Shown here: positions 1 to 64,000 of the stretch, piece after piece
Layout: each line of letters begins with the position of its first letter
How positions within the stretch are numbered: position 1 is the stretch's first letter
Origin: Ostreococcus lucimarinus
Taxonomy: Eukaryota
DNA: 64,000 nucleotides
NCBI GenBank assembly: GCA_000092065.1
Contig: CP000587.1
Direction: 5' to 3' (one strand)
Position numbers and translations under genes: made by a program
The notes under the pieces: generated by a model
What the model saw: the letters and a program-made list of their open reading frames with translations, nothing else
Told to the model about the DNA's origin: nothing
The model's database searches: none

Positions 1-196
1 CCCTAAACCCTAAACCCTAAACCCTAAACCCTAAACCCTAAACCCTAAACCCTAAACCCTAAACCCTAAACCCTAAACCCTAAACCCTAAACCCTAAACC
101 CTAAACCCTAAACCCTAAACCCTAAACCCTAAACCCTAAACCCTAAACCCTAAACCCTAAACCCTAAACCCTAAACCCTAAACCCTAAACCCTAAG
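1..196. repeat. Telomere repeat array, (CCCTAAA)x28; complement TTTAGGG (plant/algal type). A degenerate unit CCCTAAG follows at 197-203.
   Basis: Direct reading: 28 perfect heptamers from base 1. The C-rich strand reading 5'->3' is what a left chromosome end should look like. Confidence 0.95.
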
Positions 197-427
197 CATG
201 AGGGAGGGAGGCGCTTCGGGAGAAGTGCCGTAACCGACCGACTAGCTAATACTTATTACACCTCACCCTAGGTTCTCTGCGTCGTACTGAGGCATGAAAA
301 GTCACGATCATTCGCATCCTTCCTGTGCACCTGCACGACACCCGACGGCCAGCACTCGTCGACCAGCACGGCACCGCAGACTTCCCCCTCGACGCTCCGG
401 ACGTCTCCGGACTAAAACCTAAAAATA

Positions 428-595
428 GCGATATGGTGACGTGAGCGGTTTCCGCGAGCGTTTTCGTCAAAAACGCATCAAAACGTTCAATGGCTTGCAA
501 GAGGCGCTAGTCTACAAGCTATCGTGTCACACACCGCGCCTTTTTCGTTCAGACCGCCGTGGAGAAGCAAAAACACACGCTTCGACGATGGCGAC
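428..595. repeat. Left copy of a 168-bp inverted duplication. It covers the 3' end (last ~36 codons plus 3' flank) of the kelch gene.
   Basis: Reverse complement of 428-595 matches 8184-8351 essentially base for base. ORF-track pairs 524..757(+)/7908..8255(-) and 441..746(+)/7634..8623(-) share identical peptides (MSHTAPFSFRPPWRSKNTRFDDGD; SGFRERFRQKRIKTFNGLQEALVYKLSCHTPRLFRSDRRGEAKTHASTMAT). Confidence 0.9.
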
Positions 596-1986
596 ACCAC
601 GGCGCTCGCCGACATACCTTCCTTGCCAATTAGAGCGCACGACTCCGCGAAGAGCGTCCACCGACACTTTCGCTCGTCCACGCACGCTCGTAAATCGAAC
701 GTGTACGCATCCTGGGTTGCGTTTTCGTTATCGCCACCACCAATGACGAACCACTGATTTCCAATCGCTACGGACGCGTGCGCCGCGCGAGGCGATGGGC
801 GATCACCGTCTTCGTTGTCGCCATCGACAGTTCCCCACTCGCCCTTGACGACGTCGTACACGTCGACTGCGCCGCAATCGCATAACTCATTGCCAGTCGA
901 ACCGCCGCAAACGAGCAAATATCGTTCGTCGACACTCGTCGCTGCGTGCGAACTTCGTGGACGCGTCCCATTCGCTAATTTCTTCCACACCGTCGTCGTC
1001 GGTGTGAACTCCCAAAGTTCATCTAAGTCGTCTCCCGTCTTCGCGTCGACGCCGCCGAAGATGAAAATTCGATCGCCGATCGCAGTCGAAGTGTGACCGG
1101 ATCGCGCACGCGGAGGCGTTGAAACCTCATCGCTTGTTTCACAACGCACGTGCGTCCACTTGAAATCTTTCGACGCGTAATCGGCGGTCAAATCAATGGC
1201 GCTCACCGTGAGACTGTACACACCGTCGACGTCGCAGTCATCCGCTGATTTCCCTCTAAAGGCGTACAGTTTCGATCCTATCGTCGCGCTCGCCGCGCCC
1301 GCGCACGTCGACCCAGGCCACTGCAATTTGCGTTCGGCCCACGCACCCGTGGCCAGGTCGAACGCCCACAAATCACCGAGTAATCGCGAGCGTGAGCCTC
1401 GACCGTGCGAGAAGAAGATGGTGTCGCCGTCCACCACAGCGGACATATGTCCAGACCGCGCGCGTGGTGAGACCTTGCTCAGGATTGGAAGTCTCACAAA
1501 CTCATCGTCCGCCGCGCTGGCGAACATTTCATCTAAAAACGCCGTCGGTCCCGTGGAGGAATTGAACGCGAGCGCGCGGCGAGCGTCCTTCGTCTGCGCC
1601 AGTCGCGCCGATTCCCCTAGTGCCCCGCTCGCTAACGCGCGATAATACTCCAGCGCGCACTCTTTCGCCGTCGCAATCATCGCTCGTTTCTGTTTTTCGC
1701 TCATACCTCGCACGAGCATGTCAAACCAATCGGCGTATCTCGAACTTATCACTTCGCAATACAGCTCCATCGCGCGCTCTGGGCTAATATTCCCCAGCAT
1801 GCTCCACGCGTCGTACGCCAGCGCGCCCGCGGGATCCCACAAATCCCACGGTCGCGTTCCTTGACACGGTCCACGCGACGCTTGTCGCTCCAGCGCGTCC
1901 AGGAGCAAGGTTTTGTCCTCGTCAAACAGCACCGCGTCCTCAACGCCATCGGCATCGTGCGCGCGCGACATCGCCTGTCGACCCAT
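487..1986 (-). CDS. Kelch-repeat (galactose-oxidase/beta-propeller) protein. The N-terminal ~200 aa domain is unassigned.
   Basis: ORF 487..2250(-). Repeated kelch signatures are present (GDTIFFSHGRG...LWAFDLATGAW; GDRIFIFGGVD...LWEF; YLLVCGG; WFVIGGGDN). The first 88 ORF residues are Arg-rich read-through, so the likely start is MGRQAMSRAHD at ~1986. Confidence 0.7.
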   Translation of the reverse strand: MGRQAMSRAHDADGVEDAVLFDEDKTLLLDALERQASRGPCQGTRPWDLWDPAGALAYDAWSMLGNISPERAMELYCEVISSRYADWFDMLVRGMSEKQKRAMIATAKECALEYYRALASGALGESARLAQTKDARRALAFNSSTGPTAFLDEMFASAADDEFVRLPILSKVSPRARSGHMSAVVDGDTIFFSHGRGSRSRLLGDLWAFDLATGAWAERKLQWPGSTCAGAASATIGSKLYAFRGKSADDCDVDGVYSLTVSAIDLTADYASKDFKWTHVRCETSDEVSTPPRARSGHTSTAIGDRIFIFGGVDAKTGDDLDELWEFTPTTTVWKKLANGTRPRSSHAATSVDERYLLVCGGSTGNELCDCGAVDVYDVVKGEWGTVDGDNEDGDRPSPRAAHASVAIGNQWFVIGGGDNENATQDAYTFDLRACVDERKCRWTLFAESCALIGKEGMSASAVVSPSSKRVFLLLHGGLNEKGAVCDTIACRLAPLASH

Positions 1987-2024
1987 GGTGACTATGGCGT
2001 CGAGCTTGGCGGCGGCATTGTTGG

Positions 2025-3278
2025 ATGTCGAAGCGCTCGCGCGCGCGCGGAACGCGCACGCGAGATAAAACCGTTCAGGACCGCGCATGGGAGGCGCGAG
2101 ATGACGCGATGCGGTTGGTCCGCGAACGGTCGTTCGGGACGACCGTGCCTCTCGCGCGGTTCGCCGCACACGATGGCGCCGCGAACGTCGATATCGACGA
2201 GATGAACGACGACGAACCGCGAAACGCCTTCGAGCGCGCAGCGCGCTCACTCGAGTGTCCTTGGTACGTGGCGATGATGCGCGACGCAGAAACTACGCTC
2301 GACGACCTCGCGAAAAGTGTCGAGAACGACGAGAACGAGGACGACGCTTTCAGAACGAAAGCAATTTCTGCGCTCTCCGACATCGGCGTGGAGACGAAAG
2401 ACACGATGGCAATCGTGGATCACGTGCTTTCATCGCGCGCGCGCGCGCGTGCGCCCGCGATGGCGGTGACGCACGGCGACGCTCGAGACGTCATAAAGCG
2501 CACGCGCGGAGGCATTTATGACGAATCTTTTCTCAGCGCGATCGAGCCGCTGTATGATTTACACATGGGCGCGGAAAATATGGGACCTTTGTTGTACGCA
2601 ATCGCTCGGTTTTGTAAGCCCGCGCACGTGTTGGAAGTTGGCGCAGGGTACACGAGCATCTTTTTGCTCCAAGCGATGCGAGACAACGCCGATGAAATTG
2701 CGACGTATCGAGCGATGATTCAGCGTCAGGAGGCGCGCATCGGCGACGTTCCTTGGACAGCACCTGATTATGACTATGAAAAGCTCGACGCGTCAACTCT
2801 TCACATCGTCGACAACTGCGCGCACGAGCATACTACGGCGCATCGAGTGAAAGAGGTTGCTCAGGCGCTGGGGTGCGAATCGTTTTTGCGCGTCCACGTC
2901 TGCGATGCGTTCGACAGCGAGCTACCAAGCACGTTGGCCGTTCCAGATGTCAAGTACTTCGACCTGTTGTGGATCGACTTAGGCGCCGCAAACCGCATCG
3001 AAGGCTTCTTCGACGCCTGGTGGAGTCGAGTGAATCCATGCGGTGGTTTCGTCGTCGTGCACTCGACGCTGACAAATACGCTGTCGCGTAAATGGCTGGA
3101 AAAGATGCGAAAGCTCGCCCGAGACGGGGGTCGCGACGCCGAGACTGGAGCATCGCCTTACGGGGAGTTCGTCACTGTGAGTTTCCTGGAACCGCATAAG
3201 ATGTTCCAAAACTCGTGCTCGTTTTTCCAACGACGCCAAAGCTCGTGGACCGAACGCACCTTGACGAAGTATCCATAG
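2025..3278 (+). CDS. Class I SAM-dependent methyltransferase (O-methyltransferase-like Rossmann fold)
   Basis: Motif I VLEVGAGYTS; acidic post-I residue; LLWIDLG; VVVHSTL. The 5' end is uncertain because the ORF start overlaps the divergent kelch ORF extension. Confidence 0.55.
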   Translation: MSKRSRARGTRTRDKTVQDRAWEARDDAMRLVRERSFGTTVPLARFAAHDGAANVDIDEMNDDEPRNAFERAARSLECPWYVAMMRDAETTLDDLAKSVENDENEDDAFRTKAISALSDIGVETKDTMAIVDHVLSSRARARAPAMAVTHGDARDVIKRTRGGIYDESFLSAIEPLYDLHMGAENMGPLLYAIARFCKPAHVLEVGAGYTSIFLLQAMRDNADEIATYRAMIQRQEARIGDVPWTAPDYDYEKLDASTLHIVDNCAHEHTTAHRVKEVAQALGCESFLRVHVCDAFDSELPSTLAVPDVKYFDLLWIDLGAANRIEGFFDAWWSRVNPCGGFVVVHSTLTNTLSRKWLEKMRKLARDGGRDAETGASPYGEFVTVSFLEPHKMFQNSCSFFQRRQSSWTERTLTKYP

Positions 3279-3351
3279 CGTAGCTTAGCGTAGGCATAGT
3301 TCGAATAACGGTACATTTTGTTTTCCTATATTTTCCATTCTAGAACATGAT

Positions 3352-6300
3352 CTACATTTTGCTCTCGTCGCTATATTTGCACCCTTCTTTCGCGAGGTAA
3401 GTGTTCCAAACGCCGCCGTCCGCGCATTCCCACAGGCTATTGTCCTCCACAATCGGCATGCTCACCGAAGGAACTTTACGCCAGACGCTACACTTGTGGC
3501 ACTGTTTCCAGTTCACCTCTTCGTCCTCTTGCATGCCCGCGTCGCCGCCGACGATTTTGCTTACGTCAATGTCAACGTTGCCGAGGCTGAGAATGTTCAC
3601 CGCGGCGGCGTTGCCAGTGACGACTGCACCGTGCACACATTGCGGTCCAGTAATTGAACACGCCTCTCCGGCGAAGTAAAGCCGTCCATCGTGCTCTGGA
3701 GCGGCCAAAGCCTCGACGTCGAGAACAGTCGTGCCGGTGCGCGCATACGAATACGCGCCAAAAGAGTGCTCGTCGTTTCCCCAGTTCGTGACGATGTAGT
3801 CATCTGGCACAGGAAGTGACTTCAACCGAAACATCTTCTGCAACACTCGACAAACGCCGCGAACAATTTCAAGTTCATCTTTACCGTCGAAGTCGTGCGC
3901 GTACGGCGGGGCGACATGCGCTAACAGGGTGTGTTTTTTGCCGTACGCGTCTAAATTCAGAAAGCGATAACGTGGATCGGTGACTTGGAAGAATTTCGAC
4001 TTCGGCCAAAACATTTCTTTGAAGCGCATGTAAACCTTATTTTCGGTACCCATTCCTATGCGTTGAATCGCGCGCAACTTTTGATCGCTCAACGGCGGCG
4101 TGAACTCGATGCGATTCTTTTTTAGGACACCCAGTGGCACGGTGACAACGACGTAATCGCACGGATGCTGCGTCCCGTTTGTGCACGTAACACAGTATGA
4201 CTTCTGCTTTGCCTTGATCTGTTGTCCAAACTCGTTCATGAAAGATGTCTCGTCGACTTTCACACGATTGACGACGTGCTCATACTTGATATCGAGCGCG
4301 CCATCTTTCTCCCCAATTAATCGATCTATGAGCAGGTCTTTGTATCCATTCACGACCATGCCGTCAGAAAAATCTAACTGTTTGTTTTCCACCTTGCCCG
4401 GCGGCCGTTTTACGGCGGAGTCCACTGTGGACGCGTCACTTTCGCTTTCGACATATGATGTTTCATTTGCGTTGACTGGCCCATCAGGGGCGAGAATGTC
4501 TCTGATTTCGTCTTGCACATTTCGCTCGAAGACGAAGGACAACTCTCGCATAGGCGCAACGAACGCCCAAGTGATTACTGGTATCGAATCATACACTGGT
4601 TTCACCTTTTCAAAACGTTTCTTCCCGTTAAGTAAAGAGTTCACGATTTGGTTCGTCGCGTAGTTGAAGGCGTCTTCCAAGGAGCAATCAGAATTTTCCT
4701 CGATTTCATCGTAACCTCTCGCCGACGGCGACGCGATAAAATGCTGCGCCTGTAACTGTTCGTTTTGTGTGCTTTTTATCGGCACGCACAGCGACCGCTC
4801 AATGTCCTCGGCATTTTTAATAAACATTATTTCAGTCGCCTTGCGCGAGATTTGAAACGCCTGCGCAACGTCTTGTTCTTTCACGCGTCCGCCCTCGGCG
4901 TTATACCACGACGACTTTTCTCCCCATCCAGCGCTGTAACCGCCACCTGCCGTGTTGAGCGCGACTTTATGCTTCTTGGCAATCGCATACACAGGATTGT
5001 AATCGTGGCAACCATGAATGAACGATGCACCGAGATCAACCTGCACGCTCGGTAAGCCCGCGCTCGCCATCTCCCGCATTTCAACGGTGTTGCAGCGCCC
5101 ACCTGGTCGGCTGCGCGACTCTAAAACAACTACGGATGCACCATGATTTTTCAAACTTCTCGCCGCAGCCAGTCCAGCCGGACCGGCACCGACGACGACG
5201 ATAACTGGTGACGGGTTTCCGCCCCACGGCACGTTGACCGGTTTCGCTGGCTTTTCCTCGATTCGTTTCTTCGGTACAGGCTTTTTGACCGCGTCGTTGA
5301 CGTCGCACTTCTTCTTGGTTGCCTTTGTTTCCAAGTCATCAGCAGAAAGCTTACGTTTGGGTGTCACCGGTTTCGATTTGATGACCTTCATCGTCGTCGA
5401 CGCCAACGCATCTTTCGGAACACCATTTTCGACCACCACCGCTGACACCGTCGTCGTCAACTCCGGAAGAGTTGAAGGGACATCCAGCCGCTGACCTCCC
5501 TCGTCATATACTCGCTTCCACCTTTTTCGCAAATCTTTTGCGTAGACGCGAGCTCGGTCGAGGTATCTTCTTATGGATTCGTTAGAGCGTAAACGATTCA
5601 TGTGTGTGCCTATCTCGACTTCACCAGTCGCCGAGCAGTTCGTAAACTTGAGTTTCTCTCCGGTGGTGCGATCGATTCTGATGAACGCTTTATCAATGTT
5701 CTGTGGATTATCCTTGCGCGCTTGCGCGAAAACGTACACGTCGCCATCCCACCACGTAATTCTATTGAGCGGTGCGTCAAATTCCTCGTTCGTCTCGAGC
5801 ACGTCGTGCAGCGGTTTCGGCGGTAGCGCTGGCGCCAAGACTCTGAAGTACTGCCTCTTCTTCATCAACTCGGTCGATGTCTTACCGGCGTTCTTCACCA
5901 ACACCATGCGATCGCACGTCTCTCGTAAGGTCTTCGCGTCAGTGTGAATCGCGTAGCGCGCGCAGTTCGAGGGTGGAAGCAACAAAACTCGATTGGAATT
6001 GAGCAATCGAACGGCGCGTAGTTTCGCGTCTGACACCTTCTTGACGTACTCCTTCGCATCCAAAAGCACTCCCGGTATCAACTCGCCGTCAAATTCGTCT
6101 GCTATACTCACCGCGCACCACTTGGCGCTCGCTACTTTCGCTGTCTTCGTCTTCGCTACTTTCGCTGTCTTCGTCTTCGCCGCGTTCGCTGTCTTCGTCT
6201 TCGCCGCGTTCGCTGTCTTCGTCTTCGCCGCGTTCGCTTGGCTCGGGCGCATCTCGCAATCACTGAATTTCACGTCATGTCGCTTCCTCGCGGGCGGTAA

Positions 6301-6399
6301 AGGCGCGATGACGTCTTCTTCGTTGTCGTCGTCGTCGTCAACCGCCGGCATGTGAGACTCCCGTGAGATTCCTCGAGCGCTTGCCGCGTGGTTCGACAA
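3352..6399 (-). CDS. LSD1/KDM1-like flavin amine oxidase with a C-terminal CW-type zinc finger and an N-terminal Lys/Thr-rich repeat (putative histone demethylase)
   Basis: FAD-binding fingerprint VVVGAGPAGLAAARSLKNHGASVVVLESRSRPGGR. C-terminal amine-oxidase block (YSYARTG...RLYFAGEA). Terminal W-x-QC-x2-C-x-W...WEC CW finger (NWKQCHKCSVWRKVP...WECADGGVWNTY). N-terminal ANAAKTKT x5 repeat. Confidence 0.75.
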   Translation of the reverse strand: MSNHAASARGISRESHMPAVDDDDDNEEDVIAPLPPARKRHDVKFSDCEMRPSQANAAKTKTANAAKTKTANAAKTKTAKVAKTKTAKVASAKWCAVSIADEFDGELIPGVLLDAKEYVKKVSDAKLRAVRLLNSNRVLLLPPSNCARYAIHTDAKTLRETCDRMVLVKNAGKTSTELMKKRQYFRVLAPALPPKPLHDVLETNEEFDAPLNRITWWDGDVYVFAQARKDNPQNIDKAFIRIDRTTGEKLKFTNCSATGEVEIGTHMNRLRSNESIRRYLDRARVYAKDLRKRWKRVYDEGGQRLDVPSTLPELTTTVSAVVVENGVPKDALASTTMKVIKSKPVTPKRKLSADDLETKATKKKCDVNDAVKKPVPKKRIEEKPAKPVNVPWGGNPSPVIVVVGAGPAGLAAARSLKNHGASVVVLESRSRPGGRCNTVEMREMASAGLPSVQVDLGASFIHGCHDYNPVYAIAKKHKVALNTAGGGYSAGWGEKSSWYNAEGGRVKEQDVAQAFQISRKATEIMFIKNAEDIERSLCVPIKSTQNEQLQAQHFIASPSARGYDEIEENSDCSLEDAFNYATNQIVNSLLNGKKRFEKVKPVYDSIPVITWAFVAPMRELSFVFERNVQDEIRDILAPDGPVNANETSYVESESDASTVDSAVKRPPGKVENKQLDFSDGMVVNGYKDLLIDRLIGEKDGALDIKYEHVVNRVKVDETSFMNEFGQQIKAKQKSYCVTCTNGTQHPCDYVVVTVPLGVLKKNRIEFTPPLSDQKLRAIQRIGMGTENKVYMRFKEMFWPKSKFFQVTDPRYRFLNLDAYGKKHTLLAHVAPPYAHDFDGKDELEIVRGVCRVLQKMFRLKSLPVPDDYIVTNWGNDEHSFGAYSYARTGTTVLDVEALAAPEHDGRLYFAGEACSITGPQCVHGAVVTGNAAAVNILSLGNVDIDVSKIVGGDAGMQEDEEVNWKQCHKCSVWRKVPSVSMPIVEDNSLWECADGGVWNTYLAKEGCKYSDESKM
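6131..6240. repeat. 24-bp tandem repeat, ~4.5 copies (gc[tc]ac/gcgttcgctgtcttcgtcttc), inside the LSD1-like CDS. It encodes the (A)NAAKTKT repeat.
   Basis: Direct reading of 6121-6240. The peptide repeat is visible in ORF 3352..6399(-) and mirrored in ORF 5993..6355(+) (FAVFVFA x5). Confidence 0.8.
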
Positions 6400-6565
6400 C
6401 GCGACCGCGATCGCGCCGCGACTGTCAGGTGCGTTCGGTCGACTCCGTCGCAGTCCGTTCGCGCGTGCGCCCAGCGTCGACGCAGAGCGGCGCGCGCGTT
6501 GACGAACTTGGCCCGGCGCGCGAGCGCCCCGCTGTGCGGCCGTTCGCCACTCGACGTCGCTCGTC

Positions 6566-7945
6566 GTGTCGAGTCAAGGTCGTGGTGTCTCGATGCGACA
6601 TGGCGACGCCAAGGTGGCGTTCGTGAGCGACAATCCAGGGACGTCGTACGGTGAAGTCAACGCCGTGGTGTTCGTCGTCCTCGTCGCCGCGTGGGCGTGC
6701 GTCACAGTTCGCGAACGATGCAAGTCATGGGCGTCGACGTCGACGAAGACGACGCTTTTAGTGGGTACAGAGACGGCGATGCTCGCCTTGGCGACTTTGG
6801 CGAGCATGTTTGCGGTGACGAAGGCCTTGGCCGTGGCCTGCGCCGTGGCGGGAGGCTGCTTCTTGTACTGGGCTTGTAATGCGCGCCCAGCGCTGGGAAG
6901 CCGCGCCAACAGCGCCGCGTTTACTTGCGAAGATGCGCTCACGCTGTACAGGTTTACGCTCGCTATGATGACCGTCGTCGCCATCTTGGCCGTAGACTTT
7001 ACCCTCTTTCCTCGACGTTTGGGCAAGACGGAGACGTACGGTGTGTCCCTCATGGACGTCGGCGCCGGTTCGTTCGTATTTTCTTCGAGCGTCGTCTCGC
7101 GATTCGCTCGAGGCAAGGAAAAGCGAAACTTGCGCGCGAGTCGGCGTAAAGTGATGCAAGTCATGCTGTTGGGTTTAGCCAGGCTTGCGATCACGACCAT
7201 GATCGGGTATCACTCCGTCGAGACCGAGTACGGACGGCACTGGAATTTCTTCTTCACTCTCGCCGTCATTCAAGTGTGTGCGGACACGCTTCCAATCGCA
7301 GCGCACAGGGCGTTGCCCTTCGGTTTATTGATTTCGTTCGCGTATCAGTACGTGTTATCCTGTCACGGCTTGAGCGCTTGGATCCTGCAAGCCCCCGATG
7401 TGCGATCGCACGAGTCCGAGACGAATGTCCTGACAAGGTTCGTCTCGATGAACCGAGAAGGCGTCTCGAGCGCGTGCGGTGGGTACTTTGCGATCCATCT
7501 CATAGCGGCGCATCTCGGCAACGCGCTCTCGAAACCGGTGTTGAACTTTTCAAGGTGGCTACAAACGATGGCGATCGTGACCTGTGCTTTTTGGTTTGCG
7601 GCCATCGCATCTCACGCGTATGTCGAACCAACATCAAGGCGCGCTGGGAACGCAGCGTACGTGCTCTGGATCGTCGCCTTCAATCTGCAAGTCATCATTG
7701 TTTATGTTTGTATGACGTGGTTTGCGCGAAGCGCGAACGGACGGGGGAAGTGCGACATTCCGGTATTGGCGAGCGCGATCAATCGTCGACAACTTTTCGT
7801 GTTCGTCGTCGGAAACGCTCTGACTGGGCTGACGAATTTGGCAGTGGACACGATAAATGCCGACGCTAACACGGCTTGGGGAGTGATGTCGCTGTACTTG
7901 TCGGCGATTAGCATAGTTGCGCTCGCGATGGATCGTAGAAAATGA
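6566..7945 (+). CDS. GWT1: GPI-anchor inositol acyltransferase GWT1/PIG-W
   Basis: Multi-pass membrane ORF with the family motifs LMDVGAGSFVF and EYGRHWNFFFTLAV. Start is 6566 or the Met at 6593. Confidence 0.75.
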   Translation: MSSQGRGVSMRHGDAKVAFVSDNPGTSYGEVNAVVFVVLVAAWACVTVRERCKSWASTSTKTTLLVGTETAMLALATLASMFAVTKALAVACAVAGGCFLYWACNARPALGSRANSAAFTCEDALTLYRFTLAMMTVVAILAVDFTLFPRRLGKTETYGVSLMDVGAGSFVFSSSVVSRFARGKEKRNLRASRRKVMQVMLLGLARLAITTMIGYHSVETEYGRHWNFFFTLAVIQVCADTLPIAAHRALPFGLLISFAYQYVLSCHGLSAWILQAPDVRSHESETNVLTRFVSMNREGVSSACGGYFAIHLIAAHLGNALSKPVLNFSRWLQTMAIVTCAFWFAAIASHAYVEPTSRRAGNAAYVLWIVAFNLQVIIVYVCMTWFARSANGRGKCDIPVLASAINRRQLFVFVVGNALTGLTNLAVDTINADANTAWGVMSLYLSAISIVALAMDRRK

Positions 7946-8183
7946 TTTGCAGATTCGCGAAGCAGTACAGCGTTCCGCGCGATGAGCACGTCGCCGTCGA
8001 CGTGCGTCGTTCGTGCGTCGACGGAGGGCGCACGATCGAGTATGACGTCGCGTATCTCCCGTGCGACGTCGCCGTCGACGCCGCGCGAGCGAGGCTCGCG
8101 AAACCAACGAATTGACGTAGCGGATAGAACGTAGCGGTGAAACTGAATTTGGAAGATGTTGGAATGCAAAACGATTCACCCAC

Positions 8184-8351
8184 GTCGCCATCGTCGAAGC
8201 GTGTGTTTTTGCTTCTCCACGGCGGTCTGAACGAAAAAGGCGCGGTGTGTGACACGATAGCTTGTAGACTAGCGCCTCTTGCAAGCCATTGAACGTTTTG
8301 ATGCGTTTTTGACGAAAACGCTCGCGGAAACCGCTCACGTCACCATATCGC
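8184..8351. repeat. Right copy (inverted) of the 168-bp duplication. On the + strand it carries a kelch 3' pseudo-exon (...SPSSKRVFLLLHGGLNEKGAVCDTIACRLAPLASH*).
   Basis: Same evidence as the left copy. Upstream of 8184 the frame diverges from the kelch protein and stops within 60 codons, so this is a gene fragment and not a second kelch gene. Confidence 0.85.
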
Positions 8352-8457
8352 GACGCGCTACTGGGGAGCGCGTGCGGTGGCGCCGCGATAAAGCGCACGA
8401 ATCGTAGGCCGTAACTCGCGTTCGATCGCACGCCGAAGCACGACGCGACGCGTCGAC

Positions 8458-11400
8458 ATGGGCGTCGATCGCGCTCGCGCTCGTAGGTTGACCGAGAGCG
8501 AGAACGATGACGACGACGACCGAAGTCTCGACGCGCGCGAGGAGGTTGGAGATGGTGACGACGAGAGTGACGAAGAAGATGTGGACGGGGATAGTGTTGT
8601 ACGCGCGTCTCTGGAACGCGCAAGCGAGCGAGATGCGGAGATTGCGGATGAGAGGGATACGCGAGTGCGAATACTTCTCATTCGCGAACGGGACGCCGAG
8701 TTCGCGCGAGATCCAAAATTTAAATCGCGATCAATCGCCGAGTTGAACAACGAAGCCGTGCGATATTTGAAAGCCGGAGACGATGTCAAGTGTGTGGTGG
8801 CTTACGCCAAGGTGTTTCGAAAGGTTTCTGAAAACAACGTCACGCACCCGACGCTATACGTGTGCCACTCAAATCGCGCATTCGCGTACTTGAACTTGGG
8901 TCTATTTCAAGAAGCTCTGTGGGATGGCCATCGCGCGCAGACATTGGCGAATGAGCGTTTCACGCAGTTACAAGATGACGACGGGAGTGTCAAGGTTTTC
9001 GTGAAGGGTTACGCGAGGAAGGGTTTCGCGCTCATGGGTTTGCGGGAACCGAAACTCGCAAAGCTCGAGTTTGAGCGCGGATTAACCATGAGCCCGACCG
9101 ATGAGGAATTGAAGCGCGGTTTGGAAGAGGCAACGCAAGCAGTCATTCGTGATTTATACATCGGACGCGGAAAAGAGAAACAATATGCCCTGCCGAGCTC
9201 CGGGAAAACGAGTGAGAGAATTTCGTCGCTGCCGTACTCGGCGCCGCTTCACCGTGTGCATCCTCGCGATATGCTGCCCAACACGCTATTGACCCCATTC
9301 CAAGCCGAAAATGATTATCATCTGAAGGACACGTACAATTATATGACGATTCAAGCCGATATTCGCGTCCCGAAGAGACATTTCAAGGTTTTACAAGACG
9401 ACGTTCGGCGCGCCAAGTTCTCTACGGCGATTAAATGCGCAATCGACAAGATGCACGACGACGCCAAAGATGCACGAGTTTTGAATATCGGTTGCGGTGC
9501 GGGATTAAATACAATGTTGGCGTTGAAACACGGTGCGCATCACGTGACGGCTACCGAGCGCTGGCTGTACCTCGCCATGGCTACGAAGGAGAATTTGTTG
9601 AACAACGGATACAGTGATGACCAAGTCAAAGTCGTGTACAAGCGTCCGACTGATCTCGCGTTGCTTCGCGATGTCCCAATATCGTGCAACGTGTGCGTGT
9701 GCGATGTATTTGACGACGGTTTGCTGAGTTCGGGGATCATTCCCGCCGTTAGGCATGCCTTGGACAAGCTATTGTTGCCAGACGCAGTCGTCATTCCGTC
9801 GAGCGCGACGCTGTACGCCCAAGCCGTCGATATGCGCACGCCCGCCTTTGACGGAATCAATCTCAGCGCGATAGACGGTTACAGATGGCACCCAACGTAC
9901 ATTGCAGGCATTGATTTATTCGAGAACGCGTACATCACTCTGAGCGATCCTGTGCAAGTGTTCCAATTTGACTTCCTCATGCCGCCAGACTGTAGCGAGA
10001 AGAAGACGATTGATTTAACGTTTACGAAGCGCGGCAAGTTCAACGCCGTGGTGTTTTGGTACGAGATGACTTTGATTGATGATGTGAAAATTTCAACAAA
10101 ACCTGGTGGTGAAGATTGTCCTTCTTCGATGCGCGCCGCTGTCCAGTTCATGCCCGGGAAAATATCAATAGAAGAAGGCAGCGTGTTGCCACTCACGTGC
10201 GCGCACAACACAGTCGGTATACAGTTTAGTGTCGAAGATGCAGAGTACGATCAAGTGACGAAAAAAGATGCCAGTTTTCCAAAATATCACTTTCACATGC
10301 TTCGCGATGAGGGGCGTCTGCACGCGTATTCGGACGCCCTCGGGCGTCAAGTTGCGCGAATCAAGGCTCGCGGAGACACGTGCAGGGCGCTCGACATCGG
10401 CACGGGAAGCGGTATACTCGCCATGCTCGCCGCGCGAGCGGGTGCGGATTCCGTCGTCGCTTGCGACACGCATCCATCGCTCGTGAGCGTCGCTAGACGA
10501 AATGTTGCCGCGAATGGTTACGGATCTCAGGTGAGCGTCCTGAAGCGCGACGCGACGCAACTCGAACGCGGCAAGCATGCGCCATACGACGGCGTTAATC
10601 TTATCGTTCTGGACGTCTTCGACGCCGGACTCACCGGAGATGACGTGTTGGACATGATAGAAGCAGCCCGTAAGCAATTGAGCGCATCTACGTGCGCAGT
10701 CGTTCCCGCGGCGGCGACGATTTATTGCGCAGGCATCGAAGCGTACACAAGCGAAGTCGACGGTTTCAACATGAGCGCCTTCAACAAGTATAGATGGGAC
10801 AGCACGTACGAGGCGACGTACATGCGAGACCAGCCTTACCGAGTGTTGACAAAACCCAAAAAAGTATTCGAATTCTTCTTTGATGACTCCCAGAAGAGCA
10901 AGGGCAGGGAAACCGTGCTAAAGATGGAGACAATCGCGCACGGCTACATGAATGCGGTGTGTTTTTGGTTTGATTTGCACATGGACGAAGAAGAGACGAT
11001 TACGACGGCACCGCTAGGGATTGGAAAGGGTGGTACAATTGAAAATCAACGCATTCTCGGCGACTTTGACGGTGCGCATGCGAAAAAGGTCATGTGCGAA
11101 TCTCTTCGCAGAGTTCGAGCGAACATGGCGTCGAATCCACGAAGCGAAGACTTTGAAAGCGACTCTGCGCGCGAGGGATCAAGCGACAGGACCGTTTTTG
11201 TCTCCGATGCCACGTCCTTAGGAGATGATGAATTCGACGACGACGATCGCGAGGAGCACTATTGGGGGCAGGCGCTGCAATACCTCGAACGCGGCGTCCA
11301 GGTGCGCGCGGGAAAGAAAATCGCGCTCTTGGCCAAGCGACAAAACGGCGGCGTGCACTTTAGTTTAAAAGAGGGCGTCGGAAATTGGGTAGGAAAACCA

Positions 11401-11700
11401 CCGTGGAAGATTGAATGGGGCGGCGGCGCGTCCGTGGAGAGCCCACATTTCCAGCGCGTGCACTATTGCCAATTGCTCGTCAACGATTTTCTGATGCGTC
11501 TACGATGCAAACGGTTCGCGCCGATCGAAAAAGACATGAAGATGATTCTCGCGCATTGCGGTGCGCTGTTTCTCGAGCCTCATAGCTTGACTGACATATA
11601 CCATCACTTAGTCATGCTAGAAGTGTACTTTGATTGGGAAGACTTCTCCCCGGGAACGAAGGTTGAATCGATGACGAAGCCGTGTTTGCGCCTGTGCTAA
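8458..11700 (+). CDS. PRMT9-like protein arginine methyltransferase: N-terminal TPR repeats followed by two tandem PRMT modules
   Basis: TPR-like segment (AYAKVFRK...HSNRAFAYLNLGLFQEAL...KGYARKGFALMGL). Module 1 has VLNIGCGAGLNTM...CVCDVFDDGLL. Module 2 has ALDIGTGSGILAM...LIVLDVFDAGLTGDD and a THW-like loop EHYWGQ. The [DE]xFDxxL loop is of the PRMT7/9 type. Confidence 0.75.
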   Translation: MGVDRARARRLTESENDDDDDRSLDAREEVGDGDDESDEEDVDGDSVVRASLERASERDAEIADERDTRVRILLIRERDAEFARDPKFKSRSIAELNNEAVRYLKAGDDVKCVVAYAKVFRKVSENNVTHPTLYVCHSNRAFAYLNLGLFQEALWDGHRAQTLANERFTQLQDDDGSVKVFVKGYARKGFALMGLREPKLAKLEFERGLTMSPTDEELKRGLEEATQAVIRDLYIGRGKEKQYALPSSGKTSERISSLPYSAPLHRVHPRDMLPNTLLTPFQAENDYHLKDTYNYMTIQADIRVPKRHFKVLQDDVRRAKFSTAIKCAIDKMHDDAKDARVLNIGCGAGLNTMLALKHGAHHVTATERWLYLAMATKENLLNNGYSDDQVKVVYKRPTDLALLRDVPISCNVCVCDVFDDGLLSSGIIPAVRHALDKLLLPDAVVIPSSATLYAQAVDMRTPAFDGINLSAIDGYRWHPTYIAGIDLFENAYITLSDPVQVFQFDFLMPPDCSEKKTIDLTFTKRGKFNAVVFWYEMTLIDDVKISTKPGGEDCPSSMRAAVQFMPGKISIEEGSVLPLTCAHNTVGIQFSVEDAEYDQVTKKDASFPKYHFHMLRDEGRLHAYSDALGRQVARIKARGDTCRALDIGTGSGILAMLAARAGADSVVACDTHPSLVSVARRNVAANGYGSQVSVLKRDATQLERGKHAPYDGVNLIVLDVFDAGLTGDDVLDMIEAARKQLSASTCAVVPAAATIYCAGIEAYTSEVDGFNMSAFNKYRWDSTYEATYMRDQPYRVLTKPKKVFEFFFDDSQKSKGRETVLKMETIAHGYMNAVCFWFDLHMDEEETITTAPLGIGKGGTIENQRILGDFDGAHAKKVMCESLRRVRANMASNPRSEDFESDSAREGSSDRTVFVSDATSLGDDEFDDDDREEHYWGQALQYLERGVQVRAGKKIALLAKRQNGGVHFSLKEGVGNWVGKPPWKIEWGGGASVESPHFQRVHYCQLLVNDFLMRLRCKRFAPIEKDMKMILAHCGALFLEPHSLTDIYHHLVMLEVYFDWEDFSPGTKVESMTKPCLRLC

Positions 11701-11814
11701 AGCACACAAACTTTTTAACACACATTTACTTCTCCTCTTATGCATTAAAACAACGTAACGTACAACGACTATTTGTGGCGCCGAATTTCCGACCAAGACC
11801 ATGACTACCCTCCT

Positions 11815-12370
11815 CTAAAACTGCAAGTTTGCGATTCTTTCCTTCTCCGCCTGTCGGCGCGCCAACTCGGCTCGTCCGGCCGCGGTCTTTTGCAGCTCGT
11901 GCACCGTCTTCTCCTTCCCACCCTTCACCGCAGCGCCTTGCGTCGTCACACCACCCGAAGCGGCGTGCGCGTCCGTCCAGTCTGCGAACACAAACGGGAG
12001 TTTGGCGTGTTTGCTATCCCAGTGCGCGACAGCCGTCTTCTCGCTCGGCGCGCCCTGCGCGCACACGGGACATTTGAACTTGGCGTGTCCCGCCGCTCCA
12101 CCGAGTCGGTCCGCCTTACCGCTCTTCCCACCGCCCTTGTTCGTGAGCGCGGCCGCAGCCTTACTCGCGAGCTCCTTCGCCGTGTGCTGCGCGATAATAT
12201 TCGCCGTCAGTCTCGTGGTCGCGTCGCGCGTCACGCGTGCGTCGCGCCCATCGCGCGTCCGTCCGCGGCGGCGGTCATCGCGCGGCGTCGTGCGGCGTCG
12301 CGCGGCGTCGCGACGCGACGAACGAACGACACGATGAACGAACCTTTTTCGGCTTCGCCTTTCCAGCCAT
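11815..12370 (-). CDS. SERF/4F5 + C2H2 (ZNF706-like) small basic protein, 2 exons: 12344..12370 (MAGKAKPKK) and 11815..12186
   Basis: Exon 2 encodes ...KGGGKSGK...AKFKCPVCAQGAPSEKTAVAHWDSKHAKLPF, matching the ZNF706 C2H2 (YTCTVC...FKQHFESKHPKTPL). No Met lies in frame upstream. ATGGCTGGAAAGGCGAAGCCGAAAAAG|GTTCGT (ORF 12275..12499(-) tail) gives a phase-0 first exon that joins to a cgcag| acceptor at 12187-12188. Confidence 0.5.
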
Positions 12371-12552
12371 CGCGCGCCGTCCGTCACCGTCGACCTTCGC
12401 GTCGTCGTGCGCGGCGCCCAGGCGCGCGCGTTCGAGACGTCGCCGCCGTGTCGGGCGGCGAGACTGCTTACTACACGGACGGCGACACGCGCGCGACACG
12501 TCGCTCGCCGTCCCACGCGCCGTTCCGTCTTTACTCGGCGCGCTCGATCACG

Positions 12553-13690
12553 ATGGCGACGACTCAAGAAGTGAAACTGTTCGGAAAGTGGACGTTCGAT
12601 GACGTTGAGGTGCGTGCGCTCCATCCCGACGCCGCGCGACGCACGCGCGGCGACACACCGGCGGCGATGCCGATGGCGATCGCGGCGTTTTAGGGTCTTC
12701 GCGAGGGCGTCGCGCGACGCGATCGCGCGCGCGCTGCGCGTCGATGAGCGCTCAAAATGAACGATGAGACTGACGAACGCGCGTGTTGGATTACAGATCA
12801 ACGACATCTCGTTGGAGGTTCGTCACCGAGACGAGCGATGCGCGCGAACGCGAGCGAGACGCGGGCGCGGAAGATGATTGGAAAACCCTGGCGCGTCCAC
12901 GGACACGTCGCGGGCGCGCCCGCGCGGCGCGGCGCGCGACGAACGCGAGACGCAGACGCGGAGTGGACGAGGGGCGATATAAAGCATCGTTTCGCTCGCT
13001 CCCGTCGGCGTGGACGCTCGCGGAACGACGACGTCGTCGGTGCCGTAGCACGGGGCTTTTGACTGGGACGTCGCGCGCCTCGAGGACGCAACGGGGGAAC
13101 TGCAGAATATGTCGTCGGGCGTGAAGCGACAACGTAGACGCGATCTCGAAACTGACCACACATCTGTTCGTCACGTCTCGCAGGATTACATTGCGGTGAA
13201 GCCGAAGTACGCGGTGTACGTGCCGCACACCGCGGGTCGATTCGCCGCCAAGCGTTTCCGCAAGGCGCAGTGCCCGATTGTTGAGCGCTTGGTGAACTCG
13301 CTCATGATGCACGGTCGTAACAACGGTAAGAAGTTGATGGCTGTTCGCATCGTGAAGCATGCGATGGAGATTATTCACTTGCTCACCGACCAAAACCCGG
13401 TGCAAGTGATCGTCGACGCCATCATTTACGCTGGTCCGCGCGAAGACGCGACGCGAATCGGTTCTGCGGGTGTGGTTCGCCGTCAAGCGGTCGATCTCTC
13501 CCCGCTCCGCCGCGTGAACCAAGCCATCTACTTGTTGACCACTGGTGCCCGCGAATCCGCCTTCCGTAACGTCAAGACGATTGCCGAGTGCTTGGCCGAC
13601 GAGTTGATCAACGCCGCCAAGCAGTCGAGCAACTCTTACGCGATCAAGAAGAAGGACGAATTGGAACGCGTCGCGAAGGCTAACCGATAA
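12553..13690 (+). CDS. RPS5: 40S ribosomal protein S5 (uS7), 3 exons: 12553..12609, 12797..12817 (21-nt microexon) and 13184..13690
   Basis: Exon 1 is [25 protein letters not shown]. The microexon is ttacag|ATCAACGACATCTCGTTGGAG|gttcgt (INDISLE). Exon 3 begins at cgcag|GATTACATT (DYIAVKPKY...). The spliced product FDDVEINDISLEDYIAVK aligns without a gap to human FDDVQINDISLQDYIAVK. The rest of exon 3 is near-identical to RPS5 through ...[18 protein letters not shown]. Confidence 0.9.
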
Positions 13691-13812
13691 GGGGTGAATC
13701 TTTCTGGCGTCGGAGACTATAGCTCATATACCGGTGTAAGAAGGAAAGGAAAATATAGCTTCAATAAACGCTTGCGTCGCGCGCGGAGTGATGCGTGTGC
13801 GAGGATTTCGAT

Positions 13813-14670
13813 TTATTTCACTTCTAACTTTTGCTGATTATGCCAAGCAACAACGTCGTCGTACTTGAGCGCACCACCGAAACAATCGAGGGCAGAACCT
13901 ACGGTGATGTCGACCATCCCTCGCCCAGCTGCTTTGACAAGTTCGAGATCGTCCAAGCTGCGTGCCCCGCCCGCGTACGTCACTGGAATAGGGCAGAATT
14001 CGCCGAGAAGTTCGACGAGTTTTAAGTCGATTCCCAGCTTCATCCCTTCCACATCCACGCCGTGAACTAAAAACTCATCGCAGCATTTCGCCAAACGCTC
14101 CATCGTCGACCCGTCCACGGCTAAATCGGTCCACTTTTGCCACCTATCCGTGACGACTTTGTACCGGCCGTCGGCGTCGTCCAAACGGCAGCTCAAATCG
14201 AGCACGAGTTTGTCCGCGCCGACCGCGCGAATCATCTCGCTCAGCGCGTCCTCGTTCAGCGCCCCGTCTCTAAATACATAGCTCGTCACGATCACGTGCG
14301 AAGCTCCCGCATCGAGCAACTCCGAGGCGTTCGTCGGGTTGACGCCTCCGCCGACTTGTAACCCGCCCGGGAACGCTCGCACCGCCTCTTTCGCCGCTCG
14401 CAACGTCGCCTCGTCTTTGCTCAGCAATATCGCGTGGCCGCCGTATATGCCGTCTCTTTTGTACATCTCAGCGAACGCCGAGCTCGGGGTTTCAGTCTCA
14501 AAATTCGTCGCCGGCGTCTCCGAACCCGCGTCCCCGGGGCGCGCATCTTTGAGCGTGCTGCCGACGATTTGTTTCACCTTGCCGTCGTGGATATCGATGC
14601 ACGGACGAAACCGAACCGCGCGCGCGTGCGGCGCGAGCGCATTCACCGCGACGACGGTCGCCGCGCGCAT
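13813..14670 (-). CDS. HIS6: ProFAR isomerase HisA (eukaryotic HIS6-type) with a short N-terminal presequence, histidine biosynthesis
   Basis: FRPCIDIHDGKVKQIVGSTL, the VLDLSCR...VTDRWQKWTD barrel and the C-terminal GxD motifs are present. ORF 13813..14820(-); likely start is MRAATVVAV at 14670. Confidence 0.8.
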   Translation of the reverse strand: MRAATVVAVNALAPHARAVRFRPCIDIHDGKVKQIVGSTLKDARPGDAGSETPATNFETETPSSAFAEMYKRDGIYGGHAILLSKDEATLRAAKEAVRAFPGGLQVGGGVNPTNASELLDAGASHVIVTSYVFRDGALNEDALSEMIRAVGADKLVLDLSCRLDDADGRYKVVTDRWQKWTDLAVDGSTMERLAKCCDEFLVHGVDVEGMKLGIDLKLVELLGEFCPIPVTYAGGARSLDDLELVKAAGRGMVDITVGSALDCFGGALKYDDVVAWHNQQKLEVK

Positions 14671-14860
14671 GTCGAGCCAACACCGAACGCCGCCGCCGCC
14701 GACGACGACTTTGCCGCCGCGCCGCGACGAACAGTGCGTCCCGAAACGAACGCTCGCGAACGACGAGGGTTTAGAATTTATTATGTGCTCGTGTGTGCAA
14801 ACACTCACAATACCTGCCACAAAAGTTCAATGCGCGTGCTCGTGGATCCGTGGATAAAAG

Positions 14861-14930
14861 ACGACGGCGACGGCGTTGGCGACGGCGACGGCGACGGCGA
14901 CGGCGTGGGCGATGGCGCCGACACACCGCG
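14861..14930. repeat. (GACGGC)n hexanucleotide microsatellite upstream of eIF2A
   Basis: Direct reading: gacggcgacggcgttggcgacggcgacggcgacggcgacggcgtgggcgatggc. Confidence 0.7.
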
Positions 14931-14974
14931 CCGACGCGCGCGACGGCGACGGCGACGCCGAGGGTGTCGGCGCC

Positions 14975-16708
14975 ATGACGCCTCTCATGACGGTCACCGA
15001 GCGCACGCCGATCGGGATGAAACACTGGAAGTTTCACGACTGCCCGAGCACCATCGGCGCGAGCTCGGACGCCGAGGCCGTGGCGGCGTACGATGCGCAC
15101 GACTTTCGTGCCGACGTCGTGGGCGGCGGTGACGACGTCGAGGCGCAGTGCGGTGATACGGCGACGTATTCGAGAGACGGGACGTTATTCGCGTGCGCGA
15201 ACGGCGATACGGTGGAAGTGTACGACGCGAGCGTCGAACCTTTCGCGCTCGCCGCGACGCTCGACGGCTTGCCGGGAGCGAGCGCGTTGAACTTTTCGCC
15301 GTCGAAGACGTATTTGGCGATTTATCAGAAGCAAACCTCCACGGGAGCGTCAAAGGATACGAAAAACATGACGATATGGAACATAACAGGTTTGACGACG
15401 AACCGCGCGCCGCCGCGCAAAGTGTACGAAGTGTTCCAAAGGCAGTTTCTCAAAGCCGAGTGGCCGTACTTTCAGTTTAGCGACGACGACTCAACCGCGG
15501 TTCGGTGCGTGAGTAATGAGATTCAAATCATTCGTCCGGCTGAGGGATTCGACAGACATGCTCGACTTCGAGTGCCTTCTGTGGCGGTGGCGAAAATATC
15601 GCACGGATCGACGCCAAGAGTGGCGTGCTTCGTACCCGAAGTCAAGGGCGCGCCTGGATCGGTTCGCATCTACGAGCTCGCTCAGCACACAGAAGAGGGG
15701 GTGGTGGAGAACCCGACGCCGGTCGCACGTAAGTCTTTCTTCCGCGTCACTGAAGTAGATTTGATGTGGGCCCCAGATGGCTCCGCGGTGTTGATTCTAG
15801 GCTCGAGCGAAGTCGACGCGACAAACAAGTCTTACTACGGCGAGAGCTGCTTGCATTACCTCAAGGCGGATGGCTCTTTTGAGGGTGCGGTGCCGCTGAA
15901 CAAGGAAGGACCCGTCCACGACGCGCAGTGGTCGCCTTGCAGCGACGAATTCGGTGTGGTTTACGGATACATGCCCGCGAAAGCGACGATTTATAAGGCG
16001 GCACAGTGTGAGCCCAAGTATGAACTCGGCGCGGGTCCGCACAACACGCTTCGATGGAACCCGTTTGGACGTTTCGTCGCTCTCGCCGGTTTCGGAAACT
16101 TGCCCGGTGACGTCAAGTTTTTTCAAAAGATGAAGGATGGTAAGTACAAACCCATCGGATCGACGCGGGCATCGTGTTCTGTGACGTTAGAATGGTCTCC
16201 GGATGGTCGAAGACTGCTCACGAGCACGATAGCTCCTCGCCTGAACGTCGACAACGGATGGAAAATTTGGAGGTACAACGGAGATTTGTTGCTCCACGAA
16301 GAGCGTGCGAAGATTTATGAGGCGACGTGGCGTCCAGTTCCCGACGGCACGTACGAAGATCGCCCGATTTCTCCCGCATCCAAGCGTGTGGAGAGCCAAG
16401 GCGGCGCGGTTTTGACGAATGCGTCGGAGGCCACAAAAGGGGCGTACCGTCCGCCGCACGCAGCGAAAACCGCGTACCGTCCGCCGCACGCCACGAGTGG
16501 AAGTGGTAACTTTAGTCTCGCCAAGGCCTCGGAAGAAGACATGAAGGCTGGAAAGTTTAAGGCGGCTGGCGCCAAGGAACCCGCCAAGGCGGACGCCGGC
16601 GTCCCGGGGGCGGGCGCGCAACTTTCAGCCGCGGCGGCTAAAAACGCAAAGAAACGAGCGGCGAAGAAACGCGCCGCGAGCGCAGCCGCGGCGTTAGAGA
16701 AACTTTAA
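14975..16708 (+). CDS. EIF2A: Translation initiation factor eIF2A (beta-propeller, Lys/Ala-rich C-terminal tail)
   Basis: YGYMPAKATIY, AGFGNLPGDVKFF, TSTIAPRLNVDNGWKIWRYNG and an AYRPPHA x2 repeat match human eIF2A blocks. The ORF starts at 14876; the homologous N-terminus begins at MTPLMTV (14975). Confidence 0.8.
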   Translation: MTPLMTVTERTPIGMKHWKFHDCPSTIGASSDAEAVAAYDAHDFRADVVGGGDDVEAQCGDTATYSRDGTLFACANGDTVEVYDASVEPFALAATLDGLPGASALNFSPSKTYLAIYQKQTSTGASKDTKNMTIWNITGLTTNRAPPRKVYEVFQRQFLKAEWPYFQFSDDDSTAVRCVSNEIQIIRPAEGFDRHARLRVPSVAVAKISHGSTPRVACFVPEVKGAPGSVRIYELAQHTEEGVVENPTPVARKSFFRVTEVDLMWAPDGSAVLILGSSEVDATNKSYYGESCLHYLKADGSFEGAVPLNKEGPVHDAQWSPCSDEFGVVYGYMPAKATIYKAAQCEPKYELGAGPHNTLRWNPFGRFVALAGFGNLPGDVKFFQKMKDGKYKPIGSTRASCSVTLEWSPDGRRLLTSTIAPRLNVDNGWKIWRYNGDLLLHEERAKIYEATWRPVPDGTYEDRPISPASKRVESQGGAVLTNASEATKGAYRPPHAAKTAYRPPHATSGSGNFSLAKASEEDMKAGKFKAAGAKEPAKADAGVPGAGAQLSAAAAKNAKKRAAKKRAASAAAALEKL

Positions 16709-16936
16709 TTCGAGTTGAAATACTAATCCGAGTTGAAATCACATCGCATCGCCACCCTCGTCGTCGCGCCGCCCTCGCGCGTGGTGTTCGTTCTGCGCTC
16801 TGACTGCACTCCATATGTAAAACCCCGGTCGGTCGCGGACGGCAGTCGACGCGACGTTTGGAACGCTTTATGGCGACGTTTGGGTTTGCCCGCACGCCGC
16901 GGCGCACCGTACGCACCGTGGCGCCGCTGACGACGC

Positions 16937-19732
16937 GTGACGTGGACAACGAAGTCGTTTCGATCGCGCGACATGTCCTCGCGCGCTCCCACGGACGAAC
17001 TCGCGGCGTTCTTGGACTACTTGCCGTCGCATCCACACGTCGGCGCGGGGGCTGCGTTGGACGATGGCTTAGAGGCGGACATATGGGATTCGATCGAGCT
17101 CGAACTCACGCGTGAAGTCGACGCGAGGACGGCGAACGATAATGGCGATCACAACGCGTTAGACGTCCGCGAAGGACGATCAACTCGAGGACGGGACGCG
17201 TCGACAAAGGACACGGCGAGAGGGACGAGAGGGCGTCGGCGAGCTTCGACGACTTCGAGGTCAAGGTCGCGCTCGTTGACCAAGCACACTCAGAAGGATG
17301 CGTTCGGACTCGTGAGAGGGGCTTATGAAACGGTGGAATCGAACGCGAGCGATGCCTCGGTGAACACCATGATGAAGCAACTCAACGATGCGCTGAACGC
17401 CGTCTCCGCCGGCTTGGGCGACGGTTGCCTCGCACAGATTTGGTTTGTTGAACGCGAAAATGACGACGTACTATTGCACACGGTGACTGAGTACGTGCGA
17501 GTGTGCAGTGAACATCGCTCGGATGCCCTTTGGGCGTTTCACCGCGGATGTACGTCGTTCATGTTGAACGTCGCGATCGCGGGCTCGGATGGTTTCACGC
17601 CTGGCTCGGGGGCGCCGGGACGCGTATTCGCGACGAATAGACCGGAGTGGACGCCATCGGTGCAGTGTTATCATCCATCGGAGTTTCCAAGAAATTCACT
17701 GGCGATCGAATGCGGGTGTTACAGTCAGTTGATCGTACCCGTGAACGCGAAACCGCAATCCACGACGCCGTTTGCGTTGCTTGAAATCACATTCCTGCAT
17801 GTGTTGGACAACATGGGTTCGGTTTACTCGCACGTCGTTCGCGAAATGACCAACGCGGGATTACACACTCCAATATCCGAAACGTTAGCGCCGCCGCCGG
17901 TGCTGATGGATAAAATTGCCGGAGAAGTTGCACGGTTGAAGGTAGCGGAGACGCAAAAGGGCTTGCAGATGATATGCTCCCGTCTTGAAATTCCGTTTGC
18001 GCAAATTTGGATCCCTCACGACGTGGATGGCACTCTAATTTGCGTGGGGACACCTTATTATCAGAAGTCGAATCATTTTCTTCACTATAGGAACGCATCT
18101 ATGAATCTCGCAATATCTCAGCACACCGGCTCCTTGTCCAAGGTTTGGAAAAACGGTTCCATGGTGTGGATGCATGATCTGAGCACGCTATCTCATCGCG
18201 ACTTTCTTTTGAAGCATTCATGTGATTTACTCAAGTTGCAAGCGATGTGTATTTCGAAGATTGCGTTGAAAGGTGTGACATCAGGTCAACCACTTCAGGT
18301 GCTGGTAGAGATCTTCCTCGATCCCAGCCTCAAGTCTCCGCGCGATCAGGCAAAGACAGTGCAGTCGTTTTGGTCCTCGGTTGAGGCGGATTTGAACGCT
18401 AGTGTGGTGACGGATACCGACAAAACATGGCTCGAAGAGATGAAAAAGAACCAGACAGCTTCTTCAAGCGGGGCAAATCCGGATGCCGCCGGAACAGCAT
18501 TGTGGGGTATCACCCTTGAGGTTTTGCAGCAAAACTTTCACAAGCATTTGAAACAAGCGGCGAGCGACCTCGGCGTCGGGAGCACAACGCTGAAACGAAT
18601 ATGCCGACAATACGGTATCCGTCGTTGGCCGCGAAGAAGTCTTAATAGCAAAAATGGTCATATGTCTGATATATTGGCAAAGAGTATCGCCACTGGCGCG
18701 ACTATGAGCGACGACGGCGCTGGGGAGTCTGTCCACGGAGGCGCTAGTTGCGTGTCGCACACTTCAGAAATCGGCGCATCAGGTACACTACCCTCACAAA
18801 GCATAAAGTCTCACTCACTCAGAGATATCGCCACGTTTTCGCCGACAACATCGGAGAAAAATAAGAGAGCTCTCGAGCAACGCGTTCACCGAGGTGGCAA
18901 TCTCGGCGCTTTTTGGCAAGGCGAAGGGGTGTCAAAAATGCAGCGCGGCATGAGCTGGCATGGGAACAATCAGGCGAGAGATGCGCTTGATTTTGACTTC
19001 CCAAATCGCTACGAGCAAAGCGTTCATGGTGTGTATAACTTTAATATGCCGCCACCACCGATGGACCAAAGTGTTCGAGGGGCGAGCACGTACAACGCCC
19101 TCTCCCTGGACGCGTCCGAAGAAATGGCGAGTTTTATCGATAAATTGGTTAAAGAACCTGAGAAAGAACCGGTGGTTGTTAAGGTACAAGTGCGTGATGT
19201 GCTCATACGAGTTCGATTGGTGACAAATGAGAGATATGTTGAACTCGTCGATGCGCTGACTGATTTGCTCGATCTACAAATGTCTTCGTGCAAGCTCAAA
19301 TATCAAGACGACGAGCAAGACTGGTGCTTGTTGCGTAATCAAGAAGATTTCGATGAGTGCTGGGCTTTCTGTACGCGACGTGGTTCGTCGTGCACGATGC
19401 GTGTAAAATTGACGATCGAAGAAGGAGTTGAGACAAAATCTCTATTCAAGCCGCAGCGCGCGCGAGCTGAAGTGCCGGACGCACAGGCGAAACCAATATC
19501 CGTAAAAGCAAGTGTTGGCGAAGACGTGCTACGATTCAAGTTAACGACAGAGATGTCGTGCGATGACATCGTAGCCAAGCTCAATCTCGCAGAAAATTCC
19601 TCTCAAAGTGTCACTTTGTGCTATCAAGACGAGGACGAGGACTGGATTCGACTCGGCGGTGACTATGACTTAGCTGAGCTTCGGCACGTCGGCAGCGCCA
19701 CGGGAGCGCTTAAACTGCAAGCAAACTATTAG
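16937..19732 (+). CDS. NIN-like (NLP) transcription factor: N-terminal GAF-like region, RWP-RK domain and two C-terminal PB1 domains
   Basis: RWP-RK core is [34 protein letters not shown]1 #1 is [15 protein letters not shown]...[16 protein letters not shown]1 #2 is [18 protein letters not shown]...[22 protein letters not shown]. Confidence 0.8.
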
Positions 19733-19840
19733 TGTTTTTGTATTGTACAAAAGTTTTTCTGTAGAAATGCACTCGCTGTTCTGTCTCAATCTTCTCACAA
19801 TGTCTTACACAAACGTGAGCGGCGCTGAAACGCGGAGCGG

Positions 19841-20752
19841 CTAAGGCTGCTGAAGAAAAGCTAAGGCTGCGAGCAAGACGATCTGCACCACGAAACCGGG
19901 AGCTAACGATGGATCGGGCAATAAGTTCGAGTACATCAGGGTCTTACGCGCGCCCTCGCCGACGGCATCGAGCAAACCAGCGTACTTTTCGCTCTCGTAC
20001 TCCAAACCGCCTTCATCTATGAGCGCCGGGAATCCACCAGGGACGTATCTAACGTCCGTGTACCCAGCTTGCACGAGCTCGTACGCCGCGCGCAAGCTCA
20101 ACGAATCTCCACGGTCGCTGACAGCGGTTGAACCATTGAGTGGGGCGATGTCGAGATCGCCCCCTCGCAAATCGACGAGGACGACGGCGTCCCGGCGATT
20201 TTTCGTCACCTCAGCCACGACGTCTACGAACGCGACGTTGCGTTCCTTCAGCCCACCCTTGATGGCCAAGAAGTACCCACTCGCGCGTCTCAACACGTTT
20301 TCCATGGGCACTAAATACGGTGCGCTCTTCGTTCCCACCAGCCTCCACTCCGCGTGTTCGAGCGGTTGTCTCACGTCGACGACGACGCCTCTTCTCTTCC
20401 CCGACAACATCTCCGCCACCTCGTTCGCCGTCGCCGCGCGCACCTTTTTACTCTTCACCAGCGTTTCGTATATCTCACCGTATTTCGGGCTTCCCGGTCC
20501 CTTTCCCGGGATAACGCTCGACGCCGACGTCGACGTCGACGCCCGCGTCGTCGTCGCTCTCGCCATCTTCTTCGTCTTGGTCGTCGTTCGTCGTCGTTCG
20601 ACGCCTCGAGGCGAGTTCGACCTCGCCGTCGACGCGCTCGACGCGCGCATCGTCTTCGTCTTCGTCGCGCGTCGCGCCTCGCGCGTCGCGCCTCGGTGCG
20701 CCGCGGAGTGGTTCGACGCCGACGCATCCGTCGCGGCGTGACGTCGACCCAC
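19841..20752 (-). CDS. Rhodanese-like domain protein with a C-terminal transmembrane anchor (plastid STR-like)
   Basis: The rhodanese fold shows in VVVDVRQPLEHAEWRLVGTKSAPY...VVLVDLRGGDL...AGYTDVRYVPGGFPAL. C-terminal TM is FVVQIVLLAALAFL. The S/T/R-rich N-terminus is a possible transit peptide; the true start may be an internal Met (~20566). Confidence 0.6.
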   Translation of the reverse strand: MGRRHAATDASASNHSAAHRGATREARRATKTKTMRASSASTARSNSPRGVERRRTTTKTKKMARATTTRASTSTSASSVIPGKGPGSPKYGEIYETLVKSKKVRAATANEVAEMLSGKRRGVVVDVRQPLEHAEWRLVGTKSAPYLVPMENVLRRASGYFLAIKGGLKERNVAFVDVVAEVTKNRRDAVVLVDLRGGDLDIAPLNGSTAVSDRGDSLSLRAAYELVQAGYTDVRYVPGGFPALIDEGGLEYESEKYAGLLDAVGEGARKTLMYSNLLPDPSLAPGFVVQIVLLAALAFLQQP

Positions 20753-20796
20753 ATCGCGTCGCGTCGCGACTCTGTCCGACGCGCGCGCGCTCGAAC

Positions 20797-23700
20797 ATGG
20801 TCGCGACGCCCGAGGAGACCAACGTCGGCGATCGTCTGAGCGATTTCGTCCGCGCGCTCGACGACGAGCGGCGCGCGCGCGGCGCGAGACCGGCGGTTGA
20901 GGTGCGATGCGACTTTTCCTGCGCCCTCGCGCTCGACGCGGGGAAGGCGAATCGAACGATACAGACCGTGCCGGGGACGTTCGCGAGGGCGGCGATGAAA
21001 CCGTTCGAGGCGATGAAATCGCTCGTCGCGCGCGCGGAGAACGCGGGAGATAAGAAGACGACGCTCGAGGTGCTGCGAGACGCGCGCGGGTGCTTTCGGC
21101 CGGGGACGCTGACGCTCGTGCTGGCGCCGCCGGGACACGGGAAATCGACGCTGTTGAAATCGATCGCGGGAGTGAACCCGCTGCCGATCGAGGGCGAGAT
21201 CACGTACAGCGGGCTGACGAAGAACGAGCTCGAGGCGAAAGGGGTGTCACTGCATAGGTTGTGCGAATACGTCACGCAGCTCGACGAGCACCTGCCGTAC
21301 TTGACGGTGAAGGAGACGGTGCAATTTTCTCATGAAAACGCGTGCCACGTGCCGAGTGATGCGGAAGGGAAGGCTGCTTACGACGATAAAGTGGACAAGG
21401 TGATCAATCTATTAAATTTGGACGGATGCAAGGACACGATAATTGGTAACGATCTCATCAGAGGCGTGTCTGGCGGGGAGAAGAAGCGCGTCACCATCGC
21501 CGAAGCGATGGTGAAAAATGCGCAAGTTTTGTGCATGGATGAGATCTCTACCGGTCTCGATGCGGCGGTGACGTACAACATTGTAGCTGGTTTGAAGGAA
21601 TGGGCGTCTCGAACGCAAGGTACGGGCATCATTGCTCTCCTCCAACCCACTCCCGAGGTTGTCTCGCTGTTCGACGACGTTCTCCTTCTCAAGGAAGGTG
21701 CAACGGTGTATCACGGTCCTGTGGATAACGTCGCTACCTACTTCAAAGGCTTGGGATTCGCCCCACCCGCTGTCAACTCTGGCGCCGATCTCGCCGATTG
21801 GTTGATCTCTTTGCTCGTTTCACCCACGGAAACGCTGTTGCGCGCCGGAACGCAACCGTCCGACGCGATTCCCACAAACGTTGACGCCATGGTGAAGTCG
21901 TGGCAATCCACGCAAGCGTACGAGTCGAGCATTAAATCGAAGTGTACACCAGCCGACATCGAACTGAATACGCCGTTTGCCAAGAATCAGTATTCTCTCA
22001 GTTACCCTCGCTCATTCGCCGATCACTTCAAGTCTGTGTTCAAGCGACAGGCCCAAGTGACGCTGCGGAACAAGCTCTTCTTGCAAGCGCGCATCTTCGG
22101 TGCGTGCGTAACGTCACTCATCCTAGGTTCGGTATGGTTTGACTTACCGCTCGAACGTGGGTTCGAAAAGCTTGGTATGCTGCTCTTCTGCATCTTGCAC
22201 ATCTCCTTCTCAAACTTTTCTGAACTGACGTTCAGCGTCGAGCAAAAGTACGTCGCATTCAAGCACTTGGACGCGAAACTTTTCCCCGAGCTATCTTATC
22301 TCGCGTCATGGGCCCTGGTGCATCTTCCGATTGCTATCGTGGAGACTCTCATCTTCAGCTGCGTGCTGTATCCAATGGTTGGCTTGAACTTAGCTTTCAA
22401 ACAATGGGGCTTTTTCTACTTGCAGTTGGTGCTCGCAAACGTCGCGATGGCGTCCTTCTTCCGCGTCATTGCGTTGGTATCTCCGACGATGGAAGTCGCA
22501 CAAATCTACCCGGGTCCATTCATCGCAGTTATGATCCTCTTCGCTGGTTTCTTGATCAGCCCGGAGCTTATGGGAGGTTTGGAGTTCATGTACTGGGTTT
22601 CGATTTTCGCCTACTGCTTGCGTTCGCTATGTCAGAATGAGTTCCTGTCGGGTCACTACAACGTTTTAGTTCCGAACGACCCGATCACGGCAGCAACGTT
22701 CGTGGCCAATAATCCGCAGTACAGCTCAACCTCGATGGAGAGCCTTTGTCGGCAAAATTTGATCACGCCGTGCTCAAACATGGGAGAAATCATTCTGGAC
22801 ACGATTGGCATCACCAAAGATACCTCTTACAAATGGGCCGGTCCGGCGTTTTGTCTCGGATTTTTTGCTCTCACCTTTGCCGTTGGATTGCGCACACTGC
22901 ACACAACCCGCATTCAACGTAATATCGGGTCCAGTCGCGCCGAAGATAAAGCTCAAAACGATGAAGAAGTTATTCAAATGATCGACGTCGCGGCCGCCCA
23001 AAAGGCGATGGATTTTACCGCCATGGCCATATCGTGGAAAGATCTGTGCTACACCGTTGAAGTGGCAGCGGCGACCCCCAAAAGTGGCGCCATGGATGAC
23101 AGCACAACAGACAAAAAAGAGAAAACCGTGTCAAAACAACTGTTACACAATATTTCATCCGCTGCACAACCGGGTCGCATGCTCGCTCTCATGGGGAGCT
23201 CAGGCGCGGGCAAGACAACCCTGCTCGACGTCATCGCTGGTCGCAAAAACACAGGGCTTATCTCTGGAGATATCAAGTTGAACGGACATAATGTGAAAAA
23301 AGAAACATTTGCCCGCTTGACTGCGTACTGCGAGCAAATGGATTTGCACAACGAGTTCACTACGGTGCGCGAAGCGCTTGAATTCAGCGCCAAGCTTCGC
23401 TTGCATCCGTCCATCTCCGATGAAACTCGCGTTGCGTTCGTCGATGAAGCGCTGGAGATTTTAGAGCTTAACTCCATCGCCCACAGAATGATCGGCACGT
23501 CTGGAAGTGACACCGGGTTGGCCCCAGGACAGCGCAAAGTGCTCACGGTGGCGGTTGAGCTGGTGTCAAACGCTCCCGTCTTCTTTTTGGACGAACCTAC
23601 ATCCGGACTGGACGCTCGCAGCGCGTTGATCGTCATGAAGGAAGTTAAGAAGGTGGCTGCGTTAGGGCGTACGGTTATCAGTACCATCCACCAACCCTCG

Positions 23701-24957
23701 ATGGAGATATTCTTGATGTTCGATGACATGCTTCTTCTCCAGCGGGGCGGCTATCAAGTATACTTCGGCGAACTCGGGAAGGGAGGCTCGACCATGGTGA
23801 ATTACTTGCAATCGCTGAAAATGGCTCTTCCGCTTCCATCGGGTATGAATCCGGCGAGCTGGATGCTCGACGTTCTCGGTGGCAGCGACTCGAGCGGCGG
23901 AGCCTCGAGGAAGAAAGGTAGCATGAAGCGCAGTGCCAGTGGCATCGCCCTCGACGGCTTGCTGCTTGATCAAAAATTCATGTCTAGCGCCGAGGGTCAG
24001 GCTGCGATGAAGTTGGTGAACGCCATTAGTGAGCAAGGAGCGGATGAAAAAATGTTTAGTTTCGATTCTCCGTACGCTAGAACGTTCAAAACGCAACTTT
24101 TGGCGATCCTTTCGCGTGCGAACAAGTCGCAATTGCGCGATGTCGGCTACAACTGCGGACGCATCAGTATCCTCACAATCTTGTACATTCTCTTTGGCGT
24201 CATTTACCTCGACTTGAAGATTACAGATGAAGCTGGAGTGCAATCTATGGTAGCGTGCGTGTTCATGACGACGATTTTCACTGGTATTATTTGCATGAAC
24301 AGCGTCATGCCAGTGCGAGTTCGGGAGCGAGCGGTGGCATTCCGCGAGCGCAGCTCGTACATGTACGACGCTATTCCATTCTCTTTGGCGACGGCTATCA
24401 TTGAAGTCCCTTGGATCGCAATCATCAGCTTAGTCACCGTGATTCCGATGTATTTCCTCGTCGGTATGATTCCAACCGCACAGCGTCTCTTTTTCCATAT
24501 CCTCGTCAACTTCTTGGTATCGTTCACGTTTTTGAGTTTTGGTCAAGCCATCGCGTGCATGTGCTCCACCATTGAAACTGCGCAGGCGGGCACTTCGGCG
24601 TTCATTCCCATCGCGTTCTTATTCGGTGGTTTGTACTTGCCCCTTCCGCAGATTCCAGTCTACTGGCAGTGGGCTTATTACATCAATCCTGTGGCGTACG
24701 CCATTCAATCCGTCGTCGCGCCGCAGTTCGAGCGACGCGGGTGCTCTGGCCCATACCCCAGCGGCAACTGCCCGACGATTCAAGCGTTCCGAGGCTCTTA
24801 CTTTGAAACCATCGACACTTTAACGTACGTCGAACAAAAGTATGAGATCAAGTTCTCAGAACGCTGGATCTCGTGCGGCTACCTCTCCATCTTCGCCTTC
24901 GGCATGCAGTTCGTCCACTCCCTCTTTTTCAAGACGAGCAACGTCGTGAAGCGATGA
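20797..24957 (+). CDS. Full-size ABCG/PDR-type ABC transporter (NBD-TMD)x2
   Basis: Walker A is GHGKSTLL in NBD1 and GSSGAGKTTLL in NBD2. ABC signatures are VSGGEKKRVTIAE and LAPGQRKVLTVAVEL. Two six-helix membrane domains are present. Confidence 0.85.
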   Translation: MVATPEETNVGDRLSDFVRALDDERRARGARPAVEVRCDFSCALALDAGKANRTIQTVPGTFARAAMKPFEAMKSLVARAENAGDKKTTLEVLRDARGCFRPGTLTLVLAPPGHGKSTLLKSIAGVNPLPIEGEITYSGLTKNELEAKGVSLHRLCEYVTQLDEHLPYLTVKETVQFSHENACHVPSDAEGKAAYDDKVDKVINLLNLDGCKDTIIGNDLIRGVSGGEKKRVTIAEAMVKNAQVLCMDEISTGLDAAVTYNIVAGLKEWASRTQGTGIIALLQPTPEVVSLFDDVLLLKEGATVYHGPVDNVATYFKGLGFAPPAVNSGADLADWLISLLVSPTETLLRAGTQPSDAIPTNVDAMVKSWQSTQAYESSIKSKCTPADIELNTPFAKNQYSLSYPRSFADHFKSVFKRQAQVTLRNKLFLQARIFGACVTSLILGSVWFDLPLERGFEKLGMLLFCILHISFSNFSELTFSVEQKYVAFKHLDAKLFPELSYLASWALVHLPIAIVETLIFSCVLYPMVGLNLAFKQWGFFYLQLVLANVAMASFFRVIALVSPTMEVAQIYPGPFIAVMILFAGFLISPELMGGLEFMYWVSIFAYCLRSLCQNEFLSGHYNVLVPNDPITAATFVANNPQYSSTSMESLCRQNLITPCSNMGEIILDTIGITKDTSYKWAGPAFCLGFFALTFAVGLRTLHTTRIQRNIGSSRAEDKAQNDEEVIQMIDVAAAQKAMDFTAMAISWKDLCYTVEVAAATPKSGAMDDSTTDKKEKTVSKQLLHNISSAAQPGRMLALMGSSGAGKTTLLDVIAGRKNTGLISGDIKLNGHNVKKETFARLTAYCEQMDLHNEFTTVREALEFSAKLRLHPSISDETRVAFVDEALEILELNSIAHRMIGTSGSDTGLAPGQRKVLTVAVELVSNAPVFFLDEPTSGLDARSALIVMKEVKKVAALGRTVISTIHQPSMEIFLMFDDMLLLQRGGYQVYFGELGKGGSTMVNYLQSLKMALPLPSGMNPASWMLDVLGGSDSSGGASRKKGSMKRSASGIALDGLLLDQKFMSSAEGQAAMKLVNAISEQGADEKMFSFDSPYARTFKTQLLAILSRANKSQLRDVGYNCGRISILTILYILFGVIYLDLKITDEAGVQSMVACVFMTTIFTGIICMNSVMPVRVRERAVAFRERSSYMYDAIPFSLATAIIEVPWIAIISLVTVIPMYFLVGMIPTAQRLFFHILVNFLVSFTFLSFGQAIACMCSTIETAQAGTSAFIPIAFLFGGLYLPLPQIPVYWQWAYYINPVAYAIQSVVAPQFERRGCSGPYPSGNCPTIQAFRGSYFETIDTLTYVEQKYEIKFSERWISCGYLSIFAFGMQFVHSLFFKTSNVVKR

Positions 24958-25339
24958 GGCGCGAGCGCGACGAGTTCGCGCCGATCGCGCCGATCCCTAG
25001 ACCACACACGTTCATTCAGCTTACCCAATGCAATCAATCTAGTTCATCACGCGTTCGAACGCCGCGTTGCTCCGCGGCACGAACCGCAGACGAGTCCCCC
25101 GTCTGCGCGTGGGCTCGTCCAGCTTTGCCGGCGCAACCGGCGCAACCGCCGCCTCACAACGCGCCGACGTGTGTCGTGCGCTCGGCGTCGGCGAATCGAT
25201 CGCGGTCGGGGGTGAGCGAGGGAATACGACTCATCCTCCATCGCGTCGTCGGCCTTTTTACGTCGTCGTCGTCGTCGTCGCCGTCGCCGACGTCGTCCGG
25301 ACGCGCATTCACGGACCTTGCTTCCCCTCTCGAGACGTC

Positions 25340-26004
25340 ATGAGCGTGAACGCGACAGCGGCGATCGATGGGACGTCGAGCGCGAAGACGAACGCGAGCG
25401 ATGGCGGACACTCTGATTCTGCTGCGGTCGCGAGGAGGTGAGACGACTCGTCTCGACTCGAACGCGACGATGGAATAGAAACCGCCCCGTCGACGGACCT
25501 CGCGAGCCCGCGCGAAGCGAAGAGGCGACTGACCGATTACCGTGGTCTCCTTCGAAACGACTCGTGCGAACGAATAGATTGCAAAGCGAATTGATGAGCC
25601 TGATGACGAGCGCCGATAGTGGCATCTCGGCGTTTCCAGATGGCGATAACATTTTTTCCTGGGTGGGGACCATCGAGGGCGCGCTCGGGACGTGCTACGA
25701 GAACCTCAAGTACAAGCTGTCGCTGACTTTCGCGAACGATTACCCATTCAAGGCACCGACGGTAAAATTTGAGACCCCATGCTTTCATCCGAACGTCGAT
25801 CAGTACGGAAACATTTGCTTGGACATTTTGAAAGAAAAGTGGAGCCCGGTGTACAACGTGAGAACGATTTTGTTGAGCATTCAGTCGTTGTTGGGCGAAC
25901 CGAATAACGATTCGCCGCTCAACGTCGCCGCGGCGCAGCTCTGGGCGCAACCTGAGGAGTACAAAAAGGTGCTACTGAAGAAATACAAGGAAGATTCGAT
26001 GTAA
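25340..26004 (+). CDS. UBE2C: Ubiquitin-conjugating enzyme E2 C (UbcH10/UBC19-20 type), 2 exons: 25340..25437 and 25578..26004
   Basis: Exon 2 is a near-identical UBC core ([19 protein letters not shown]...[19 protein letters not shown]...[14 protein letters not shown]). The N-terminal exon MSVNATAA...SAAVAR ends ag|GTGAGA in phase 2, and the acceptor aatag|A rebuilds ...[11 protein letters not shown], matching human KRLQQELMTLM. Confidence 0.85.
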
Positions 26005-26256
26005 GGCGGCAGGTCAGAGAGCACTAGCGCGTGGGACGACTTCCAACTCACGATTCGCGCCGAGGTCGCTTTGCGGCGCTCAGCCGAGATGGTATGCGTG
26101 AGCCACGCCACGCTGCGCGAATACTAGGCGACGTTGGACGTCGTGTCGAGTCACGCGATGTAACATTCATCATATCCCACAACCATCCCACAACCAAAAC
26201 CGCGTAAATCGCCACGCTCCTGCGTCTGCAACTGCAAACCTCGACTGGCGCCCGCG

Positions 26257-26884
26257 ATGGAGACGAGCTTGCGTTACGACACCACCTCGCGTTCGCTTTC
26301 GCTCTTCGCCAAGGAAAGATTCACGAATTCGGAAGACGTCGTTCTCACGGTACGCATCGCGATGAGACGCATTCCAACGACGCATTCCGACGACGACGCG
26401 CTCGTCGCAATCCGCTGACGCACCGACGCCTTCTTCTCGCGCGCAGGTTTCTGGGAGTCTAGACACTCGCGATGGGCGCATGGACGGTAAAGCACACGTG
26501 CGCAAACGACTTTTCTCCCCGGCGAAGTCCTCGCCGCTCGTACCCGATCGCGCGGACATCGGATTGACGTACGAGACGAAGCTGGACGACGTGCGCTACG
26601 GCGCGCGGGCGCGCAAAACCGTGGACGTGTCGCCGTCGAAGGATGGGATGAGCACGGTGACATTGAGAGGCGGGGTATCGTACGGGGTGAAACGTTCTAA
26701 GCCCTTGATCGAGGGTACGATAGAACTCACGCACAAGGTGTTCAACTTTCAAGAGGACCAAGACTTGCGCTTGCGTGTCGGGTACGATTTGGTGAAGCGG
26801 GAACCGTACGCACATATTCGCGAAAACAACTGGAGTTTCAAGACTGATTTCCAAAAGAGTTGGAGCGTGTACTATGACTTGTAG
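26257..26884 (+). CDS. OEP21: Chloroplast outer-envelope pore protein OEP21 homologue, 2 exons: 26257..26349 and 26447..26884
   Basis: Exon 1 METSLRYDTTSRSL...DVVLT|GTACGC matches the pea OEP21 N-terminus METSLRY. Exon 2 after gcgcag| continues VSGSLDTRDG... and ends VFNFQEDQDLRLRVGYDL...PYAHIRENNWSFKTDFQKSWSVYYDL (pea: VFNFQKDQDVRLRIGYE...[26 protein letters not shown]). Confidence 0.7.
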
Positions 26885-27063
26885 TATGTAATCACAAGAT
26901 GTGCGAGATGGTTATTAAAAGCGATATAACAACTTACTGTACAAGGCGCGATATATAAATTTTTCCGGAGTCAGGCGGGCGGGCAATTCACGAAAGAGCG
27001 AACAAATCGAACCAATCGGCCCTGGAATATGATTGTTTATTGTCGTTTGAAAGCGTGTCACTT

Positions 27064-28413
27064 TCACGACGCTGCTGCGGCTGAAAAACCCCAAAAGTCG
27101 TCGTCGTTTGCGCCGTTTGAGTTGAACGTTTGACGCGGCGTCTTGGCGCGCTTTGCGATCCGCGTCGCTTTCGGATTTTTATCCAAGACGCGCCGCTGAT
27201 GCGAAGTTCTTTGCTGTACAGAGTGCGGTATGAGTGTCGGTGATTGCGGAGGGAGAGGGAGGCCCGGCAAACCTATGGACGCGCTACGAACGCTTTCCCA
27301 CGGAGTGCGTTCTCGTTCTGGCGTATTCCTTTCATCCAGCTGTGGCGAATCATCACTGCCAATCATGCCTTTAGACTTCACCGTGGCCACATCGAACTCT
27401 TTTACAGCTTCTTTTCTCAGCTCGTCCACTTCAGCCATCGGACGCTTCATGGCGACCGTCTGCGGGGCAGGCTTTCGCTTCGTCGTCACCTTGGCCGTTT
27501 TTTGAACTCTCAGTCGCGACGGATTCCTTTGAGCCTTCGAGCCATCTAAAGTCTGCGAACGCTTAATGATATCCCCGACCGCATCGAGTAGTACAGCTGT
27601 TTCTAATTCATGATCGCTATCCTGAGGATCGTTTTCGTCGACTCTGTTGGCGGAATACGTTAAAAACTCGAGCAACGCGTCTTGGCGATGCGATATTTTC
27701 ATTCGTTCCGAGTACTCTAGCTCTGCGAGCGTCTTATGGCAGTCTTCCGGCTTGAAAATGCTCTGCAAACCATCTTCGTCGCTCGCCTCCATCTCGCCTC
27801 TCGGTACGACGAGCACACCCGAACGCGACGAAATGAAAATCTTCTGCTCGCCCGTGCGCAAACACTTGACGCCGAGCGCGCACTTTAACTCCGCTCTTCG
27901 ATCGCAATGGCGAGACATGAGATCCCAGAGTCCGTCTGGACCGAGTGCATCTATCATAGGCTTGACATACGGGCCCGGAAACCCACGAAGAGCTTTCAAT
28001 TCTAACGATTCTGCGTCGACGAGGAGGTAGTCGGCGTCACCGCCCAAACCTTCGCGCAGTCTATTCGCCATGCTCGCGTTGCGCTCCTGCGAATCGTGTT
28101 CATCCATCGACTTCCCACCCGATTGTGGATGAAACAACATCTTGTTCGCCCATTCCAGCTTACTCTCCACGATCTCACGCAAATCTCCTTGAGTCGCGGC
28201 GACGCGAACTTGCACCGTCCCGAGCACGACTTGTTGCTTAATGGCCTCCTCCGCGTTTGTAAATACGTACGCGGTCTCGCTGAACGTTCGCGCGCTATCG
28301 GTGACGTAGGCCACGCGCAAACACTTGTCGCACCCCGATTCCCGCTTCGCAGGACGTCGGTTCATGCTCAACGACGCTCCACGGCGCGCGTCGAGACCAA
28401 CAGCCTCGCGCAA
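27064..28413 (-). CDS. Ham1/ITPase-fold paralogue with degenerate N-terminal catalytic motif and ~250-aa basic/disordered C-terminal extension
   Basis: Central block DAESLELKALRGFPGPYVKPMIDALGPDGLWDLMS... parallels the canonical ITPase at 38887. The N-terminal motif reads VAYVTDSARTFSE where ITPases have [FI]ATGNxxK. The C-terminal tail is unassigned. Confidence 0.6.
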   Translation of the reverse strand: MREAVGLDARRGASLSMNRRPAKRESGCDKCLRVAYVTDSARTFSETAYVFTNAEEAIKQQVVLGTVQVRVAATQGDLREIVESKLEWANKMLFHPQSGGKSMDEHDSQERNASMANRLREGLGGDADYLLVDAESLELKALRGFPGPYVKPMIDALGPDGLWDLMSRHCDRRAELKCALGVKCLRTGEQKIFISSRSGVLVVPRGEMEASDEDGLQSIFKPEDCHKTLAELEYSERMKISHRQDALLEFLTYSANRVDENDPQDSDHELETAVLLDAVGDIIKRSQTLDGSKAQRNPSRLRVQKTAKVTTKRKPAPQTVAMKRPMAEVDELRKEAVKEFDVATVKSKGMIGSDDSPQLDERNTPERERTPWESVRSASIGLPGLPLPPQSPTLIPHSVQQRTSHQRRVLDKNPKATRIAKRAKTPRQTFNSNGANDDDFWGFSAAAAS

Positions 28414-28779
28414 TTACACACCCCGCGCACGCCCGATGTTTTCGATCGCGCGCGCCGCCGCCGCCGCGCGCGACGCGTCAGAGTCCGGGCGCGACGCTGG
28501 TATCGTCTGTCGTCGCGCTGCGATCGTCCGCGCGACTTCGGGATGCTGTATCCGACGCCATGTGCCGCGAGATCGTTCGCGCGCGCCGACCGCGTCTCCG
28601 CGGACGGTTTTCGGAGACGGGCCTGCGTCTCGGTTCGCAAACCTCCGATCGGGTTCCAGGCACCCGAGGCGCGCGCAGTCCGGCGACAGATTTTTCATCC
28701 CTCGGCGCGCGCGAAATCGGTCGGTCGGTGGGTGCCGGATTTCCGGATTCCCGTCGACGTCCTCGCGCGGACGTCGTCG

Positions 28780-28900
28780 CGCGGACGTCGTCGTCGTCGT
28801 CGTCGTCGTCGTCGCGAGGCGCGTCGCGGCAGTGGAAGACGCGAGCGCGACGCGAGCGCGACGCGAGCGCGACGCGAACCGACGCGAACCGACGACGGTC
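28780..28900. repeat. GC-rich simple repeats, (GTC)n and a 13-bp gcgagcgcgacgc x3 tandem, in the CUL1 / ITPase-like divergent intergenic region
   Basis: Direct reading: gacgtcgtcgtcgtcgtcgtcgtcgtcgtcgc; gcgagcgcgacgcgagcgcgacgcgagcgcgacgc; gacgcgaaccgac x2. Confidence 0.7.
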
Positions 28901-29064
28901 CGCGCCGCCGCGATCGAACGGCGCGGCGCGACCGAGGCGCGCGCGCGGCGGTTTGCGTTTGATTTGGAATCTCGTCGTTCGTTCGCATCGACGCGCGAGT
29001 TTCGTCGGGTTGAGGGCGCGAACGCGGACGACGCGCGAGCGAGGGACGTTGGATGAACGGAGGA

Positions 29065-31551
29065 ATGAGCGATCGACGCGTGATCGCGCTTGAAGATGGT
29101 TGGGGGAACATGGAGGTGCGTCGACGGACGATTTGGAATCAAACGCTCGAGGACGCCGAGAGCTCGCGAGGCGCGGGAGAAACGAGACGTACTGACGAGA
29201 TCGTGACGTTTGACGACGCGCAGGATGGTATCATGAAACTTAGACGCATTCTAGATCAGGAGGATGCGGAATCGTTCACGTCGGAAGAGTACATGAATCT
29301 TTACACGTGCGTAGGACGACGCGTTGACCGCTCGCGGGGCGGTTGGGGGCGCGCGCTCGCGCGCTCGCGCTCAAAGACCCCCCGAAACAAGTGGCGCGGT
29401 GATCGCATGGACTGACGCAATCCAACAACATTTACACGTTCTTGCAGGACGATTTACAACATGTGCACGCAGAAGGCGCCGTACGATTTTTCCGAAGAGT
29501 TGTACAAGCGCTACGAGGCCGCGTTTAACCAATACATCAACTCAAAGGTTTTACCGGCGCTCGTGGAAAAAAAGGGAGAGTACATGCTGAGAAGCTTGAT
29601 GAGTCGATGGGAAAATCACAAGATAATGGTTCGCTGGCTGTCTCGGTTCTTCAACTATCTCGACAGATACTACGTCCAGCGCCATCACTACGCGACACTC
29701 AATCAAGTCGGCGTGGGTTGCTTCCGAAGACTGGTGTACGAAGAAATCAAGCCGAGCATGAAGACGGCGGTGTTGGCCCTCATAGACAAAGAGCGAGAAG
29801 GAGAAAAAAGTGATAGAGGTCTCATCAAGAGCATCACGTCAATCTTCGTCGAGATGGGGTTGGGTACGATGGACGCATACCAAAACGATTTCGAAAACGA
29901 CTTGCTCACGCACACATCATCATTTTACACTCGCAAGGCGACGCAGTGGATCGCTGAAGACTCGTGTCCGGCGTATCTCATCAAAGCGGAAGAGTGTTTG
30001 CATAGCGAACGCGAACGTGTGCAACAATACTTGCATCAGAGCACCGAGTCGAAGTTGATATCAAAGGTTGAGCAGCAGCTCCTCGAGCAGTACGAAACTG
30101 AGCTGCTGGAAAAGGAGAATAGCGGTTGCGCAGCGCTCTTGGTTGACGACAAGAAGGAGGACCTAGCCCGCATGTTCCGTCTCTTTAGCTCGGTACCGAA
30201 AGGATTGGCGCCGATAGCTCAGATTTTCAAAACGCACGTTCAAAAAGAAGGGATGAGCCTGGTGAATTCCGCCGAACAGGCGGCGGCGGCGATGAAAGGG
30301 AACAAGGAAAAGCCGACGACGTCTACGTCGATTGAACAGGTCTTTACTCGAAGTGCGATCGACCTGTACGACAAATATAGTGGTTATGTGAACGATTGCT
30401 TTGGTTCCAACGCACTCTTCAACCGCGCGCTCAAGGAGGCTTTTGAATACTTCTGCAACAAGGGCATCGGTGAAATCTCGACGGCGCAGCTACTCGCAGA
30501 TTTTGCGGATAAGCTGTTGCGAAAGGGTGGGAGCGAAAAGTTGAGCGATGAGAAGATGGAAGAGACGCTGGATAAAGTTGTGAAGCTCTTGGCATACATC
30601 AGCGATAAGGATATGTTTGGGGAGTTTGCTAGCAAAAGGCTTTCTCGACGCCTGTTGCAAGACACGTCTGCGAGTCAGGATTATGAGCGCTCCATCTTGA
30701 GTAAACTCAAGACGTCGTGCGGCGCGCAGTTTACATCGAAGATGGAGGGTATGGTGAATGATGTGCAGTCTGCGCGAGACACTCAAGATGTGTTTGAGAG
30801 ATGGGTAGACGAAGACGCTGCTAATCGCAAGACTTGCATCGATTTCAACGTCACCATCTTGACGCACGGTTTCTGGCCTTCATGGAAGCCCATCCAGGTG
30901 GAGCTGTGTGACGAGTTCGCGCAGTGTGTGGAAACGTTTCAAACTTTCTATGATGCTAAGATGAGCCAAAGAAAGCTCACGTGGGTGCATCAACTCGGAG
31001 CAGTCGTGCTAAACGTCAAGTACGAAGCCAAGACTATAGAAATGCACATGCAAACGCCCCAATGCTCTGTTTTGTTGCTCTTTCGGAATGAAAAAGAGCT
31101 GTCGATGCAAAAGGTCATAGAAAAGACAAAAATGCCAGCTGATGCCGTGAAGCGAGCGCTCTATTCGCTCTCGTGTGCCAAGTATAAGATTCTGAACAAG
31201 TCCCCCGAGGGCAAGACGGTGAATCCCGAAGACGTCTTTTCGTTTAACGAAAAATTCACCGATCGTTCGCGACGCATCAAGATTGCATTGCCACCTCCCG
31301 ATGAGAGAAAAGCTACGATTGAGAACGTCGTACAAGATCGCCGTCATGCCATCGATGCAGCCATCGTGCGAGTGATGAAGACTCGCAAGGCGTTGGCATA
31401 CAACGAGCTCGTCGTCGAAGTCGTGAACCAACTCCAACAGAGCTTCCTCCCGGAAGCAAAGATGATCAAAATGCGAGTCGATGACCTCATCAACAAGGAA
31501 TACATCATGCGCGACGAAGAAAACTCGCAAGTTTTCAAGTACATCGCCTAG
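29065..31551 (+). CDS. CUL1: Cullin-1 (SCF scaffold), 3 exons: 29065..29115, 29224..29306 and 29448..31551
   Basis: Exon 1 MSDRRVIALEDGWGNME|GTGCGT. Exon 2 gcgcag|DGIMKLRRILDQEDAESFTSEEYMNLYT(ac|GTGCGT). Exon 3 ttgcag|g-[14 protein letters not shown]... The spliced N-terminus aligns to Arabidopsis CUL1 ([26 protein letters not shown]...[22 protein letters not shown]). The rest matches along the full length, including the neddylation-region and C-terminal blocks (IVRIMK...; KMRVDDLINKEYIMRDEENSQVFKYIA). Confidence 0.9.
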
Positions 31552-31683
31552 TTAGTTTACTGCAAATGAGAGATACGCGGCGCAACACTTGTTTTCAATC
31601 AAGGACGTTCGTAACAAATTACAACTCGGTCCGCTCTGTCTCCCTCCCCCATACTAATGTGTCTAACAAGTCCTCTCGCACGC

Positions 31684-32682
31684 TCAAAGAGTGACGTGGT
31701 TGGGGCGCTTGTACTTGATGATCGTCTTGGAGGCCTTGCTCGGGTGACGAGTCACCTTGGTCACGACCGGGAAGGACAAGTCGTCTTGAATGAACTGGCG
31801 CGTGTTCTCGCGGCGAACATCCTTGTCGGCAACCTCCGCAATCTTAATGATTTGCAAGCACGAAGCACGCACACGGTGGCGGGAAGCCATTTCCTCGTAG
31901 AGCGCATCCACCGCCGCGTTCATCGTCGTCTCGCGGTACTCCTTATACGAGTTGTGGTAACCCGTGCGGGACTGGTAACGGATCCAGATGCCGAAGTTCT
32001 TCACGGTCGTCGTGTCCGCCTCAAAGATCTATTCGTCATTGTGAACGAATCAACACTCGTCAGTCTCTCATTCCGCGTTTTTCATCGTCGCGACGCGCGT
32101 TTAACACGATTCGCGTCGCTCAAAGTCGCGTTCGCGTCCGCGTCCCGCTCTAGGGCTTTCACCCATCCACAAAGACGCACCTCGTTGCACGCGATGATTT
32201 GGCCGTTCGCCTTCTTCACCTTCTTGAGGCGAGACATGAAGTACCAGAACTTCGATCGCGCCTTGACGTCATCGAGCGCCCACAACTTCATGCGGAACAC
32301 CTCCGGCTCGGGGTGCGCATCGGTCGGCACGTGTCGGCCGACGACTTGGTATTGGTGGTACTGCGTCGAGCAATCATTCGCGCGTTTTCTCGTCAGTCGA
32401 TCGTTCGTCGAGCGCTTCGATCGCGCGCATCGCGAGCATGAAATTATCTTCCCCCGAACGCGCCGCCGCGCGCGCGACGTCCGCGCGCGCGTCCCACCGC
32501 GCGCGCGTCGTCCCATCGTCCCGTCGTCGCCCGTAGGGTTTCGCCGCGATCGCTCCGTCCGACGCTTTCGCGTCTCGCGTCGCGCGCGCCGCGCCGCGCG
32601 CGCCGCGCGTCGCGCGCGCGCGTCATCGTTTTCGCATCTCGCGCTGTCCACCGCGCGCGCCACGCACCCTAATTTTCGCCAT
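31684..32682 (-). CDS. RPL18A: 60S ribosomal protein L18a (eL20), 3 exons: 32668..32682, 32181..32360 and 31684..32028
   Basis: Exon 1 ATGGCGAAAATTAGG|GTGCGT (MAKIR). Exon 2 gacgcag|[14 protein letters not shown]...[16 protein letters not shown]. Exon 3 aatag|[26 protein letters not shown]... Arabidopsis RPL18a is [14 protein letters not shown]...[17 protein letters not shown]. Confidence 0.85.
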
Positions 32683-32857
32683 CGTTCGCGACGCGTCGAG
32701 TAAAGAGGTCGATGGCGCGGCGCGATGGCGCTCTTCACCGCGGGGCGAGCGACACACGGACCCTCCGGGTATCACACACGCCACCAGACACCCCCCGAAA
32801 CGGCCGACGCCGACGCGCGCGCCGCACGCGGCGACGCGCGCCGGCGACGCGCGCGCG

Positions 32858-33805
32858 ATGTCGCACGTCTCGGCGCGCGCGGCGATGCGGTCGTCGTCGA
32901 CGTCGACGGCGACGAGGACGAGGACGAGAACGACGCGCGCGCGCGGAGGGGATCGCGCGGCGCGCGGGGACGGTGGAGGAGGCGCGATTGCGACGGTCGA
33001 GCGCGGTTCGGCGCGCGCGACGACGCTCGGAACGCGCGCGCGACGGCGAGTCCTCGCGCGCGGGACGGCGTCGAGCGGAGACGAGGGACGAGAGCTTCGA
33101 AGACGCGCGGCGGCGGCGGTGGGGCGAGCGGCGGCGGCGAACGCGAGCGCGAGCGCGTCGGCGAACGCGCGGCGACCGAGAGTGGACGATGGAACGCGCG
33201 ATGGAGCGGTCGGGGACACCGCGTTCGAGCGGTCGGGGGGATTACTGTACGTGCGAAATTTCTTTGAACCCGAGACGTTCGAGCGCGTGGCGGCGGAGTG
33301 CGAAAAATTGCGCGCGAGCGTGACGCCGGAAAATAGAGCGTGCGCGCGGCAGAGGCTGGGTGTCATGGTACCGTCGGATAATTTCGTGCACGAAGCCTGC
33401 GTGGCGAGCTCGGTTTCTGATCGCCTGCGATCGTTATTGCTCGGTGAAAATGACGACGCGGGTGCGTTGGTCGCCGGCGACGTACCCGTGGAATTCAGAG
33501 TGTACCCCGTCGGCGGGTCGATGGACTGGCATAAAGACGTCGCGTTGTACACGAAACCGCAGTATGAAATAGTATTCACGGTGACAAACACGAGTGATAG
33601 TACGACGGAGTGGGAAGATGAGAGAACTGGAATGCGTTACGGCGGCTGGACCGAGCCAAACTCGGTCATCATCGTTCGCGCGGATGGCGCTCCGCACAGA
33701 GTGACGGGCGTGACGAGAGGTGAGCGTTCGATCATCAAGTTCGTGCTCACGCAAACGCTGGAGAAGACGGATGATTTCTTTGATAACCTTCTCATCTACA
33801 CGTAG
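32858..33805 (+). CDS. 2OG-Fe(II) oxygenase superfamily protein with S/T/R-rich (possibly organelle-targeting) N-terminus
   Basis: HxD...H facial triad candidates (DWHKD; APHRVTG) plus a downstream RSIIKFV basic residue in the C-terminal ~200 aa. The N-terminal half is low-complexity and the start is uncertain. Confidence 0.5.
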   Translation: MSHVSARAAMRSSSTSTATRTRTRTTRARGGDRAARGDGGGGAIATVERGSARATTLGTRARRRVLARGTASSGDEGRELRRRAAAAVGRAAAANASASASANARRPRVDDGTRDGAVGDTAFERSGGLLYVRNFFEPETFERVAAECEKLRASVTPENRACARQRLGVMVPSDNFVHEACVASSVSDRLRSLLLGENDDAGALVAGDVPVEFRVYPVGGSMDWHKDVALYTKPQYEIVFTVTNTSDSTTEWEDERTGMRYGGWTEPNSVIIVRADGAPHRVTGVTRGERSIIKFVLTQTLEKTDDFFDNLLIYT

Positions 33806-33842
33806 TCAGTTAGTGGCTAAACAAGTTGTTGTATAATACAGT

Positions 33843-35408
33843 TTAGCGAGGCATCCGAAATGCCAAGTATCGCCGAACCCATCGCTCGTAATCCTCGCGT
33901 ATGATCTCCCAAATCGCGAGAGACAGCTGCTCTTTCTTCGTCGGAGGGTGAATCATCGTCTTCACTACTGTGTTTCGCAGGGCGATGTTCGATTTTTTGT
34001 TCACGCCAGCGGAGTGACGCCAAATCGCCGACTTTGTTCGATCTGCGACGTCGATGGAGTCACCAAATCCGAATCGCTCGCCAGCTTCAACGATTCTAAG
34101 CCTGACCGCGGGTGCTTGCAAGACGTGTTCTACGCAACTCGACACGTGGAAGTCTACGGCGGCGATCGGTATGTCGTCGCGGCGCATGAAACCACCCCAC
34201 GTCTTGGCTGCATCCGTTGCTTCTCGCGCGGCGTCGAATGCGAGTTCGAGATACGAAAGCCACGGCGACTTATCGTCAATGATTTCCGGATTGCGCAGCT
34301 CGTCGTACTCGAGCGGTACATCATTACTTTTTGCCGTCTGCTTGAACCGATTGAACCATACGTGCGAAAAACCGTGTAACATGGCGACGTCTCCGGGCAT
34401 TCCGCCAAAGTGCGCACGAATCATCAAAGCCTGAACGACGGTGGCCTCGGCCGCCGGCAACGCGGCCTCGACGTCATTGAGCGCGAGCATGCCACTGGCT
34501 GAATCGCCAGCGACGCCGTACGAAACGCTATCTTTGATGCGGATAGCCGCCATTTCGCCAGCTATACGAGCCACCGCGGCGCGCAACGCGTCCGTCGGCT
34601 CGAATCCTTTGCTCGTCGCGCACATGAGCCACGTCAACAGTACGACATCTGGATGCAGGATAGCATCTTCTAATGAAATGATCACGAGTCTACGGACGCA
34701 TTCGATGAGCGCTTGCGGGTCTAAACACATGTGCATGGCTACGCGCGAAGCAGCAGCAGCGCGACCTCGCCTGATATTCTTCTGCAATGCGGATTTGATC
34801 ACGCTCAACTTGAGCTGTTCGCCATCTGCACTCGCTCGACTCGCGCGAACTTCAGCGTACTCTTTCGCGTCCCGTAACGCTTCGCGCAACGCGTTCTCTT
34901 GATCTGGACCATCGTCGCTCGCGACGTCCGTCATCAACTTTAGCGTCGTCGAACACGTCGTACCGCTCGCCAATTTCTCTTTAACCACGACTTGACTCGC
35001 CCACTTCGCCGAAGATTCCGCCTTAATAGATTTCCCCAACGACAACGACACGTCCCAACGTGAACGCGCCGCGTCGTAGGTCAACAAAAATATGCGCTCG
35101 CGCTCGCGCTCGCGCTGCGCCGCCATCATGCTCGCGAAGGCGTTCGTCGCCGGTTTTGGTTTTGTCGCCGGCTGTTTCTCGGCAACCTCAGCATCGCTGT
35201 CGCCATCCTCTCGACGTTCACGTATAATGCACGTCCCGACGTGAGATTCCAAAAGCATCTTGGCAACGTTCTTTGCGCATAAAGGACACCGTTCGAATCG
35301 CGACGATGAATCCGTGGAAGTTCGCGCCTTCTTCGCGCCGTCCGCCGCGCTCGGCGTCTTAACAGCCGGTGCAAAATACGCGGCGATGCTCCCTCGTTTA
35401 TGCGTCAT
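33843..35408 (-). CDS. UBZ4 (Rad18-type C2HC) zinc-finger protein of unknown function
   Basis: N-terminal C-x2-C-x11-H-x3-C (RFERCPLCAKNVAKMLLESHVGTC). ~460 aa downstream are largely helical with no recognisable catalytic motifs. Confidence 0.55.
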   Translation of the reverse strand: MTHKRGSIAAYFAPAVKTPSAADGAKKARTSTDSSSRFERCPLCAKNVAKMLLESHVGTCIIRERREDGDSDAEVAEKQPATKPKPATNAFASMMAAQRERERERIFLLTYDAARSRWDVSLSLGKSIKAESSAKWASQVVVKEKLASGTTCSTTLKLMTDVASDDGPDQENALREALRDAKEYAEVRASRASADGEQLKLSVIKSALQKNIRRGRAAAASRVAMHMCLDPQALIECVRRLVIISLEDAILHPDVVLLTWLMCATSKGFEPTDALRAAVARIAGEMAAIRIKDSVSYGVAGDSASGMLALNDVEAALPAAEATVVQALMIRAHFGGMPGDVAMLHGFSHVWFNRFKQTAKSNDVPLEYDELRNPEIIDDKSPWLSYLELAFDAAREATDAAKTWGGFMRRDDIPIAAVDFHVSSCVEHVLQAPAVRLRIVEAGERFGFGDSIDVADRTKSAIWRHSAGVNKKSNIALRNTVVKTMIHPPTKKEQLSLAIWEIIREDYERWVRRYLAFRMPR

Positions 35409-35715
35409 CGCCCGAGACGCGCGCTCACCGCGAGTTCACAGTGTTCGTCGTCACCTCTCGCACACTCACTCGTATCGCCTCGCTCAATCCTTTCGCGTCG
35501 TGCAACGACTTCGTAATCAAGATTTGAACTCTCGCGATGGCGTCCTTGGGTTCGATTTTCGACGTCGTCGCGGCGTGGCCTCCGATCTTCTTGCGCGATA
35601 TGGGAAAGTCGTTCGCGCGCGTCTCCCTCGAGCGTTTCATCGACGCGCGACGCGCGGACGAGTGAAGTCGGTGCGCGAGGCGCTGAGTTGTTTTGATTTG
35701 CTCGGGCTATCACAG

Positions 35716-36984
35716 CTATCGCGCTACTTCTACAGTTCTACTCTTTTCCTTCTTTTCCTTCTTTTGCTTCTTCTCCTTCTTGTCCTTCTTCTCCTTCTTC
35801 TCCTTCTTCGCCTTTTCGTTTTTCCGACGCGCGTCGTTCTTCGCAACGTCGTCGTCGTCGTCGTCGCCGAAGTCGGTTCGTCTGACGCCCGTCCACTCGC
35901 TCTTCAACACGCCTCTGCCGCCGAGACCTCGCTTCGTGCCCTTGGCGACGTTTGTTTCGTGCGCGGATTTAAATAAAGCCTCTTGATCGTTCTCGGTGAA
36001 TCCCTTGCCGCGCTTAGCGCGATCGGCGCCGTCTTCGTCGTCCGCGGCGCCGTCGTCGTTCAAGTCGCGCTCGCGTTTCGAGCCGACCAAGCCGCCCCAG
36101 GCGAAACCCGCGCGCGTCCACCAATCGCTGAGTTTGGTGCTCAAAGACTTTTCACCCTCGTACGACACGCCCGAAGGTCTCACCGTCGTTTCGACCGCAC
36201 CTTCGCCGTCGGATTTGCGCTTTTTCTTGTCCTTCTTAGACTTTTCCTTTGGCTTTTTCTTCGTCTCCGCGGCGGCGGGCGCCGACGCGCTCCCGCGTTG
36301 AATCCCATACTTGGCCAACTGTTCCGCCTCAAACTTTGCGATGCGTTCGAGCTTACCCACGCGCCCACCGAACGTGGATCCGCGATGATTATCCTCCGCC
36401 AGCTCTCGCATGAGCTGCAAATCGCTCTTCGATCCGCTAAACGCCACGCCGTCGCGTCCCGTCGCCGTCCCCAGTCTCGCCGCGACTTCATCCTCGCTCG
36501 AATCCTCGCTCTCGCTCGAGTCTCCATCGCGTCCCGACGTCGACGTCGACGACGTCGTCTTCCCATCCTCCTCGCCTCCGACGACGCGCGCAATCTTGCT
36601 CGCCGCGTTCGCGTACGTCCCCTCCCACCACTTTTCGTCCCACGCGTACCTCGTCTTCCTCTTCCCCACGCCCGCGTTATCCTCGCGCTTCACCACCTCG
36701 ATCGCCTCCGCGCGTCCGTGTCGTCTTTTCCCCAGTCCATCGCCCCTGTCGCGCGCGCGGGGTCGTTCGCGCGCCGTCAGTCTCCGCTCTTCTCTTCGGG
36801 GTCGGGCGTCCCGCCGCCGGTCGTCGGTCGCGTCGGTCGCCTCGGTCGTCGGTCGCGCGCACTTGGACCATCCCATCGCGCGCAGCACGCGCTCGCCCAT
36901 GCCGCCGTACGACTTCGCCCCCGGCGCGGCGTCGTGCGTCGGCACCTTCATCGCGTCGTCGCCCGCGCGCGTCTCTGCGGGCAA
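35716..36984 (-). CDS. PINX1-like G-patch protein with Lys/Glu-rich C-terminal tail, 2 exons: 36863..36984 and 35716..36745
   Basis: GERVLRAMGWSK (aa|GTGCGC) ... cgacag|g-GDGLGKRRHGRAEAIEVVKREDNAGVGK rebuilds a G-patch (human PINX1 GQRMLEKMGWSKGKGLGAQEQGATDHIKVQVKNNHLGLG). The 117-nt intron is in frame, which is why the ORF track reads through it. The C-terminus is a KKEKKEKKDKK repeat. Confidence 0.65.
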   Translation of the reverse strand: MPAETRAGDDAMKVPTHDAAPGAKSYGGMGERVLRAMGWSKCARPTTEATDATDDRRRDARPRREERRLTARERPRARDRGDGLGKRRHGRAEAIEVVKREDNAGVGKRKTRYAWDEKWWEGTYANAASKIARVVGGEEDGKTTSSTSTSGRDGDSSESEDSSEDEVAARLGTATGRDGVAFSGSKSDLQLMRELAEDNHRGSTFGGRVGKLERIAKFEAEQLAKYGIQRGSASAPAAAETKKKPKEKSKKDKKKRKSDGEGAVETTVRPSGVSYEGEKSLSTKLSDWWTRAGFAWGGLVGSKRERDLNDDGAADDEDGADRAKRGKGFTENDQEALFKSAHETNVAKGTKRGLGGRGVLKSEWTGVRRTDFGDDDDDDVAKNDARRKNEKAKKEKKEKKDKKEKKQKKEKKEKSRTVEVAR

Positions 36985-37094
36985 CCGTACCCTGTACGCG
37001 AGTCGCCGTCGCCGGCAACCCCCCTGCGCCGCACCTCGCAGCGCGCTGCACGCGCGAGCGTCGCGAGCGAAACCCGAGACGCGCGTCGCGAGCG

Positions 37095-37739
37095 ATGTTT
37101 AACGCGATGCCGCGCGCGTCGCTCTCGCCCGCGTCGTCCTTGTTCACCTCGCCTCGCGTCGGCGTCGATTCGGACGTGTCTTTGACGAGTGTTGTGGATA
37201 ACCACCATCGGCGGGCGCGCGTCGTCGGTCGTCGCGCGCGACACGTCGCGCGCGCGTCCGAGGTCGACATCGACGCTGGTAAGTACATGCTCGAGCGCGA
37301 GGACTATCTGTTCGTCGATTGCCGTTCGTGGAAGGAGTACGACCGCTCGCACATCACAAAGCCGCCGGCGAAAACAATCAACGTGCCGCTCGCGCAGGAC
37401 GCGAGCGTGGAGGATTGGGTGAAAGCCGCGCGAGAAAAGACGCGACCTGGTATGAAATTGTTGATCGTCGACGCCGATGGGGCGAGAGTGGCGGAGTTGG
37501 TAAGCGGGCTCGAAGCCGCGGGCTACACGAACGCAGTCCCGGTGGCGGGCGGCTACGCGGCGTGGACCGCCAAGTACACCACGTTCGGGCGTAAAGTGCC
37601 ACCGAAAGGGAAATTCGTGAGTACGGGGAAGGAGGCGTTGAAGAGCGGGTTGGATCTCGATCCCAACGTCGCGAGCGCGTACGAGGAAAACTGGGGTCGA
37701 GCGCCGCCGAAGTACGGCGAGGAGGCCAAGTCGGACTGA
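37095..37739 (+). CDS. Single-domain rhodanese/sulfurtransferase-like protein with a predicted N-terminal transit peptide
   Basis: YLFVDCRSWKEYDRSHI...AVPVAGGYAAW is a rhodanese-fold signature. The N-terminus MFNAMPRASLSPASSLFTSPRVG is Ser-rich. Confidence 0.65.
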   Translation: MFNAMPRASLSPASSLFTSPRVGVDSDVSLTSVVDNHHRRARVVGRRARHVARASEVDIDAGKYMLEREDYLFVDCRSWKEYDRSHITKPPAKTINVPLAQDASVEDWVKAAREKTRPGMKLLIVDADGARVAELVSGLEAAGYTNAVPVAGGYAAWTAKYTTFGRKVPPKGKFVSTGKEALKSGLDLDPNVASAYEENWGRAPPKYGEEAKSD

Positions 37740-37879
37740 GACCACATTCGGCCGATCGCGCGTGTAATTAAAGCATTGATGTCAGAAACGTACATTTCAG
37801 AAATAACCTTCGCCTGCGCTCGGCGTCGTTTCGTGGAGGACGGTTCGCCGCCGTCCGCGTCGCGCGTCGCGCGAGCTCG

Positions 37880-38785
37880 ATGACGACCGCCGCGACGGTG
37901 CGAGTATCGCCAGACTTTGCCTCGCCTCGCGCTATGAGACCGATACCCGGTCCCGCAAACGCCTTCGCGTCGCGTGAAAACATCGCACACGCGCGCGCGA
38001 ACGGTGAAGGCGACGAAGGTGCGCGTGAGGCGACGCCCAACGACGCGACGAGTTCAAATCCCGCGGCGACAGCTGAAGATGTCCTCGACGCCGCGCTCTT
38101 CGCGTCCGCGCCTTGGCGCCGCGCGCTGGACGCCATCGACGTCGAAAACTTCGACCCGAATCGTGCGGAGTGTAAATACAACGTCGCTTGGTTGCGTCGC
38201 GGTGGATGGCGATCGGGAAGGGCGCCGCGCGTGGCGGGCGCGCTTCGCGAGCTCGGCGCTACGTCGAACGGCGACGGCGCGGGAACGCTGTGCGATCCCA
38301 CTGGTGAGATTAGAGTCATCGTGCATCGGGAATTGATGATGAGTGAGCGTGCGCTTGCCTCGGGCTGCGCGGTGGTGCTGCGAGACGTGCCGGTGTTGAG
38401 TGTGGATGCCACGGCGCACGCGCTCGCGGTGACGAGCGAAAACTTAGTGGCGGTGTTTGAGGCAGACGTCGATGCGTACGCTGCGAGCGCAGCGAAGCGA
38501 ACGAGAATCGAGCGCGAAGCGTTGCGAGAGCGGTTAAGAGAAAGCGCGGTGATCGAAGCGGTGAGCGGAGTCGACTGGGAAGACTTTGAAGACGTCGCCG
38601 GAGATTTTTCCGGGTACGGCGGCGACGCGCCACCCTCGGCTGAAATCGACCACAACGCGCGCGATGAAGAGACAGTGCACACGGACGAAATGATGAATGA
38701 TGTGACGACCGCGCCCACGCCCGATGGACCGAGTGACTTCGCGCTGCAGCTTGCGGCGCTCTACGCCGACGACGGGGACGCTTGA
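37880..38785 (+). CDS. Hypothetical protein (acidic C-terminus; possible OB-fold core)
   Basis: Clean 301-aa ORF in an otherwise densely packed interval. There is no confident family assignment from the sequence alone. Confidence 0.4.
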   Translation: MTTAATVRVSPDFASPRAMRPIPGPANAFASRENIAHARANGEGDEGAREATPNDATSSNPAATAEDVLDAALFASAPWRRALDAIDVENFDPNRAECKYNVAWLRRGGWRSGRAPRVAGALRELGATSNGDGAGTLCDPTGEIRVIVHRELMMSERALASGCAVVLRDVPVLSVDATAHALAVTSENLVAVFEADVDAYAASAAKRTRIEREALRERLRESAVIEAVSGVDWEDFEDVAGDFSGYGGDAPPSAEIDHNARDEETVHTDEMMNDVTTAPTPDGPSDFALQLAALYADDGDA

Positions 38786-38886
38786 GTGCTTGACTGCATC
38801 GGCGATCTCTTCATAACCTCGCGCGCGAGAACGACGACGACGAACCAGCGGACTCGTGTTGACGGCGAGATAATCGACAAGCGCTC

Positions 38887-39549
38887 GTGCAACGCCTGGC
38901 GATGGCGTCAATCCCGACGCTACGCATCGCTTACGCCACGGGTAACCACGGCAAGTTTGCCGAAGCCAAGCACGTATTCAACAGACCGGAAAACCTCGCG
39001 CGAGCGAACGTGATTCTGCAGCAGTTCGACGTGGACACTGTTGAAATACAAGGCTCAAAAGTGGACATCAGCAAGCACAAGCTCAAAGAGGCGGCGACGA
39101 TTCTTTTTCAAGAGGCAGATGCGGGCGATTTTGATTACCTCCTCGTCGAAGACGTGTCACTCGATCTCGACGCCTTGAACGGATTCCCGGGGCCCTATTG
39201 CAAACCCATGCTTGAAGCGATCGGACCCGATGGACTATGGGACGTGATGTCCCGGTACGAAGATCGTAACGCGACGGTTACGTGCACGGTTGGAGCGATG
39301 GCCGTGCGAGCGGGGGGCTCTCGCGAGACGAATGTGTTTATCGGCTCTATCAGGGGAACGATGGTGCCTCCGCGAGGTGAAGTCAAGCACGGCAAGGCGT
39401 CGTGGAACAGCGTTTTCCAGCCCGCGGGATTCGCCAAGACGTTTGGAGAACTGCAGTTCGTGGAGCAAGCGGAGATTTCGCACAGGCGCATTGCGCTTGA
39501 GAAGTTTTTAGGAAACGCAATCGAGGCGGCGACAGAGGTCAACTGTTAG
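38887..39549 (+). CDS. ITPA: Inosine triphosphate pyrophosphatase (Ham1/ITPA)
   Basis: IAYATGNHGKFAEAK, LNGFPGPYCKPMLEAIGPDGLW and FGELQFVEQAEISHRRIALEKF are canonical ITPase blocks. The homologous start is the second Met at 38902. Confidence 0.85.
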   Translation: MQRLAMASIPTLRIAYATGNHGKFAEAKHVFNRPENLARANVILQQFDVDTVEIQGSKVDISKHKLKEAATILFQEADAGDFDYLLVEDVSLDLDALNGFPGPYCKPMLEAIGPDGLWDVMSRYEDRNATVTCTVGAMAVRAGGSRETNVFIGSIRGTMVPPRGEVKHGKASWNSVFQPAGFAKTFGELQFVEQAEISHRRIALEKFLGNAIEAATEVNC

Positions 39550-39599
39550 AAGATCTTGTAGCATGATTATTAGCCATATATAGATAGAACGGTGTCTCG

Positions 39600-41210
39600 T
39601 TAGTAGTACGTCGGATCATCGCGCGAGTTGCGAGACGGCCTCGCCCGTCTAGCATCGCCGTCGTCCCGAAACGGTCGCCTTTCGTCTTCGTAATACTCGT
39701 CCACTTCGTACTCATCTCTTGAGCGACCACCGCGACGTTCATTTTTACTTCGCGACTTGCCGAGCTCGACCGATCGTCGACCGATGAGAAACCAAATCCT
39801 AATCAACAATAGTGCGCGGCTCGGAAGCGAAAATAATTCCTCGACGACAATGTCTCGCCATTCTGCGAGCTGCCGAGCGTCGTTTTGCGACGAAACCTCC
39901 ATGACGGCTTCGTCGTAGTCATCTAACGGCTCGTGATCGTCCGCGAACTCTTCTTCGTGGAAATGCCGACCCAACCTGCGCGGTTGGCGTTTCGCGCCGG
40001 CGTTTCGCGCCGCAACCGCCACGTTCGCCACCGCGGCGAATATCGCGAGCGTCGTGATCCCGGCTGCGAGTGGAAGCACTTGCGATGAGGGTGTCGCGCT
40101 CACACCGACGCTCGATCGGCCACTGTTGCCGTCGAAACCTAGCGTGCTTCCGAGTGCGCCAGTCAGCGCGTTGAATGGATTTTGAGCCGTTTGGCGCGAG
40201 AAGGACGACGCGTCGCTCGCTGCCGACACCCCTCGTCGCGTTGTCATCGCCGACGACGCGCTCTGCGGAGATTTGCGCAAGTCAATCGCCAATGTAGGCG
40301 CTGTTCGACCCGTGGCTTCTTCAGCGAACTCGAGCAAAGCGCCGACGCTTCTGTCGGCGCTCGCGTGGCGGTACACCGGCCCTTTGCCCGCGGGCAAAGC
40401 GACGATGGTTGGAAAAGTCTTGGCGCGAAAGTATTTCGCCGCAAACTGCTTCATCTCAGCGCTATCGCATCTCAGCCGGCACACGCGCACGGTGGGGTCG
40501 TTGGCGTAGCACACCGCTACCGCCGTCCACGCCGGCTGCACGTCGTCGCACCATCGGCAATTCTCCGTCTCCACCAGCAGCATCACCGTCTCGTCCCTGT
40601 GCGTCAGCATCCCCACCACATCATCTCGCGTCAACTCTTCCACCGCGCTCGCGCTCACCACGGCGTGCGTTCGCGTCGTCGGCGCGCTCATCCGTCTCTG
40701 TTCGCTCCTCGACCGTCTCGCTCGCGCGAACTCCGCGTCGCGTTCTCGTTCGCTCATCGCCGTCGTCCGTCGACTCCCGTACTCTCCCACTTCACCTCGT
40801 CTCCATCGTCCATCATCATTCGTCGTCGGAATCAACAGCCGCTGTCCGACGTACAGCGCCGGCGCGTCTTCGTCGTTTCCTTCGTCGTCGAACCGAATCC
40901 CATTCGCCTCGCACACCGCCTCCGCGCTCGTCCCGTGCGCTCGCGCGATCTCGTTCAGCGTGTCCCCGTACATCACCGTGTGCACGTCGTAATCATCCCG
41001 ATCCCGATCCCTCGCTCGCGCGTCGTTCGTTCGCGACGCCCGCGCCGTCGTCGTCGTCGTCGTCGTCCCGCGCGACCGTTGGCGACGATTCCGCCGAAGA
41101 CGACGCCCGTCGCGCGTCGCGCCGCGCTCGATCGCGCGCGTCGACGCCGCGCCGCGCGTCGCGCGCGTCGACATCGCGGTCGTCTCCTTCGTGCTTCGCG
41201 CGCGCCGCAC
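39600..41210 (-). CDS. LysM-domain + thioredoxin-fold (CxxC) membrane protein
   Basis: LysM is YGDTLNEIARAHGTSAEAVCEANGIR...LYVGQRLLIP. The Trx-like block contains ENCRWCDD. One or two predicted TM helices (VLPLAAGITTLAIFAAVANVAVAA; WFLIGRR). Confidence 0.6.
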   Translation of the reverse strand: MRRARSTKETTAMSTRATRGAASTRAIERGATRDGRRLRRNRRQRSRGTTTTTTTARASRTNDARARDRDRDDYDVHTVMYGDTLNEIARAHGTSAEAVCEANGIRFDDEGNDEDAPALYVGQRLLIPTTNDDGRWRRGEVGEYGSRRTTAMSERERDAEFARARRSRSEQRRMSAPTTRTHAVVSASAVEELTRDDVVGMLTHRDETVMLLVETENCRWCDDVQPAWTAVAVCYANDPTVRVCRLRCDSAEMKQFAAKYFRAKTFPTIVALPAGKGPVYRHASADRSVGALLEFAEEATGRTAPTLAIDLRKSPQSASSAMTTRRGVSAASDASSFSRQTAQNPFNALTGALGSTLGFDGNSGRSSVGVSATPSSQVLPLAAGITTLAIFAAVANVAVAARNAGAKRQPRRLGRHFHEEEFADDHEPLDDYDEAVMEVSSQNDARQLAEWRDIVVEELFSLPSRALLLIRIWFLIGRRSVELGKSRSKNERRGGRSRDEYEVDEYYEDERRPFRDDGDARRARPSRNSRDDPTYY

Positions 41211-41399
41211 TGCCGATCGCGCCGCGCCTCGACGTCGCGCGGCGCCCTTCCCGCCCTCGTCCAGATTTTTTCGTCTTCGCGCGCGACGGGGCCTCGCCGG
41301 CTCGAGGGGCCGCGACGCGTCGGGTGACGATCGCGCGCGGCCACCGGTGCGCGCTGAAGCGACGAGAACGCAAAGAATTTTGGTACAAATTACAATTTT

Positions 41400-44300
41400 T
41401 CAGCCGTCGTCCGTTTCGTATTCGCTCTCTTCGTCGTCGCCGTCGTCTGTCTCATATTCGTCGTCGTCGTCTGTCTCATATTCGTCTTCGTCGTCGTCGT
41501 CGTCGTACCGCGTAACCGCGGGTCTACGACCGTGTAGAGCGCGGCGGAGTAGTGCTCGGCCGAAATGAAGATCATCTTCCGCGTCGTCACTGTCGCTATC
41601 GATGAAGTCAGAGTCGTATTCGCTGGAATCGTCGTCTCCCGAGTGCACGCCTTCGCCGTCGTCGTCGTAACGCACCCAATCGACCTCAGCCTCGCGCACC
41701 ATCTCGCGTAGACTGTTAATTTGATGCCGAATGCGCGCTTCGTTGATGTTTACCCGACCGTCTGCATCCTCAATGCGTTCTTCCGAGTCTTCGTCCGAAT
41801 AATCTTCTTCCCATCCATCGTGGTCCATGTTCAAAACCATGGGCTCGATCTCTTCGTGCTCGTCTTCGACGTCTGATTCGTCATCGGCTGGTCGTAGTCT
41901 CCCAACTTCGTGCAGACGCACGGTTGACTCGTGTGTGTTCAAGATATCATACTCCACCGTAGCGCAAAGAGTGTCGGAATTCACATCCCACGCGGCGTCA
42001 ATCATGCCCGAAGGAACGTCGACAGTGCAAATATCTGAATAATCGAGCATGTCGATGGTACAAAAAGAATGCTTGTACGGATGATGACACTTGCGCAAGG
42101 ATGAAAGCGGTGGCTCGTTTCTAGGGTGTAAAATGTGCGCCATACCCACGGTGCCGGTGAGGTTGAACTTTAGCGCTGCACGGTCGAGTGAAGGCACCAC
42201 GCGGAGCAAGCGTGATGACCGAATGTCCCACACTTCCCGCCCGATAATGATTTCGTTTCCTCCCGGATGGAAACACGCGCCCGCAGCCTCTGAATAACGG
42301 TCGAATCGTCGAATTGGCTTATCATTCGCCAATCGTACATCCCAGAGTACTTCATCCCACAAAATCAAGTCGTCGCTTGGAGAAAATGAAACTTCGTCGT
42401 TGTTTTTCGTCAATAACGGAGGGCCGCCAGTGTTCGAGGTGAGCCTGCGTGTAACGCGATGTGTTTCCATGTCCGCGAGCTCGACGACTGATTCGAGGCT
42501 ACCGCTGACAAATTGAGAGCCCGTGGAGTTTATGGCGCACCCAGAGTGACCAGAGCACCAAAGCATGTAGGGCGCATCGTCTGGATTCGGGAGGCTCCAA
42601 ATTGAGCAGCTTTCCACCGACGTAACGGCGAATAACGGTGTCGGGCACAGCGGACCAGCCGCCGCAATCTTGCGAATGGCGCCACTGACCCTCCCTGGCG
42701 TGGCGGCTATTTCCAAGAGCTCTCCAGATATGTGGTCGTACAGATGAAGCTCGCCGTCATTGTCACCGATGATGATTTGTTCCGGCACGCCATACAAGAA
42801 AGACGCGGCGGTGAATAAGCAATCATTGCCCCGAATCGCGCGCAGCGGTCTGAATCTGCTGTACACAAAGTGTCGATCAGCTCGACGCATGCCGGCATCC
42901 CAGCCAGTCACGTTAGCCCACTCACGCTGGCGAAGACGAGCCGTCAAGTTTCGCGGTGCTTCAAGAATACGTTTTGGCTGAGGACACTGATGCGGCGCAA
43001 GCAAAGAGAAGGGAGCGCACGCCGTAATCGGCGCGGCGCACTGCCGATGCTGAGCTCGGAGGTATTGCGTCAGAATAGAATCTAATCGCGAACGCACGCC
43101 ACAACCCGTTTCACCGCGTGGTGCATCGGAGACCAACACACCGGGTGTAGGAAACTCTTTGTGAACGCGCTCCTTCACGCTTGGCGATGGTGTTTGGTGT
43201 TCATTCGCACAGCAGGCGCGTTCTGTTGCACCAACTGCAATGGGTGGTGTGATAAGAGATTTCCGTATTTCTTCTCCGTTAGTTTTTCGCTTTTTGCCTC
43301 GTCGTGTGCTGCAAGGAGTAACAACAATACCATTTGCTCCTGGTTTGCTCGTTTTGACCGAATTGACCGAAGTTGTGACCACTGCGGGTGAAAGTTTGCT
43401 GGCTCGACTTGATTCTCCACGCCGTGGCCCTTTGCGCGGCGGCGCTTGAGTGGAGCCTTGCTCGAGCCCAAGAGTGAACGGTTCGCCCGCAATCCCGAGC
43501 ATACCGCGTGCCGCACCAGTCATTCTCGATCGTGGTGCACGCCGATACATCTTTGTGCGAGCTGTCTTGCTCTTGAAATTTAGCTTGAGGCGCGGCGCAG
43601 GCGAAGGACACAAACGACCTACACTCGCGCTGCGACCCGGGCGCTCCATCCCCGCCTCGTCCACGAGCGAAGCCGCGGTACTCGTCAAGCCAGCCGCGAC
43701 GAGATGCTCATGCATTATTTGTAAAAGCTCGTTGTGCGGATATCGAACTTTAGTTGCAGCTGCAATCAAGTGTCGTTCGAGTTTCGCCAGAGGCGGCGCC
43801 GCAGCGTCGGACGCCACCGCGGGCGTCGTCGCTTTGACGTTTGCAAACCCTGCGGTTGCCGCGATGAGCTCCACGGCGCATCGATGAAACTCTGTGGCGG
43901 CAGCCTGAACCGTAGCAGCTGTACCGTTTTCGCGCTTCGAGTCCACGATCGCTAGTTCGTCAAACGCGGAGTGTTGCGTCGTCCCCGTCTCGCGCAAAAG
44001 CTCTGAAAGATGCCGCGCTATTTGCAGCGTCTGTAGAGTGTTTGCGATTGACGCATCGCGAGATAACCCGAGCAAGGCACGACAACAAAGTGCTCTAGAT
44101 ATGTTCATAGACGGCTGAGGTAACGTCTTCGACGTTTTAAACAGCAGGTTGAGCAAAGACTTAACGCCAAAAGCCTCTCGGATATGTTTCCGCCCCGCCT
44201 CAAACGTTTCCTCCATTCGCGCGTAGTCAAAAACTGAGAACGACTTGCCATCGATGCTGTGAGAGCGCTGTAACTTCCCACTCTGTGATTTAGCATCGGT

Positions 44301-46367
44301 ACTATGCAAGGCGTAAGGGGGAGAAACGAGATTGCAAACGACTTTCAAAGCCTCGACCACGGCTTCAGTGTCGACCGCCTCTGCCGCATTCTCGACGACA
44401 TCTATGAGAACGTACCCAGAAGAGTAATATTCATCAAATTGCGCCTTTGCCGTGTGCACTCTTCCAGTGGGATGTGACGTCACAATCTTTAAAACGCTTA
44501 AAGATCCCAAAACGCACTCGCGAAGAGTTTTTTCACCCGGAGCCAAAGTGAGCAAGTCGAGCATCACCTTCGGCCCTTTTTGCGCCACGAAGGCTTCTAT
44601 GACGAGCCACGACTTGGTTTGCATGACGGCGGCGATGCGCTTTTGGCGACTCACTAAGCTAAATAGTCGCTCCGTCGCATCGTATCCGATATCCATCGCT
44701 TGTAGCATCGCACGATTATTGGTGCTCGTACTCTTCTTCGATTTGCCCATCACCTTTTCTTCGATCGCTTTGACGTGTTGCGCAAAATGCGCGCGCATGT
44801 ACTGTCTAAGCAACAAGCTCACGTGATCTCCAGTCTCTTTCGCCTGCGAAATCTCGTTCGGAGACATCGATGGGCGCACCTTATCTACGTCTACAACCAT
44901 CACTGCCAACGTCCGAAGGACGTCAAGGACGAGCTTGAGGCCAGCCTCCGCGTCAAACGCCACGACGACGACGGGGATTTGCATGGCAAACGTCAGGAAC
45001 AATGCGGCTTGACGACGCGCGTACTCGTTGCTGCAATCCAAAAGCTCGAGCGATACTTTCACATATCGTCGTGCCAAGTCCACCTGCGGCGACACGAGAC
45101 GTTCGAGCGCCGTGGTGATGCTCGCGATACCGAATAGGCAGCGCGTCAAATTGTAGTACGTCATAGGCCCTCTGGGAATGTTTAGCAACAACTTTGCGCC
45201 ACCGGCGTCAATGAAAGAAATCGCAAACTTCCGATGCGCCAGAAACGCACTGACGATAGAGAGCGCTTCGGATAGTTGAGGATCTCCAGGCCAAGCCGAA
45301 GTTTCTCCGTGGTGCCGCTTGAAGCCGTACTTCTCAAGCCACCCGTTTTCGCGGGGTCCCGCGACGAGACGCAGAGAGAGTTCGAGGACACCGTGCTTGA
45401 GTGCCTCTGCAAAACACTCAACATAATCGCCTATTGCTCCCACACACGTCAAGCGCGCTTGCATTAACGAGCGATGAAGATCGTCGTGATCGCCCGCATC
45501 GAGTCCGCTCGAGCAACCTTCGCCGGCGTCCTCGGCTAAACGCAACGTGTCCTCGCAAGAAATTTCCCACGCGGGCATGTCTTCGCCACCGCGACAGATC
45601 AACCGCACGAGCGGTATCAACAAACTCTCCATCACCCCGTTTCGTATGTTATCGCTCGCCGCGGTATCCGTGACGAGTAACGAGCAAAGCGCGCCCATCG
45701 CGTACGTCTTCAGCCGCCGCATGTCCAATTCCGCCGTCGGCCCGAGCAAGTGTTCGTTATCTCGCCTCGCCTCCATCGCTTGCACGTACGACCGACCCTC
45801 AAACGCGATCTCGCTCAGCACGTTGCAATACAAATCTTTCGTCGCATCATCGAACGGAAGGATTGAACATTTTTGCGCGTTTCGCATTCGGCACCCCAAC
45901 CCGCACGCGCGCATCACCCGCATCGCTCCCGCTTGCTCGCACAGTGCGCTGACGTACATCTGCTCCCCCACGGCGATGTCAACGATCGACCGCCGCCACT
46001 CAGGCTTGAACGGCATGTCATCGATCGCCTTCAGCCCGGCGTACTCGCGTCGGAGCGCGCTCGAGCACGACCCGCTGAAATCCTCAAAGCCTCGTTCCTC
46101 GCGTTCGATCGCGCGCGCCAGCGCGTGATACGACCGCGTCGCATCGTCAATAGCGCCTCGCGTGCGCGCCGCGACGACGCTTTTCCACGCCTCCTCCATC
46201 TCGCGCGCGTTTCGTTTCGATTCCGCCGCGAACGTCGACGCCGCCAACTTCTCCACGCTCGGCGGCACCGCGTGCTCGCGCGTTCGACGCCCCCGCGCGC
46301 GAGGCGTCGCCTCGCCGCCCGCGCCGCCGCTCGTCGTCGCGCGCGGCATCGCGTCGCCGCGCGGCAT
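41400..46367 (-). CDS. DCAF1: DCAF1/VprBP-like CRL4 substrate receptor: armadillo-like N-terminal region, LisH motif, WD40 domain, acidic C-terminal tail
   Basis: LisH is ELLQIMHEHLVAAGLTSTAASLVDEAG. The WD40 region runs ...LFAVTSVESCSIWSL...ILWDEVLWDVR...REVWDIRSSRLL. The tail is DDEDEYETDDDDEYETDDGDDEESEYETDDG. The ORF extends to 46844 through Arg-rich read-through; the likely start is ~46367. Confidence 0.75.
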   Translation of the reverse strand: MPRGDAMPRATTSGGAGGEATPRARGRRTREHAVPPSVEKLAASTFAAESKRNAREMEEAWKSVVAARTRGAIDDATRSYHALARAIEREERGFEDFSGSCSSALRREYAGLKAIDDMPFKPEWRRSIVDIAVGEQMYVSALCEQAGAMRVMRACGLGCRMRNAQKCSILPFDDATKDLYCNVLSEIAFEGRSYVQAMEARRDNEHLLGPTAELDMRRLKTYAMGALCSLLVTDTAASDNIRNGVMESLLIPLVRLICRGGEDMPAWEISCEDTLRLAEDAGEGCSSGLDAGDHDDLHRSLMQARLTCVGAIGDYVECFAEALKHGVLELSLRLVAGPRENGWLEKYGFKRHHGETSAWPGDPQLSEALSIVSAFLAHRKFAISFIDAGGAKLLLNIPRGPMTYYNLTRCLFGIASITTALERLVSPQVDLARRYVKVSLELLDCSNEYARRQAALFLTFAMQIPVVVVAFDAEAGLKLVLDVLRTLAVMVVDVDKVRPSMSPNEISQAKETGDHVSLLLRQYMRAHFAQHVKAIEEKVMGKSKKSTSTNNRAMLQAMDIGYDATERLFSLVSRQKRIAAVMQTKSWLVIEAFVAQKGPKVMLDLLTLAPGEKTLRECVLGSLSVLKIVTSHPTGRVHTAKAQFDEYYSSGYVLIDVVENAAEAVDTEAVVEALKVVCNLVSPPYALHSTDAKSQSGKLQRSHSIDGKSFSVFDYARMEETFEAGRKHIREAFGVKSLLNLLFKTSKTLPQPSMNISRALCCRALLGLSRDASIANTLQTLQIARHLSELLRETGTTQHSAFDELAIVDSKRENGTAATVQAAATEFHRCAVELIAATAGFANVKATTPAVASDAAAPPLAKLERHLIAAATKVRYPHNELLQIMHEHLVAAGLTSTAASLVDEAGMERPGRSASVGRLCPSPAPRLKLNFKSKTARTKMYRRAPRSRMTGAARGMLGIAGEPFTLGLEQGSTQAPPRKGPRRGESSRASKLSPAVVTTSVNSVKTSKPGANGIVVTPCSTRRGKKRKTNGEEIRKSLITPPIAVGATERACCANEHQTPSPSVKERVHKEFPTPGVLVSDAPRGETGCGVRSRLDSILTQYLRAQHRQCAAPITACAPFSLLAPHQCPQPKRILEAPRNLTARLRQREWANVTGWDAGMRRADRHFVYSRFRPLRAIRGNDCLFTAASFLYGVPEQIIIGDNDGELHLYDHISGELLEIAATPGRVSGAIRKIAAAGPLCPTPLFAVTSVESCSIWSLPNPDDAPYMLWCSGHSGCAINSTGSQFVSGSLESVVELADMETHRVTRRLTSNTGGPPLLTKNNDEVSFSPSDDLILWDEVLWDVRLANDKPIRRFDRYSEAAGACFHPGGNEIIIGREVWDIRSSRLLRVVPSLDRAALKFNLTGTVGMAHILHPRNEPPLSSLRKCHHPYKHSFCTIDMLDYSDICTVDVPSGMIDAAWDVNSDTLCATVEYDILNTHESTVRLHEVGRLRPADDESDVEDEHEEIEPMVLNMDHDGWEEDYSDEDSEERIEDADGRVNINEARIRHQINSLREMVREAEVDWVRYDDDGEGVHSGDDDSSEYDSDFIDSDSDDAEDDLHFGRALLRRALHGRRPAVTRYDDDDDEDEYETDDDDEYETDDGDDEESEYETDDG

Positions 46368-46560
46368 CGCGCGCGCGCCGCTCTGCCGAGCCGCCGGCGC
46401 GTCGCCGGCATTCGTCGACGCGTTCGAGTCGGCACAGACGCGCTCGCGAACGCATCGCGCGCCGAACGAGCGCGACGACTCGGCGTCGCTCGGTCGCGCG
46501 CGTCGTCGGACCTCGCGCCGCGCCCGTCGTCCGCGTCGCTCGCGCGCGCGCGTTCGGACG

Positions 46561-48705
46561 ATGTTTCGATTGACGACGACGTCCCCGGCGTTGGCGACGC
46601 GATGCGCGCTCGGACGGCGCATCGCGGGCGCGCATCGCGCGCGAATGACGACGTGCAACGCACGGCGGCACGATGTCGTCGGAACGCGCGTCGTGGGCGC
46701 GCGACGAGACGCGAGGACGCGATGGACGGGGGCGGGCGCGAGCGCGGCGGCGAGCGATAAGGCGAACGCGACGGCGAGCGACGCGGAGCCGGTGAAACTG
46801 CTGACGAGCGATGAGAGCGAGAATTTGTTGAAAATACGACACACGGTGCGTTGGAAATGCGAGGCGTGGGGAGACTTGCGTCGGTGGTGGATCGGACGAC
46901 GACGCGCGAGGGGCGAGCGGAGGGGGTTTGTGCGCGACCTGAACCACGCAGGGACGAAAGGAGACTGACGATGGGTTCGCTGATTTTACGCTTCGCAGAG
47001 CGCGCACGTGATGGCGATGGCGGTGCAAAAGGTGTTTCCGAGCGCGCAGTGCACGATCGGGCCTTGGATCGACCGGGGATTTTATTACGACTTTTACTAC
47101 CCAGAGGGTTTCACCGATCAAGACATGAAGAAGATTCAAAAGGAAATGTATAAGATTATTCGCAAGGATTACCCGCTTCGCAGGGAGGAAGTGTCGCGAG
47201 AAGAAGCCGAACGCCGAATCCGGGAGATTAACGAGCCGTACAAGCTCGAAATCTTAGAAGCCATCAAGACGGAGCCGATTACGATTTATCACATCGGCGA
47301 CGAGTGGTGGGATTTGTGCGCGGGACCTCACGTGGAGTCCACGGGCAAGCTTGATCAGAAAGCGTTCGCGCTCGAAAGTTTGGCTGGGGCGTACTGGCGT
47401 GGTGACGAAACGAAGCCGATGTTGCAGCGCATTTACGGCACGGCGTGGGAGAATGAAGCACAGCTTCAGGCGTACAACGATTTCAAGGCGGAGGCGAAGC
47501 GTCGCGATCACCGAACGATCGGTAAGGATTTGGGTTTGTTCTCCCTTCAACAAGATAACGCTGGCGGCGGCTTGGTGTTTTGGCATCCGAAAGGCGCGCA
47601 CATGCGACACATGATCGAGACGTACTGGAAGGATCTCCATCTGGCGCGCGGGTACGAGCTCTTGTACTCACCGCACGTCGCCAGGCAAGAGTTGTGGAAA
47701 ACCTCTGGTCACAGCGATTTTTATTCCGAGAACATGTACCAGCCCATCAAGGTTGAAGATGAAATGTATCAGCTCAAACCGATGAACTGCCCGTTCCACA
47801 TCGTCGTTTACCAAGACGGATACTACTCGTACAAGGATTTACCCATTCGTTGGGCTGAGCTTGGCACGGTGTATAGATATGAACGTAGCGGCACCATGCA
47901 CGGCTTGTTCCGAGTGAGAGGTTTCACGCAGGATGACGCGCATATATTCTGCCTCCCGGATCAAATCACAGACGAGATCAAGAGCGTTCTCGATTTGACT
48001 GAAGAAATTCTGAGCACGTTTGGTTTTAAGGAGTTTGAAGTCAACCTATCCACCAGGCCGGAAAAGTCTGTCGGCGACGACAAGATTTGGGACACCGCGG
48101 AAGGTGCGCTTAAGGACGCATTGCAAATGAAGGGATGGGATTACATCGTCGACGACGGCGGTGGAGCGTTCTACGGGCCGAAGATTGACATTAAGATTTT
48201 GGACGCAATCGGGCGTAAGTGGCAATGCTCCACGGTGCAGCTCGACTTCAACCTGCCGGAGCGATTCGACCTATCCTACGTCGATCGCGAGAACGCAAAG
48301 CAGCGACCAATCATGATTCACCGCGCCATTTTCGGTTCCCTTGAGAGATTCTTCGGTATTCTCACCGAGAACTACGCCGGGGAGTTCCCGTTGTGGCTCG
48401 CCCCGATTCAAGTGCGCTTGCTTCCTGTGACGGACGAAGTCAGCGATTATACCGAAGGCGTCGCGAAAAAGCTCCGCGATGCGGGCGTGCGCGTTGAAAT
48501 TTGCACCGGACAACGTCTCGCTAAGCTCGTGCGCACGGCTGAGAAGGCAAAGATCCCGGTCATGGCGGTCGTCGGTAGAGAAGAAGCGGAGAACAACACG
48601 TTGGCTGTGCGTACGTTCAAGGATGGCGACGTCGGTACATTGTCTGTCGACGAAGTGTTGTCACGCGTCACCACCGCGAACGCGACAAAGGGTCAAAGCT
48701 TCTAG
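46561..48705 (+). CDS. Threonyl-tRNA synthetase, bacterial/organellar type with transit peptide, 2 exons: 46561..46845 and 46999..48705
   Basis: Exon 2 after cgcag| reads SAHVMAMAVQKVFPSAQCTIGPWIDRGFYYDF..., matching E. coli ThrS SSHILAHAVKQLFP...IGPVIDNGFYYD. The class II core is present (LKPMNCPFH, VRGFTQDDAHIFC). Exon 1 MFRLTTTSPALATRC... ends ...ENLLKIRHT|GTGCGT, corresponding to E. coli EGLEIIRHS. The N-terminus is S/T/R-rich. Confidence 0.8.
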
Positions 48706-48793
48706 GAAGAGTCATTATGGACGATAAACGCATCTTTTGTAATCGCTAATCACAACTGGAATATTCTTTACTTAACACGCCGCGTCTCCGTCA

Positions 48794-49456
48794 TCAATCG
48801 AAGTCGCTGTCTTCGTCGTCGCTATTCAACGCCATCTTCGCCCCTCGACGAATATTCGTCGCCTTATCTATCACATTCATCGCCTTCTTAGCCGCCCGCG
48901 GGTTCGCATCGCAGTCGTTATCGCCACCTTCGTAATTAATCACCCCCTTCGAAGCGAGCACCAGACGCAAATGCTCTGTGGGAAAATCATCCGTCCCGCC
49001 GACGTCGTCGAAACCGACAATATAATCCACAACCTTGGTGTTACGAATCAGACAGAGCGTCGGCAACATCCAAATTTTAAGCTTTTCCGTCAAAAACGGC
49101 GACTTCTCGGCGTTGATTCTACAGACTAACGTCTCCGTGTGCTTCCTCGCCACCGCCGCGACGTGTTTATCCATCACCTCGCACGGCCACGACGAAGTTC
49201 TATAAAAATGTACAATCATCTTATCCTCTCCCTTCATCTTTTCGAAAAACGCTTTCTCATCATCTAAATCATTCACCACCCCGTGTCCACGCTCCAGCGC
49301 GCTCTTCCGCGCTTCGTGCGTCGATTTCATCGCCTCCAAGCGTTTCCTTCGAATATCCTCCAACGCGTCGCCGTCCATCTTTTCCAATCGATGCAGCTCA
49401 TCGTCCACGGAATCCTCCACCGCGCGCGCCATGTCGTACACCTTTTGCTCCACCAT
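48794..49456 (-). CDS. TXNDC9: Thioredoxin domain-containing protein 9 / phosducin-like protein 3 (PhLP3)
   Basis: Coiled N-terminus, then a Trx-like block FFEKMKGEDKMIVHFYR...WPCEVMDKH...IWMLPTLCLIRN...VVDYIVGFDDVGG...FPTEHLR, then an acidic C-terminus. Confidence 0.75.
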   Translation of the reverse strand: MVEQKVYDMARAVEDSVDDELHRLEKMDGDALEDIRRKRLEAMKSTHEARKSALERGHGVVNDLDDEKAFFEKMKGEDKMIVHFYRTSSWPCEVMDKHVAAVARKHTETLVCRINAEKSPFLTEKLKIWMLPTLCLIRNTKVVDYIVGFDDVGGTDDFPTEHLRLVLASKGVINYEGGDNDCDANPRAAKKAMNVIDKATNIRRGAKMALNSDDEDSDFD

Positions 49457-49875
49457 GGCCTATCGCGTTCGAGTTGCGTCAGTCGTCGTCCGTTCGCGTT
49501 CGGTCGCGGTCAACGCGCGCGCGACAGCTCGAAAGTCAAAAAATCAAATCGACGCGCGCGCGGCGTGTCGCTTTCACCGTCGCGCGCGGCGCTTTTCGAA
49601 CGCACCTGCATCGCGTCGTTAGCGTTCATCGCGCGCGCGTCCTCCGTCGTCGCACGCGGTGTGTCGTCGTCGCGATCGCGTCGTCGTCGCGTTCTGACGC
49701 TCGGAGTGAGCCGTGAGCGTAAAGTCTTCTTTGAGCGATACTGATTATAAAACTTCTCGAACGAGCGTCGCGCGCGCGAAGAATCGGACGAGCGAGGACG
49801 CCGAGCGATATCGCTCAAACGTCTTTTCTCGCACGTCGTCACCGATTCGCGCGGCACGGCGCCGTCGATTTGATT

Positions 49876-50559
49876 TTAAAGGTATGGATTCCGCGGTTTC
49901 GCCGTCAAAGCGACGCCGTCCAAGGCGCGCTTCAAATCTTCCTCGAATCCTTGCTCCAGAGGATCTCCCGGGCCGTACCTGCGAAGGACTCGGCCATCGC
50001 GACCGACTAAAAACTTGGTGTAATTCCAAGGAATTTCTCCGTCGAACGGCGGTCTCTTTAAAAACTCGTACACCGGCGATTGCTTCGCCGAACTCGTGAC
50101 GTCGTCCACCAACGGCGCCGTCAAAACCGCATCCGGATCATCCTTGAATTCCTCGTACGACGCCGGATCGATTCCTTTGCACCTGACCGGTTTAGCCTTG
50201 ACCGCGATTTTATCCATCACCGGAAACGTATCGACGCCGAATTTCTTATACGCGTACGCGCGTTCCATCTCGCTCGTTCCCGGCGCTTGGCACCCGAACT
50301 GATTCGCGGGAAACGCGATGATTTCAAACCCCCTATCGCGATACGTCTCATACATCCGCCTCAGCGCTGGGTAGTTGCTGTTCACCAGAGGTCACTCGCT
50401 CGCCACGTTGACGACGACGCTCACTTTGCCCCGATACGCCGCCAGCGGCGTCGGTTTCCCGTACTGCATCACCGTGAGATCGTACAACGACTCGGGCGAC
50501 TCCGCCGCGCGCGCCGGCGTCACCGTCACCATCGCCGCGAGCGTCGCGACGCGCGCCAT
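49876..50559 (-). CDS. GPX: Glutathione peroxidase with in-frame TGA (predicted selenocysteine) at the catalytic position; N-terminal signal/transit peptide
   Basis: ORF 50392..50784(-) ends ...GKVSVVVNVASE at a TGA (50392-50394). ORF 49876..50385(-) continues in the same frame as PLV-NSNYPALRRMYETYRDRGFEIIAFPANQFGCQAPG...WNYTKFLVGRDGRV. The concatenation aligns without a gap to GPX VNVAS[QK][CU]GLTNSNY...FPCNQFGGQEPG...KWNFTKFLVD. Proposed start is MARVATLAAM at 50559. Confidence 0.75.
50392..50394 (-). other. In-frame UGA codon, predicted selenocysteine, in the GPX active site
   Basis: It sits at the exact Cys/Sec position of the VNVAS-x-[C/U] motif. The read-through frame is conserved for 165 further codons. 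Confidence 0.7.
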
Positions 50560-50786
50560 CGCCCGTCGTCGCGTCGTCGTCGCGTCGTCGTCGTAAGCAT
50601 CGTCGACGGTTACCGCGACACCCCTACCGTTCGTCGCGCGCGTCGTCGTCGCCGTCGCGCGCGCTCGCCTCGTCGTCGCGCGCGTCGTCGTCATCGTCCG
50701 CGTCGCGCCCGCGCGCGCGGCCGTCGTCGACATGAATCGCCGCGCCGGCGCACCTCCGCGCGTCACAGAGTGTCGCGTCCGCATCC

Positions 50787-51785
50787 ATGTCGGCGCGCGC
50801 GTTCGCGTTCGCGTCGGCGTCGCGCGCGCAGCCGACGCGCGCGCTCGCGCGCCGTCGCGACGCGCGGAGACGCGCGTCGAACGCCGACGGCGCGTCGTCC
50901 TGGACCGTCGTCGTCGATCGCGCGTCGTCGCGCTTCGGCAGCGACCTGCTCGTCGAGCGCGTGTCGAGCGACTGCCCGAACGCCGCGTTCGCGGGCGCGC
51001 TGGTGCTGACGCGCGCGGACGCGCCCGACGCGGTGCTGAGCGAACGACGAGACGACGGACGCGAGTCGCGGTCGGGACGCGCGGTCGGGCGAGGCGGGGT
51101 GTTCGACGCGTTCGCGACGCTGCCGGCGACGCTCGAGGGCGAGGCGAGACGAGGGAAGAAGACGATCGGAATATTAGGCCTGGGGGCGGGCACGTGCGCG
51201 GAAATCATGGCGGGACATCACGACGACGTGGACATGATCGGGTGGGAGCTGGATCCAGCCATCGTGGAACTGGCGAGACGACACTTCGCGGTGGGGGATT
51301 TGGAACGCGAGGGGAGGTTGCGCGTCGTCACGGGGGACGCGTTCGAGGGGTGCGCGCGGAGCGAGATCGAGTTCGATGGACTCATCGTCGATTGTTTCGA
51401 TGAGAATTCAGTCGTGGTGGCGTGTTTGAAGGATAAAGCGACGTGGGAGGCGTTGGCGGCGCGACTGAAACCGGGCGGTCGCGTCGTGGCCAACGTGAGC
51501 ACGGGACGAGGGAAAGGCGCGAAGCTGGACGACGCCATCGCGTGCGCGCAGGCGCTCGCGGACGCGACGTCGGATGAAGTCACGATTTGGCGCGCGGGGG
51601 CGTGTTCGATATGGAACGAGCTCATTTTGAGCGGGCCCGAGGTGAATTGGCGTCGCGTCGCGGACGAGTACGGCGATTTCGCGAGTTTGACAAAGGATTG
51701 GTTTTACTTTAAAAAGCCAGCGGACGCGGCTTCCGGCGCGCCGTGGCTCGCGAAAACGCTCGGGGTAGACAACGATAGCGCATAG
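50787..51785 (+). CDS. Spermidine-synthase-like (PABS-fold) SAM-dependent transferase with N-terminal transit-peptide-like extension
   Basis: ILGLGAGTCAEIM...IGWELDPAIVELARRHF...LRVVTGDAFEG...FDGLIVDCFD matches the spermidine/spermine-synthase-like Rossmann layout. Confidence 0.55.
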   Translation: MSARAFAFASASRAQPTRALARRRDARRRASNADGASSWTVVVDRASSRFGSDLLVERVSSDCPNAAFAGALVLTRADAPDAVLSERRDDGRESRSGRAVGRGGVFDAFATLPATLEGEARRGKKTIGILGLGAGTCAEIMAGHHDDVDMIGWELDPAIVELARRHFAVGDLEREGRLRVVTGDAFEGCARSEIEFDGLIVDCFDENSVVVACLKDKATWEALAARLKPGGRVVANVSTGRGKGAKLDDAIACAQALADATSDEVTIWRAGACSIWNELILSGPEVNWRRVADEYGDFASLTKDWFYFKKPADAASGAPWLAKTLGVDNDSA

Positions 51786-51826
51786 CAAATACATTGTACA
51801 TTATTATAGAAACAACACGAATACAA

Positions 51827-52499
51827 TCAATCAAAGTCGCCGAAGACGCTTTGAATCGCCGCCTTCGTCAAACCATCCGGCGTGTGCGTCGCGCGAAATC
51901 CCGCTCGAATCGCCGCCTCAACGTTCCGCTCGTCGTCGTCGAACAACACCACGGTACCCCTAAACTTTTCCCACGCGTCTTCACCGTACTTTTCGCGCAA
52001 AAGTTCCTCTATTTGTCTATTCTTCCCGCCCTCGACCGCGCACCCATCCTTCACGCCGACGCGACTCGGCGTCGAAATGTCCGCTCGCGTCATCGCCCCC
52101 TCGCCCAACACGCGATCGACGTACGCTTGTATGACCGCATACTTGCCAAAACTCGTTATTTTCACATCCATCCCTCGTCGATTCGCGTACTCTGTCGCCC
52201 GCGCCGTCGTCGCGTCCGTCAGTCGTCTCGTCGTCGTCGTCGCGTCCGTCGACCGCGCGCGCGCTCGACCGCGGCTTCGAATCTCGCGGTCGAGCCTCTT
52301 CGTCTCTCGTCGCACCTAAAAACGCTCGAAAGCACTCGACGTCGACGAACTCTCGCTCGACGTCGCGCAGCTCGAGCGCCTCGACGCGCTCGACCGTGAC
52401 GCGCTCGGCGAACGAGTGCCGCGCGAGGACGGTGAGATCGAAATCGACGCACGCCAGGCGCGCGTCGCCGGACGCGGGCGCCGCGTCGTCGCGCGCCAT
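51827..52499 (-). CDS. MDP1: Magnesium-dependent phosphatase-1 (MDP-1, HAD superfamily), 2 exons: 52316..52499 and 51827..52191
   Basis: Exon 1 is MARDDAAPASGDARLACVDFDLTVL...ECFRAFL(g|GTGCGA), with the HAD DxDxT motif matching VFDLDYTLW. The intron ends gcgacag|. Exon 2 is ag-YANRRGMDVKITSFGK...TVVLFDDDERNVEAAIRAGFRATHTPDGL (human MDP1 [27 protein letters not shown]). The spliced length of 182 aa compares with 176 aa in human. Confidence 0.6.
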
Positions 52500-52647
52500 C
52501 GGTCGCGTCGCGCGATGTCGCGTCGCCGACGTCGCGTCGCGTCCAACACCATCGCGTCGTCGATCGGCATCGGCAGAGCGCGACGACGCGATGGACTCGG
52601 ACTCGCGACGCGGCGACGCGGCGCGCGCGCGATCGACGCGCGGCGCG

Positions 52648-53574
52648 ATGCGCGGCGCGCTCGCGGCGCTCGTCGGCGCGCTCGCGGCGTCGCGCATCGC
52701 GCGCGCTTCGTCGCAGGGTGTTGAGACACCGCCGCTGAACGCGCACGTGAGCGCGCGCGCGCGCGTCGCGAGCGCGGGAATGGACCCGAACATCGAGGCG
52801 ACGGCGGCGGCGTGGTTCGCGAATCTCGGGTTCCGCGTCCTCGAGGGCGCGACGGCGACGACGCGGGGCGCGTGGGGAGGGACGGCGCGCGAGAGCGACG
52901 CGCGGTTCGCGACGTCGTATTGCCTGGACGCGAGCACGAACACGAGCGCGCTGGAGGATTACGATTTCGTCGGGTGGTTGCCGGTGTCGAACGCGATCGA
53001 GGACGTCATGAGCGATCGCGTCGACTTTAAGGTGGTGCTGTTCGAAACGATGGCGACGGAGTGGTGGGAGCACGCGAGGACGCGAGCGGAGAGCGCGAAG
53101 GCGCTGGGAGACGCGTGCGGATGCGGCGCGGGGGCGACGCGGTCGACGGCGTCGACGTGTGGGAACGAGGATTATCATTATTGCGATATTTATCCGTGCG
53201 TGTGGGAGCGCGCGTTCGGGAGCGCGACGCCGGACGAGGAGACGTGGAAGACCAAGTACATCGAGCGCGTGCGCGAGATCAAATCCGCCGCGCCGCCGGG
53301 GCGTTTATTGACGATACCGATGACCGCCGCCCCGGTCGGGCACGCCACCGCGGTGAAGATATCGAAACTCATAGCGCAGTTCCTCGAGATCACGGACGAT
53401 CTCGACGCCTTCGGCGAGGCGTACCCGTTCCTTCGTCGCGATTTGAACGGCGTCGCGCTCAGCAACGTCTCCATCGCGTGGGTCGCGTTCGTCGTCGTCG
53501 CCAGCGCGTACATCGGTTTCTTCGCCAACAAGAGCGATCCGGCGAGGCGATTCGTGCGTCGGCACATCTGTTAG
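52648..53574 (+). CDS. Hypothetical type-I membrane/secreted protein (signal peptide, Cys-containing ectodomain, C-terminal TM helix)
   Basis: MRGALAALVGALAASRIARA is signal-like. C-terminal VSIAWVAFVVVASAYIGFF is TM-like. No family assignment. The ORF starts at 52396, but the start must lie beyond the divergent MDP-1 exon 1. Confidence 0.4.
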   Translation: MRGALAALVGALAASRIARASSQGVETPPLNAHVSARARVASAGMDPNIEATAAAWFANLGFRVLEGATATTRGAWGGTARESDARFATSYCLDASTNTSALEDYDFVGWLPVSNAIEDVMSDRVDFKVVLFETMATEWWEHARTRAESAKALGDACGCGAGATRSTASTCGNEDYHYCDIYPCVWERAFGSATPDEETWKTKYIERVREIKSAAPPGRLLTIPMTAAPVGHATAVKISKLIAQFLEITDDLDAFGEAYPFLRRDLNGVALSNVSIAWVAFVVVASAYIGFFANKSDPARRFVRRHIC

Positions 53575-53679
53575 CGCCCGTCCAGACTTAGTCCATAGCA
53601 CGAATGTCCATAGCACGCTCGCGCGTCGACGCGCGCGACCAAACCAAACTCAACTTCCGAAGCGCCGCACACGTCGACG

Positions 53680-55242
53680 ATGCCCGACGACGGCGCGCGC
53701 GCGGCGGACCACGCGCGAGGGCAGCGAAAGCTCGATGAGTTTCGACGACACAAAGCCGAGGCCAAGGCGCGGTCGAGCGAGGACGCGCGCGCGACGCGCG
53801 ACGACGAGAAGGCTGCGCCGAGCGAGGCTGCGGAGAAAAAACACGACGACGTCGCCGTCGTCAAGCAAAAGCTCGTCAAGGCGGTGAAAAAGGGGAAAGC
53901 GATCGAGGCGGAGCGAGACGCGGCGCGCGCGCGCGCGGAGGCGGCGGAGGAGGCGCGGGATGCGCTGATGAAGGAGTTGGAGGTGGTCAAGGCGGAGACG
54001 GGGGAACGAGCGGCGGCGCGAGAGGAAGCGGAAGTCATGCGAGAGCAGTTGAAACGAAACGCGGAGGCGTTGGCGTACGCGAATGATGAATCACGCGAGG
54101 CGGCGGATGCGGCGCGCGCGGTCGCGAAGAAAATGGAGGAAGAGCTAGAGACGTTGCGCGCGGCGCTGCGGGAGGCGACGGCGGGCGCGGAGAAGGCGTC
54201 GCGAGGCGAGGAAGAAATCTCAAAGCTTCGAGAAGCGCTGCGAGAGGCGAGCGAAGGCAAAGCGTCGGCGGAAAAGCAAGCCGAGTCGTTCAAGCGCGCG
54301 GCGGAACAGACGACGAGTGGGGCGGAATCTAGGGTGTTGGAATTGAACGCCGAACTCGACGCCAAGTCGACGAAATTATCCAGTCTCGAGGCGGAACTTC
54401 TGGCGCTGTCGAGCGCGGCCGAAGACGAAAAGTCTGCGTTGGCGGCTGAAAATATTCGGCTGGCGAGTAAATTAGATGAGGGCCGGTTGGCGCTCGAAGA
54501 GGTGGAAAAGGAGAAGGAGATGTATCTCGCGGAATGCGAAAGAGTGTTGCAGCAAAACGAACAACACGAGCGAATGGCGGAAGAGTTGAAGCAACGATTG
54601 AGGGAGTCCGAGATGAAAGCAGAGGCACACGCCGATGAGATGAGTTCACTCAAGACATCCCAGGACGCGAACAAAGCCGTCGCCGAGGCAGAAAAACGCA
54701 TCGCCGAAGCGCAATCGCAATTGGCGATGGTACAAGATGACGCGAGCCACATGCAAGCGGCGGCGGAATCGCAGGCGAAGGAACTCCGTACGAAGATCCA
54801 AAGTCTGGAAGCGCAAATCCAAAGTTTGGAAGTGGCGTTGCAAGCGCAACGAGCGACGCCGACGCCACCGAGCGCTACCGACGAATCCATCGGACTACGC
54901 CAAGAGTTAGATTCGGCGAATCAACAAATTAAGCAGCTTCAGAGTTTGCTCTCGGACGCTCGCGCAAGCCAAGCCGCCTCGAGTTCCTTCACGAACAAAA
55001 AGAACGAAGACTTCGCGGACACAGATATCGAGGGCGCAGTTCTCACGGGCGGCTCATACGCATTCGTCCCGCTTCAAAATCAGATGAAGTCGTTGACAAA
55101 CGCGCCGATGCTCCACCACCCGATTGCGCTGGAAGTTGCGAGTAACTTTGACAGAGCATCTGTGTACTTGCAACGACGACCGTTCGTCCGTCTTGCGCTT
55201 TCCGTGTACGTCTTCATTCTGCACTTGATCATTTTGTTTTAA
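53680..55242 (+). CDS. Tail-anchored coiled-coil protein (golgin-84/CASP-like)
   Basis: ~450 aa of heptad-rich E/A/K/L sequence followed by a single C-terminal TM segment (RPFVRLALSVYVFILHLIILF) that ends the protein. Confidence 0.5.
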   Translation: MPDDGARAADHARGQRKLDEFRRHKAEAKARSSEDARATRDDEKAAPSEAAEKKHDDVAVVKQKLVKAVKKGKAIEAERDAARARAEAAEEARDALMKELEVVKAETGERAAAREEAEVMREQLKRNAEALAYANDESREAADAARAVAKKMEEELETLRAALREATAGAEKASRGEEEISKLREALREASEGKASAEKQAESFKRAAEQTTSGAESRVLELNAELDAKSTKLSSLEAELLALSSAAEDEKSALAAENIRLASKLDEGRLALEEVEKEKEMYLAECERVLQQNEQHERMAEELKQRLRESEMKAEAHADEMSSLKTSQDANKAVAEAEKRIAEAQSQLAMVQDDASHMQAAAESQAKELRTKIQSLEAQIQSLEVALQAQRATPTPPSATDESIGLRQELDSANQQIKQLQSLLSDARASQAASSSFTNKKNEDFADTDIEGAVLTGGSYAFVPLQNQMKSLTNAPMLHHPIALEVASNFDRASVYLQRRPFVRLALSVYVFILHLIILF

Positions 55243-55276
55243 TACAACGAATTGGCGAGGCCTAGCGACTAAAATT

Positions 55277-56869
55277 CTATTCATCCCCGACGCACTTGGC
55301 TTGACGATTCCTGATGGCGAGGCGACATTGCTCAACCTCCAAAGGACATTCGTCTTCACCATCCCACCCACCGATGAGCGCTATGAGCATATCAACGGGA
55401 GGTAACGGCTGTAAAGCTTCGATCCAGCGTTCGTTGCGCGCACGTTTGGCTCTTACTCGACGCTGAGCATTCTCCTTCACGTCTCTTTCGAGTTGCTGTT
55501 CTCGCGAGCGAAGAAAGAGCTTTGGAAGTCGATCGGCCTCAGCCGTCATGATTTCCTCCCTCGTGCGTTCCCTCGCACCGGTCGAAGACTTGAAATTGCT
55601 CACGACCACGGCGACTTCACGAATCTTGTCCGTCGTGCGTTTTCCCACGGTGAGTAAAGCGAGCTCGGTGGCCTTTTTGGTCAGGACGTCTTCCGCGGTT
55701 TCCGACGTCGCGTCTTCGAACTTTACAGGGAAAGCAGCGCTCTTAGAGTACTGCACTGACGTTCCTTCGATGGCCATCTTCACCGTGAGCGTCGAGGGCC
55801 AGCGCTCCGTGTATGCCTGATGCACTTTGATGGTGGAGTACAAGTCGCGCGCGCGCGCGCCGAGAGTGAGCCCAATTCTCTCTCGTTCGCCGCACGTCAA
55901 TGGATTGTACCATCCCGCTGGTCCACCCGTGACACCGACGTCGCTACCTACGTTTTTTGGTAACGGCTTTGGTACCATCGTGAGCGTCATCGAAGAGCTG
56001 AGCGTATTCTTTTCGTGCACCTTGTGCACGACTTCAGAGTCGTCGACGCCATGCGCGGCTTTGCACAAAGCCAGCGCCCTTTCGCGCGTGAGTCCTACGA
56101 GCGCCTCCAACCGCTTCGCGTTTAGCTCGCGAACATCCCAAGCGGTGCGTAAATTATGCAACGCGAGGTTCCTACGAATCAAAGGTTCGTTGCACTTTGG
56201 CAAATGCGAACTCGGCAGTTGGCGAAAGCATCTTTCGAGATCGGCTTCGTCTTCAATGACGACGACACCGTTCGGTTTCGCTAACTTCGAAGCGATTTTC
56301 GCCAACATCTTGTTTCGCGCGACGCCGACGGACACGCTGTACCCGCACTCTTCCGCGATCGCTCGACGTATGGATTCCGCAAACGCCTTTCCTCGCTGGG
56401 ATGGCTTGGCACCGTTTTCGAGCTGCACGTACGCCTCGTCCACGGACGCTCTTTGATAAATCAGCGTGCCACCGTCGACCCGCAACCGTTCACACGCAGC
56501 GTACAGCTTCGCGTGCAATTCGTACGAAGCGCGCGTGTACGGCTCGTAACTCAACATGTGATCGTCCGTCGAGTGCACGTGCACCACCTCGCCGCCGTGC
56601 GGCGTCAACAACGCCCGACACTTGTCCGGATTCATGTGTTTCGTCGCCCCTAACTCCCGCGCGCGATGATCGACGCATATGATATCCCCATGCTGCCGCA
56701 CCGCCACCGGCACGTCTCTCAACCTCGGATTCCTTTGTTTCTCCACCGCCGCGAAAAACGCGTCCGCGTCCACGTGCGCGACGCATCGTCCTCGTCGTTT
56801 CGACGTCGGTCTTTCCCCCCCGAACCCGTCGTCGGTCGCGCCCTTTTCTTGACTTCCTCGCGTGCGCAT
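55277..56869 (-). CDS. POLH: Y-family translesion DNA polymerase, Pol eta-like
   Basis: VAHVDADAFFAAVEKQRNPRLRDVPVAV and ASVDEAYVQLE are the Y-family catalytic D/E motifs. Little-finger-like C-terminal region. Confidence 0.75.
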   Translation of the reverse strand: MRTRGSQEKGATDDGFGGERPTSKRRGRCVAHVDADAFFAAVEKQRNPRLRDVPVAVRQHGDIICVDHRARELGATKHMNPDKCRALLTPHGGEVVHVHSTDDHMLSYEPYTRASYELHAKLYAACERLRVDGGTLIYQRASVDEAYVQLENGAKPSQRGKAFAESIRRAIAEECGYSVSVGVARNKMLAKIASKLAKPNGVVVIEDEADLERCFRQLPSSHLPKCNEPLIRRNLALHNLRTAWDVRELNAKRLEALVGLTRERALALCKAAHGVDDSEVVHKVHEKNTLSSSMTLTMVPKPLPKNVGSDVGVTGGPAGWYNPLTCGERERIGLTLGARARDLYSTIKVHQAYTERWPSTLTVKMAIEGTSVQYSKSAAFPVKFEDATSETAEDVLTKKATELALLTVGKRTTDKIREVAVVVSNFKSSTGARERTREEIMTAEADRLPKLFLRSREQQLERDVKENAQRRVRAKRARNERWIEALQPLPPVDMLIALIGGWDGEDECPLEVEQCRLAIRNRQAKCVGDE

Positions 56870-56876
56870 GTCGTTT

Positions 56877-57269
56877 TTACGGCGTCGATTGATACATCCC
56901 GATCATGTGGCCGTCCGGCGTTCGCACGCACGCCACCGCGCCGTGCGTCTCGTACTGAATCTTCCCGTCCAATCGTCCTCCCAGCGTCAGCGCCGCGTTC
57001 ACGCGCGTCTGCACGTCGTCCACCTCGAAGTGCAATATCGGCGTGTACCCCGTCTGCAGCTGCGATTCGTGCTCGGCGCGTTGCAGCGCGAGCGTCGGCG
57101 CGTTTCCCGTCGTCGAATCCGCACCGCGCGAATCGAGCGCGAGTTCGGCGAACGTTTCCGTGCAGACGGCGATTCGGAGACCGAGGGCGCGCTCGTAGAA
57201 GGCGGCGGCGCGCGGGACGTCGCGCTGGAGGAGCAGGATCTGGCGCAGCGACGGGAACGCGCGCGTCAT
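56877..57269 (-). CDS. VOC (glyoxalase/bleomycin-resistance fold) family protein
   Basis: LLLQRDVPRAAAFYERALGL...FEVDDVQ...GGRLDG...VACVRTPDGHMIGMYQ is the beta-alpha-beta(3) pattern of glyoxalase-I-like proteins. Confidence 0.6.
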   Translation of the reverse strand: MTRAFPSLRQILLLQRDVPRAAAFYERALGLRIAVCTETFAELALDSRGADSTTGNAPTLALQRAEHESQLQTGYTPILHFEVDDVQTRVNAALTLGGRLDGKIQYETHGAVACVRTPDGHMIGMYQSTP

Positions 57270-57348
57270 CGACGGACGGCGTGTGGCGCGCGGCGCGAGC
57301 GCGAAGATCGATCGAGGCGTCGGGACGCGGCCGTCGTAAAACTACAAA

Positions 57349-60300
57349 CTAAAATAGACCCGCGAGCTCGGTGTCGGCCTGCGCGAGCTCGATGAGCAAA
57401 TCGTCGTCGAAGAATTTACTCACGGTGACGTCTTCGGACATGCCCTTGCGACGACGCGTCTTGACCATGAACTCGCGAGCGAGGTGAGGGACGGGGGCGG
57501 GTTCGAGGGGACGCAACACGACGGTCTTGTCGAGAGGATCGCCCGGAACGACGGCCCAGTGGTCGAAGTAGGACTGACCGAAGGCTTGGCCTTGGGTGTG
57601 GTAGCGCAGGTCGGTCTCGAAACCAAAGGTTTCGATGGCGGGGATGAGCGCCTTGACGGTGTACACGGGGGTGCCAGGTTTTGGGGCATCGCTGACGACG
57701 TGTCCGCGACGTTTACTGAGCACGGTGTAGATGGCGCTCATGCAATCGGCGGGAGATTGGATCTCAACTTCGTAAATGGGCTCCATCAATCGCGGAGTGG
57801 CCATGAGGAAGGCGCTGTACGCGCAGCGACGCGCGGTGGGGATGATTTGCCCGCCCCCTCGCTGAAGCGGGGCGTCGGCGACGACGGCGTCTAAAATTTT
57901 GAACTTGACCTCGCGGATAGGCTCATCGCACAGCGGACCCTCGCGCGTGCCCCACTGGAATCCTTGTACAACGGAGTCACGAATCGCCGCAAGCAATCCT
58001 TTGTCGACTTCGGACGGCAAAGTGTCGTCCAACAACGCGTTGGGGCCGGCCGCGTCGGGGCCAAACGCCCAGACACTCTTCGCAGCGAGCGCGTCCCACT
58101 CGTACTCTGACTTGAAGAAATCGCTCACCTGTTTCTTCGGCGCACTCAAATTGACTTTGCCGGTCTCGATATCTCGCGCAAGTCCCTTGTCGAGGGGCTC
58201 GGCGATCATCGTGAGTTTGTTCTTTTTGTTCGGCGTCTCCGCGTAGCACTTGAGCGAGCTCGTCTCCACGACGGTTTCGTTAAAGCAAACCACAGGATCA
58301 CTCACCTTGACCTCGATTTCGCTGTACATTTCTCGGAGATCCTTCATTACGCTATCTAAAAACAACTCCCCCGTGCCCATGATTGTGTGTTCGCCGCTTT
58401 CCTCAACCTTGGTCACGCAGGCGGGGTAGGATTTGGTAATCTTGCGTAAACCTTCAACCATTTTCGGCAAGTCGCTCGGGTTGAGAGGCTCCGCAGCGAT
58501 CTTCATCACCGATTTGTTATCGAACTCTAACGGTTTGAAAGCGTACAAGTCGTCGTCGTACCCTTTCGGCATCTTCTCCGGTACCAACGTGGCAGTTGTG
58601 GTGATGCTTTGGTCTATGCCTTCGATGAGGACCCAAGCGCCCGCGCGCGCTTCCTTGATGGGAATACGATAACGCGCTTCATATATCCACATATTCGTCA
58701 CATTCTTCACCACGCTGTCTTCTTCGTCATCTGGGGAGAAGTTTTCGCCGAGAACACGAACGCGATCGTTCTTCCTAAGCGTCCCGCACATCACGCGACC
58801 GAGCGCGTCGAACGCCGAGCAATCGCTTTTTGGGATGAGTTTGGAAACCATCACCACGGCTGGTGCGTCCGGGTCACACGCCCGCATTGCATCGACGAGT
58901 TTGCCACCGTTCTTTACCGGGCCGCTGTAAGCGCGCTCAATCTTCATAGCCGCGCCTTCTTCCGCCGTCGGGATGTGTGCGGCGAGCATATCCGCCAGCC
59001 CAGACGCGGCGCCGAAAATCTTCTGGCACGTCATCTTGAGCAGCGGCTTCGTGTTTGCTTTCGTCTCCTTTGGCTTCAGTTTGATGCCAAATTCCTTCAA
59101 CTTATCAGACACGCTGTCAATAGTTTCACCGACAACTTGGCTGAAAACTTTGTACAACGGTTCGAGGATGAACTGCACGAAGGTGCGCTCGCCGCCGCCC
59201 GGCGGTGGCTTCTTCTTGAACATCCGCGTATCGCCGTGATAATACACATCGCCCCACATCCTCTTTGCGAACTCCTTATGATCGACTAACACGCCGTTCA
59301 CATCGACGTAGAGTTTGGCGAACGATTCTAAGGTGAAACTAAATCCGTACAAAGCGCTCCCAAAGCAAACCTTGCCGTTTTCCGGACTCACCGTCGGCAG
59401 AGCTCCGTCGGCGTCTGGTGTGTAAAACGTCTCGATCAAGCCGTTGATTTCTTCGATCGTGTGACGGAGCTTGTGATAGGCATCCGCGGGCGGAAGCTTG
59501 AGCTCGACAATCAAGCGATCAATCTTCGATATGAAGACGCACACGGGCAAACCGTCTCGCGCCGCGTGCTTGATTTGTCGCGTCGTCGAAGTCATAACAC
59601 CTTCGCACGCATCGACGACAAGCAACACTCCATCCGCCAACCGCATCGATGCCGTCACTTCATCGCTAAAATTCACGTGTCCTGGCGTATCCATGACGTT
59701 AAACACCATCGTCTTCCCTCGACTCGTCTGCAACGGCAGCGTCATCGGCGTCGACTTGAGCGAAATCCCTCTCGCCTGCTCATCCATCCTCGTATCCGTG
59801 TACCTCAGCTGCTTATCGTTCGCCAGCCAGTCATAATTCACGTCGTGCGAACACTCGAGCAGCATGTCAAACAGCGTCGTTTTCCCGTGATGCAAATGTC
59901 CCGCCACGCACACGTTGCGTCCCATTCTTCGCGACTCCCCGTGCAAGCCCACCAGGAACTCCTCGCTCACCTTCATGGCGACCTCCGCGTCTTGCGACTG
60001 CACTTGCGCCCCCACGCTTCCTCCCACGTATCTCTGTCCCGCGGCTTCGATGTTCTTCACCTTTACCGGCGCCACGATGGGCGTCTCGAGCGCCTGCGCG
60101 TCTTCGTTCTCCACGAGCGTCTCCGTGCCCTCCCCGTACACCTCCTCGGCGGTCGGGTAGTACTTTTTATCCTCCGCGAGCGTGATCGCGGACGCGTTCA
60201 AGTCATCATCGTCCATCGCGTCGTCCTCGCTCGCGTCGGACGCGTCGTGGGCGTCCTCGCGCGCGGCGTTCGTCGCCGCCGCCGCGCGATCGTCCCGACT

Positions 60301-60393
60301 CTCGTCGCGACGCGCGACGTCGTCGTCGTCGTCCGACGATCCAATCTCGGGGCCGACGTAGTTTCCGAACTCATCGTACAGGTTCGCGTCCAT
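57349..60393 (-). CDS. EFTUD2: U5 snRNP 116-kDa GTPase (Snu114/EFTUD2)
   Basis: Acidic N-terminus MDANLYDEFGNYVGPE... (Snu114 MDTDLYDEFGNYIGPE), then an EF-2-like GTPase with G1 AGHLHHGKTT, DTPGHVNF and the EF-2 domain II-V series. The ORF starts at 60471; the homologous Met is at 60393. Confidence 0.85.
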   Translation of the reverse strand: MDANLYDEFGNYVGPEIGSSDDDDDVARRDESRDDRAAAATNAAREDAHDASDASEDDAMDDDDLNASAITLAEDKKYYPTAEEVYGEGTETLVENEDAQALETPIVAPVKVKNIEAAGQRYVGGSVGAQVQSQDAEVAMKVSEEFLVGLHGESRRMGRNVCVAGHLHHGKTTLFDMLLECSHDVNYDWLANDKQLRYTDTRMDEQARGISLKSTPMTLPLQTSRGKTMVFNVMDTPGHVNFSDEVTASMRLADGVLLVVDACEGVMTSTTRQIKHAARDGLPVCVFISKIDRLIVELKLPPADAYHKLRHTIEEINGLIETFYTPDADGALPTVSPENGKVCFGSALYGFSFTLESFAKLYVDVNGVLVDHKEFAKRMWGDVYYHGDTRMFKKKPPPGGGERTFVQFILEPLYKVFSQVVGETIDSVSDKLKEFGIKLKPKETKANTKPLLKMTCQKIFGAASGLADMLAAHIPTAEEGAAMKIERAYSGPVKNGGKLVDAMRACDPDAPAVVMVSKLIPKSDCSAFDALGRVMCGTLRKNDRVRVLGENFSPDDEEDSVVKNVTNMWIYEARYRIPIKEARAGAWVLIEGIDQSITTTATLVPEKMPKGYDDDLYAFKPLEFDNKSVMKIAAEPLNPSDLPKMVEGLRKITKSYPACVTKVEESGEHTIMGTGELFLDSVMKDLREMYSEIEVKVSDPVVCFNETVVETSSLKCYAETPNKKNKLTMIAEPLDKGLARDIETGKVNLSAPKKQVSDFFKSEYEWDALAAKSVWAFGPDAAGPNALLDDTLPSEVDKGLLAAIRDSVVQGFQWGTREGPLCDEPIREVKFKILDAVVADAPLQRGGGQIIPTARRCAYSAFLMATPRLMEPIYEVEIQSPADCMSAIYTVLSKRRGHVVSDAPKPGTPVYTVKALIPAIETFGFETDLRYHTQGQAFGQSYFDHWAVVPGDPLDKTVVLRPLEPAPVPHLAREFMVKTRRRKGMSEDVTVSKFFDDDLLIELAQADTELAGLF

Positions 60394-60668
60394 CGCGTCC
60401 AAGTTCGCGGGCGCGCCGCGCGCGCGTGTGACGACGCGCGGAAAGTCGCGCAATTCGCGACGACGGTGCAAACCCCCGCGGCGCCGCGGCGCGGCGCGGC
60501 CGCGGTTCGACGCGGCGAGCGGTGGGGAAGCCGGTCGGTGAAGACGACGTGAAACGCTAATAAACTTGAATGAACGTATTACACAAAGTTTGCTCGCGCG
60601 ATCGCGCGGGCGCGCGAAGGCGACGAACGTCGCGAGTGACCATCGAGCGGCGGCGCGGCGCGGCGATT

Positions 60669-62597
60669 TTACGCGCCGACTGGCTCTTCTCTTGGTTCAA
60701 GATTGATCCAAACACCTTCCGGGAAGCAGATGGTGGTATCGTACATGATGTTTAATTCTTCACCGAGCTTGTCGCGACCGGGTCCAGCTTTGGAAAGCTT
60801 GAACTTTTGAACCGTGCTGGCGAGCATGGTGGTCGCGGCGAGCAAGGCGAAGACGCCGCCGATGCAAGATCGCGGTCCAGCACCGAACGGGGTGTACGTA
60901 AAGTCGCGACCAGCAGTCATGCGGCGGCGCATGCGCTCGCGCGCTTGCTCGAGCTTCGCGGGATCACCTTTGGCGACCGCGGATGCTTGCTTCTCCGCCT
61001 GCGCGTAGAGCGCCTCGTCGGTGAAGCGGTCGGGATCAAACTTTTCAGGATTCTCCCAAACTCTCGGGTTTCGCCCCATGGCGTACGTGGATAATAAAAT
61101 AAAGTCTCCAGCTTCAACCTTGTGTCCGCTGGGCAGCGTGTCCGCGCCTTCGGCGAGGCGCGGGAACAAGTTGATCGGGGCGTATTTGCGAAGCGATTCC
61201 TTCACAACTCGCTGCGTGTAAGGTAATCGGCCATCTTGCACATCCTTAAATGTCGGCGGTCGACCACCGAGCGCCTCTAACTCCTCTTCGATGCCACGCT
61301 GAATGTGTTCGTACCTCGCCACGTGCCAGAGGTTCACGGTAAAGTTGGACGCCGTCGTCCTGTGACCCGCCGCCATGATGTCGTTGATATCCCCCCATAA
61401 ATCGGCATCCGAAAGAGGATTGCCGTCGGCATCCTTCGCCTTGACCAATACATCTAACAAACAATAATCTTCCTCATCACCTGCCGCTAAGCGCTCCTTA
61501 ACCACCGCTCGGCGCTCGCTCATGAGCTTTGTGCCAACAGACTCCAAAATCGCGTACTGCTCCTTGAGCTCTCGCACTCGACCGAGACCCAAAAAGTTCT
61601 GGAGCTTGAGAATCGGCCCGGGGGTGATGAAGAGCTCGCCCATGATCTCGCTACTACCGTTGTACGCGTTCAAGAGCTTGGAAATATTATCATTTTTGCC
61701 CTCTTCGCCTCGAAGCGTTCTGGCTTCGTGCGCCTCGCACTGCTCAAAGTCGTACGCGAACGCAACCTTGCCGATGACATCGAGCGTAACTTGCTGAGAG
61801 TCGACGTCGATGTTGATTTCCATCGGCTTACCCGGGTTCATCGCCGCCGCCGACGTCCACGTGTTGCACATGTACGCGATGCGCTCCTCCACCGTCGACG
61901 AAAACTGGCTCAGCGAAAACGAGTTGATGAACGGCTTTTGGCACATCAATCTATGATCGCGGTTGTACTGCCCATCGCTCCCAGTGATGCCTTTATTTTG
62001 GATCACGTATCGGAAAGCGTCCGGAAGCATTCGTAATCTGTAGTTTTTCGCATTCGTGAAGCACACGTACTCGACGATTTCCGGGTCCAAAATCGACACG
62101 CAAAACGGCCCGATGGCATTCTTGATCCCCACGCACTCGCCTTTCTCCGCCGCCCAATCGAGCATGGCGATCGGCATCCCCACTGGATGTTGCGCTGCCT
62201 TCACCAACGACTTCAAGAATGACTTACTATCGATCATCGCCGGATTCCCATCCGCGTCTGGCCGCGTCGGCGGCGGTCCCGCGAACCCCAGCGCCTCCTT
62301 CGCCGCCGTGTACGGGCACGCGCCTCCCTCTGTTTCGCCCTCGACCGCGTCTTCACCGCCGACCACAACACTCTCACCGCTCGACGTGGCCGTGGCGACC
62401 TCATCGTCCTCCTCCGCGACGAGCTCCGGCGCGCTCGACGCCCCCGAGCGCGTCCTCGCGAGCGATCGCATCCCGTCCCTCGACGCCCCCGTCCCGCGAA
62501 TCGCCGCGCGCGCGCGCGCATTTCGTAGAAAGCGCGCGTCGGCGCGCGCGCGAGCGCTTCGCGGCGCGTGCGCGCGCATCGTCGCTCCGTGAATCAT
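60669..62597 (-). CDS. Cytochrome P450 (CYP97-like), N-terminal extension consistent with plastid targeting
   Basis: Heme loop is FGAGPRSCIGGVFAL. ExxR is VKESLRKY. PERF-like is DPDRF. The I-helix reads AAGHRTTAS (CYP97 has AGHETT). Confidence 0.75.
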   Translation of the reverse strand: MIHGATMRAHAPRSARARADARFLRNARARAAIRGTGASRDGMRSLARTRSGASSAPELVAEEDDEVATATSSGESVVVGGEDAVEGETEGGACPYTAAKEALGFAGPPPTRPDADGNPAMIDSKSFLKSLVKAAQHPVGMPIAMLDWAAEKGECVGIKNAIGPFCVSILDPEIVEYVCFTNAKNYRLRMLPDAFRYVIQNKGITGSDGQYNRDHRLMCQKPFINSFSLSQFSSTVEERIAYMCNTWTSAAAMNPGKPMEINIDVDSQQVTLDVIGKVAFAYDFEQCEAHEARTLRGEEGKNDNISKLLNAYNGSSEIMGELFITPGPILKLQNFLGLGRVRELKEQYAILESVGTKLMSERRAVVKERLAAGDEEDYCLLDVLVKAKDADGNPLSDADLWGDINDIMAAGHRTTASNFTVNLWHVARYEHIQRGIEEELEALGGRPPTFKDVQDGRLPYTQRVVKESLRKYAPINLFPRLAEGADTLPSGHKVEAGDFILLSTYAMGRNPRVWENPEKFDPDRFTDEALYAQAEKQASAVAKGDPAKLEQARERMRRRMTAGRDFTYTPFGAGPRSCIGGVFALLAATTMLASTVQKFKLSKAGPGRDKLGEELNIMYDTTICFPEGVWINLEPREEPVGA

Positions 62598-62882
62598 CGT
62601 TCAAAGTCGACACGCGCGCGCTGGCAAAGATATGCCTCGTGCGCACGAATGCGACGTTCGCGCGCGCGCGGGTCGCGCGTCGAGGCGTTCGAGCGACGCG
62701 GGCGCGCGAAGGCGCGTTGAGCGAGCGTTTCGCGCGCGCCAACGGGTCGTCGCGCGCGAGACGCGGCGGCTTCTGGCCGCGATACGGCGGCGACAGCGCG
62801 CAACCATATCCACAAAGTTTGGTCTATGCGTAAACAGTGTCAGTATTTAGTGTCGATTTCGTCTATGTAGTGTCCGCCTTCT

Positions 62883-64000
62883 TCACGAACGCGCGCGAAG
62901 CGCGTCGACGCAGAAGGAGACGGGATCGGAAACATCGCTCGGGACCTCGATCGCGAGCGTGTTGACTCGTGCGAGATCGCTGGATGACGCGCGAAACGCG
63001 TCGATGGGGACGACGAACGAGCGCCCGCACTGGGCGTCGATTTCGTAGTCGGACGACGACGACCCCGGATCGAGACGGAATTTTCTGCCGACTTGCGTCT
63101 CGACGGCGGGAGTGAGGACGGTGCCGTTTCGCCATTGCTTTCGCGTGCGGTGACTGAGACCAATGATGAGCGAGACGTCGAAATTGTCCGTGCACGAGAT
63201 GCGAATCCAAACGGAGACGCTCGAGACGTTGGCGAATGGCTTTGCCGATATTTCACAGAGCCAGCAATGAAACGCGACGCGTCCTCGCGGCGAAAATTCG
63301 CCGCAGAGCGCAGACGAAGACTCCATACGCCCGTATCCTTCGCGGTTGATGACAAGCCAGCGATCGCGATACGGCAAAAGTGCCCATCCCGCGCCGAGGC
63401 CACCATCGTAAATCTTCGCTTCGACGCGGGCGCGCGCGCCGAGATCGACGTCTAGACGTCTCGAATCTTCGCCGCACGACACCGGACGAAACTCAATGTT
63501 CATCTTTCCTTGAATGGGGTGCGCAAGCTTTTCGAACGCATAAAACGACAAATCGAAATGAGGTACCGGACCACAGCAGATCTCTTGAGTGCCGTATTCG
63601 TAGTCGCACGGGCAAGTGTCGATGATTTTCACTTTGATGACGAGCGACTCATCCCAGCACCGCACGAACTCGTATTCAGTCGACGTAGCATCATCGCGCT
63701 TCGCCGGGCGCGCTGGAACCTTCCGTCCGTACGAATCGAGAGCGTCGGGATCGACTTCCCAAAAGCCGCGCTCGCGAGAATACTCGATTCGCCCACCGCT
63801 AAAGTCTTTTAGCACGAATCCGGAGACGCATCGTACCTCGAAGCACGACCCACACGCGCCTTCGTGGAGTTTAAGATCGTAATCCGCCACGGCAGCGACG
63901 GCATCGCGCGCGTAAGGTAGGTTCTCGTTGCTTTCTAGTCCCTCTCCTTTGTTGACAAAGCCGCACGCGTTGCCATAGAGGTCGCCAAAAATTTGTTTGG
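62883..64000 (-). CDS. Expansin-like protein (DPBB domain + CBM63), 5' end beyond the window
   Basis: GNACGF...GACGSCFEVRC...IIDTCPC...HFDLSFYAF is the expansin/DPBB signature, followed by a C-terminal beta-sandwich. The reading frame stays open to base 64000, so the N-terminus and signal peptide lie outside the window. Confidence 0.7.
   Translation of the reverse strand, partial: KQIFGDLYGNACGFVNKGEGLESNENLPYARDAVAAVADYDLKLHEGACGSCFEVRCVSGFVLKDFSGGRIEYSRERGFWEVDPDALDSYGRKVPARPAKRDDATSTEYEFVRCWDESLVIKVKIIDTCPCDYEYGTQEICCGPVPHFDLSFYAFEKLAHPIQGKMNIEFRPVSCGEDSRRLDVDLGARARVEAKIYDGGLGAGWALLPYRDRWLVINREGYGRMESSSALCGEFSPRGRVAFHCWLCEISAKPFANVSSVSVWIRISCTDNFDVSLIIGLSHRTRKQWRNGTVLTPAVETQVGRKFRLDPGSSSSDYEIDAQCGRSFVVPIDAFRASSSDLARVNTLAIEVPSDVSDPVSFCVDALRARS

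Follow-up and report, generated by a model that had tools for sequence, protein, structure and literature searches.

An inverted duplication near an Ostreococcus lucimarinus telomere probably records break repair followed by inversion of a 7.6-kb block

The 168-nt inverted repeat that brackets four genes at the left end of an Ostreococcus lucimarinus chromosome is probably the scar of a break repair, in which an inverted copy was primed by a 13-nt microhomology and recombination between the resulting arms then flipped the intervening block. Judged from assembled sequences, wild populations appear still to include this chromosome end in its original, repaired and flipped forms. Our best reading is that the locus represents a well-documented new instance of known repair processes, and it includes no claim of ongoing flip-flop. 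The window, here meaning the whole 64,000-nt stretch that was analysed (contig CP000587.1 of assembly GCA_000092065.1), has the following features at its telomeric end.

1-196, no strand: telomere, (CCCTAAA)n; it is also found, with its adjoining flank, in metagenome contig L013
197-427, no strand: telomere-proximal flank "s" of the derived haplotype; among the loci examined, only in L013/L038
428-595, minus strand: left arm, functional ACBP-kelch 3' end (the final 35 codons, stop at 487-489, 59 nt of 3' flank)
487-2088, minus strand: ACBP-kelch gene, 533 aa (Pfam ACBP and kelch)
2025-3278, plus strand: Methyltransf_24 methyltransferase (MT) gene (Pfam)
3352-6399, minus strand: LSD1-like flavin amine oxidase gene (Pfam amine oxidase)
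6593-7945, plus strand: GWT1 gene, 450 aa (Pfam GWT1)
8009-8183, plus strand: relic subtelomeric element "F", copies of which adjoin telomere or telomere-like repeats on other contigs
8184-8196, plus strand: 13-nt microhomology GTCGCCATCGTCG at the rearrangement junction, present in the kelch coding sequence and, inverted, in the subtelomeric element
8184-8351, plus strand: right arm, a dead kelch 3'-end copy; TAG at 8125-8127 closes the frame upstream of it
8352-8437, plus strand: kelch-PRMT spacer, 86 nt, which the longer, 254-nt arm of L029 also duplicates
8458-11700, plus strand: PRMT7/9-like arginine methyltransferase gene, forming the flank that stays fixed in the rearrangement

Inverted-repeat detection across the window showed that the two arms, each 168 nt long and spaced 7588 nt apart, are complementary at 168/168 positions. 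The initial annotation had described a near-perfect reverse complement, which was right about the inverted match and understated its degree (100%). When the window was compared with itself, 428-595 and 8184-8351 formed the only long inverted repeat; a whole-window scan detected no other inverted pair longer than 49 nt or above 78% identity, and a 41-nt probe from the arm was found at 2 places in the 64 kb versus 0 expected in shuffles. The earlier description was therefore correct: the kelch 3' end is duplicated in inverted form, and the two copies enclose kelch, MT, LSD1-like and GWT1. With 2 copies in 64 kb and 1 in the ancestral haplotypes, the unit does not behave as a dispersed repeat or transposon TIR; relevant to the latter, what it encloses are genes for ACBP-kelch, a methyltransferase, an amine oxidase and GWT1.

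The two arms differ in their coding status. The kelch C-terminus encoded by the left arm is conserved in nine orthologues, with HGG, T, C and L invariant, identifying it as the native copy. The right arm sits downstream of the GWT1 stop (7945) and ahead of the PRMT start (8458), and its previous designation as a pseudo-exon was justified because an in-frame stop (8125-8127) closes the kelch frame upstream and the sequence before 8184 is unrelated to kelch. The further suggestion that the unit might be a shared terminator or 3'-UTR module was not borne out, as it is single-copy in the ancestral haplotype and absent elsewhere in the window; an Rfam scan of 1-9000 returned zero matches.

All five genes (kelch, MT, LSD1-like, GWT1 and PRMT) are intact. 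In the public assembly collection, 302 blocks list the exact ACBP-kelch protein. The PRMT protein, which contains Pfam matches to PRMT, two methyltransferase regions and a weak match to TPR, has a sequence identical to that of O. lucimarinus CCE9901 XP_001418581.1. The MT gene as called on metagenome contigs encodes 389 aa, which would place its start near 2109, and the LSD1-like gene contains a 24-nt tandem repeat at 6105-6248. Because no gene is disrupted in any form, the polymorphism of this chromosome end is probably neutral, and with no gene affected its biological consequence is probably small. Within flank "s" there is a 17-nt motif, CCGGACGTCTCCGGACT (397-413), that also adjoins the telomere in L029, followed by two degenerate telomere-like heptamers (414-427) that directly abut the left arm.

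Metagenome contigs of the same species (>99% identical to the window) often carry a single copy of the repeat. They read telomere, subtelomeric element, GWT1(-), LSD1(+), MT(-), kelch(+), PRMT(+), with the 7.6-kb block reversed compared with the window (L012, L014-L018, L020, L027, L028, L030 and L034). In L018, which lacks any inverted repeat of at least 30 nt, the sequence reads clean CCCTAAA repeats, ~44 nt, CGACGACGGCGAC, F and GWT1(-). Synteny with contigs of the same species, proposed previously as a check for an inversion, thus revealed a reversed block in the single-copy haplotypes; together with the 13-nt microhomology at the junction, this upholds the proposal that the repeat is the footprint of a subtelomeric inversion or break repair. 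One class of contigs was set aside because they may be chimeras formed through the 175-nt F repeat (class "I-b": L012/L037, L028/L041, L020 and L034). In this class F runs into ..CGCACGCATAC; two of the contigs also link it to genes of another locus, which sit at another chromosome end in L024; the same F-to-x315 join also follows a different gene in L022.

Outgroup synteny was considered as a guide to the direction of the event. O. tauri (L001) and the relatives L003 and L007 are each arranged differently, with GWT1 and kelch directly adjacent head-to-head and PRMT in either orientation. This comparison was uninformative, and therefore the direction was set from the subtelomeric element.

The flank of GWT1 at 8009-8183 is a copy of F, a multi-copy subtelomeric element of ~175 nt. 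Its copies, 86-98% identical, adjoin telomere or telomere-like repeats alongside other genes in L021, L024 and L026, and another lies inside contig L022. Searches by exact protein for the contigs from other ends yielded no named members. F is terminal in the ancestral haplotype and now lies 8 kb inside the chromosome in the window; because F is subtelomeric, GWT1 would have been the terminal gene of the progenitor. The initial annotation had not recognized 8009-8183 as a relic subtelomeric element, the feature that gives the event its direction.

Read in the inverted direction, 13 nt of the subtelomeric element beyond F are identical to the 13 nt with which the repeat begins. In two single-copy contigs (L015 and L027) the match is exact, 13/13, where CGACGATGGCGAC is the reverse complement of window positions 8184-8196 and 583-595. 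Allowing at most one mismatch, the 13-mer occurs in the 64-kb window at these two positions only. Single-copy haplotypes can be read as F, the 13-mer, ~44 nt and telomere (L018), and F with the 13-mer recurs beside telomere-like repeats on contigs with different genes. The junction therefore falls within a short inverted sequence common to the broken end and its template, as microhomology-primed break repair of the fold-back or MMBIR type would leave it.

The window's arrangement is reproducible. Its F|R junction is present in 10 independent metagenome assemblies, and L013 matches window positions 70-21705 at 99.84%, telomere and both arms included. This junction is internal, leading on into PRMT, in four sequences (window, L013, L019 and L039), and has a terminal position in L029. 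The latter contig combines the ancestral gene order with a 254-nt inverted kelch-end copy at the F junction, and reads telomere, motif, X, Y, window 8437..8184 in reverse complement, F, GWT1(-) ... kelch(+), R, PRMT. Two 4-nt deletions distinguish its arms and leave a longest exact stretch of at most 101 nt, which is shorter than the assembler k of 141, and so the orientation of L029 is resolved by the assembly. Here the terminal arm is inverted and the block between the arms keeps the ancestral orientation, as repair from an internal template would predict.

In both repeat-bearing forms the progenitor sequence distal to the junction has been replaced. The window and L029 both lack the segment "u" and the telomere-like repeats that single-copy haplotypes have there; in their place are an arm plus "s" (window) and an arm plus Y-X (L029). 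Element X is also found distal to F in single-copy contigs L015 and L030. Among the other loci examined, neither "s" (197-427) nor Y had a match apart from the 17-nt motif.

Most of the other "unflipped" contigs that bear the repeat (L033, L035, L036 and L043-L046) are uninformative about orientation, because short-read assemblers cannot orient a block between identical arms. Arm-specific variants are present at position 70 in L033 and at position 86 in L019. Counts of the two orientations were likewise rejected as frequencies, since places were ranked by the DNA flanking the query gene and this biases the orientation displayed.

We infer the steps that would connect the starting and final structures as follows. 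The starting point is the arrangement seen in single-copy contigs, in which the telomere and a subtelomeric element (..u, 13-mer, F) precede GWT1(-), LSD1(+), MT(-), kelch(+) and PRMT(+). A break or erosion inside the subtelomeric element may have left a 3' end terminating in the 13-mer. This end would have annealed, in inverted orientation, to its only nearby match, in the last exon-equivalent of kelch 7.6 kb inward, and synthesis would have copied 155-241 nt comprising the kelch C-terminus, stop and 3' flank. The new end may then have been joined again to subtelomeric DNA lying distally, or else healed or captured. The first product would keep the gene order and have, at its terminus, an inverted pseudo-copy of the kelch end, the form seen in L029. 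Homologous recombination between the arms could subsequently have inverted the 7.6-kb block to give the window, placing kelch beside the telomere, where it would use the outer arm, and stranding the subtelomeric relic and the other arm upstream of PRMT. Alternatively, L029 and the window may be independent events and not stages of one lineage, because their outer arms end differently (168 nt then "s" versus 254 nt then Y-X). Arm divergence also contrasts between them, with 100% identity in the window versus two deletions in L029.

Several other routes to this structure were weighed. An eroded end primed on the same 13 nt, on itself or on a sister chromatid, might instead have produced a hairpin-capped or dicentric chromosome, followed by breakage 59 nt past the kelch stop and telomere capture. 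This fold-back route would yield the orientation of the window directly, with no later flip, and relies on the same junction and microhomology as the explanation we prefer; the degenerate heptamers at 414-427 are what a healed break would be expected to leave, yeast fold-backs are known to resolve through dicentrics (PMC7467729), and Ostreococcus mediterraneus lines show terminal deletions with regained telomeres (PMC13390643). However, the breakage must by chance have fallen just outside an intact kelch gene, and L029, with its terminal junction, unflipped block and retained distal element X, is left unexplained, so that we consider this route unlikely. A classical two-break inversion on the Drosophila model, in which a staggered cut around the 168 nt was filled in and joined to a break in the subtelomere, would account for a once single-copy sequence that is now inverted-duplicated at both ends of the inverted segment, in the manner of Ranz et al. 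2007 (PMC1885836); the ancestral form does have one copy. It nevertheless predicts "u" and telomere-like repeats at the left arm, where the unrelated "s" is found, along with conservation of both outer flanks, when the PRMT side is conserved and the telomere side is not. It also predicts no microhomology, although 13 nt are present, and cannot yield a duplication without inversion as in L029. We therefore judge it highly improbable.

The initial annotation had also suggested that the arms are a substrate for flip-flop recombination. Repeat-bearing haplotypes do occur in both orientations, with shared junctions and swapped linkage (window, L013, L019 and L039 versus L029; arms of 168 versus 254 nt), which supports that suggestion to this extent; continuing flipping inside a single clone would go beyond these data. 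A stronger version, in which the block inverts recurrently in populations and might have a regulatory role near the telomere, could draw on the perfect 168-nt arms 7.6 kb apart, with gene conversion accounting for their identity. Against this, the one resolved unflipped contig has an arm length unlike the window's, the block lacks a recombinase gene by Pfam, neither orientation alters any gene or its immediate flanks, which leaves no evident switchable product, and a single historical flip accounts for the data; an active switch seems distinctly improbable. Misassembly is common in subtelomeric regions and the neighbouring 175-nt F is truly multi-copy, but the F|R junction and both arms were reproduced in independent assemblies from 10 samples with different assemblers, the unit occurs twice in 64 kb and once in ancestral haplotypes, and its coding part is conserved kelch sequence with no Rfam match. 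An assembly artefact or dispersed repeat is effectively refuted, and a shared terminator module is equally hard to credit.

Templated repair followed by a flip has counterparts in other systems. Human inv-dup-del rearrangements are fold-back inverted duplications at broken chromosome ends. In Saccharomyces cerevisiae, hairpin- or microhomology-primed synthesis ends in template switching or telomere addition (PMC7467729). As in the gross chromosomal rearrangement (GCR) fold-backs of this yeast (PMC7467729), an inverted copy of nearby sequence from the same arm meets a short inverted microhomology at the junction, the break is distal, and sequence beyond the junction is lost or replaced, with the orientation of the spacer in L029 unchanged. 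The 7.6-kb loop and 13-nt microhomology are much larger than in yeast fold-backs, whose loops are mostly <50 nt (PMC7467729), and the copied tract here is short (155-241 nt) and does not run on to a dicentric. The product is also a probably neutral wild polymorphism, whereas fold-back systems describe selected laboratory or tumour events.

Plastid IR isomers and the yeast 2-micron plasmid invert by homologous recombination between inverted repeats. The present locus resembles them in its near-identical inverted arms, a block found in both orientations, identical junctions and swapped linkage; unlike them, it has no dedicated recombinase, its arms are only 168 nt and differ in length between orientations, and its isomers are known from separate contigs and not from one clone. 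Ranz et al. 2007 (PMC1885836) likewise describe single-copy sequence that is inverted-duplicated at both ends of a block with both arrangements recoverable. In contrast to that case, the outer flank here is not conserved, the junction has 13 nt of microhomology, and there is a haplotype with duplication but no inversion. The outlier chromosome of O. mediterraneus, in the same genus, also undergoes end breakage, repair and telomere maintenance (PMC13390643). Those events are deletions and translocations of 15-470 kb on a small outlier chromosome under virus selection (PMC13390643), compared with a small templated patch and an inversion here; the counterpart chromosome of O. tauri is ~0.77 Mb.

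The earlier proposal of a recent event is consistent with 100% arm identity and with the lack of fixed SNP differences between structural classes. SNP phasing was attempted as a way to date the event, and yielded few informative sites (16 in 7.6 kb and 9 in 9.1 kb), with 0 fixed between classes. Because metagenome contigs are population consensus sequences, these sites allow no inference of age or single origin.

Usually, only end products are available from which to infer how inversion-breakpoint duplications arose. Here, public data allow three states of one chromosome end to be recovered: the progenitor, a form that was repaired but not flipped (L029) and the flipped form (the reference genome). 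The junction is readable to a single base. Because one haplotype has the duplication without the inversion, the comparison supports a route of duplication first and inversion second, distinct from the staggered-break model. A broader and more doubtful idea is that F-primed patches and arm recombination are recurrent and still active, reshuffling the terminal genes of Ostreococcus chromosomes and flipping the 7.6-kb block repeatedly. If true, such a process would explain internal F relics at a second chromosome end (L021, L022, L024 and L037) and the several inversions that separate Ostreococcus species at this locus. In the reference genome of this model picoalga, the arrangement at this end is a derived one of minority type, and short-read metagenome assemblies orient the block arbitrarily wherever its arms are identical.

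The two copies of the kelch 3' end form a 168-nt inverted repeat (428-595 and 8184-8351) that is 100% complementary across a spacing of 7588 nt. The initial annotation correctly described an inverted duplicate of the kelch 3' end bracketing a gene block; it called the copies near-perfect, and while the duplication stands, the identity was understated, as all 168 nt match. Within the window a 41-nt probe from the repeat matched at both arms only (0 expected), and a scan of the 64 kb found no further inverted pairs longer than 49 nt or above 78% identity. Pfam searches identified ACBP and kelch domains in the minus-strand gene ending in the left arm, and the remaining genes between the arms as a Methyltransf_24 gene, an LSD1-like amine oxidase gene and GWT1. 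The relevant features are:

1-196: telomere, 28 CCCTAAA repeats
428-595: left arm; 35 terminal codons, stop codon (487-489) and 59 nt of 3' flank of the minus-strand ACBP-kelch gene
8458 onwards: PRMT gene (Pfam), beyond the right arm

Followed in the kelch frame, the sequence preceding the right arm is unrelated to kelch and carries a stop at 8125-8127, bearing out the proposal that this copy is a pseudo-exon. Nine orthologues (50-66% identity) align over the 35 C-terminal kelch residues that the arm encodes, with HGG, T, C and L invariant, and the nearest other kelch protein cluster has O. tauri proteins among its members. Because these residues are conserved in nine orthologues, the alignments identify the kelch-linked copy as native coding sequence, the one that precedes PRMT being a derived fragment. 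The PRMT protein matches XP_001418581.1 (Ostreococcus lucimarinus CCE9901) exactly. Just upstream of it, the right arm closes a 42-codon, ATG-started ORF (MQNDSPTSPSSKRVF...LASH*, 8164-8292) that could be an upstream ORF or meaningless.

Contigs gathered by exact-protein look-up of PRMT, kelch and GWT1 in public assemblies were 99.1-99.9% identical to the window and displayed three structures. The single-copy form reads GWT1(-), LSD1-like(+), methyltransferase(-), kelch(+), R, PRMT(+), where R is the 168-nt unit; it has one copy of R, and its block runs opposite to that of the window (L014, L015, L016, L018, L027 and L030; doubtful: L012, L020, L028 and L034). Inverted repeats of at least 30 nt were absent from L018, and kelch-R-PRMT is also uninterrupted in the Logan contig L011. 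The window form recurs in L019, L039 and L013, the last matching window 70-21705 at 99.84% with the telomere, the telomere-side flank s (197-427) and both arms. The unflipped repeat-bearing form reads arm (reverse complement), F (reverse complement), GWT1(-) ... kelch(+), R, PRMT (L029, L033, L035, L036 and L044-L046), F being an element of ~175 nt found at 8009-8183 in the window. The F|R junction marking the duplication was found in 10 independent metagenome assemblies and the single-copy form in at least six (10 if the doubtful class is counted), numbers that are not frequencies, as the look-up ranks places by flanking DNA. Independent assemblies and copy counts exclude both misassembly and a dispersed repeat.

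Since identical 168-nt arms exceed k, de Bruijn assembly cannot orient the block, and L029 is the only decisive contig among the unflipped repeat-bearing ones. Its order is (CCCTAAA)n, CCCGGACGTCTCCGGACT, X (~95 nt), Y (~45 nt), the reverse complement of window 8437-8184, F (reverse complement), GWT1(-) ... kelch(+), R, PRMT. The arm spans 254 nt, the 168 nt plus 86 nt of extra kelch-PRMT spacer, and its terminal copy differs from the internal one by two 4-nt deletions (AGCC, GCGT). The longest exact stretches common to the arms (101, 88 and 65 nt) fall below the assembler's k of 141; the assembler therefore did not set the block's orientation arbitrarily. The flipped form is supported by the reference assembly together with L013, L019 and L039, three contigs produced by other assemblers; the CCE9901 reference was presumably finished with Sanger reads, our basis for trusting the window across the repeat. 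The two arms of L019, kelch-linked and F-linked, are distinguished by position 86, and in L033 the F-linked arm has a variant at position 70. Positions 1-33 of L033 are Nextera adapter sequence, and ENA record ERZ23491652, a 104-Mb 'contig' placing the O. lucimarinus PRMT amid bacterial-type genes, looks like a concatenation.

On the single-copy contigs, F, the 3' flank of GWT1, is followed by CGACGA[T/C]GGCGAC and then ~44 nt (u), beyond which lie clean CCCTAAA repeats in L018 and degenerate CTAACCCTAGTTT repeats otherwise. The JGI metagenomes, scanned with a 26-mer from F, yielded contigs with different genes in which F, the 13-mer and u adjoin telomere-like repeats (L021, L024 with two copies, L026); in L022 F is internal. 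This recurrence places F, by sequence context, within a multi-copy subtelomeric element; GWT1 was therefore the terminal gene of the window's progenitor. F occurs twice in tandem near the end of L024, and its variants differ in the preceding sequence (..GGGACGACGACGGCGAC or ..CGCACGCATAC). Reverse-complemented, the 13-mer gives the repeat's first 13 nt, which are kelch codons (13/13 in L015 and L027, 12/13 in other single-copy contigs), and it was not found elsewhere in the 64-kb window with up to one mismatch. Because it is common to both, the duplication starts exactly at an inverted microhomology between the subtelomeric element and kelch.

Progenitor, unflipped repeat-bearing and flipped forms all exist, the duplication junction sits in the 13-nt microhomology, and the derived forms are without the ancestral distal flank. 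We consider, with moderate confidence, that the locus adds a new case to known processes, in which a broken end acquires a templated inverted duplication and the inverted repeats then recombine. A broken or eroded 3' end terminating in the 13-mer would anneal to kelch, either within the resected strand itself or on the sister chromatid, be extended by 155-241 nt, and then be rejoined or healed; a later crossover between the arms would invert the block to give the reference arrangement. Synthesis primed by hairpins or microhomology and ending in template switching or telomere addition is documented in yeast (PMC7467729), where the fold-back loops are far shorter than here. Two single-copy contigs, L015 and L030, also have X on the distal side of F, so L029 kept the distal subtelomere, with only the X-to-13-mer stretch replaced by Y and the inverted kelch copy. 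Such a structure is expected if a break in the subtelomeric element was repaired by microhomology-primed templated synthesis.

The main rival, in which synthesis continues to a dicentric that breaks just beyond kelch and heals, yields the window arrangement directly and is compatible with the telomere-like heptamers at 414-427, but it leaves L029 unexplained and we regard it as unlikely. A staggered-break inversion (PMC1885836) is highly improbable: its outer-flank prediction fails, as the left arm adjoins s, not u, and it cannot produce duplication without inversion. Returning to templated duplication, the arm's outer end is different in the window and in L029, and the two may have arisen independently at the same microhomology. 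No SNPs were fixed between the structural classes; the identity of the window arms implies either a recent event or continuing homogenisation. A 17-nt motif, CCGGACGTCTCCGGACT, directly adjoins the telomere in L029 (121-137); in the window 14 nt separate it from the left arm, and degenerate telomere-like heptamers (AAAACCT, AAAAATA) follow it (397-427 region).

Since no form disrupts any of the five genes or their immediate flanks, a functional role for the rearrangement seems unlikely. Progenitor, intermediate and product can all be recovered from wild populations, providing a natural, base-resolved case of a chromosome end where duplication came first and inversion second. They also warn that the reference genome's end here is a derived haplotype, arbitrarily oriented by short-read assemblies.

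At a second chromosome end, L024 carries NT, MATH-BTB, x319, PLATZ, aminotransferase and PIH1-like genes, then F and telomere-like repeats. L022 and L021 have a PIH1-F-x319 arrangement, L021 contains a 2.5-kb block bracketed by two inverted F copies, and L037 carries the NT/BTB block in inverted orientation, its joint showing a 22-nt overlap. Such arrangements may have come about through comparable terminal reshuffling, or may be assembly chimeras via F.

Compared with window 1-16600, GWT1 and kelch are adjacent and head-to-head in three other Ostreococcus lineages (L001, O. tauri; L003; L007), flanked in L003 by eIF2A and an ABC transporter; in O. lucimarinus the methyltransferase and LSD1-like genes intervene and no Mre11 lies beside GWT1. 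PRMT orientation is inverted in some of the lineages compared. The GWT1-kelch-PRMT neighbourhood is a hotspot of rearrangement in the genus. On metagenome contigs kelch and the methyltransferase gene are called head-to-head with start codons ~20 nt apart (window 2088-2109), a predicted, extremely short divergent promoter region. The N-terminal region of the LSD1-like gene (6105-6248) contains a 24-nt tandem repeat encoding AKTKTAN(A/V)-type units, and its copy number is polymorphic in the wild, because called protein lengths vary among contigs (919, 975, 983 or 991 aa).

What the first reader, a model, noticed from the sequence alone, without database searches (positions are those of the whole stretch)
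3352..6399. LSD1-family amine oxidase fused to a C-terminal CW zinc finger and an N-terminal Lys/Thr-rich repeat encoded by a 24-bp DNA tandem repeat
The 1015-aa protein has a clear FAD/amine-oxidase core (VVVGAGPAGLAAARSL...RLYFAGEA). It ends in a W-x-QC-x2-C...W-E-C CW finger, and CW fingers read methylated histone H3 tails. The architecture differs from animal KDM1B (CW at the N-terminus plus SWIRM) and from plant LDL proteins (SWIRM, no CW). I could not recognise a SWIRM domain. The N-terminus carries five ANAAKTKT units encoded by a precise 24-bp tandem repeat at 6131-6240, whose copy number may vary, plus a ~250-aa region of unknown fold (RITWWDGDVYVFAQA...). This is a candidate histone demethylase with an unusual reader arrangement.
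Basis: partly seen in the sequence, partly recalled or inferred. Interest (0 to 1): 0.65.

Follow-up and report, generated by a model that had tools for sequence, protein, structure and literature searches.

The report
Reader-flanked amine oxidase, not LSD1-type
A marine green picoalga encodes a flavin amine oxidase flanked by probable chromatin-binding domains (a PWWP-like barrel, an undescribed ~90-residue module and a CW zinc finger), but its catalytic core is not demonstrably LSD1-type, so it may be an independently evolved chromatin amine oxidase.

Summary
The ORF is real, on the minus strand at 3352-6351. It is 999 aa from the first ATG; the 1015-aa TTG start comes from using the bacterial codon table.

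- **Oxidase core:** intact FAD amine oxidase (Pfam 7.7e-64).
- **CW finger:** the window sequence alone scores below Pfam's cutoff (19.3 vs 27.5 bits). A profile of the family's C-termini hits only CW fingers in the PDB, and the four Cys are invariant in 13 relatives.
- **SWIRM:** not detected.
- **24-bp repeat:** real, 4.6 copies (3 exact, 1 variant, 1 partial). Environmental alleles carry 1-4 full units.

"LSD1-family" is not supported. The oxidase, together with a few oxidase-only relatives, forms its own clade (100% bootstrap). Its position relative to SWIRM-LSDs, KDM1B, plant PAO2/3 and bacterial oxidases is unresolved. Flavin-site motifs are PAO/bacterial-type, and the motifs conserved across the SWIRM-LSD sequences are missing.

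Best reading: a chromatin-tethered amine oxidase of Mamiellales algae, possibly a convergent histone demethylase. The substrate is unproven.

The parts
3352..6351 (-). Complete single-exon coding sequence: 999 aa plus stop, from the first ATG
   Evidence: ORF; ATG at 6351; translation checked. Full-length homologues at 41-99% identity start at the same Met. An MMETSP transcript marked 'complete' exists in the cluster of the 41%-identical homologue P0010.
6241..6351 (-). Acidic N-terminus (poly-Asp/Glu encoded by a GAC-type 3-bp microsatellite at 6312-6339) followed by a basic PARKRH patch; predicted disordered
   Evidence: TRF period-3 row; sequence; pLDDT below 30. Alleles differ in the D/E run.
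6129..6238 (-). 24-bp in-frame tandem repeat encoding ANAAKTKT x3, AKVAKTKT x1 and a partial AKVASA; a copy-number-variable minisatellite
   Evidence: TRF: 4.6 copies, 96% matches. Pattern search: 4 matches vs 0 expected. Alleles carry 1, 2 or 3 full units. Clean 24-bp indel. Absent from the 41-46% homologues.
5857..6123 (-). PWWP-like (Royal-family) beta-barrel plus two helices, residues 77-165; no PWWP motif and no obvious aromatic cage
5497..5772 (-). Undescribed ~90-aa module, residues 194-285: five strands plus a long helix. Consensus: GDVY..R...F.R.D..G...F.NC..TG...G...LRS..A...LER
   Evidence: pLDDT 88-97 in the model. No Pfam or PDB sequence hit. Only 21 hits among 1.84 billion representatives. 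It recurs 4x in P0196, 2x in P0199 (with oxidase + CW), and inside the oxidase domain of P0207.
5218..5484 (-). Poorly conserved, Lys-rich, predicted-disordered linker with NLS-like patches (KPVTPKRKL, KKPVPKKRIEEK)
   Evidence: Composition: 18 K+R in 89 residues. pLDDT below 40. Not alignable among homologues.
3589..5202 (-). FAD amine-oxidase domain, residues 384-921. Contains GAGPAGL, LESRSRPGGR, ASFIHG (H446), GTENK (K772) and FAGEA, plus a family-specific middle region with an acidic disordered insert
   Evidence: Pfam Amino_oxidase 7.7e-64 in two stretches. PDB hits. Motif blocks. Own clade in the tree.
3514..3588 (-). Conserved oxidase-to-CW linker (GNVDID..KIVGG.AG[LM]Q), residues 922-946
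   Evidence: N925, V926, D927, V934, G935 and G939 are invariant or nearly invariant in the 11-sequence alignment. That the finger is held in a fixed position relative to the oxidase is inference.
3373..3513 (-). CW-type zinc finger, residues 947-993: W948-x2-C951-x2-C954-x2-W957...W974-x-C976...C991
   Evidence: Pfam zf-CW 19.3 bits, below cutoff. 9 of 11 relatives hit. P0199 scores 35.7 bits. The family profile hits only CW fingers in the PDB. The four Cys are invariant in 13 relatives.

Best explanation
This is a nuclear, chromatin-tethered flavin amine oxidase of a marine green picoalga (Mamiellales; most likely Ostreococcus, by inference).

Shown:
- The gene is one intact exon encoding an apparently competent FAD amine oxidase. 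The dinucleotide-binding motif, the GGR and FAGEA motifs and the flavin-N5 lysine K772 are all present.
- The oxidase belongs to a clade of its own.
- It is flanked N-terminally by a PWWP-like barrel and a previously undescribed ~90-residue beta/alpha module.
- It is flanked C-terminally by a CW zinc finger, joined through a conserved linker.
- A disordered acidic/Lys-Thr-rich N-terminal tail carries a copy-number-variable 24-bp repeat.

Inferred mechanism:
- Basic NLS-like patches send the protein to the nucleus.
- The CW finger has both Trp residues that align with the two Trp of the ASHH2 and MORC3 CW fingers; that these form the methyl-lysine cage is from recalled literature. The finger docks on the histone H3 N-terminal tail.
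- The PWWP-like barrel, the new module and the basic tail contribute DNA or nucleosome contacts.
- The oxidase then oxidises an amine held on chromatin. Most likely this is a mono- or di-methylated histone lysine, using LSD-type chemistry reached independently of LSD1/LSD2 and without a SWIRM domain. Hydrogen peroxide and formaldehyde would be released.

The repeat is a recent slippage-prone minisatellite in a disordered tail and has no conserved function.

I put chromatin association at about 0.75. The specific histone-demethylase substrate gets about 0.4-0.45, which is the confidence given for this explanation.
For: - Intact oxidase.
- CW identity, with both cage-position Trp present in this species (aligned to the two Trp of the ASHH2 and MORC3 fingers).
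- PWWP-like fold.
- The new module stays attached to this oxidase clade in three different arrangements (N-terminal single copy, N-terminal double copy in P0199, and internal insertion in P0207), which argues for functional coupling.
- The whole architecture is conserved across about 41-46% identity, with conserved gene neighbours.
- A transcript exists in a relative.
- Conserved oxidase-CW linker.
- The family CW profile hits ASHH2 and MORC3 but not the KDM1B finger, consistent with an independent fusion.
- From general knowledge: CW and PWWP domains are known almost only from chromatin proteins, and ZCWPW1 pairs the same two reader types.
Against: - No SWIRM domain. All known flavin histone demethylases have one (PMC6558185, PMC2579438).
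- The oxidase is not placed inside the KDM1 clade.
- Flavin-site motifs are PAO/bacterial-type, and the acidic helix and His motifs conserved in the SWIRM-LSD sequences are missing.
- The closest relatives outside the family are oxidase-only proteins, which probably act on small amines.
- The two CW cage Trp are both present only in the window clade and P0199. One or both are replaced in the other lineages, so methyl-lysine reading is not a conserved property of the family.
- The PWWP-like barrel has no sequence-level PWWP signal and no obvious aromatic cage (manual alignment).
- The full-length model was too poor (pLDDT 42) to inspect the substrate cleft.
- There are no experimental data.
Confidence: 0.45

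Rival explanations
1. It is a chromatin- or nucleus-targeted polyamine oxidase. The oxidase keeps the ancestral small-amine chemistry (spermine, spermidine or acetyl-polyamine back-conversion). The reader domains only place it on chromatin, where polyamines are concentrated.
For: - PAO/bacterial-type active-site motifs: His in ASF[IV]HG, GTENK, FWP.
- End-to-end alignment to plant PAO2 (132 bits).
- The best named non-family hits for the oxidase alone are plant PAO2/3-like proteins.
- The sister sequences are oxidase-only proteins.
- The motifs conserved across the SWIRM-LSD sequences are absent.
Against: - The family is not inside the plant PAO2/3 clade either, and scores lowest against the PAO profile.
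- The His that PAOs and LSDs share in the GGH[GC] motif is Asp here.
- To my knowledge, no known polyamine oxidase carries histone-reader domains.
- Persistent fusion with three chromatin-type modules is easier to explain if the substrate is a chromatin protein.
Confidence: 0.28
2. It is a genuine but highly diverged member of the LSD1/KDM1 family that lost its SWIRM domain and gained the CW finger secondarily.
For: - KDM1B is the top PDB sequence hit (2e-34).
- KDM1B is the nearest neighbour in the NJ tree, though with only 19% support.
- Five of 43 LSD-versus-PAO discriminating columns agree with LSD.
- The LSD profile outscores the plant PAO profile.
Against: - The KDM1B margin over SMOX and PAOX is small (122 vs 114 and 108 bits).
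- Six discriminating columns agree with PAO and 32 with neither.
- No SWIRM in any of 11 members.
- The LSD-clade motifs are absent.
- Ostreococcus already has two canonical SWIRM+AOD KDM1 genes and six other AOD genes (PMC2579438; LDL3-type homologues in PMC6558185).
- The CW profile does not hit the KDM1B finger.
Confidence: 0.08
3. It is not a chromatin enzyme. The CW finger and N-terminal modules are structural or protein-interaction appendages (as the KDM1B CW largely is), and the enzyme oxidises some other amine away from chromatin.
For: - The cage Trp are not conserved across the family.
- The PWWP-like barrel lacks a cage and any sequence signal.
- The second module has no known function.
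Against: - The four zinc ligands and the oxidase-CW linker are strictly conserved.
- NLS-like basic patches are present.
- The N-terminus is acidic and carries no evident targeting peptide.
- All PDB matches of the finger profile are chromatin readers.
Confidence: 0.1

Closest known systems
KDM1B / LSD2 (animal flavin histone demethylase with a CW finger)
   Same: It is also an FAD amine oxidase combined with a CW-type zinc finger in one polypeptide. It is the best PDB sequence match to the oxidase (2e-34). It has no Tower insertion.
   Different: In KDM1B the CW sits at the N-terminus, with a C4H2C2 finger and a SWIRM domain before the oxidase. Here the CW is C-terminal, no SWIRM is detected, and the N-terminus is a PWWP-like barrel plus a new module. 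The family CW profile does not retrieve the KDM1B finger. The oxidase is not reliably sister to KDM1B (19% bootstrap). The active-site His, ENK and FWP motifs differ.
Plant LDL/FLD and other SWIRM-containing LSD1 homologues (including the LDL3-type proteins of Ostreococcus)
   Same: FAD amine-oxidase fold; conserved flavin-N5 lysine; about 36% identity over the C-terminal 226 residues of the oxidase domain.
   Different: All carry a SWIRM domain (PMC6558185). They conserve DLGGSV.TG, WH.ANLE, GGDHC and G.LNK motifs that this family lacks. They form a separate clade.
Plant peroxisomal PAO2-4-type polyamine oxidases and bacterial flavin monoamine/polyamine oxidases
   Same: Shared GASx[IL]HG His, G.G.ENK and FWP motifs. 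End-to-end alignability at 28% identity. The highest profile score is to the bacterial group.
   Different: These are about 450-490-aa single-domain enzymes. The family is outside their clades. It has an extra, family-specific middle region and Asp instead of His in the GGH motif. It carries three additional domains.
ZCWPW1/ZCWPW2 (CW + PWWP dual histone readers)
   Same: The same pair of reader folds (CW finger and PWWP-type barrel) in one protein. Both Trp positions of the CW cage are present in the window protein.
   Different: ZCWPW proteins have no enzyme domain, and their PWWP is recognisable by sequence and has an aromatic cage. Here the barrel is PWWP-like only at the level of the predicted fold, and the two readers flank an oxidase. 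The ZCWPW comparison rests on general knowledge and was not tested here.

Membership tests
LSD1/KDM1 flavin histone demethylases | SWIRM domain N-terminal to the amine-oxidase domain | tested here: not met
   No PF04433 hit at E<=1 in the window protein or at E<=0.1 in any of 11 family members. The modelled N-terminus is two beta-rich modules plus helices, not a SWIRM helical bundle. The segment just before the oxidase is disordered and unconserved.
LSD1/KDM1 flavin histone demethylases | Oxidase domain nests within the KDM1 clade | tested here: inconclusive
   NJ tree with 46 sequences, 420 columns and 100 bootstraps. The family plus oxidase-only relatives form their own clade (100%). Deeper placement has at most 19% support. 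No maximum-likelihood tool was available.
LSD1/KDM1 flavin histone demethylases | LSD-type substrate-site motifs: Thr/Asn in DLG..V.TG, the D-x3-E-x3-N helix, WH.ANLE, and His in GGDHC. Mapping to human T335, D375/E379/N383 and H564 is from memory. | tested here: not met
   The alignment blocks show that the family has ASF[IV]HG, V..F.., IP.ITWA and SDG instead. 5 of 43 discriminating columns agree with LSD, 6 with PAO and 32 with neither.
LSD1/KDM1 flavin histone demethylases | Conserved flavin-N5 lysine and FAD-binding motifs | tested here: met
   K772 in GTENK, plus GAGPAGL, GGR and FAGEA. These are shared by all flavin amine oxidases, so they are not discriminating.
LSD1/KDM1 flavin histone demethylases | Demethylation of H3K4me1/2 (or other methyl-lysines) | not testable with these tools
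   Needs an enzyme assay.
zf-CW (PF07496) zinc finger | Score at or above Pfam's gathering threshold | tested here: inconclusive
   The window protein scores 19.3 bits against a cutoff of 27.5. 9 of 11 relatives hit, best E 4e-6. The distant relative P0199 scores 35.7 bits.
zf-CW (PF07496) zinc finger | Four zinc-ligand Cys with CW spacing and the conserved Trp residues | tested here: met
   C951, C954, C976 and C991 are invariant in 13 relatives. W948, W957 and W974 are present in the window protein. The family profile hits only CW fingers in the PDB (ASHH2 2e-4, MORC3 1e-3, MORC4).
zf-CW (PF07496) zinc finger | Binding of the H3 tail / H3K4 methyl state | not testable with these tools
   Both cage-position Trp are present here, but one or both are replaced in most other lineages.
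PWWP domain | Five-stranded barrel followed by a helical segment (fold) | tested here: met
PWWP domain | Sequence-profile match, P-W-W-P motif and aromatic cage | tested here: not met
   No Pfam hit. No PDB profile hit. hhalign against the LEDGF PWWP gives 1.4% probability. The motif position reads L-I-P-G, and the cage positions appear non-aromatic by manual alignment.
Polyamine oxidases (plant PAO2-4 / SMOX / PAOX type) | Active-site His in GASW.HG and the G.G.ENK / FWP motifs | tested here: met
   blocks; (H446 and E770 are PAO-type).
Polyamine oxidases (plant PAO2-4 / SMOX / PAOX type) | Oxidase domain nests within a PAO clade; single-domain architecture | tested here: not met
   The family lies outside the plant PAO2/3 clade and has its lowest profile score against it. 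The protein has three extra domains.

The most novel reading that the evidence does not exclude
This family is a third, independently evolved lineage of flavin-dependent histone demethylases. It was built from a PAO/bacterial-type oxidase without a SWIRM domain, and it is targeted by a CW finger, a PWWP-like barrel and a new, previously undescribed chromatin-binding domain. That domain also occurs on its own, in tandem arrays, and inserted into the oxidase in other algal proteins.
Probability: 0.3. Interest if true: 0.8.

Novelty: new variant of a known kind. Interest (0 to 1): 0.55.

Why it matters
All flavin-dependent histone demethylases known so far are SWIRM-oxidase proteins of one clade (LSD1, LSD2 and the plant and fungal homologues).

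A separate oxidase clade that has repeatedly kept company with chromatin-type modules would mean one of two things. Either amine-oxidase chemistry was recruited to chromatin more than once, or polyamine oxidation is deliberately placed on chromatin in picoalgae. Either outcome is testable in Ostreococcus tauri, which is reported (from my own knowledge, not checked here) to be genetically tractable.

The work also defines a rare domain of about 90 residues with a confident predicted fold and no Pfam or PDB counterpart. It further documents a natural in-frame copy-number polymorphism in ocean populations.

The practical caution is that 'amine oxidase + CW' should not be annotated as LSD1/KDM1 by architecture alone.

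Tried and rejected
1. **Full-length AF2 model.** With the 11-sequence alignment the mean pLDDT was 42 and the oxidase part was unusable, so the substrate cleft could not be inspected.
2. **Foldseek with the N-terminal model.** Nothing significant against the PDB or BFVD. The AFDB library was not available.
3. **MBD idea for the second module.** The module's 'LRS..AV.RYLER' resembles the MBD motif 'FRSKPQLARYL'. Pfam and PDB profile searches gave nothing. Rejected as unsupported.
4. **Tudor idea for the second module.** hhalign against the SMN Tudor domain gave nothing.
5. **Sequence-level PWWP test of the first module.** Negative. Only the fold-level match stands.
6. **Third homologue search, with the merged N-terminal alignment.** It returned only fragments.
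7. **Exact look-up of the 999-aa protein.** Not on record. A search for the NCBI assembly accessions in papers gave only irrelevant hits.
8. **Literature searches** for an oxidase with a C-terminal CW, or with a PWWP, in green algae found no description of this architecture in the held library.
9. **Neighbouring Methyltransf_24 protein.** No informative PDB relative.
10. **Rfam scan of the window.** No matches.
Full report
**1. The observation**

The minus strand carries an uninterrupted ORF at 3352..6399. The tool's 1015-aa product starts at a TTG allowed by the bacterial table. The first ATG is at 6351 and gives 999 aa beginning MPAVDDDDD, which is where the close homologues start. All residue numbers below use this 999-aa numbering.

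Pfam finds Amino_oxidase at 7.7e-64 and the NAD_binding_8 Rossmann motif at 1.5e-16. It finds zf-CW at only 19.3 bits (E 1.1e-3; gathering cutoff 27.5). No SWIRM, PWWP, BAH or Tudor hit appears at E<=1.

Tandem Repeats Finder reports a 24-bp repeat at 6129-6238 with 4.6 copies and 96% matches. The unit matches four times here and nowhere else in the window, against zero matches in 100 shuffles.

**2. Source organism and gene family**

The window is gene-dense and intron-poor at about 57% G+C. It encodes eukaryotic genes: GWT1, cullin, eIF2A and Snu114. It also encodes an NLP-type RWP-RK/PB1/GAF protein, an architecture I know as specific to the green lineage.

The protein has ten full-length homologues, all from marine metagenomes, Tara Oceans data or MMETSP. 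They fall at 99%, 89% and 41-46% identity. Further members came from later searches: P0079, P0080, P0195 and P0199.

Neighbouring genes are shared between the lineages. The Methyltransf_24 gene is adjacent in all four lineages examined, and GWT1, NLP or the ABC-G transporter appear nearby in some. I infer a Mamiellales picoalga, probably Ostreococcus. This was not shown directly.

**3. The repeat**

The encoded peptide is ANAAKTKT three times, AKVAKTKT once, then AKVASA. That is four full units and a partial one, not five identical units.

- Near-identical environmental alleles have three full units (991 aa), two units (983 aa) or one unit (fragment P0197).
- The DNA alignment with an NCBI metagenome contig shows a clean 24-bp indel with identical flanks.
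- The sister species keeps two degenerate units, and the 41-46% homologues have none.
- The region is predicted to be disordered.

It is a young, slippage-prone coding minisatellite. No conserved role is indicated.

**4. The CW finger**

- Nine of eleven family members hit zf-CW individually, best E 4e-6.
- The distant relative P0199 passes Pfam's threshold at 35.7 bits.
- A profile of nine C-termini searched against all PDB sequences returns eleven hits, every one a CW finger: ASHH2 at 2e-4, MORC3 at 1e-3, and MORC4.
- The KDM1B finger is not among those hits.
- The four Cys are invariant in all thirteen relatives examined.

The two Trp that align with the two Trp of ASHH2 and MORC3 are both present in the window protein, its sister species and P0199. 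I recall these as ASHH2 W865/W874 and MORC3 W410/W419, the methyl-lysine cage; both the numbering and the cage role are from memory. P0195 has W/F. The remaining lineages have W/S, L/W, S/W or T/T.

So the finger is a genuine CW. Methyl-lysine reading is plausible in this species, but it is not a conserved property of the family.

The 25 residues between the oxidase and the finger are themselves highly conserved. This suggests a fixed arrangement of the two domains, which is inference.

**5. The N-terminal 'unknown' region**

A profile of residues 70-300 finds nothing in the PDB by sequence. Among 1.84 billion representative proteins it finds only 21 hits. The complete two-part region occurs only in this family.

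Its second part is an ~80-90-residue module with the consensus GDVY..R...F.R.D..G...F.NC..TG...G...LRS..A...LER. This module also occurs in other contexts:

- four times in P0196, which has no other Pfam domain;
- twice in P0199, together with the same oxidase and a CW finger;
- inserted inside the oxidase domain of P0207;
- in several small proteins.

It has no Pfam or PDB sequence match.

The first module (residues 77-165) is therefore a PWWP-like Royal-family barrel with trailing helices, at fold level only.

- Sequence-level tests are negative.
- The PWWP motif position reads LIPG.
- The usual cage positions appear non-aromatic by manual alignment.

The second module (five strands plus a long helix) remains unassigned. 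Foldseek found nothing significant. A resemblance of its LRS-helix motif to the MBD motif was not statistically supported.

**6. Is the oxidase LSD1-type?**

*Similarity scores do not discriminate.*

| Comparison | Score |
|---|---|
| Whole protein vs KDM1B (PDB) | 122 bits |
| Whole protein vs spermine oxidase (PDB) | 114 bits |
| Whole protein vs PAOX (PDB) | 108 bits |
| Whole protein vs KDM1A (PDB) | 100 bits |
| Whole protein vs maize PAO (PDB) | 95 bits |
| Oxidase alone vs Linum PAO2 (BLASTP) | 132 bits, end to end |
| Oxidase alone vs LDL1 (BLASTP) | 125+35 bits, in two pieces |

With the oxidase alone as query, the best named non-family hits are plant PAO2/3-like proteins (1e-51 to 1e-38) and bacterial flavin monoamine oxidases. 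LDL-type LSD1 homologues follow at about 4e-38.

*Tree.* An NJ tree of 46 oxidase domains (420 columns, 100 bootstraps) puts the family in a clade of its own. That clade also contains two oxidase-only proteins of about 550 aa (P0086, P0087) and P0082, which lacks the CW finger, and it has 100% support. Its position relative to the SWIRM-LSD clade, KDM1B, the bacterial enzymes and plant PAO2/3 has at most 19% support.

*Profile cross-scoring.* The bacterial group scores 259-286 bits, the LSD group 220-255 and plant PAO2/3 161-185. The groups differ in size and diversity, so this ranking is weak evidence.

*Discriminating columns.* At 43 columns that separate LSDs from plant PAOs, the family agrees with LSD at 5, with PAO at 6 and with neither at 32.

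*Motifs.*

| Site | This family | Group it resembles | SWIRM-LSD proteins |
|---|---|---|---|
| Flavin-site loop | ASF[IV]HG | PAOs and bacterial enzymes (same His) | GSV.TG |
| Around the catalytic Lys | GTENK, then FWP | Plant PAOs | G.LNK, then FWG |
| GGH position | SDG | Bacterial enzymes (Asp) | His (as in PAOs) |
| D-x3-E-x3-N helix | absent | none | present |
| WH.ANLE | absent | none | present |

I map the D-x3-E-x3-N helix, from memory, to the H3-binding residues D375/E379/N383 of human LSD1.

*Literature.* Published surveys define KDM1 proteins by SWIRM plus oxidase. They count two such genes and six other oxidase genes in Ostreococcus (PMC2579438), and LDL3-type SWIRM-oxidase homologues are described in O. 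tauri and O. lucimarinus (PMC6558185).

The protein is therefore not a demonstrable LSD1-family member. It is also not a member of the plant PAO2/3 clade.

**7. Most likely function**

Shown:

- a catalytically intact flavin amine oxidase;
- persistent fusion, across about 41-46% sequence identity, with a CW finger, a PWWP-like barrel and the new module;
- the new module staying with this oxidase clade in three different arrangements.

Inferred:

- nuclear localisation through the basic patches;
- docking on nucleosomes through the finger and the N-terminal modules;
- oxidation of an amine on chromatin.

I favour a methylated histone lysine as substrate (about 0.4-0.45). Enzymes flanked by histone readers normally act on chromatin proteins. 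The main rival (about 0.28) is polyamine oxidation placed on chromatin. That rival is better supported by the active-site motifs and by the oxidase-only sister sequences. A diverged true LSD1 (about 0.08) and a non-chromatin enzyme with structural appendages (about 0.1) are less likely.

**8. Novelty**

The logic of an amine oxidase plus a CW finger is known from KDM1B. Here the fusion is independent:

- the finger is at the other end of the protein;
- the finger profile does not retrieve the KDM1B finger;
- there is no SWIRM domain;
- the oxidase clade is separate;
- one flanking domain has no described counterpart.

I found no description of this architecture in the searchable literature. 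I rate it a new variant of a known kind, of moderate interest. The interest would rise sharply if histone demethylase activity were shown.

Noticed in passing
window 2025-3278 (+): A 417-aa Methyltransf_24-domain gene lies 73 bp from the oxidase gene's stop codon, in convergent orientation. A Methyltransf_24 gene is adjacent to the oxidase gene in every lineage examined (41-99% identity), though in the 41-46% lineages it sits upstream on the same strand. This could be plain synteny or a functional methyltransferase/oxidase pairing.
   Followed up: partly
P0207 (residues about 519-669), P0196, P0199; found with the profile of window residues 70-300: The new ~90-aa module is inserted inside the oxidase domain of P0207, occurs four times in P0196 (no other Pfam domain) and twice in P0199 (oxidase + CW). 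Only 21 hits exist in 1.84 billion representative proteins.
   Followed up: partly
window 8458-11700 (+): A 1080-aa protein with PrmA/PRMT-type methyltransferase and PRMT_C domains (a protein arginine methyltransferase-like gene) lies three genes away. The same gene is near the oxidase gene in the sister species contig L001.
   Followed up: no
L001 1-19700 (contig_17449, 706-729 kb of 734 kb): In the sister-species contig, the oxidase gene is flanked on both sides by mirror-image copies of the same genes (PrmA-like, a 155-aa ORF, ribosomal S7, His_biosynth). This is either an inverted duplication near the contig end or an assembly artefact.
   Followed up: no
window 41400-46844 (-): An 1814-aa ORF has no Pfam family at E<=1e-5.
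   Followed up: no
window 6312-6339 (-): A 3-bp (GAC/GAA-type) microsatellite encodes the poly-Asp/Glu N-terminus. Alleles differ in the D/E/N pattern (DDDDDNEED, DDDDDDEED, DDDDDEEED, DDDDEDDED).
   Followed up: partly
window 16937-19732 (+): An NLP-type transcription factor gene (GAF_NLP + RWP-RK + PB1) marks the window as green-lineage. It is also next to the oxidase gene in the P0004 lineage (L010, L011).
   Followed up: partly
window residues 420, 448, 898 and 905 of the 999-aa protein (within 3589-5202): Four Cys close to flavin-binding motifs (GGRC, HGC, GEAC, QCVHG) are invariant in the family but absent from the LSDs and plant PAOs compared. Their significance is unknown.
   Followed up: no

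What the first reader, a model, noticed from the sequence alone, without database searches (positions are those of the whole stretch)
8458..11700. PRMT9-like tandem arginine methyltransferase in which both modules carry D-x-F-D in place of the double-E loop
The architecture (TPR repeats followed by two PRMT modules, the second with a THW-like EHYWGQ loop) matches PRMT9. In both modules the loop that normally supplies the two substrate-Arg-binding glutamates reads CDVFDDGLL and LDVFDAGLTGDD, i.e. Asp instead of Glu at the first position. PRMT7/9 enzymes have restricted product specificity (MMA/SDMA), and this loop governs it. If my reading of the alignment is right, both modules carry the Asp substitution at the first loop position. 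This suggests altered specificity or a pseudo-enzyme module.
Basis: inference. Interest (0 to 1): 0.5.

Follow-up and report, generated by a model that had tools for sequence, protein, structure and literature searches.

The report
Green-algal tandem arginine methyltransferase with Asp-Asp loop
This gene encodes a PRMT7/9-like protein (TPR repeats plus two methyltransferase modules) in which the two glutamates that normally grip the substrate arginine are aspartates in the second, catalytic-looking module; the first Asp holds across the green-algal relatives and may change what the enzyme makes.

Summary
Window 8458-11700 (+) is an intact 1080-aa ORF: TPR repeats, two PRMT modules and a conserved C-terminal extension. 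Alignments to mouse PRMT7, human PRMT9 and T. brucei PRMT7 agree on the loop register. In module 2 both double-E glutamates are Asp (D719, D728), and the THW loop reads H-Y-W. In module 1 the first Glu is Asp (D416), the second is Ser (S425), and THW is lost.

Asp at the first module-2 position occurs in 61 of 62 homologues that cover the loop. The second position varies (D/E/N/H/S/Y).

The architecture is PRMT9-like, but the catalytic signature sits in the second module, the reverse of PRMT7 and PRMT9. The nearest non-green relatives (euglenid, pelagophyte, bacteria) share this order with canonical E...E loops, so E->D is derived.

Most likely, module 2 is an active methyltransferase with an enlarged arginine pocket and module 1 is a non-catalytic partner. 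Precedent: TbPRMT7 E181D stays active and gains dimethylation. Activity is untested, so a pseudo-enzyme or a non-arginine substrate remains possible. I rate it a new variant of a known kind, of moderate interest.

The parts
8458..11700 (+). Intact ORF of 1080 aa: TPR + tandem PRMT modules + C-terminal extension
   Evidence: The ORF listing gives it at these coordinates. Pfam finds two methyltransferase stretches and PRMT_C at 42.1 bits against a cut-off of 27. There are 67 homologues. The AF2 model has mean pLDDT 84.2 and pTM 0.73.
8728..9165 (+). TPR-like helical repeat region (aa 91-236)
   Evidence: Pfam TPR_1 and TPR_2 hits at aa 136-154 are weak and below cut-off. The family profile hits the STIP1 TPR at 4.7e-15. 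AF2 predicts paired helices over aa 93-235. Many homologues have precomputed TPR Pfam hits.
9232..9372 (+). Strongly conserved segment before module 1 (aa 259-305; LPYSAPLH...LLTPFQAENDY...TYNYMT), probably the N-terminal helix that caps the module-1 cofactor pocket
   Evidence: 47% of its columns are >=90% conserved, the highest of any region. Its equivalence to the PRMT1 YFxxY helix is my inference from position.
9373..10242 (+). PRMT module 1 (aa 306-595): Rossmann fold + beta-barrel; candidate non-catalytic partner
   Evidence: It aligns to the PRMT7 N-module Rossmann fold (74 bits) and to the PRMT9 C-module barrel (30.7 bits). G347 and G349 of motif I, D314, R317 and E367 are kept in the query lineage. 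The THW equivalent is S-S-M.
9703..9732 (+). Module 1 'double-E' loop, DVFDDGLLSS: D416 at the first Glu position, S425 at the second
   Evidence: Alignment to PRMT7 ELFDTELIGE. Family column counts are D24/N9/E4/other 4 at position 416 and S33/A4/R3/C1 at position 425.
10243..11382 (+). PRMT module 2 (aa 596-975): the module with the catalytic signature
   Evidence: It aligns to the active N-modules of PRMT7 (75 bits) and PRMT9 (54 bits). With the insert removed it aligns collinearly over 264 residues to TbPRMT7, through the THW loop.
10390..10416 (+). Module 2 motif I (LDIGTGSGI), the AdoMet-binding glycine loop
   Evidence: G648 and G650 are invariant in the family.
10465..10467 (+). Post-I acidic residue D670 (Glu in PRMT1/7/9), predicted ribose ligand
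   Evidence: VVACD aligns with PRMT9 VYACE and PRMT7 CYAIE. The family column is E21/D20, and it is Asp throughout the query's immediate clade.
10612..10641 (+). Module 2 loop DVFDAGLTGD: D719 and D728 at the two double-E positions; F721 and D722 invariant
   Evidence: Column counts are D40/E1 at position 719 and D21/E10/N5/H3/S1/Y1 at position 728. The codons are GAC and GAT, so Glu is one third-position change away.
11014..11241 (+). Variable, acidic, largely disordered insert inside the module 2 barrel (aa 853-928)
   Evidence: pLDDT is below 50 for aa 904-928. Column conservation is 0.28. Its length varies from 0 to about 80 aa among homologues.
11257..11271 (+). THW-equivalent loop H934-Y935-W936-G-Q
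   Evidence: It aligns with TbPRMT7 M-Q329-W-G-Q-A-L-Q, PRMT7 DHWMQ and PRMT9 TCWEQ. Family counts are H40, Y30/H9 and W37, and GQAxQYL is essentially invariant.
11383..11697 (+). Conserved C-terminal extension (aa 976-1080; PPWKIEWGGGASVESPHFQRVHYC...AHCG...), helical, no known domain
   Evidence: 35% of its columns are >=90% conserved. AF2 predicts helices at 996-1017, 1023-1032 and 1041-1058. Pfam finds nothing there. Profile matches past the PRMT core are seen only for green-clade relatives; the non-green two-module relatives stop near profile position 821.

Best explanation
The gene encodes the chlorophyte branch of a wider family of TPR + tandem-PRMT proteins.

The two modules fold into a PRMT7/9-type pseudo-dimer. 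Module 2 is the working methyltransferase. It binds AdoMet through an intact motif I, a post-I acid and the conserved Arg/Asp of the N-terminal helix. It holds the substrate guanidinium between two carboxylates that are Asp (D719, D728) instead of Glu, under an H-Y-W version of the THW loop.

Each Asp is one methylene shorter than Glu, so the arginine pocket is predicted to be roomier. That would shift product or substrate specificity away from the strict monomethylation implied by the automatic 'PRMT7/type III' annotation.

Module 1 (D416...S425, no THW) is a non-catalytic structural or regulatory partner. In this lineage it may still bind AdoMet. The TPR repeats and the conserved C-terminal extension probably recruit substrate.

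Shown here: architecture, fold, residue equivalences, conservation and phylogenetic distribution. Inferred: catalytic activity, arginine as the substrate, and the direction of any specificity change.
For: 1. Residue equivalences are consistent across four independent alignments and fit the AF2 secondary structure.
2. Module 2 keeps the cofactor and pocket residues: D617 40/41, R620 36/41, G648/G650 invariant, an acid at 670 in 41/41, F721/D722 invariant, H934 40/41, W936 37/41, Q938/Q941/L943 invariant.
3. Asp at 719 is fixed (40/41 in the alignment, 61/62 in the wider set), although Glu is one third-position change away. The neighbouring position 728 toggles between D and E. Position 416 in module 1 drifts (D/N/E/P). 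This pattern points to selection for Asp itself in module 2.
4. The nearest relatives outside the green clade have canonical E-x-FD-x-GL-x-G-E-G loops and HW loops in the same second module, and a degenerate first module. Module 2 is therefore the ancestral catalytic module and E->D is derived.
5. Experimental precedent exists for Glu->Asp in this loop being compatible with catalysis and changing the product. TbPRMT7 E181D makes ADMA, and E181D/Q329A makes SDMA (PMC8226133; PMC12153873). The query has Asp at the E181 position and Tyr at the Q329 position.
6. The whole-protein fold matches PRMT7 and PRMT9, including the TPR.
Against: - No activity data exist for any member of the family.
- The published precedent concerns the second Glu only. 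I found no report on a first-Glu->Asp enzyme. From memory, and unverified here, Glu->Asp or Glu->Gln changes in PRMT1 strongly reduce activity.
- The second acidic position is not acidic in 10 of 41 family members (N5, H3, S1, Y1). That is hard to reconcile with a strictly canonical two-carboxylate mechanism across the whole family.
- The His of THW is Tyr in 30 of 41 members.
- Model coordinates could not be inspected, so the pocket geometry and the position of the C-terminal extension are not known.
Confidence: 0.55

Rival explanations
1. The whole protein is a pseudo-enzyme. Module 2 has also lost catalysis because the shortened carboxylates cannot position or activate the guanidinium. The protein then acts as a TPR scaffold, or as an arginine or methyl-arginine binding partner for another PRMT, like the trypanosome PRMT1 prozyme.
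For: Neither module has a canonical E...E pair. The second position is non-acidic in 10 of 41 members, and the THW His is Tyr in 30 of 41. The inactive prozyme chain 6dnz_B appears among the distant PDB hits, which shows the fold tolerates such a role.
Against: Pseudo-modules in this same family drift. Module 1 position 416 reads D/N/E/P, position 425 is never acidic, THW is lost, and R317 is lost in the Trebouxiophyceae-like members. Module 2 behaves in the opposite way, with near-invariant cofactor and pocket residues. TbPRMT7 E181D is active (PMC8226133).
Confidence: 0.15
2. Module 2 is an active methyltransferase whose substrate is no longer a protein arginine. It could be another nucleophile such as lysine, histidine or an N-terminus, or a free guanidino or amine compound. 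The loop change would reflect a new substrate rather than a tuned arginine pocket.
For: The second double-E position varies freely (D/E/N/H/S/Y) while D719, F721 and D722 are fixed. This suggests a D-x-x-D pair rather than the classical E-x8-E clamp. The clade also has unique, highly conserved additions (the pre-module-1 segment and the C-terminal extension) that could build a different binding site.
Against: F-D at positions 721-722 is equally conserved in relatives with canonical E...E loops, and in PRMT7 (ELFD). It is therefore not a new feature. The W-G-Q-A-L-Q segment of the THW loop is identical to that of the arginine methyltransferase TbPRMT7. Both loop positions are acidic in all 21 members listed from the window sequence to P0032, which include the query's own clade.
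Confidence: 0.15
3. The protein is an ordinary PRMT7/PRMT9 orthologue, and Glu->Asp is a conservative, functionally neutral substitution that happened to fix early in green algae.
For: Asp and Glu share the carboxylate. Public pipelines annotate the family as PRMT7 / type III PRMT (K11438). Overall fold and motifs are conserved.
Against: A neutral site would toggle, as position 728 does (D21/E10), yet 719 stays Asp in 61 of 62. Asp at the first position also appears in a second, separate group that includes bacterial proteins, according to the neighbour-joining tree; one search names a Xanthomonadaceae member and one search shows the bacterial context of P0067. In TbPRMT7 a single Glu->Asp change in this loop is not neutral. 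The catalytic module order is reversed relative to PRMT7 and PRMT9, so simple orthology is doubtful.
Confidence: 0.15

Closest known systems
Human/bovine PRMT9 (PDB 6PDM, 8RBK)
   Same: Both have N-terminal TPR repeats followed by two tandem PRMT modules forming a pseudo-dimer. The loop interior D-A-G-L-x-G is identical (PRMT9 TETVDAGLFGEG against LDVFDAGLTGDD). The Foldseek match covers 941 columns including the TPR.
   Different: - In PRMT9 the N-terminal module is catalytic and the C-terminal one inactive (PMC12808985). Here the signature is in the second module.
- PRMT9 has Glu at both clamp positions and T-C-W in the THW loop.
- This protein adds a conserved C-terminal extension of about 105 aa and an acidic insert.
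- Sequence similarity is no higher than to PRMT7.
Mouse and C. elegans PRMT7 (PDB 4C4A, 3WST)
   Same: It is the best overall sequence and fold match (phmmer 2.4e-28, profile 5.9e-57, Foldseek 1.5e-37 with TM 0.70). Both are tandem modules. The F-D after the first acid is shared (ELFD against DVFD). Databases name the family PRMT7.
   Different: PRMT7 has no TPR. Its N-module is active and its C-module is degenerate (LLGEPFF...LLPW). Its loop is E...E with an extra Glu (DTEL), and its THW loop is DHW. It is a type III enzyme that makes MMA only.
Trypanosoma brucei PRMT7 and its E181D and E181D/Q329A mutants (PDB 4M36-38, 5EKU)
   Same: Module 2 aligns collinearly over 264 residues through an identical W-G-Q-A-L-Q segment. 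The natural protein carries Asp at the E181 position and a different residue (Tyr) at the Q329 position. In TbPRMT7 these two positions switch product specificity from MMA to ADMA or SDMA.
   Different: TbPRMT7 is a single-module homodimer without TPR. Its first Glu (E172) is retained in the studied mutants, whereas here it is also Asp. The mutants are engineered, while this state is natural and conserved.
Unnamed TPR + tandem-PRMT proteins of euglenids, pelagophytes and bacteria (e.g. Neometanema P0122, Pelagophyceae KAJ1454446.1, Aquimonas WP_395787530.1)
   Same: They share the domain order (TPR, degenerate module 1, catalytic-signature module 2), and they are the closest profile matches outside green algae.
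   Different: Most of them keep the canonical E-x-FD-x-GL-x-G-E-G and HW loops. Their matches to the family profile stop near position 821 of 1028, before the C-terminal extension. Their module 1 is far more degenerate.

Membership tests
PRMT catalytic core (class I methyltransferase with PRMT beta-barrel) | Motif I glycine loop, post-I acidic residue, and the Arg/Asp of the N-terminal helix that bind AdoMet | tested here: met
   Module 2 has LDIGTGSGI, D670, D617 and R620. Module 1 has NIGCGAGLN, E367, D314 and R317.
PRMT catalytic core (class I methyltransferase with PRMT beta-barrel) | Double-E loop: two invariant Glu, E-x8-E, clamping the guanidinium | tested here: not met
   Spacing and position are kept, but the residues are D719/D728 in module 2 and D416/S425 in module 1.
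PRMT catalytic core (class I methyltransferase with PRMT beta-barrel) | THW loop | tested here: inconclusive
   Module 2 has H-Y-W-G-Q. The Trp and the following GQALQ are conserved and identical to TbPRMT7, but the His position is Tyr; it is Cys in PRMT9 and Gln in TbPRMT7. Module 1 has S-S-M, so the loop is lost there.
PRMT catalytic core (class I methyltransferase with PRMT beta-barrel) | PRMT beta-barrel / oligomerisation subdomain and dimer-like assembly | tested here: met
   Pfam PRMT_C scores 42.1 bits against a cut-off of 27, in two stretches. The Foldseek TM-score to the PRMT7 pseudo-dimer is 0.70.
PRMT catalytic core (class I methyltransferase with PRMT beta-barrel) | AdoMet-dependent methylation of protein arginine | not testable with these tools
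   This needs an enzyme assay.
PRMT9 | N-terminal TPR repeats followed by two tandem PRMT modules | tested here: met
PRMT9 | The N-terminal module is catalytic and the C-terminal module inactive | tested here: not met
   The acidic pair plus the THW-like loop occur only in the second module. Module 1 lacks the second acid and THW. PRMT9 module roles are taken from PMC12808985.
PRMT9 | Closer to PRMT9 than to other PRMTs (orthology) | tested here: inconclusive
   PRMT7 and PRMT9 score almost equally: phmmer 2.4e-28 against 5e-25, profile 5.9e-57 against 3e-51, Foldseek 1.5e-37 against 3.5e-35. Module-level BLAST is ambiguous. No proper tree with bona fide PRMT9 sequences could be built.
PRMT9 | Symmetric dimethylation of SF3B2 Arg508 (CFKRKYL) | not testable with these tools
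   The substrate motif is cited from PMC10202292. No SF3B2-like motif is encoded in the window.
PRMT7 | Two tandem modules without accessory domains, with the N-module active | tested here: not met
   A TPR region and a C-terminal extension are present, and the catalytic signature is in module 2.
PRMT7 | Type III (MMA-only) product specificity, linked to a tight pocket formed by the double-E Glu and the THW-loop residue | not testable with these tools
   The product cannot be assayed here. The sequence argues against assuming it: the positions equivalent to TbPRMT7 E181 and Q329 are Asp and Tyr, and changes at those positions relax monomethylation.

The most novel reading that the evidence does not exclude
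Green algae carry a natural 'double-Asp' arginine methyltransferase. Its enlarged pocket would give a PRMT7-like scaffold a product or substrate specificity not seen in PRMT7 or PRMT9, for example dimethylation, or acceptance of already methylated or bulkier guanidino substrates. It would belong to a previously undescribed TPR + tandem-PRMT family in which the second module, not the first, is catalytic. That family also has bacterial members, and E->D would have arisen at least twice within it.
Probability: 0.3. Interest if true: 0.65.

Novelty: new variant of a known kind. Interest (0 to 1): 0.45.

Why it matters
The two glutamates of the double-E loop are treated as invariant hallmarks of arginine methyltransferases. 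The one well-studied Glu->Asp change, engineered in TbPRMT7, rewires product specificity.

A natural clade that has kept Asp at the first position across the sampled prasinophyte, trebouxiophyte and pedinophyte homologues would be a ready-made test of how pocket size sets MMA, ADMA or SDMA output. In the query's own clade the second position is Asp as well.

It also shows that the 'PRMT7 / type III' label carried by these algal proteins in databases is unverified. The result further points to an undescribed family layout, with the catalytic module second and bacterial members. That bears on the open question of how and when the PRMT7/9 tandem duplication arose. One review states it arose in metazoans and that its origin needs further study (PMC8399567).

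Tried and rejected
Rejected. All alignments agree, the x8 spacing is canonical, and both Asp residues follow the beta-4 strand in the model.
- **Sequencing error or pseudogene.** Rejected. The ORF is intact. There is a single nucleotide difference from three independent contigs, and it lies outside the loops. The state is conserved in homologues.
- **Fetching full-length PRMT9 with a human N-module bait.** This returned only exon-sized fragments, so no module tree with real PRMT9 sequences could be built.
- **Module orthology by BLAST.** Ambiguous.
  - Module 1 against module 2: 129 bits, 31% identity.
  - Module 2 Rossmann against PRMT9-N: 80.5 bits.
  - Module 1 barrel against PRMT9-C barrel: 50.8 bits, against 32.0 bits for the PRMT9-N barrel.
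  - A circular permutation and an independent duplication both remain possible. The simple 'same order' model is least favoured.
- **afdb50 fold search.** Unavailable.
- **Literature on first-Glu->Asp PRMT mutants.** Nothing found.
- **Primary papers (Debler 2016, Jain 2016, Hadjikyriacou 2015 and 2017).** Not held. The TbPRMT7 facts are therefore cited from reviews.
- **Literature on this family in prasinophytes or Chlamydomonas.** Nothing relevant found.
- **SF3B2-type substrate motif in the window.** None.
- **Organism names for the nearest homologues.** Not available; they are marine metagenome sequences.


Full report
**1. The observation**

Window 8458-11700 (+) is a single uninterrupted ORF of 1080 aa. 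Pfam finds two methyltransferase stretches and two PRMT_C barrel stretches (42.1 bits, cut-off 27), plus sub-threshold TPR hits.

The gene differs by one nucleotide (11684, C1076F) from three independent marine metagenomic contigs. The loop codons are therefore not errors.

**2. Register of the loops**

phmmer against PDB sequences gives mouse PRMT7 (4c4a, 2.4e-28) and PRMT9 (6pdm and 8rbk, about 5e-25) as the best hits. I searched with each module alone, with a 41-sequence family profile, and with module 2 after removing its disordered insert. All give the same register.

| Position | Module 1 | Module 2 | PRMT7 | PRMT9 | TbPRMT7 |
|---|---|---|---|---|---|
| first Glu | D416 | D719 | E144 (ITELFDTELIGEG) | first Glu (VTETVDAGLFGEG) | E172 (LSEIFGTMMLGES) |
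| second Glu | S425 | D728 | E153 | second Glu | E181 |
| THW loop | S-S-M | H934-Y935-W936 | D-H-W | T-C-W | M-Q329-W |

- The following W-G-Q-A-L-Q in module 2 is identical to TbPRMT7.
- The E-x8-E spacing is preserved.
- In the AlphaFold model (pLDDT 84.2, pTM 0.73) both Asp residues sit directly after beta-4, in regions with pLDDT 89-96.
The second D of 'D-x-F-D' is already Asp in PRMT7 and PRMT9. The second true clamp position is Asp in module 2 and Ser in module 1.
- Module 2 also has Asp at the post-I ribose-binding position (D670), where PRMT7 and PRMT9 have Glu.

**3. Anatomy**

- aa 1-47: disordered.
- aa 91-236: TPR-like helical repeats. The family profile hits the STIP1 TPR at 4.7e-15.
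- aa 259-305: a very conserved segment before module 1.
- aa 306-595: module 1.
- aa 596-975: module 2, with a variable acidic insert at aa 853-928.
- aa 976-1080: a conserved helical C-terminal extension with no Pfam match.

Foldseek matches the whole tandem unit to PRMT7 (E 1.5e-37, TM 0.70) and to full-length PRMT9 including its TPR (8rbk, 3.5e-35, 941 columns).

**4. Is it lineage-wide?**

The homologue search found 67 proteins. The named ones come from Pycnococcus, Myrmecia, Micractinium, Coccomyxa, Picochlorum, Auxenochlorella and Apatococcus. A pedinophyte appears in the deeper search. IMG annotates the family as PRMT7 / type III PRMT, K11438.

Column counts for module 2:

| Position | Counts in 41 aligned sequences |
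|---|---|
| 719 (first Glu) | D40, E1 |
| 721, 722 | F and D invariant |
| 728 (second Glu) | D21, E10, N5, H3, S1, Y1 |
| 934 | H40 |
| 935 | Y30, H9 |
| 936 | W37 |
| 617 | D40 |
| 620 | R36 |
| 670 (post-I) | E21, D20 |

- In the wider set, position 719 is Asp in 61 of the 62 homologues that cover the loop.
- Module 1 behaves like a decaying site. Position 416 is D24/N9/E4/other, position 425 is never acidic, and THW is lost. R317 is replaced in the Trebouxiophyceae-like members.
- D719 is encoded by GAC, so Glu is one third-position change away. Position 728 toggles D/E, yet 719 stays Asp. I read this as selection for Asp itself. That is an inference.

**5. Wider family and module order**

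A HMMER profile search of 1.84 billion representatives found 1257 proteins at E<=1e-30. I mapped the module-2 HMM onto the top 150.

- The closest non-green relatives are proteins of about 830-960 aa with the same layout: TPR, a degenerate first module, and a second module. Most carry canonical E-x-FD-x-GL-x-G-E-G and HW loops in that second module.
- Named members are a euglenid (Neometanema), a pelagophyte (KAJ1454446.1) and, unexpectedly, bacteria: Aquimonas WP_395787530.1 and a Xanthomonadaceae MAG.
- P0067, the distant 28%-identity hit, sits in an unmistakably bacterial neighbourhood with PrkA/DUF444/SpoVR and a GGDEF protein.
- A neighbour-joining tree of module 2 puts the green-algal Asp-first sequences in one clade, with one Glu exception (P0054). 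A second Asp-first group, which includes P0067 and the Xanthomonadaceae-type protein, lies next to an E...E bacterial clade. On this rough tree, E->D at the first position is derived and arose at least twice.
- In PRMT7 and PRMT9 the N-terminal module is catalytic and the C-terminal one inactive (PMC12808985; PMC8399567). This family has the reverse order.
- Whether that reflects a permutation or an independent duplication is unresolved. Module 1 against module 2 scores 129 bits at 31% identity. The module 1 barrel resembles the PRMT9 C barrel (50.8 bits) more than the N barrel (32.0 bits).

**6. Mechanism**

- *Established:* each double-E glutamate makes two hydrogen bonds to the substrate guanidinium. 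In TbPRMT7 an E181D mutant stays active and forms ADMA, and E181D/Q329A forms SDMA. [quoted passage not shown]
- *Shown here:* the natural protein has Asp at the E181 position, Tyr at the Q329 position, Tyr at the F71 position and Asp at the E172 position.
- *Inferred:* module 2 is a working methyltransferase with a roomier arginine pocket, so it should not be assumed to be type III. Module 1 is the non-catalytic half of the pseudo-dimer. The TPR and the C-terminal extension recruit substrate.
- *Main weaknesses:* there is no assay, and no precedent for the first-position change. Ten of 41 members lack an acid at the second position.
- *Rivals:* a fully inactive scaffold, a changed non-arginine substrate, and a neutral substitution. 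Each gets about 0.15.

**7. Comparison and novelty**

The protein works like a PRMT7/9-type tandem enzyme, and its loop interior (D-A-G-L-x-G) is PRMT9-like. It fails defining features of both families: the clamp residues are not Glu, and the catalytic module is second. It is also equidistant from the two by sequence and fold.

I found no description of this family, or of a natural Asp-Asp loop, in the searchable literature. That library is incomplete. I classify it as a new variant of a known kind, with interest 0.45.

Noticed in passing
window 428-595 and 8184-8351: There is a perfect 168-nt inverted repeat (100% complementary) with 7588 nt between the arms. The right arm ends 107 nt upstream of the PRMT-like start codon. 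In three metagenomic contigs with 99.9% DNA identity, the 7.6-kb segment between the arms lies in the opposite orientation. This is either a repeat-mediated inversion polymorphism or an assembly flip. By coordinate mapping from the contig gene calls, the arm appears to contain the 3' end of an ACBP + Kelch gene.
   Followed up: partly
L004:8001-10646 (P0067); the P0121 and P0150 clusters: TPR + tandem PRMT7/9-like proteins occur in bacteria: Aquimonas WP_395787530.1, a Xanthomonadaceae MAG (HEY1138386.1), and P0067. P0067 lies beside a PrkA/DUF444/SpoVR operon and a GGDEF gene. The RefSeq protein is named as ribosomal protein L11 methyltransferase. Some of these bacterial proteins also have Asp at the first double-E position.
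   Followed up: partly
window 11383-11697 (aa 976-1080): A C-terminal extension (PPWKIEWGGGASVESPHFQRVHYC...AHCG...) is among the most conserved parts of the protein. It has no Pfam match. Relatives outside the green clade do not align to this part of the family profile. The near-invariant H997, H1002, C1004 and C1034 could form a metal site; this is speculation.
   Followed up: partly
window 9232-9372 (aa 259-305): The segment just before module 1 (LLTPFQAENDY...TYNYMT) is the most conserved stretch of the whole family, with 47% of columns >=90% conserved. Yet its first half, up to about aa 290, is modelled with low or moderate confidence (pLDDT about 40-75). Its role is unexplained.
   Followed up: no
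window 11684: There is a single nucleotide difference (G against T; Cys1076 against Phe) between the window and all three metagenomic contigs that encode the otherwise identical protein.
   Followed up: yes
P0001-P0031 clusters (homologues of window 8458-11700): Public pipelines label this algal family 'protein arginine N-methyltransferase 7' or 'type III protein arginine methyltransferase' (K11438). The residues that enforce type III behaviour in TbPRMT7 are changed here, so the product type in the label is unverified.
   Followed up: yes
window 11014-11241 (aa 853-928): An acidic, mostly disordered insert interrupts the module 2 barrel just before the THW-like loop. Its length ranges from 0 to about 80 residues among homologues.
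   Followed up: no

What the first reader, a model, noticed from the sequence alone, without database searches (positions are those of the whole stretch)
11815..52499. Systematic 5'-biased short introns with GTGCGT/GTTCGT donors hide the first exons of at least nine genes
For the following genes the ORF-track ORF lacks the conserved N-terminus, and the missing residues are found in frame a short distance upstream between consensus splice sites.
- RPS5: exons 12553-12609, 12797-12817 and 13184-13690.
- RPL18A: 32668-32682, 32181-32360 and 31684-32028.
- CUL1: 29065-29115, 29224-29306 and 29448-31551.
- UBE2C: 25340-25437 and 25578-26004.
- OEP21: 26257-26349 and 26447-26884.
- ThrRS: 46561-46845 and 46999-48705.
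- PINX1-like: 36863-36984 and 35716-36745.
- MDP-1: 52316-52499 and 51827-52191.
- SERF-like: 12344-12370 and 11815-12186.
Donors are almost uniformly G|GTGCGT or G|GTTCGT. Introns are 97-370 nt, and all lie in the first ~100 codons. Several first exons are tiny (15, 21, 27, 51 nt). The PINX1-like intron is 117 nt and in frame, so the high-GC sequence reads straight through it without a stop. This shows long ORFs in this genome can conceal introns.
Basis: seen in the sequence. Interest (0 to 1): 0.6.

Follow-up and report, generated by a model that had tools for sequence, protein, structure and literature searches.

The report
Ordinary 5' introns in Ostreococcus genes
The window is nuclear DNA of the tiny green alga Ostreococcus lucimarinus, and the "hidden first exons" are real but ordinary spliceosomal introns of a type already described for this species; the useful by-product is that a few public gene models turn out to be wrong at their 5' ends.

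Summary
Observation confirmed. All 12 introns in the nine listed genes have GT...AG ends, restore the reading frame and give complete proteins. Six spliced proteins equal RefSeq proteins of Ostreococcus lucimarinus CCE9901. These include the 15-nt RPL18A first exon and the 21-nt RPS5 micro-exon. The other two rest on homology across the junction; the PINX1-like one also has frameshifting indels between natural haplotypes.

I found a thirteenth intron in a tenth gene (thioredoxin-like, 49460-49605, 24-nt first exon), also transcript-confirmed.

Nothing is new in kind. The donor GTGCGTG and branch GACTGACG of non-chromosome-2 O. lucimarinus introns were published in 2008. The 5' bias of canonical Mamiellophyceae introns was published in 2013. 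The introns are unique sequences, not introner repeats.

Corrections:
- Donors match GTGCGT/GTTCGT exactly in 8 of 12.
- The 21-nt exon is a second exon.
- The PINX1-like gene starts at ATG 36951, not 36984.
- "SERF-like" is an MBS-type zinc-finger protein.

Three RefSeq models are wrong at the 5' end: PINX1-like keeps its intron as 39 codons, and ThrRS and the thioredoxin-like gene lack exon 1.

The parts
12187..12343 (-). Exon 1 is 12344-12370 (27 nt, MAGKAKPKK) and exon 2 is 11815-12186.
   Evidence: Signals are aag|GTTCGT, AGACTGACG and GCGCAG|. The spliced protein equals RefSeq XP_001418807.1. MxGKAKPKK|HTAKEL is contiguous in MMETSP transcripts, Klebsormidium and Brassica MBS2. No RNA contig was obtained.
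12610..12796 (+). RPS5 intron 1 (187 nt). Exon 1 is 12553-12609.
   Evidence: Signals are gag|GTGCGT, AGACTGACG and TTACAG|. Transcript contig L018 reads exon 1 | exon 2 | exon 3 exactly. The spliced protein equals XP_001418582.1.
12818..13183 (+). RPS5 intron 2 (366 nt). It follows the 21-nt micro-exon 12797-12817. Exon 3 is 13184-13690.
   Evidence: Signals are gag|GTTCGT, AAACTGACC and TCGCAG|. L018 contains ATCAACGACATCTCGTTGGAG between exon 1 and exon 3.
25438..25577 (+). UBE2C intron (140 nt, phase 2). Exon 1 is 25340-25437 and exon 2 is 25578-26004.
   Evidence: Signals are gag|GTGAGA, CGACTGACC 45 nt from the 3' splice site, and GAATAG|. The intron is absent from all eight RNA contigs L001-L008 (those that reach it: L001, L002, L004-L008). 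The spliced 174-aa protein is found exactly in Logan.
26350..26446 (+). OEP21-like intron (97 nt). Exon 1 is 26257-26349 and exon 2 is 26447-26884.
   Evidence: Signals are acg|GTACGC, CCGCTGACG and GCGCAG|. The intron is absent from L001-L004 and L007 but retained in L005. The spliced protein equals XP_001418587.1.
29116..29223 (+). CUL1 intron 1 (108 nt). Exon 1 is 29065-29115 (51 nt).
   Evidence: Signals are gag|GTGCGT, GTACTGACG and GCGCAG|. The intron is absent from L009-L014. The spliced protein equals XP_001418588.1.
29307..29447 (+). CUL1 intron 2 (141 nt, phase 2). Exon 2 is 29224-29306 and exon 3 is 29448-31551.
   Evidence: Signals are cac|GTGCGT, GGACTGACG and TTGCAG|. The intron is absent from L009-L014.
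32361..32667 (-). RPL18A intron 1 (307 nt). Exon 1 is 32668-32682 (15 nt).
   Evidence: Signals are agg|GTGCGT, CGACTGACG and ACGCAG|. L010, L011 and L014 join 32361 to 32668. The spliced protein equals XP_001418811.1.
32029..32180 (-). RPL18A intron 2 (152 nt). Exon 2 is 32181-32360 and exon 3 is 31684-32028.
   Evidence: Signals are gag|GTGCGT, AGACTGACG and GAATAG|. The intron is absent from L009-L012 and L014.
36746..36862 (-). PINX1-like (G-patch) intron. It is 117 nt, phase 2, in frame and has no stop. Exon 1 is 36863-36951 (ATG at 36951, not 36984) and exon 2 is 35716-36745.
   Evidence: Signals are caa|GTGCGC, AGACTGACG and CGACAG|. RefSeq XP_001418813.1 reads through it. Eleven homologues have contiguous GWxxGxGLGK where it sits. 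The G-patch score is 46.8 bits spliced against 26.4 bits unspliced. Haplotypes L023-L025 carry +1/+1 or -1 indels inside it. No RNA contig was obtained.
46846..46998 (+). ThrRS intron (153 nt). Exon 1 is 46561-46845 (transit-peptide-like N-terminus plus conserved LLKIRHT) and exon 2 is 46999-48705.
   Evidence: Signals are acg|GTGCGT, AGACTGACG and TCGCAG|. RNA contig L031 joins 46845 to 46998/9 and extends 5' to 46431. The alignment to a solved ThrRS (6vu9_A) is ungapped across the junction. The exon end and splice signals are conserved in a related lineage while the intron has diverged. RefSeq XP_001418593.1 lacks exon 1.
49460..49605 (-). Exon 1 is 49606-49629 (24 nt, MNANDAMQ) and exon 2 is 48794-49459.
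   Evidence: Signals are cag|GTGCGT, CGACTGACG and CGATAG|. The spliced 229-aa protein is present exactly in Logan RNA contigs L029-L034. The ATG, donor, branch and acceptor are conserved in a lineage about 80% identical, with an in-frame 3-nt indel in exon 1. RefSeq XP_001418816.1 starts at 49456.
52192..52315 (-). MDP1-like (FCP1-homology/acid-phosphatase-like) intron, 124 nt, phase 1. Exon 1 is 52316-52499 and exon 2 is 51827-52191.
   Evidence: Signals are tag|GTGCGA, CGACTGACG and CGACAG|. The intron is absent from L019-L021. The spliced protein equals XP_001418817.1.

Best explanation
The window is nuclear DNA of Ostreococcus lucimarinus CCE9901, from a 783,246-bp chromosome. The features are canonical U2-type (GT-AG) spliceosomal introns of the class that Mamiellophyceae carry on their normal, high-GC chromosomes.

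What is shown here:
- The pre-mRNA is cut at a strong donor (consensus G|GTGCGT).
- The intron carries a strong branch-point-like motif (GACTGACG) whose A lies 19-45 nt before a YAG acceptor.
- The exons are joined so that a very short first exon (15-285 nt) is fused in frame to the main ORF.

What follows from published work on intron-poor genomes:
- The signals are near-invariant because the genome is intron-poor.
- The introns cluster at the 5' end. The usual explanation is that intron loss by recombination with reverse-transcribed mRNA removes 3' introns preferentially, and/or that promoter-proximal introns are retained because they help expression. Two ribosomal-protein genes are among the hosts.

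My inference: any ORF-based, prokaryote-style reading of this genome truncates or corrupts the N-termini of about a quarter of the genes in this window.
For: Organism:
- Six spliced proteins are identical to CCE9901 RefSeq entries on a 783,246-bp contig.
- Contigs L015-L017 are 100% identical over up to 8.5 kb.

Splicing:
- Eleven of the 13 introns are missing at the exact predicted junctions from RNA-derived contigs from many independent runs.
- One contig (L005) has the UBE2C intron removed but the OEP21-like intron retained. That is what RNA does and what an intron-less DNA allele does not.
- The genomic haplotypes L022 and L024, which cover six of the transcript-confirmed introns (OEP21-like, CUL1 x2, RPL18A x2, most of ThrRS), keep all of them.

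Frame and homology:
- Pfam domains are complete after splicing.
- ThrRS aligns ungapped across its junction with a solved structure.
- MBS-like and PINX1-like homologues are contiguous across their junctions.

Signals:
- All 13 introns are GT...AG.
- Donors are GTGCGT x7 and GTTCGT x2, plus four one- or two-base variants.
- ACTGAC is present in 12 of 13 and GACTGACG in 9 of 13.

Relaxed constraint in the introns:
- SNPs per kb are 6.6 in introns against 1.4 in CDS.
- All 18 indels lie outside the modelled CDS.

Literature:
- For EST-confirmed non-chromosome-2 introns of O. lucimarinus, 87% contain ACTGAC and 66.5% GACTGACG. The donor is the 'atypical consensus GTGCGTG' (PMC2483917).
- Introns are in excess in highly expressed O. 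lucimarinus genes (PMC2367439).
Against: - I obtained no RNA contig for the MBS-like or the PINX1-like intron. The public annotation treats the PINX1-like one as coding.
- The donor and branch hexamers are not enriched in the window as a whole, so motif evidence alone is weak.
- The cause of the 5' bias (3' loss versus selective retention) is taken from the literature and was not tested here.
- The 5'-bias sample is 13 introns. Outside the 13.5 kb covered by multi-gene RNA contigs, mid-gene in-frame introns could have been missed.
Confidence: 0.95

Rival explanations
1. The segments are not spliced. The genes start at downstream AUGs (or at GTG/TTG), as a plain ORF reading and some RefSeq models (ThrRS 564 aa, thioredoxin-like 220 aa, PINX1-like 411 aa read-through) imply.
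For: - RefSeq models XP_001418593.1, XP_001418816.1 and XP_001418813.1 are of this kind.
- Contig L005 retains the OEP21-like intron.
- No RNA contig was obtained for PINX1-like or MBS-like.
Against: - RNA contigs lack 11 of the 13 segments at the exact GT/AG borders.
- Conserved residues are encoded upstream of the introns: RPS5, ThrRS LLKIRHT, MBS MxGKAKPKK and the first third of the G-patch.
- Frameshifting indels segregate inside the PINX1-like segment.
Confidence: 0.02
2. The introns are introner elements: copies of a mobile, repeated intron family like those of Micromonas, recently inserted near 5' ends.
For: - The splice signals are strikingly uniform.
- The GACTGACG branch is identical to that of the Micromonas RCC299 IE-C introners (PMC3879977).
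- Short CG-rich matches exist between some introns.
Against: - All-against-all BLAST of the introns finds only matches of 66 nt or less (best E 7e-9, 41 nt), which are low-complexity (CGCGAC-type), occur in both orientations, and also hit promoter regions. There is no shared body sequence.
- Lengths range from 97 to 366 nt.
- The ThrRS and thioredoxin-like introns sit at the same positions in a lineage about 80% identical, with their interiors diverged, so they are old.
- Introners favour gene centres, not 5' ends.
Confidence: 0.02
3. The PINX1-like 117-nt segment is an 'exitron': a facultatively spliced, protein-coding piece of an exon, so that both a 411-aa and a 372-aa protein are made on purpose.
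For: - Its length is a multiple of 3 and it has no stop in frame.
- RefSeq annotates it as coding.
- The read-through ORF is intact in the window and in L022.
Against: - Three of five haplotypes carry +1/+1 or -1 indels in it that would frameshift the entire downstream protein if it were retained.
- It interrupts the G-patch motif between GWSK and GDGLGK.
- None of 11 homologues has the insert.
- At 77% GC, a stop-free frame over 39 codons is not surprising.
Confidence: 0.03
4. The introns belong to the outlier-chromosome class (chromosome 2 / BOC1 type): very short, AT-rich and with weak signals.
For: None beyond the fact that O. lucimarinus has such a class.
Against: - These introns are 97-366 nt and 66.5% GC, with strong donor and branch motifs.
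- The window is 58% GC.
- BOC1 introns are defined as shorter than 75 nt and below 43% GC.
Confidence: 0.01

Closest known systems
Canonical (non-chromosome-2) spliceosomal introns of Ostreococcus lucimarinus and other Mamiellophyceae (Irimia & Roy 2008, PMC2483917; Verhelst et al. 2013, PMC3879977)
   Same: - The organism is the same.
- The donor consensus is GTGCGT(G) and the branch is (G)ACTGAC(G).
- The size range is about 100-370 nt.
- There are few introns per gene, they are singleton sequences, and they lie mostly in the 5' part of genes.
   Different: Nothing differs in kind. In this window four of the 13 donors deviate by one or two bases, and one branch is GCTGACG.
Introns of intron-poor hemiascomycete yeasts such as Saccharomyces cerevisiae (GTATGT ... 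TACTAAC; enriched in ribosomal-protein genes; 5'-biased). This comparison is from established knowledge, and the branch statistics are in PMC2483917.
   Same: - Donor and branch motifs are near-invariant.
- Introns lie close to the start codon and first exons are tiny.
- Ribosomal-protein genes are among the hosts.
   Different: - The consensus sequences differ (GTGCGT / ACTGAC against GTATGT / ACTAAC).
- These introns are GC-rich rather than AT-rich.
- A larger fraction of genes carries introns: 10 of roughly 40 in this window, and 16-20% genome-wide (PMC2367439).
Micromonas introner elements (IE-A to IE-D)
   Same: - They are functional GT-AG introns in a sister genus.
- IE-C shares the GACTGACG branch motif.
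   Different: - Introners are multi-copy families with conserved bodies. They favour gene centres and avoid ribosomal-protein genes.
- The introns here share no body sequence. They sit at 5' ends, including in two ribosomal-protein genes.
Exitrons / in-frame retained introns
   Same: The PINX1-like intron is a multiple of 3 in length and stop-free, and it lies inside an annotated coding exon.
   Different: Frameshifting indels segregate inside it and it splits a conserved motif. It therefore shows no sign of being under coding constraint.

Membership tests
U2-type spliceosomal introns, Mamiellophyceae canonical class | GT at the 5' end and AG at the 3' end | tested here: met
   All 13 introns meet this. 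Acceptors are CAG x10 and TAG x3.
U2-type spliceosomal introns, Mamiellophyceae canonical class | Strong donor consensus (A)G|GTGCGT(G) | tested here: met
   Donors are GTGCGT x7 and GTTCGT x2, plus GTGCGC, GTGCGA, GTACGC and GTGAGA once each. The base at -1 is G in 11 of 13. This matches the published consensus.
U2-type spliceosomal introns, Mamiellophyceae canonical class | ACTGAC / GACTGACG branch-point motif shortly upstream of the acceptor | tested here: met
   ACTGAC is present in 12 of 13 and GACTGACG in 9 of 13. The branch A lies 19-45 nt from the 3' splice site. Twelve of the 22 ACTGAC sites in the whole window are these. Use of this adenosine as the branch point was not tested.
U2-type spliceosomal introns, Mamiellophyceae canonical class | Physical removal from mature RNA at the predicted junctions | tested here: met
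   Met for 11 of 13 introns in RNA-derived Logan/ENA contigs. Not obtained for the MBS-like and PINX1-like introns.
U2-type spliceosomal introns, Mamiellophyceae canonical class | Removal restores a continuous ORF that is homologous across the junction | tested here: met
   Supported.
U2-type spliceosomal introns, Mamiellophyceae canonical class | Singleton sequence on a normal high-GC chromosome (not the low-GC outlier region) | tested here: met
   There is no body similarity between introns. The window is 58% GC and the introns 66.5% GC. The chromosome number itself was not determined.
Introner elements | Many copies sharing a conserved internal sequence | tested here: not met
   Only matches of 66 nt or less (best E 7e-9, 41 nt), all low-complexity CG-rich and in both orientations, were found. 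This was tested within the window only.
BOC1 / chromosome-2-type introns | Shorter than 75 nt, below 43% GC, weak splice signals | tested here: not met
   These introns are 97-366 nt and 55-77% GC, with strong signals.
U12-type (minor spliceosome) introns | Donor [AG]TATCCTT and branch TCCTTAAC (from established knowledge) | tested here: not met
   No donor or branch resembles these.
Exitron (PINX1-like segment only) | Length a multiple of 3, no in-frame stop, lies inside an annotated coding exon | tested here: met
   The segment is 117 nt, is stop-free in frame, and is coding in XP_001418813.1.
Exitron (PINX1-like segment only) | The retained form encodes a functional protein, so the segment is under coding constraint | tested here: not met
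   Indels of +1, +1 and -1 occur in three of five haplotypes, against none in 17,380 nt of CDS (Fisher p = 3e-7). The insert is absent from 11 homologues and splits the G-patch.

The most novel reading that the evidence does not exclude
The retained 5' introns may not be mere survivors of 3'-biased intron loss. They may be functional promoter-proximal elements.

- They are markedly richer in GC and CpG than the coding sequence: 66.5% GC and CpG observed/expected 1.92, against 56.9% and 1.58.
- They share CGCGAC-type low-complexity stretches with the 5' intergenic regions of neighbouring genes.
- They sit within the first 100 codons.

They could therefore act as intron-borne expression enhancers that selection keeps in the most compact free-living eukaryotic genome. 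A narrower variant is that in-frame, stop-free introns like the PINX1-like one are common enough to have corrupted a measurable share of public Ostreococcus protein models.
Probability: 0.2. Interest if true: 0.35.

Novelty: already known. Interest (0 to 1): 0.12.

Why it matters
Biologically this confirms textbook-level knowledge for this alga, so it opens no new question.

Its practical value is for annotation. In one 64-kb window, three RefSeq proteins of the reference strain are wrong at the N-terminus because a short 5' intron was missed:
- ThrRS loses its targeting sequence and a conserved segment.
- The thioredoxin-like protein loses 9 residues.
- The PINX1-like protein carries a spurious 39-residue insert in its G-patch.

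Every prokaryote-style ORF call on metagenomic Ostreococcus contigs repeats such errors; there are hundreds of such truncated entries in the protein clusters seen here. Anyone using these proteins for targeting prediction, orthology or structure prediction should re-derive the 5' ends using the GTGCGT / GACTGACG / YAG signals together with RNA data.

Tried and rejected
1. **Motif statistics as proof.** The donor and branch hexamers and the combined pattern are not enriched over dinucleotide shuffles. I therefore dropped motif counts as evidence and used transcripts, homology and polymorphism instead.

2. **Fetching the annotated genome locus.** Look-ups through RPS5 and MDP1-like failed because they are not on record. 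Contigs L015-L017 turned out to be unspliced genomic DNA and say nothing about ThrRS splicing.

3. **A wrong inference about the thioredoxin-like intron.** I first read the 'MQAMVEQK...' proteins of related strains as proof that relatives lack this intron. That was wrong. The related DNA has the intron, and the ORF caller simply starts at an ATG inside its 3' end (...ATGCAG|GCGATG).

4. **Further intron candidates from the CTGAC scan, rejected or left open.**
- 56990(-) lies inside a 130-codon, high-GC3 ORF, 56877-57269(-), that reads like a glyoxalase/VOC-type protein (not searched against any library).
- 16786-16954(+) has a non-YAG acceptor and no frame logic.
- 62825-62890(-) is a 66-67-nt AT-rich stretch spanning a stop codon in a 3' region. 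This remains unresolved but is unlikely.
- 11561-11611 or 11561-11620(+) is an in-frame 51- or 60-nt candidate near the 3' end of the PRMT7-like gene. It is far shorter than any verified intron, and the full 1080-aa ORF equals RefSeq.

5. **The introner hypothesis.** Rejected.

6. **Rfam and tRNA scans of the window.** Both found nothing.

Full report
**What the window is.** An exact-sequence look-up shows that six of the proteins are identical to RefSeq proteins of Ostreococcus lucimarinus CCE9901 on a 783,246-bp contig. These six are RPS5, RPL18A, CUL1, the OEP21-like protein, the MDP1-like protein and the 'SERF-like' protein. Genomic contigs from public runs are 100% identical to the window over up to 8.5 kb. 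The window is therefore nuclear DNA of this prasinophyte. It is 58% GC and very gene-dense, with no tRNA or Rfam hit.

**Checking the observation.** All 12 claimed introns begin with GT and end with AG. They are 97-366 nt long and lie at codons 6-96. Donors are GTGCGT (6), GTTCGT (2), and GTGCGC, GTGCGA, GTACGC and GTGAGA (one each). 'Almost uniformly' therefore means 8 of 12 exact. Each intron has CTGAC, and 11 of 12 have ACTGAC, with the A 20-45 nt upstream of a YAG acceptor.

The motifs by themselves are not above chance in this GC-rich sequence:
- GTGCGT occurs 66 times against 67.6 in dinucleotide shuffles.
- GTTCGT occurs 73 times against 77.
- ACTGAC occurs 22 times against 24.9.
- The composite donor...CTGAC...YAG pattern occurs 64 times against 81.

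What is not chance is their placement. Half of all ACTGAC sites in 128 kb of two-strand sequence fall in the sense strand of the proposed introns, just before the acceptor.

**Transcript evidence.** Public Logan/ENA assemblies contain short contigs, 99.4-100% identical to the window, in which precisely the proposed segments are missing:

| Intron | Missing segment | Contigs |
|---|---|---|
| UBE2C | 25438-25577 | seven contigs (L001, L002, L004-L008) |
| OEP21-like | 26350-26446 | five contigs |
| CUL1 | 29116-29223 and 29307-29447 | six contigs |
| RPL18A | 32029-32180 and 32361-32667 | three contigs reach the 15-nt first exon |
| RPS5 | both introns | L018 reads ...GTTGAG\|ATCAACGACATCTCGTTGGAG\|GATTAC..., showing the 21-nt micro-exon |
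| MDP1-like | 52192-52315 | L019-L021 |
| ThrRS | 46846-46998 | L031 reads ...CGACACACG\|AGCGCGCACG... and continues 130 nt upstream of the ATG at 46561 |

These contigs come from RNA rather than from intron-less DNA alleles. One contig (L005) has the UBE2C intron removed but the OEP21-like intron retained. The genomic haplotypes that cover the OEP21-like, CUL1, RPL18A and ThrRS introns keep them.

The multi-gene RNA contigs cover 25261-32695 and 50720-56831. They show no other removed segment. In an unbiased 13.5 kb, the only introns are therefore the 5' ones.

**The two introns without RNA contigs.**

*The 'SERF-like' gene.* This is really a homologue of plant METHYLENE BLUE SENSITIVITY (MBS) C2H2 zinc-finger proteins. 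Its spliced N-terminus MAGKAKPKK|HTAKEL is contiguous and nearly invariant in MMETSP transcripts, Klebsormidium and Brassica. The 27-nt first exon is therefore right.

- RefSeq XP_001418813.1 (411 aa) is the unspliced read-through from ATG 36951.
- Eleven homologues at 36-67% identity all have contiguous GWxxGxGLGK exactly where the 39-residue insert sits. One homologue's similarity begins exactly at exon 2.
- Splicing raises the Pfam G-patch score from 26.4 bits (profile positions 17-43) to 46.8 bits (positions 2-43).
- Four natural haplotypes, 99.1-99.8% identical to the window, were compared over the parts of 25728-46980 each covers. They carry +1 and +1 (L023) or -1 (L024, L025) indels inside the 117 nt. 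They carry no indel at all in 17,380 nt of modelled CDS (Fisher p = 3e-7).
- Donor, branch and acceptor are invariant in all four.

Retention would frameshift the whole protein in most haplotypes, so the segment is an intron. The only coordinate error is that exon 1 starts at ATG 36951, not at the TTG at 36984 taken from the ORF track.

**A tenth gene.** The one strong GACTGACG site in a gene's sense orientation and 5' region not yet accounted for (49482, minus strand) led to a thirteenth intron.
- The thioredoxin-like gene has a 24-nt first exon (49629-49606, MNANDAMQ).
- The intron is 146 nt (49605-49460; cag|GTGCGT ... CGACTGACG ... gatag|).
- Exon 2 starts one codon before the RefSeq start.
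- The spliced 229-aa protein exists exactly in six or more Logan RNA contigs.
- In a related Ostreococcus lineage (about 80% nucleotide identity) the ATG, donor, branch and acceptor are conserved. Exon 1 differs by an in-frame 3-nt indel, and the intron interior is scrambled by indels.
- The same loci show the ThrRS exon-1 end, donor and acceptor conserved around a diverged intron.

With 13 introns, the mean relative position in the CDS is 0.13 and the maximum is 0.36.

**What it is and how it works.** These are canonical U2-type spliceosomal introns. SNP density is 6.6 per kb in introns, 1.4 per kb in CDS and 11 per kb in intergenic DNA. All 18 indels lie outside the modelled CDS. The introns share no body sequence, only short CG-rich low-complexity matches in either orientation that also hit promoter regions. 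They are therefore not introner elements. They are also neither the short AT-rich outlier-chromosome class nor U12-type.

**Comparison with the literature.**
- Irimia and Roy (2008) reported that 87% of EST-confirmed non-chromosome-2 introns of O. lucimarinus contain ACTGAC and 66.5% contain GACTGACG. They reported a very strong 5' splice site with the 'atypical consensus GTGCGTG' (PMC2483917).
- Verhelst et al. [quoted passage not shown] They ascribe this to 3' intron loss (PMC3879977).
- Lanier et al. [quoted passage not shown]

The window fits all of this. The pattern parallels intron-poor yeasts (strong signals, tiny first exons, ribosomal-protein hosts) with a different consensus.

**Verdict.** The observation and the interpretation are correct and carefully made, but the phenomenon is already known, so interest is low. 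The residual value is for annotation.
- RefSeq ThrRS (564 aa) lacks exon 1.
- The RefSeq thioredoxin-like protein lacks its first 9 residues.
- The RefSeq PINX1-like protein contains a translated intron.
The PRMT7-like and amine-oxidase genes do too. The eIF2A and 2OG-oxygenase suggestions were not tested.

Noticed in passing
The thioredoxin-like gene has a 24-nt first exon and a 146-nt intron with perfect GTGCGT / GACTGACG / TAG signals. RefSeq XP_001418816.1 starts one codon into exon 2.
   Followed up: yes
window 35716-36951 (-), 46561-48705 (+), 48794-49629 (-): Three RefSeq models of the reference strain are wrong at the 5' end. PINX1-like XP_001418813.1 translates its intron. ThrRS XP_001418593.1 starts at ATG 47011 and lacks exon 1. 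The thioredoxin-like protein lacks exon 1. In addition, the RefSeq ABCG transporter is 1268 aa against a 1386-aa ORF (20797-24957), and the RefSeq rhodanese is 150 aa against a 214-aa ORF (37095-37739).
   Followed up: partly
It gave no Pfam hit.
   Followed up: yes
window 49876-50559 (-), TGA at 50392-50394: This is a glutathione-peroxidase gene whose ORF is interrupted by an in-frame TGA at the active-site position (VNVASE-TGA-PLVNSNY). It is presumably a selenocysteine codon. This is a second, non-intron way in which the ORF track loses an N-terminus. By the accession numbering, it appears to have no RefSeq protein between the thioredoxin-like and MDP1-like genes.
   Followed up: partly
L023:8442-9712 and L025:8442-9715; insertion point at window 36981/36982: Two natural haplotypes carry a ~1.27-kb insertion encoding a PPK2 (polyphosphate kinase 2) family protein about 30 nt upstream of the PINX1-like ATG. 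It is absent from the window and from L022 and L024. L022 has 13- and 17-nt insertions at the same spot. This is a gene presence/absence polymorphism at a hypervariable junction.
   Followed up: no
window, whole; introns listed in parts: CTGAC is depleted about two-fold in the window (65 observed against 117 expected from dinucleotide shuffles). That would fit selection against stray branch sites, but it could also reflect codon usage. The introns are richer in GC and CpG than the CDS (66.5% and observed/expected 1.92, against 56.9% and 1.58). They share CGCGAC-type low-complexity stretches with 5' intergenic regions (for example near 20750-20890, 41040-41180 and 52600-52780).
   Followed up: partly
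window 46431-46622: The ThrRS transcript starts at or before 46431. The first ATG of the long divergent DCAF1-like ORF (41400-46985, minus strand) is at 46622. Either the two genes overlap head to head or the DCAF1-like gene starts at a downstream ATG; ORF callers chose positions near 46199 or 46367.
   Followed up: no
window 11561-11611 or 11561-11620 (+): This is an in-frame, stop-free 51- or 60-nt candidate intron (gcg|GTGCGC ... TGACTGACA ... TTAG| or CTAG|) near the 3' end of the PRMT7-like gene. It is much shorter than any verified intron, and the unspliced ORF equals RefSeq. It is probably a chance match but has not been excluded.
   Followed up: partly
window 62825-62890 (-): A GTTCGT donor overlaps the stop codon of the upstream minus-strand ORF. 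It is followed 47 nt later by ATACTGACA and then CATAG|. This makes a 66-67-nt AT-rich candidate 3' intron, or it is chance in a 3' UTR.
   Followed up: no
L018:1-247: The first 247 nt of the RPS5 transcript contig (ERR9850600) match nothing in the window. This is probably an assembly chimera in a metatranscriptome.
   Followed up: partly
window 28414-29064: The 650-nt spacer between the divergent Ham1-like and CUL1 genes is the most polymorphic stretch of the region. It has more than 20 SNPs and indels across L022 and L024, including an 11-nt indel called at adjacent positions with opposite sign in L022 and L024.
   Followed up: no
window 57349-60393 (-): The window happens to encode the U5 snRNP 116-kDa GTPase (EFTUD2/Snu114), a core spliceosome protein. 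It appears as a single 1014-codon ORF with no sign of an intron.
   Followed up: no
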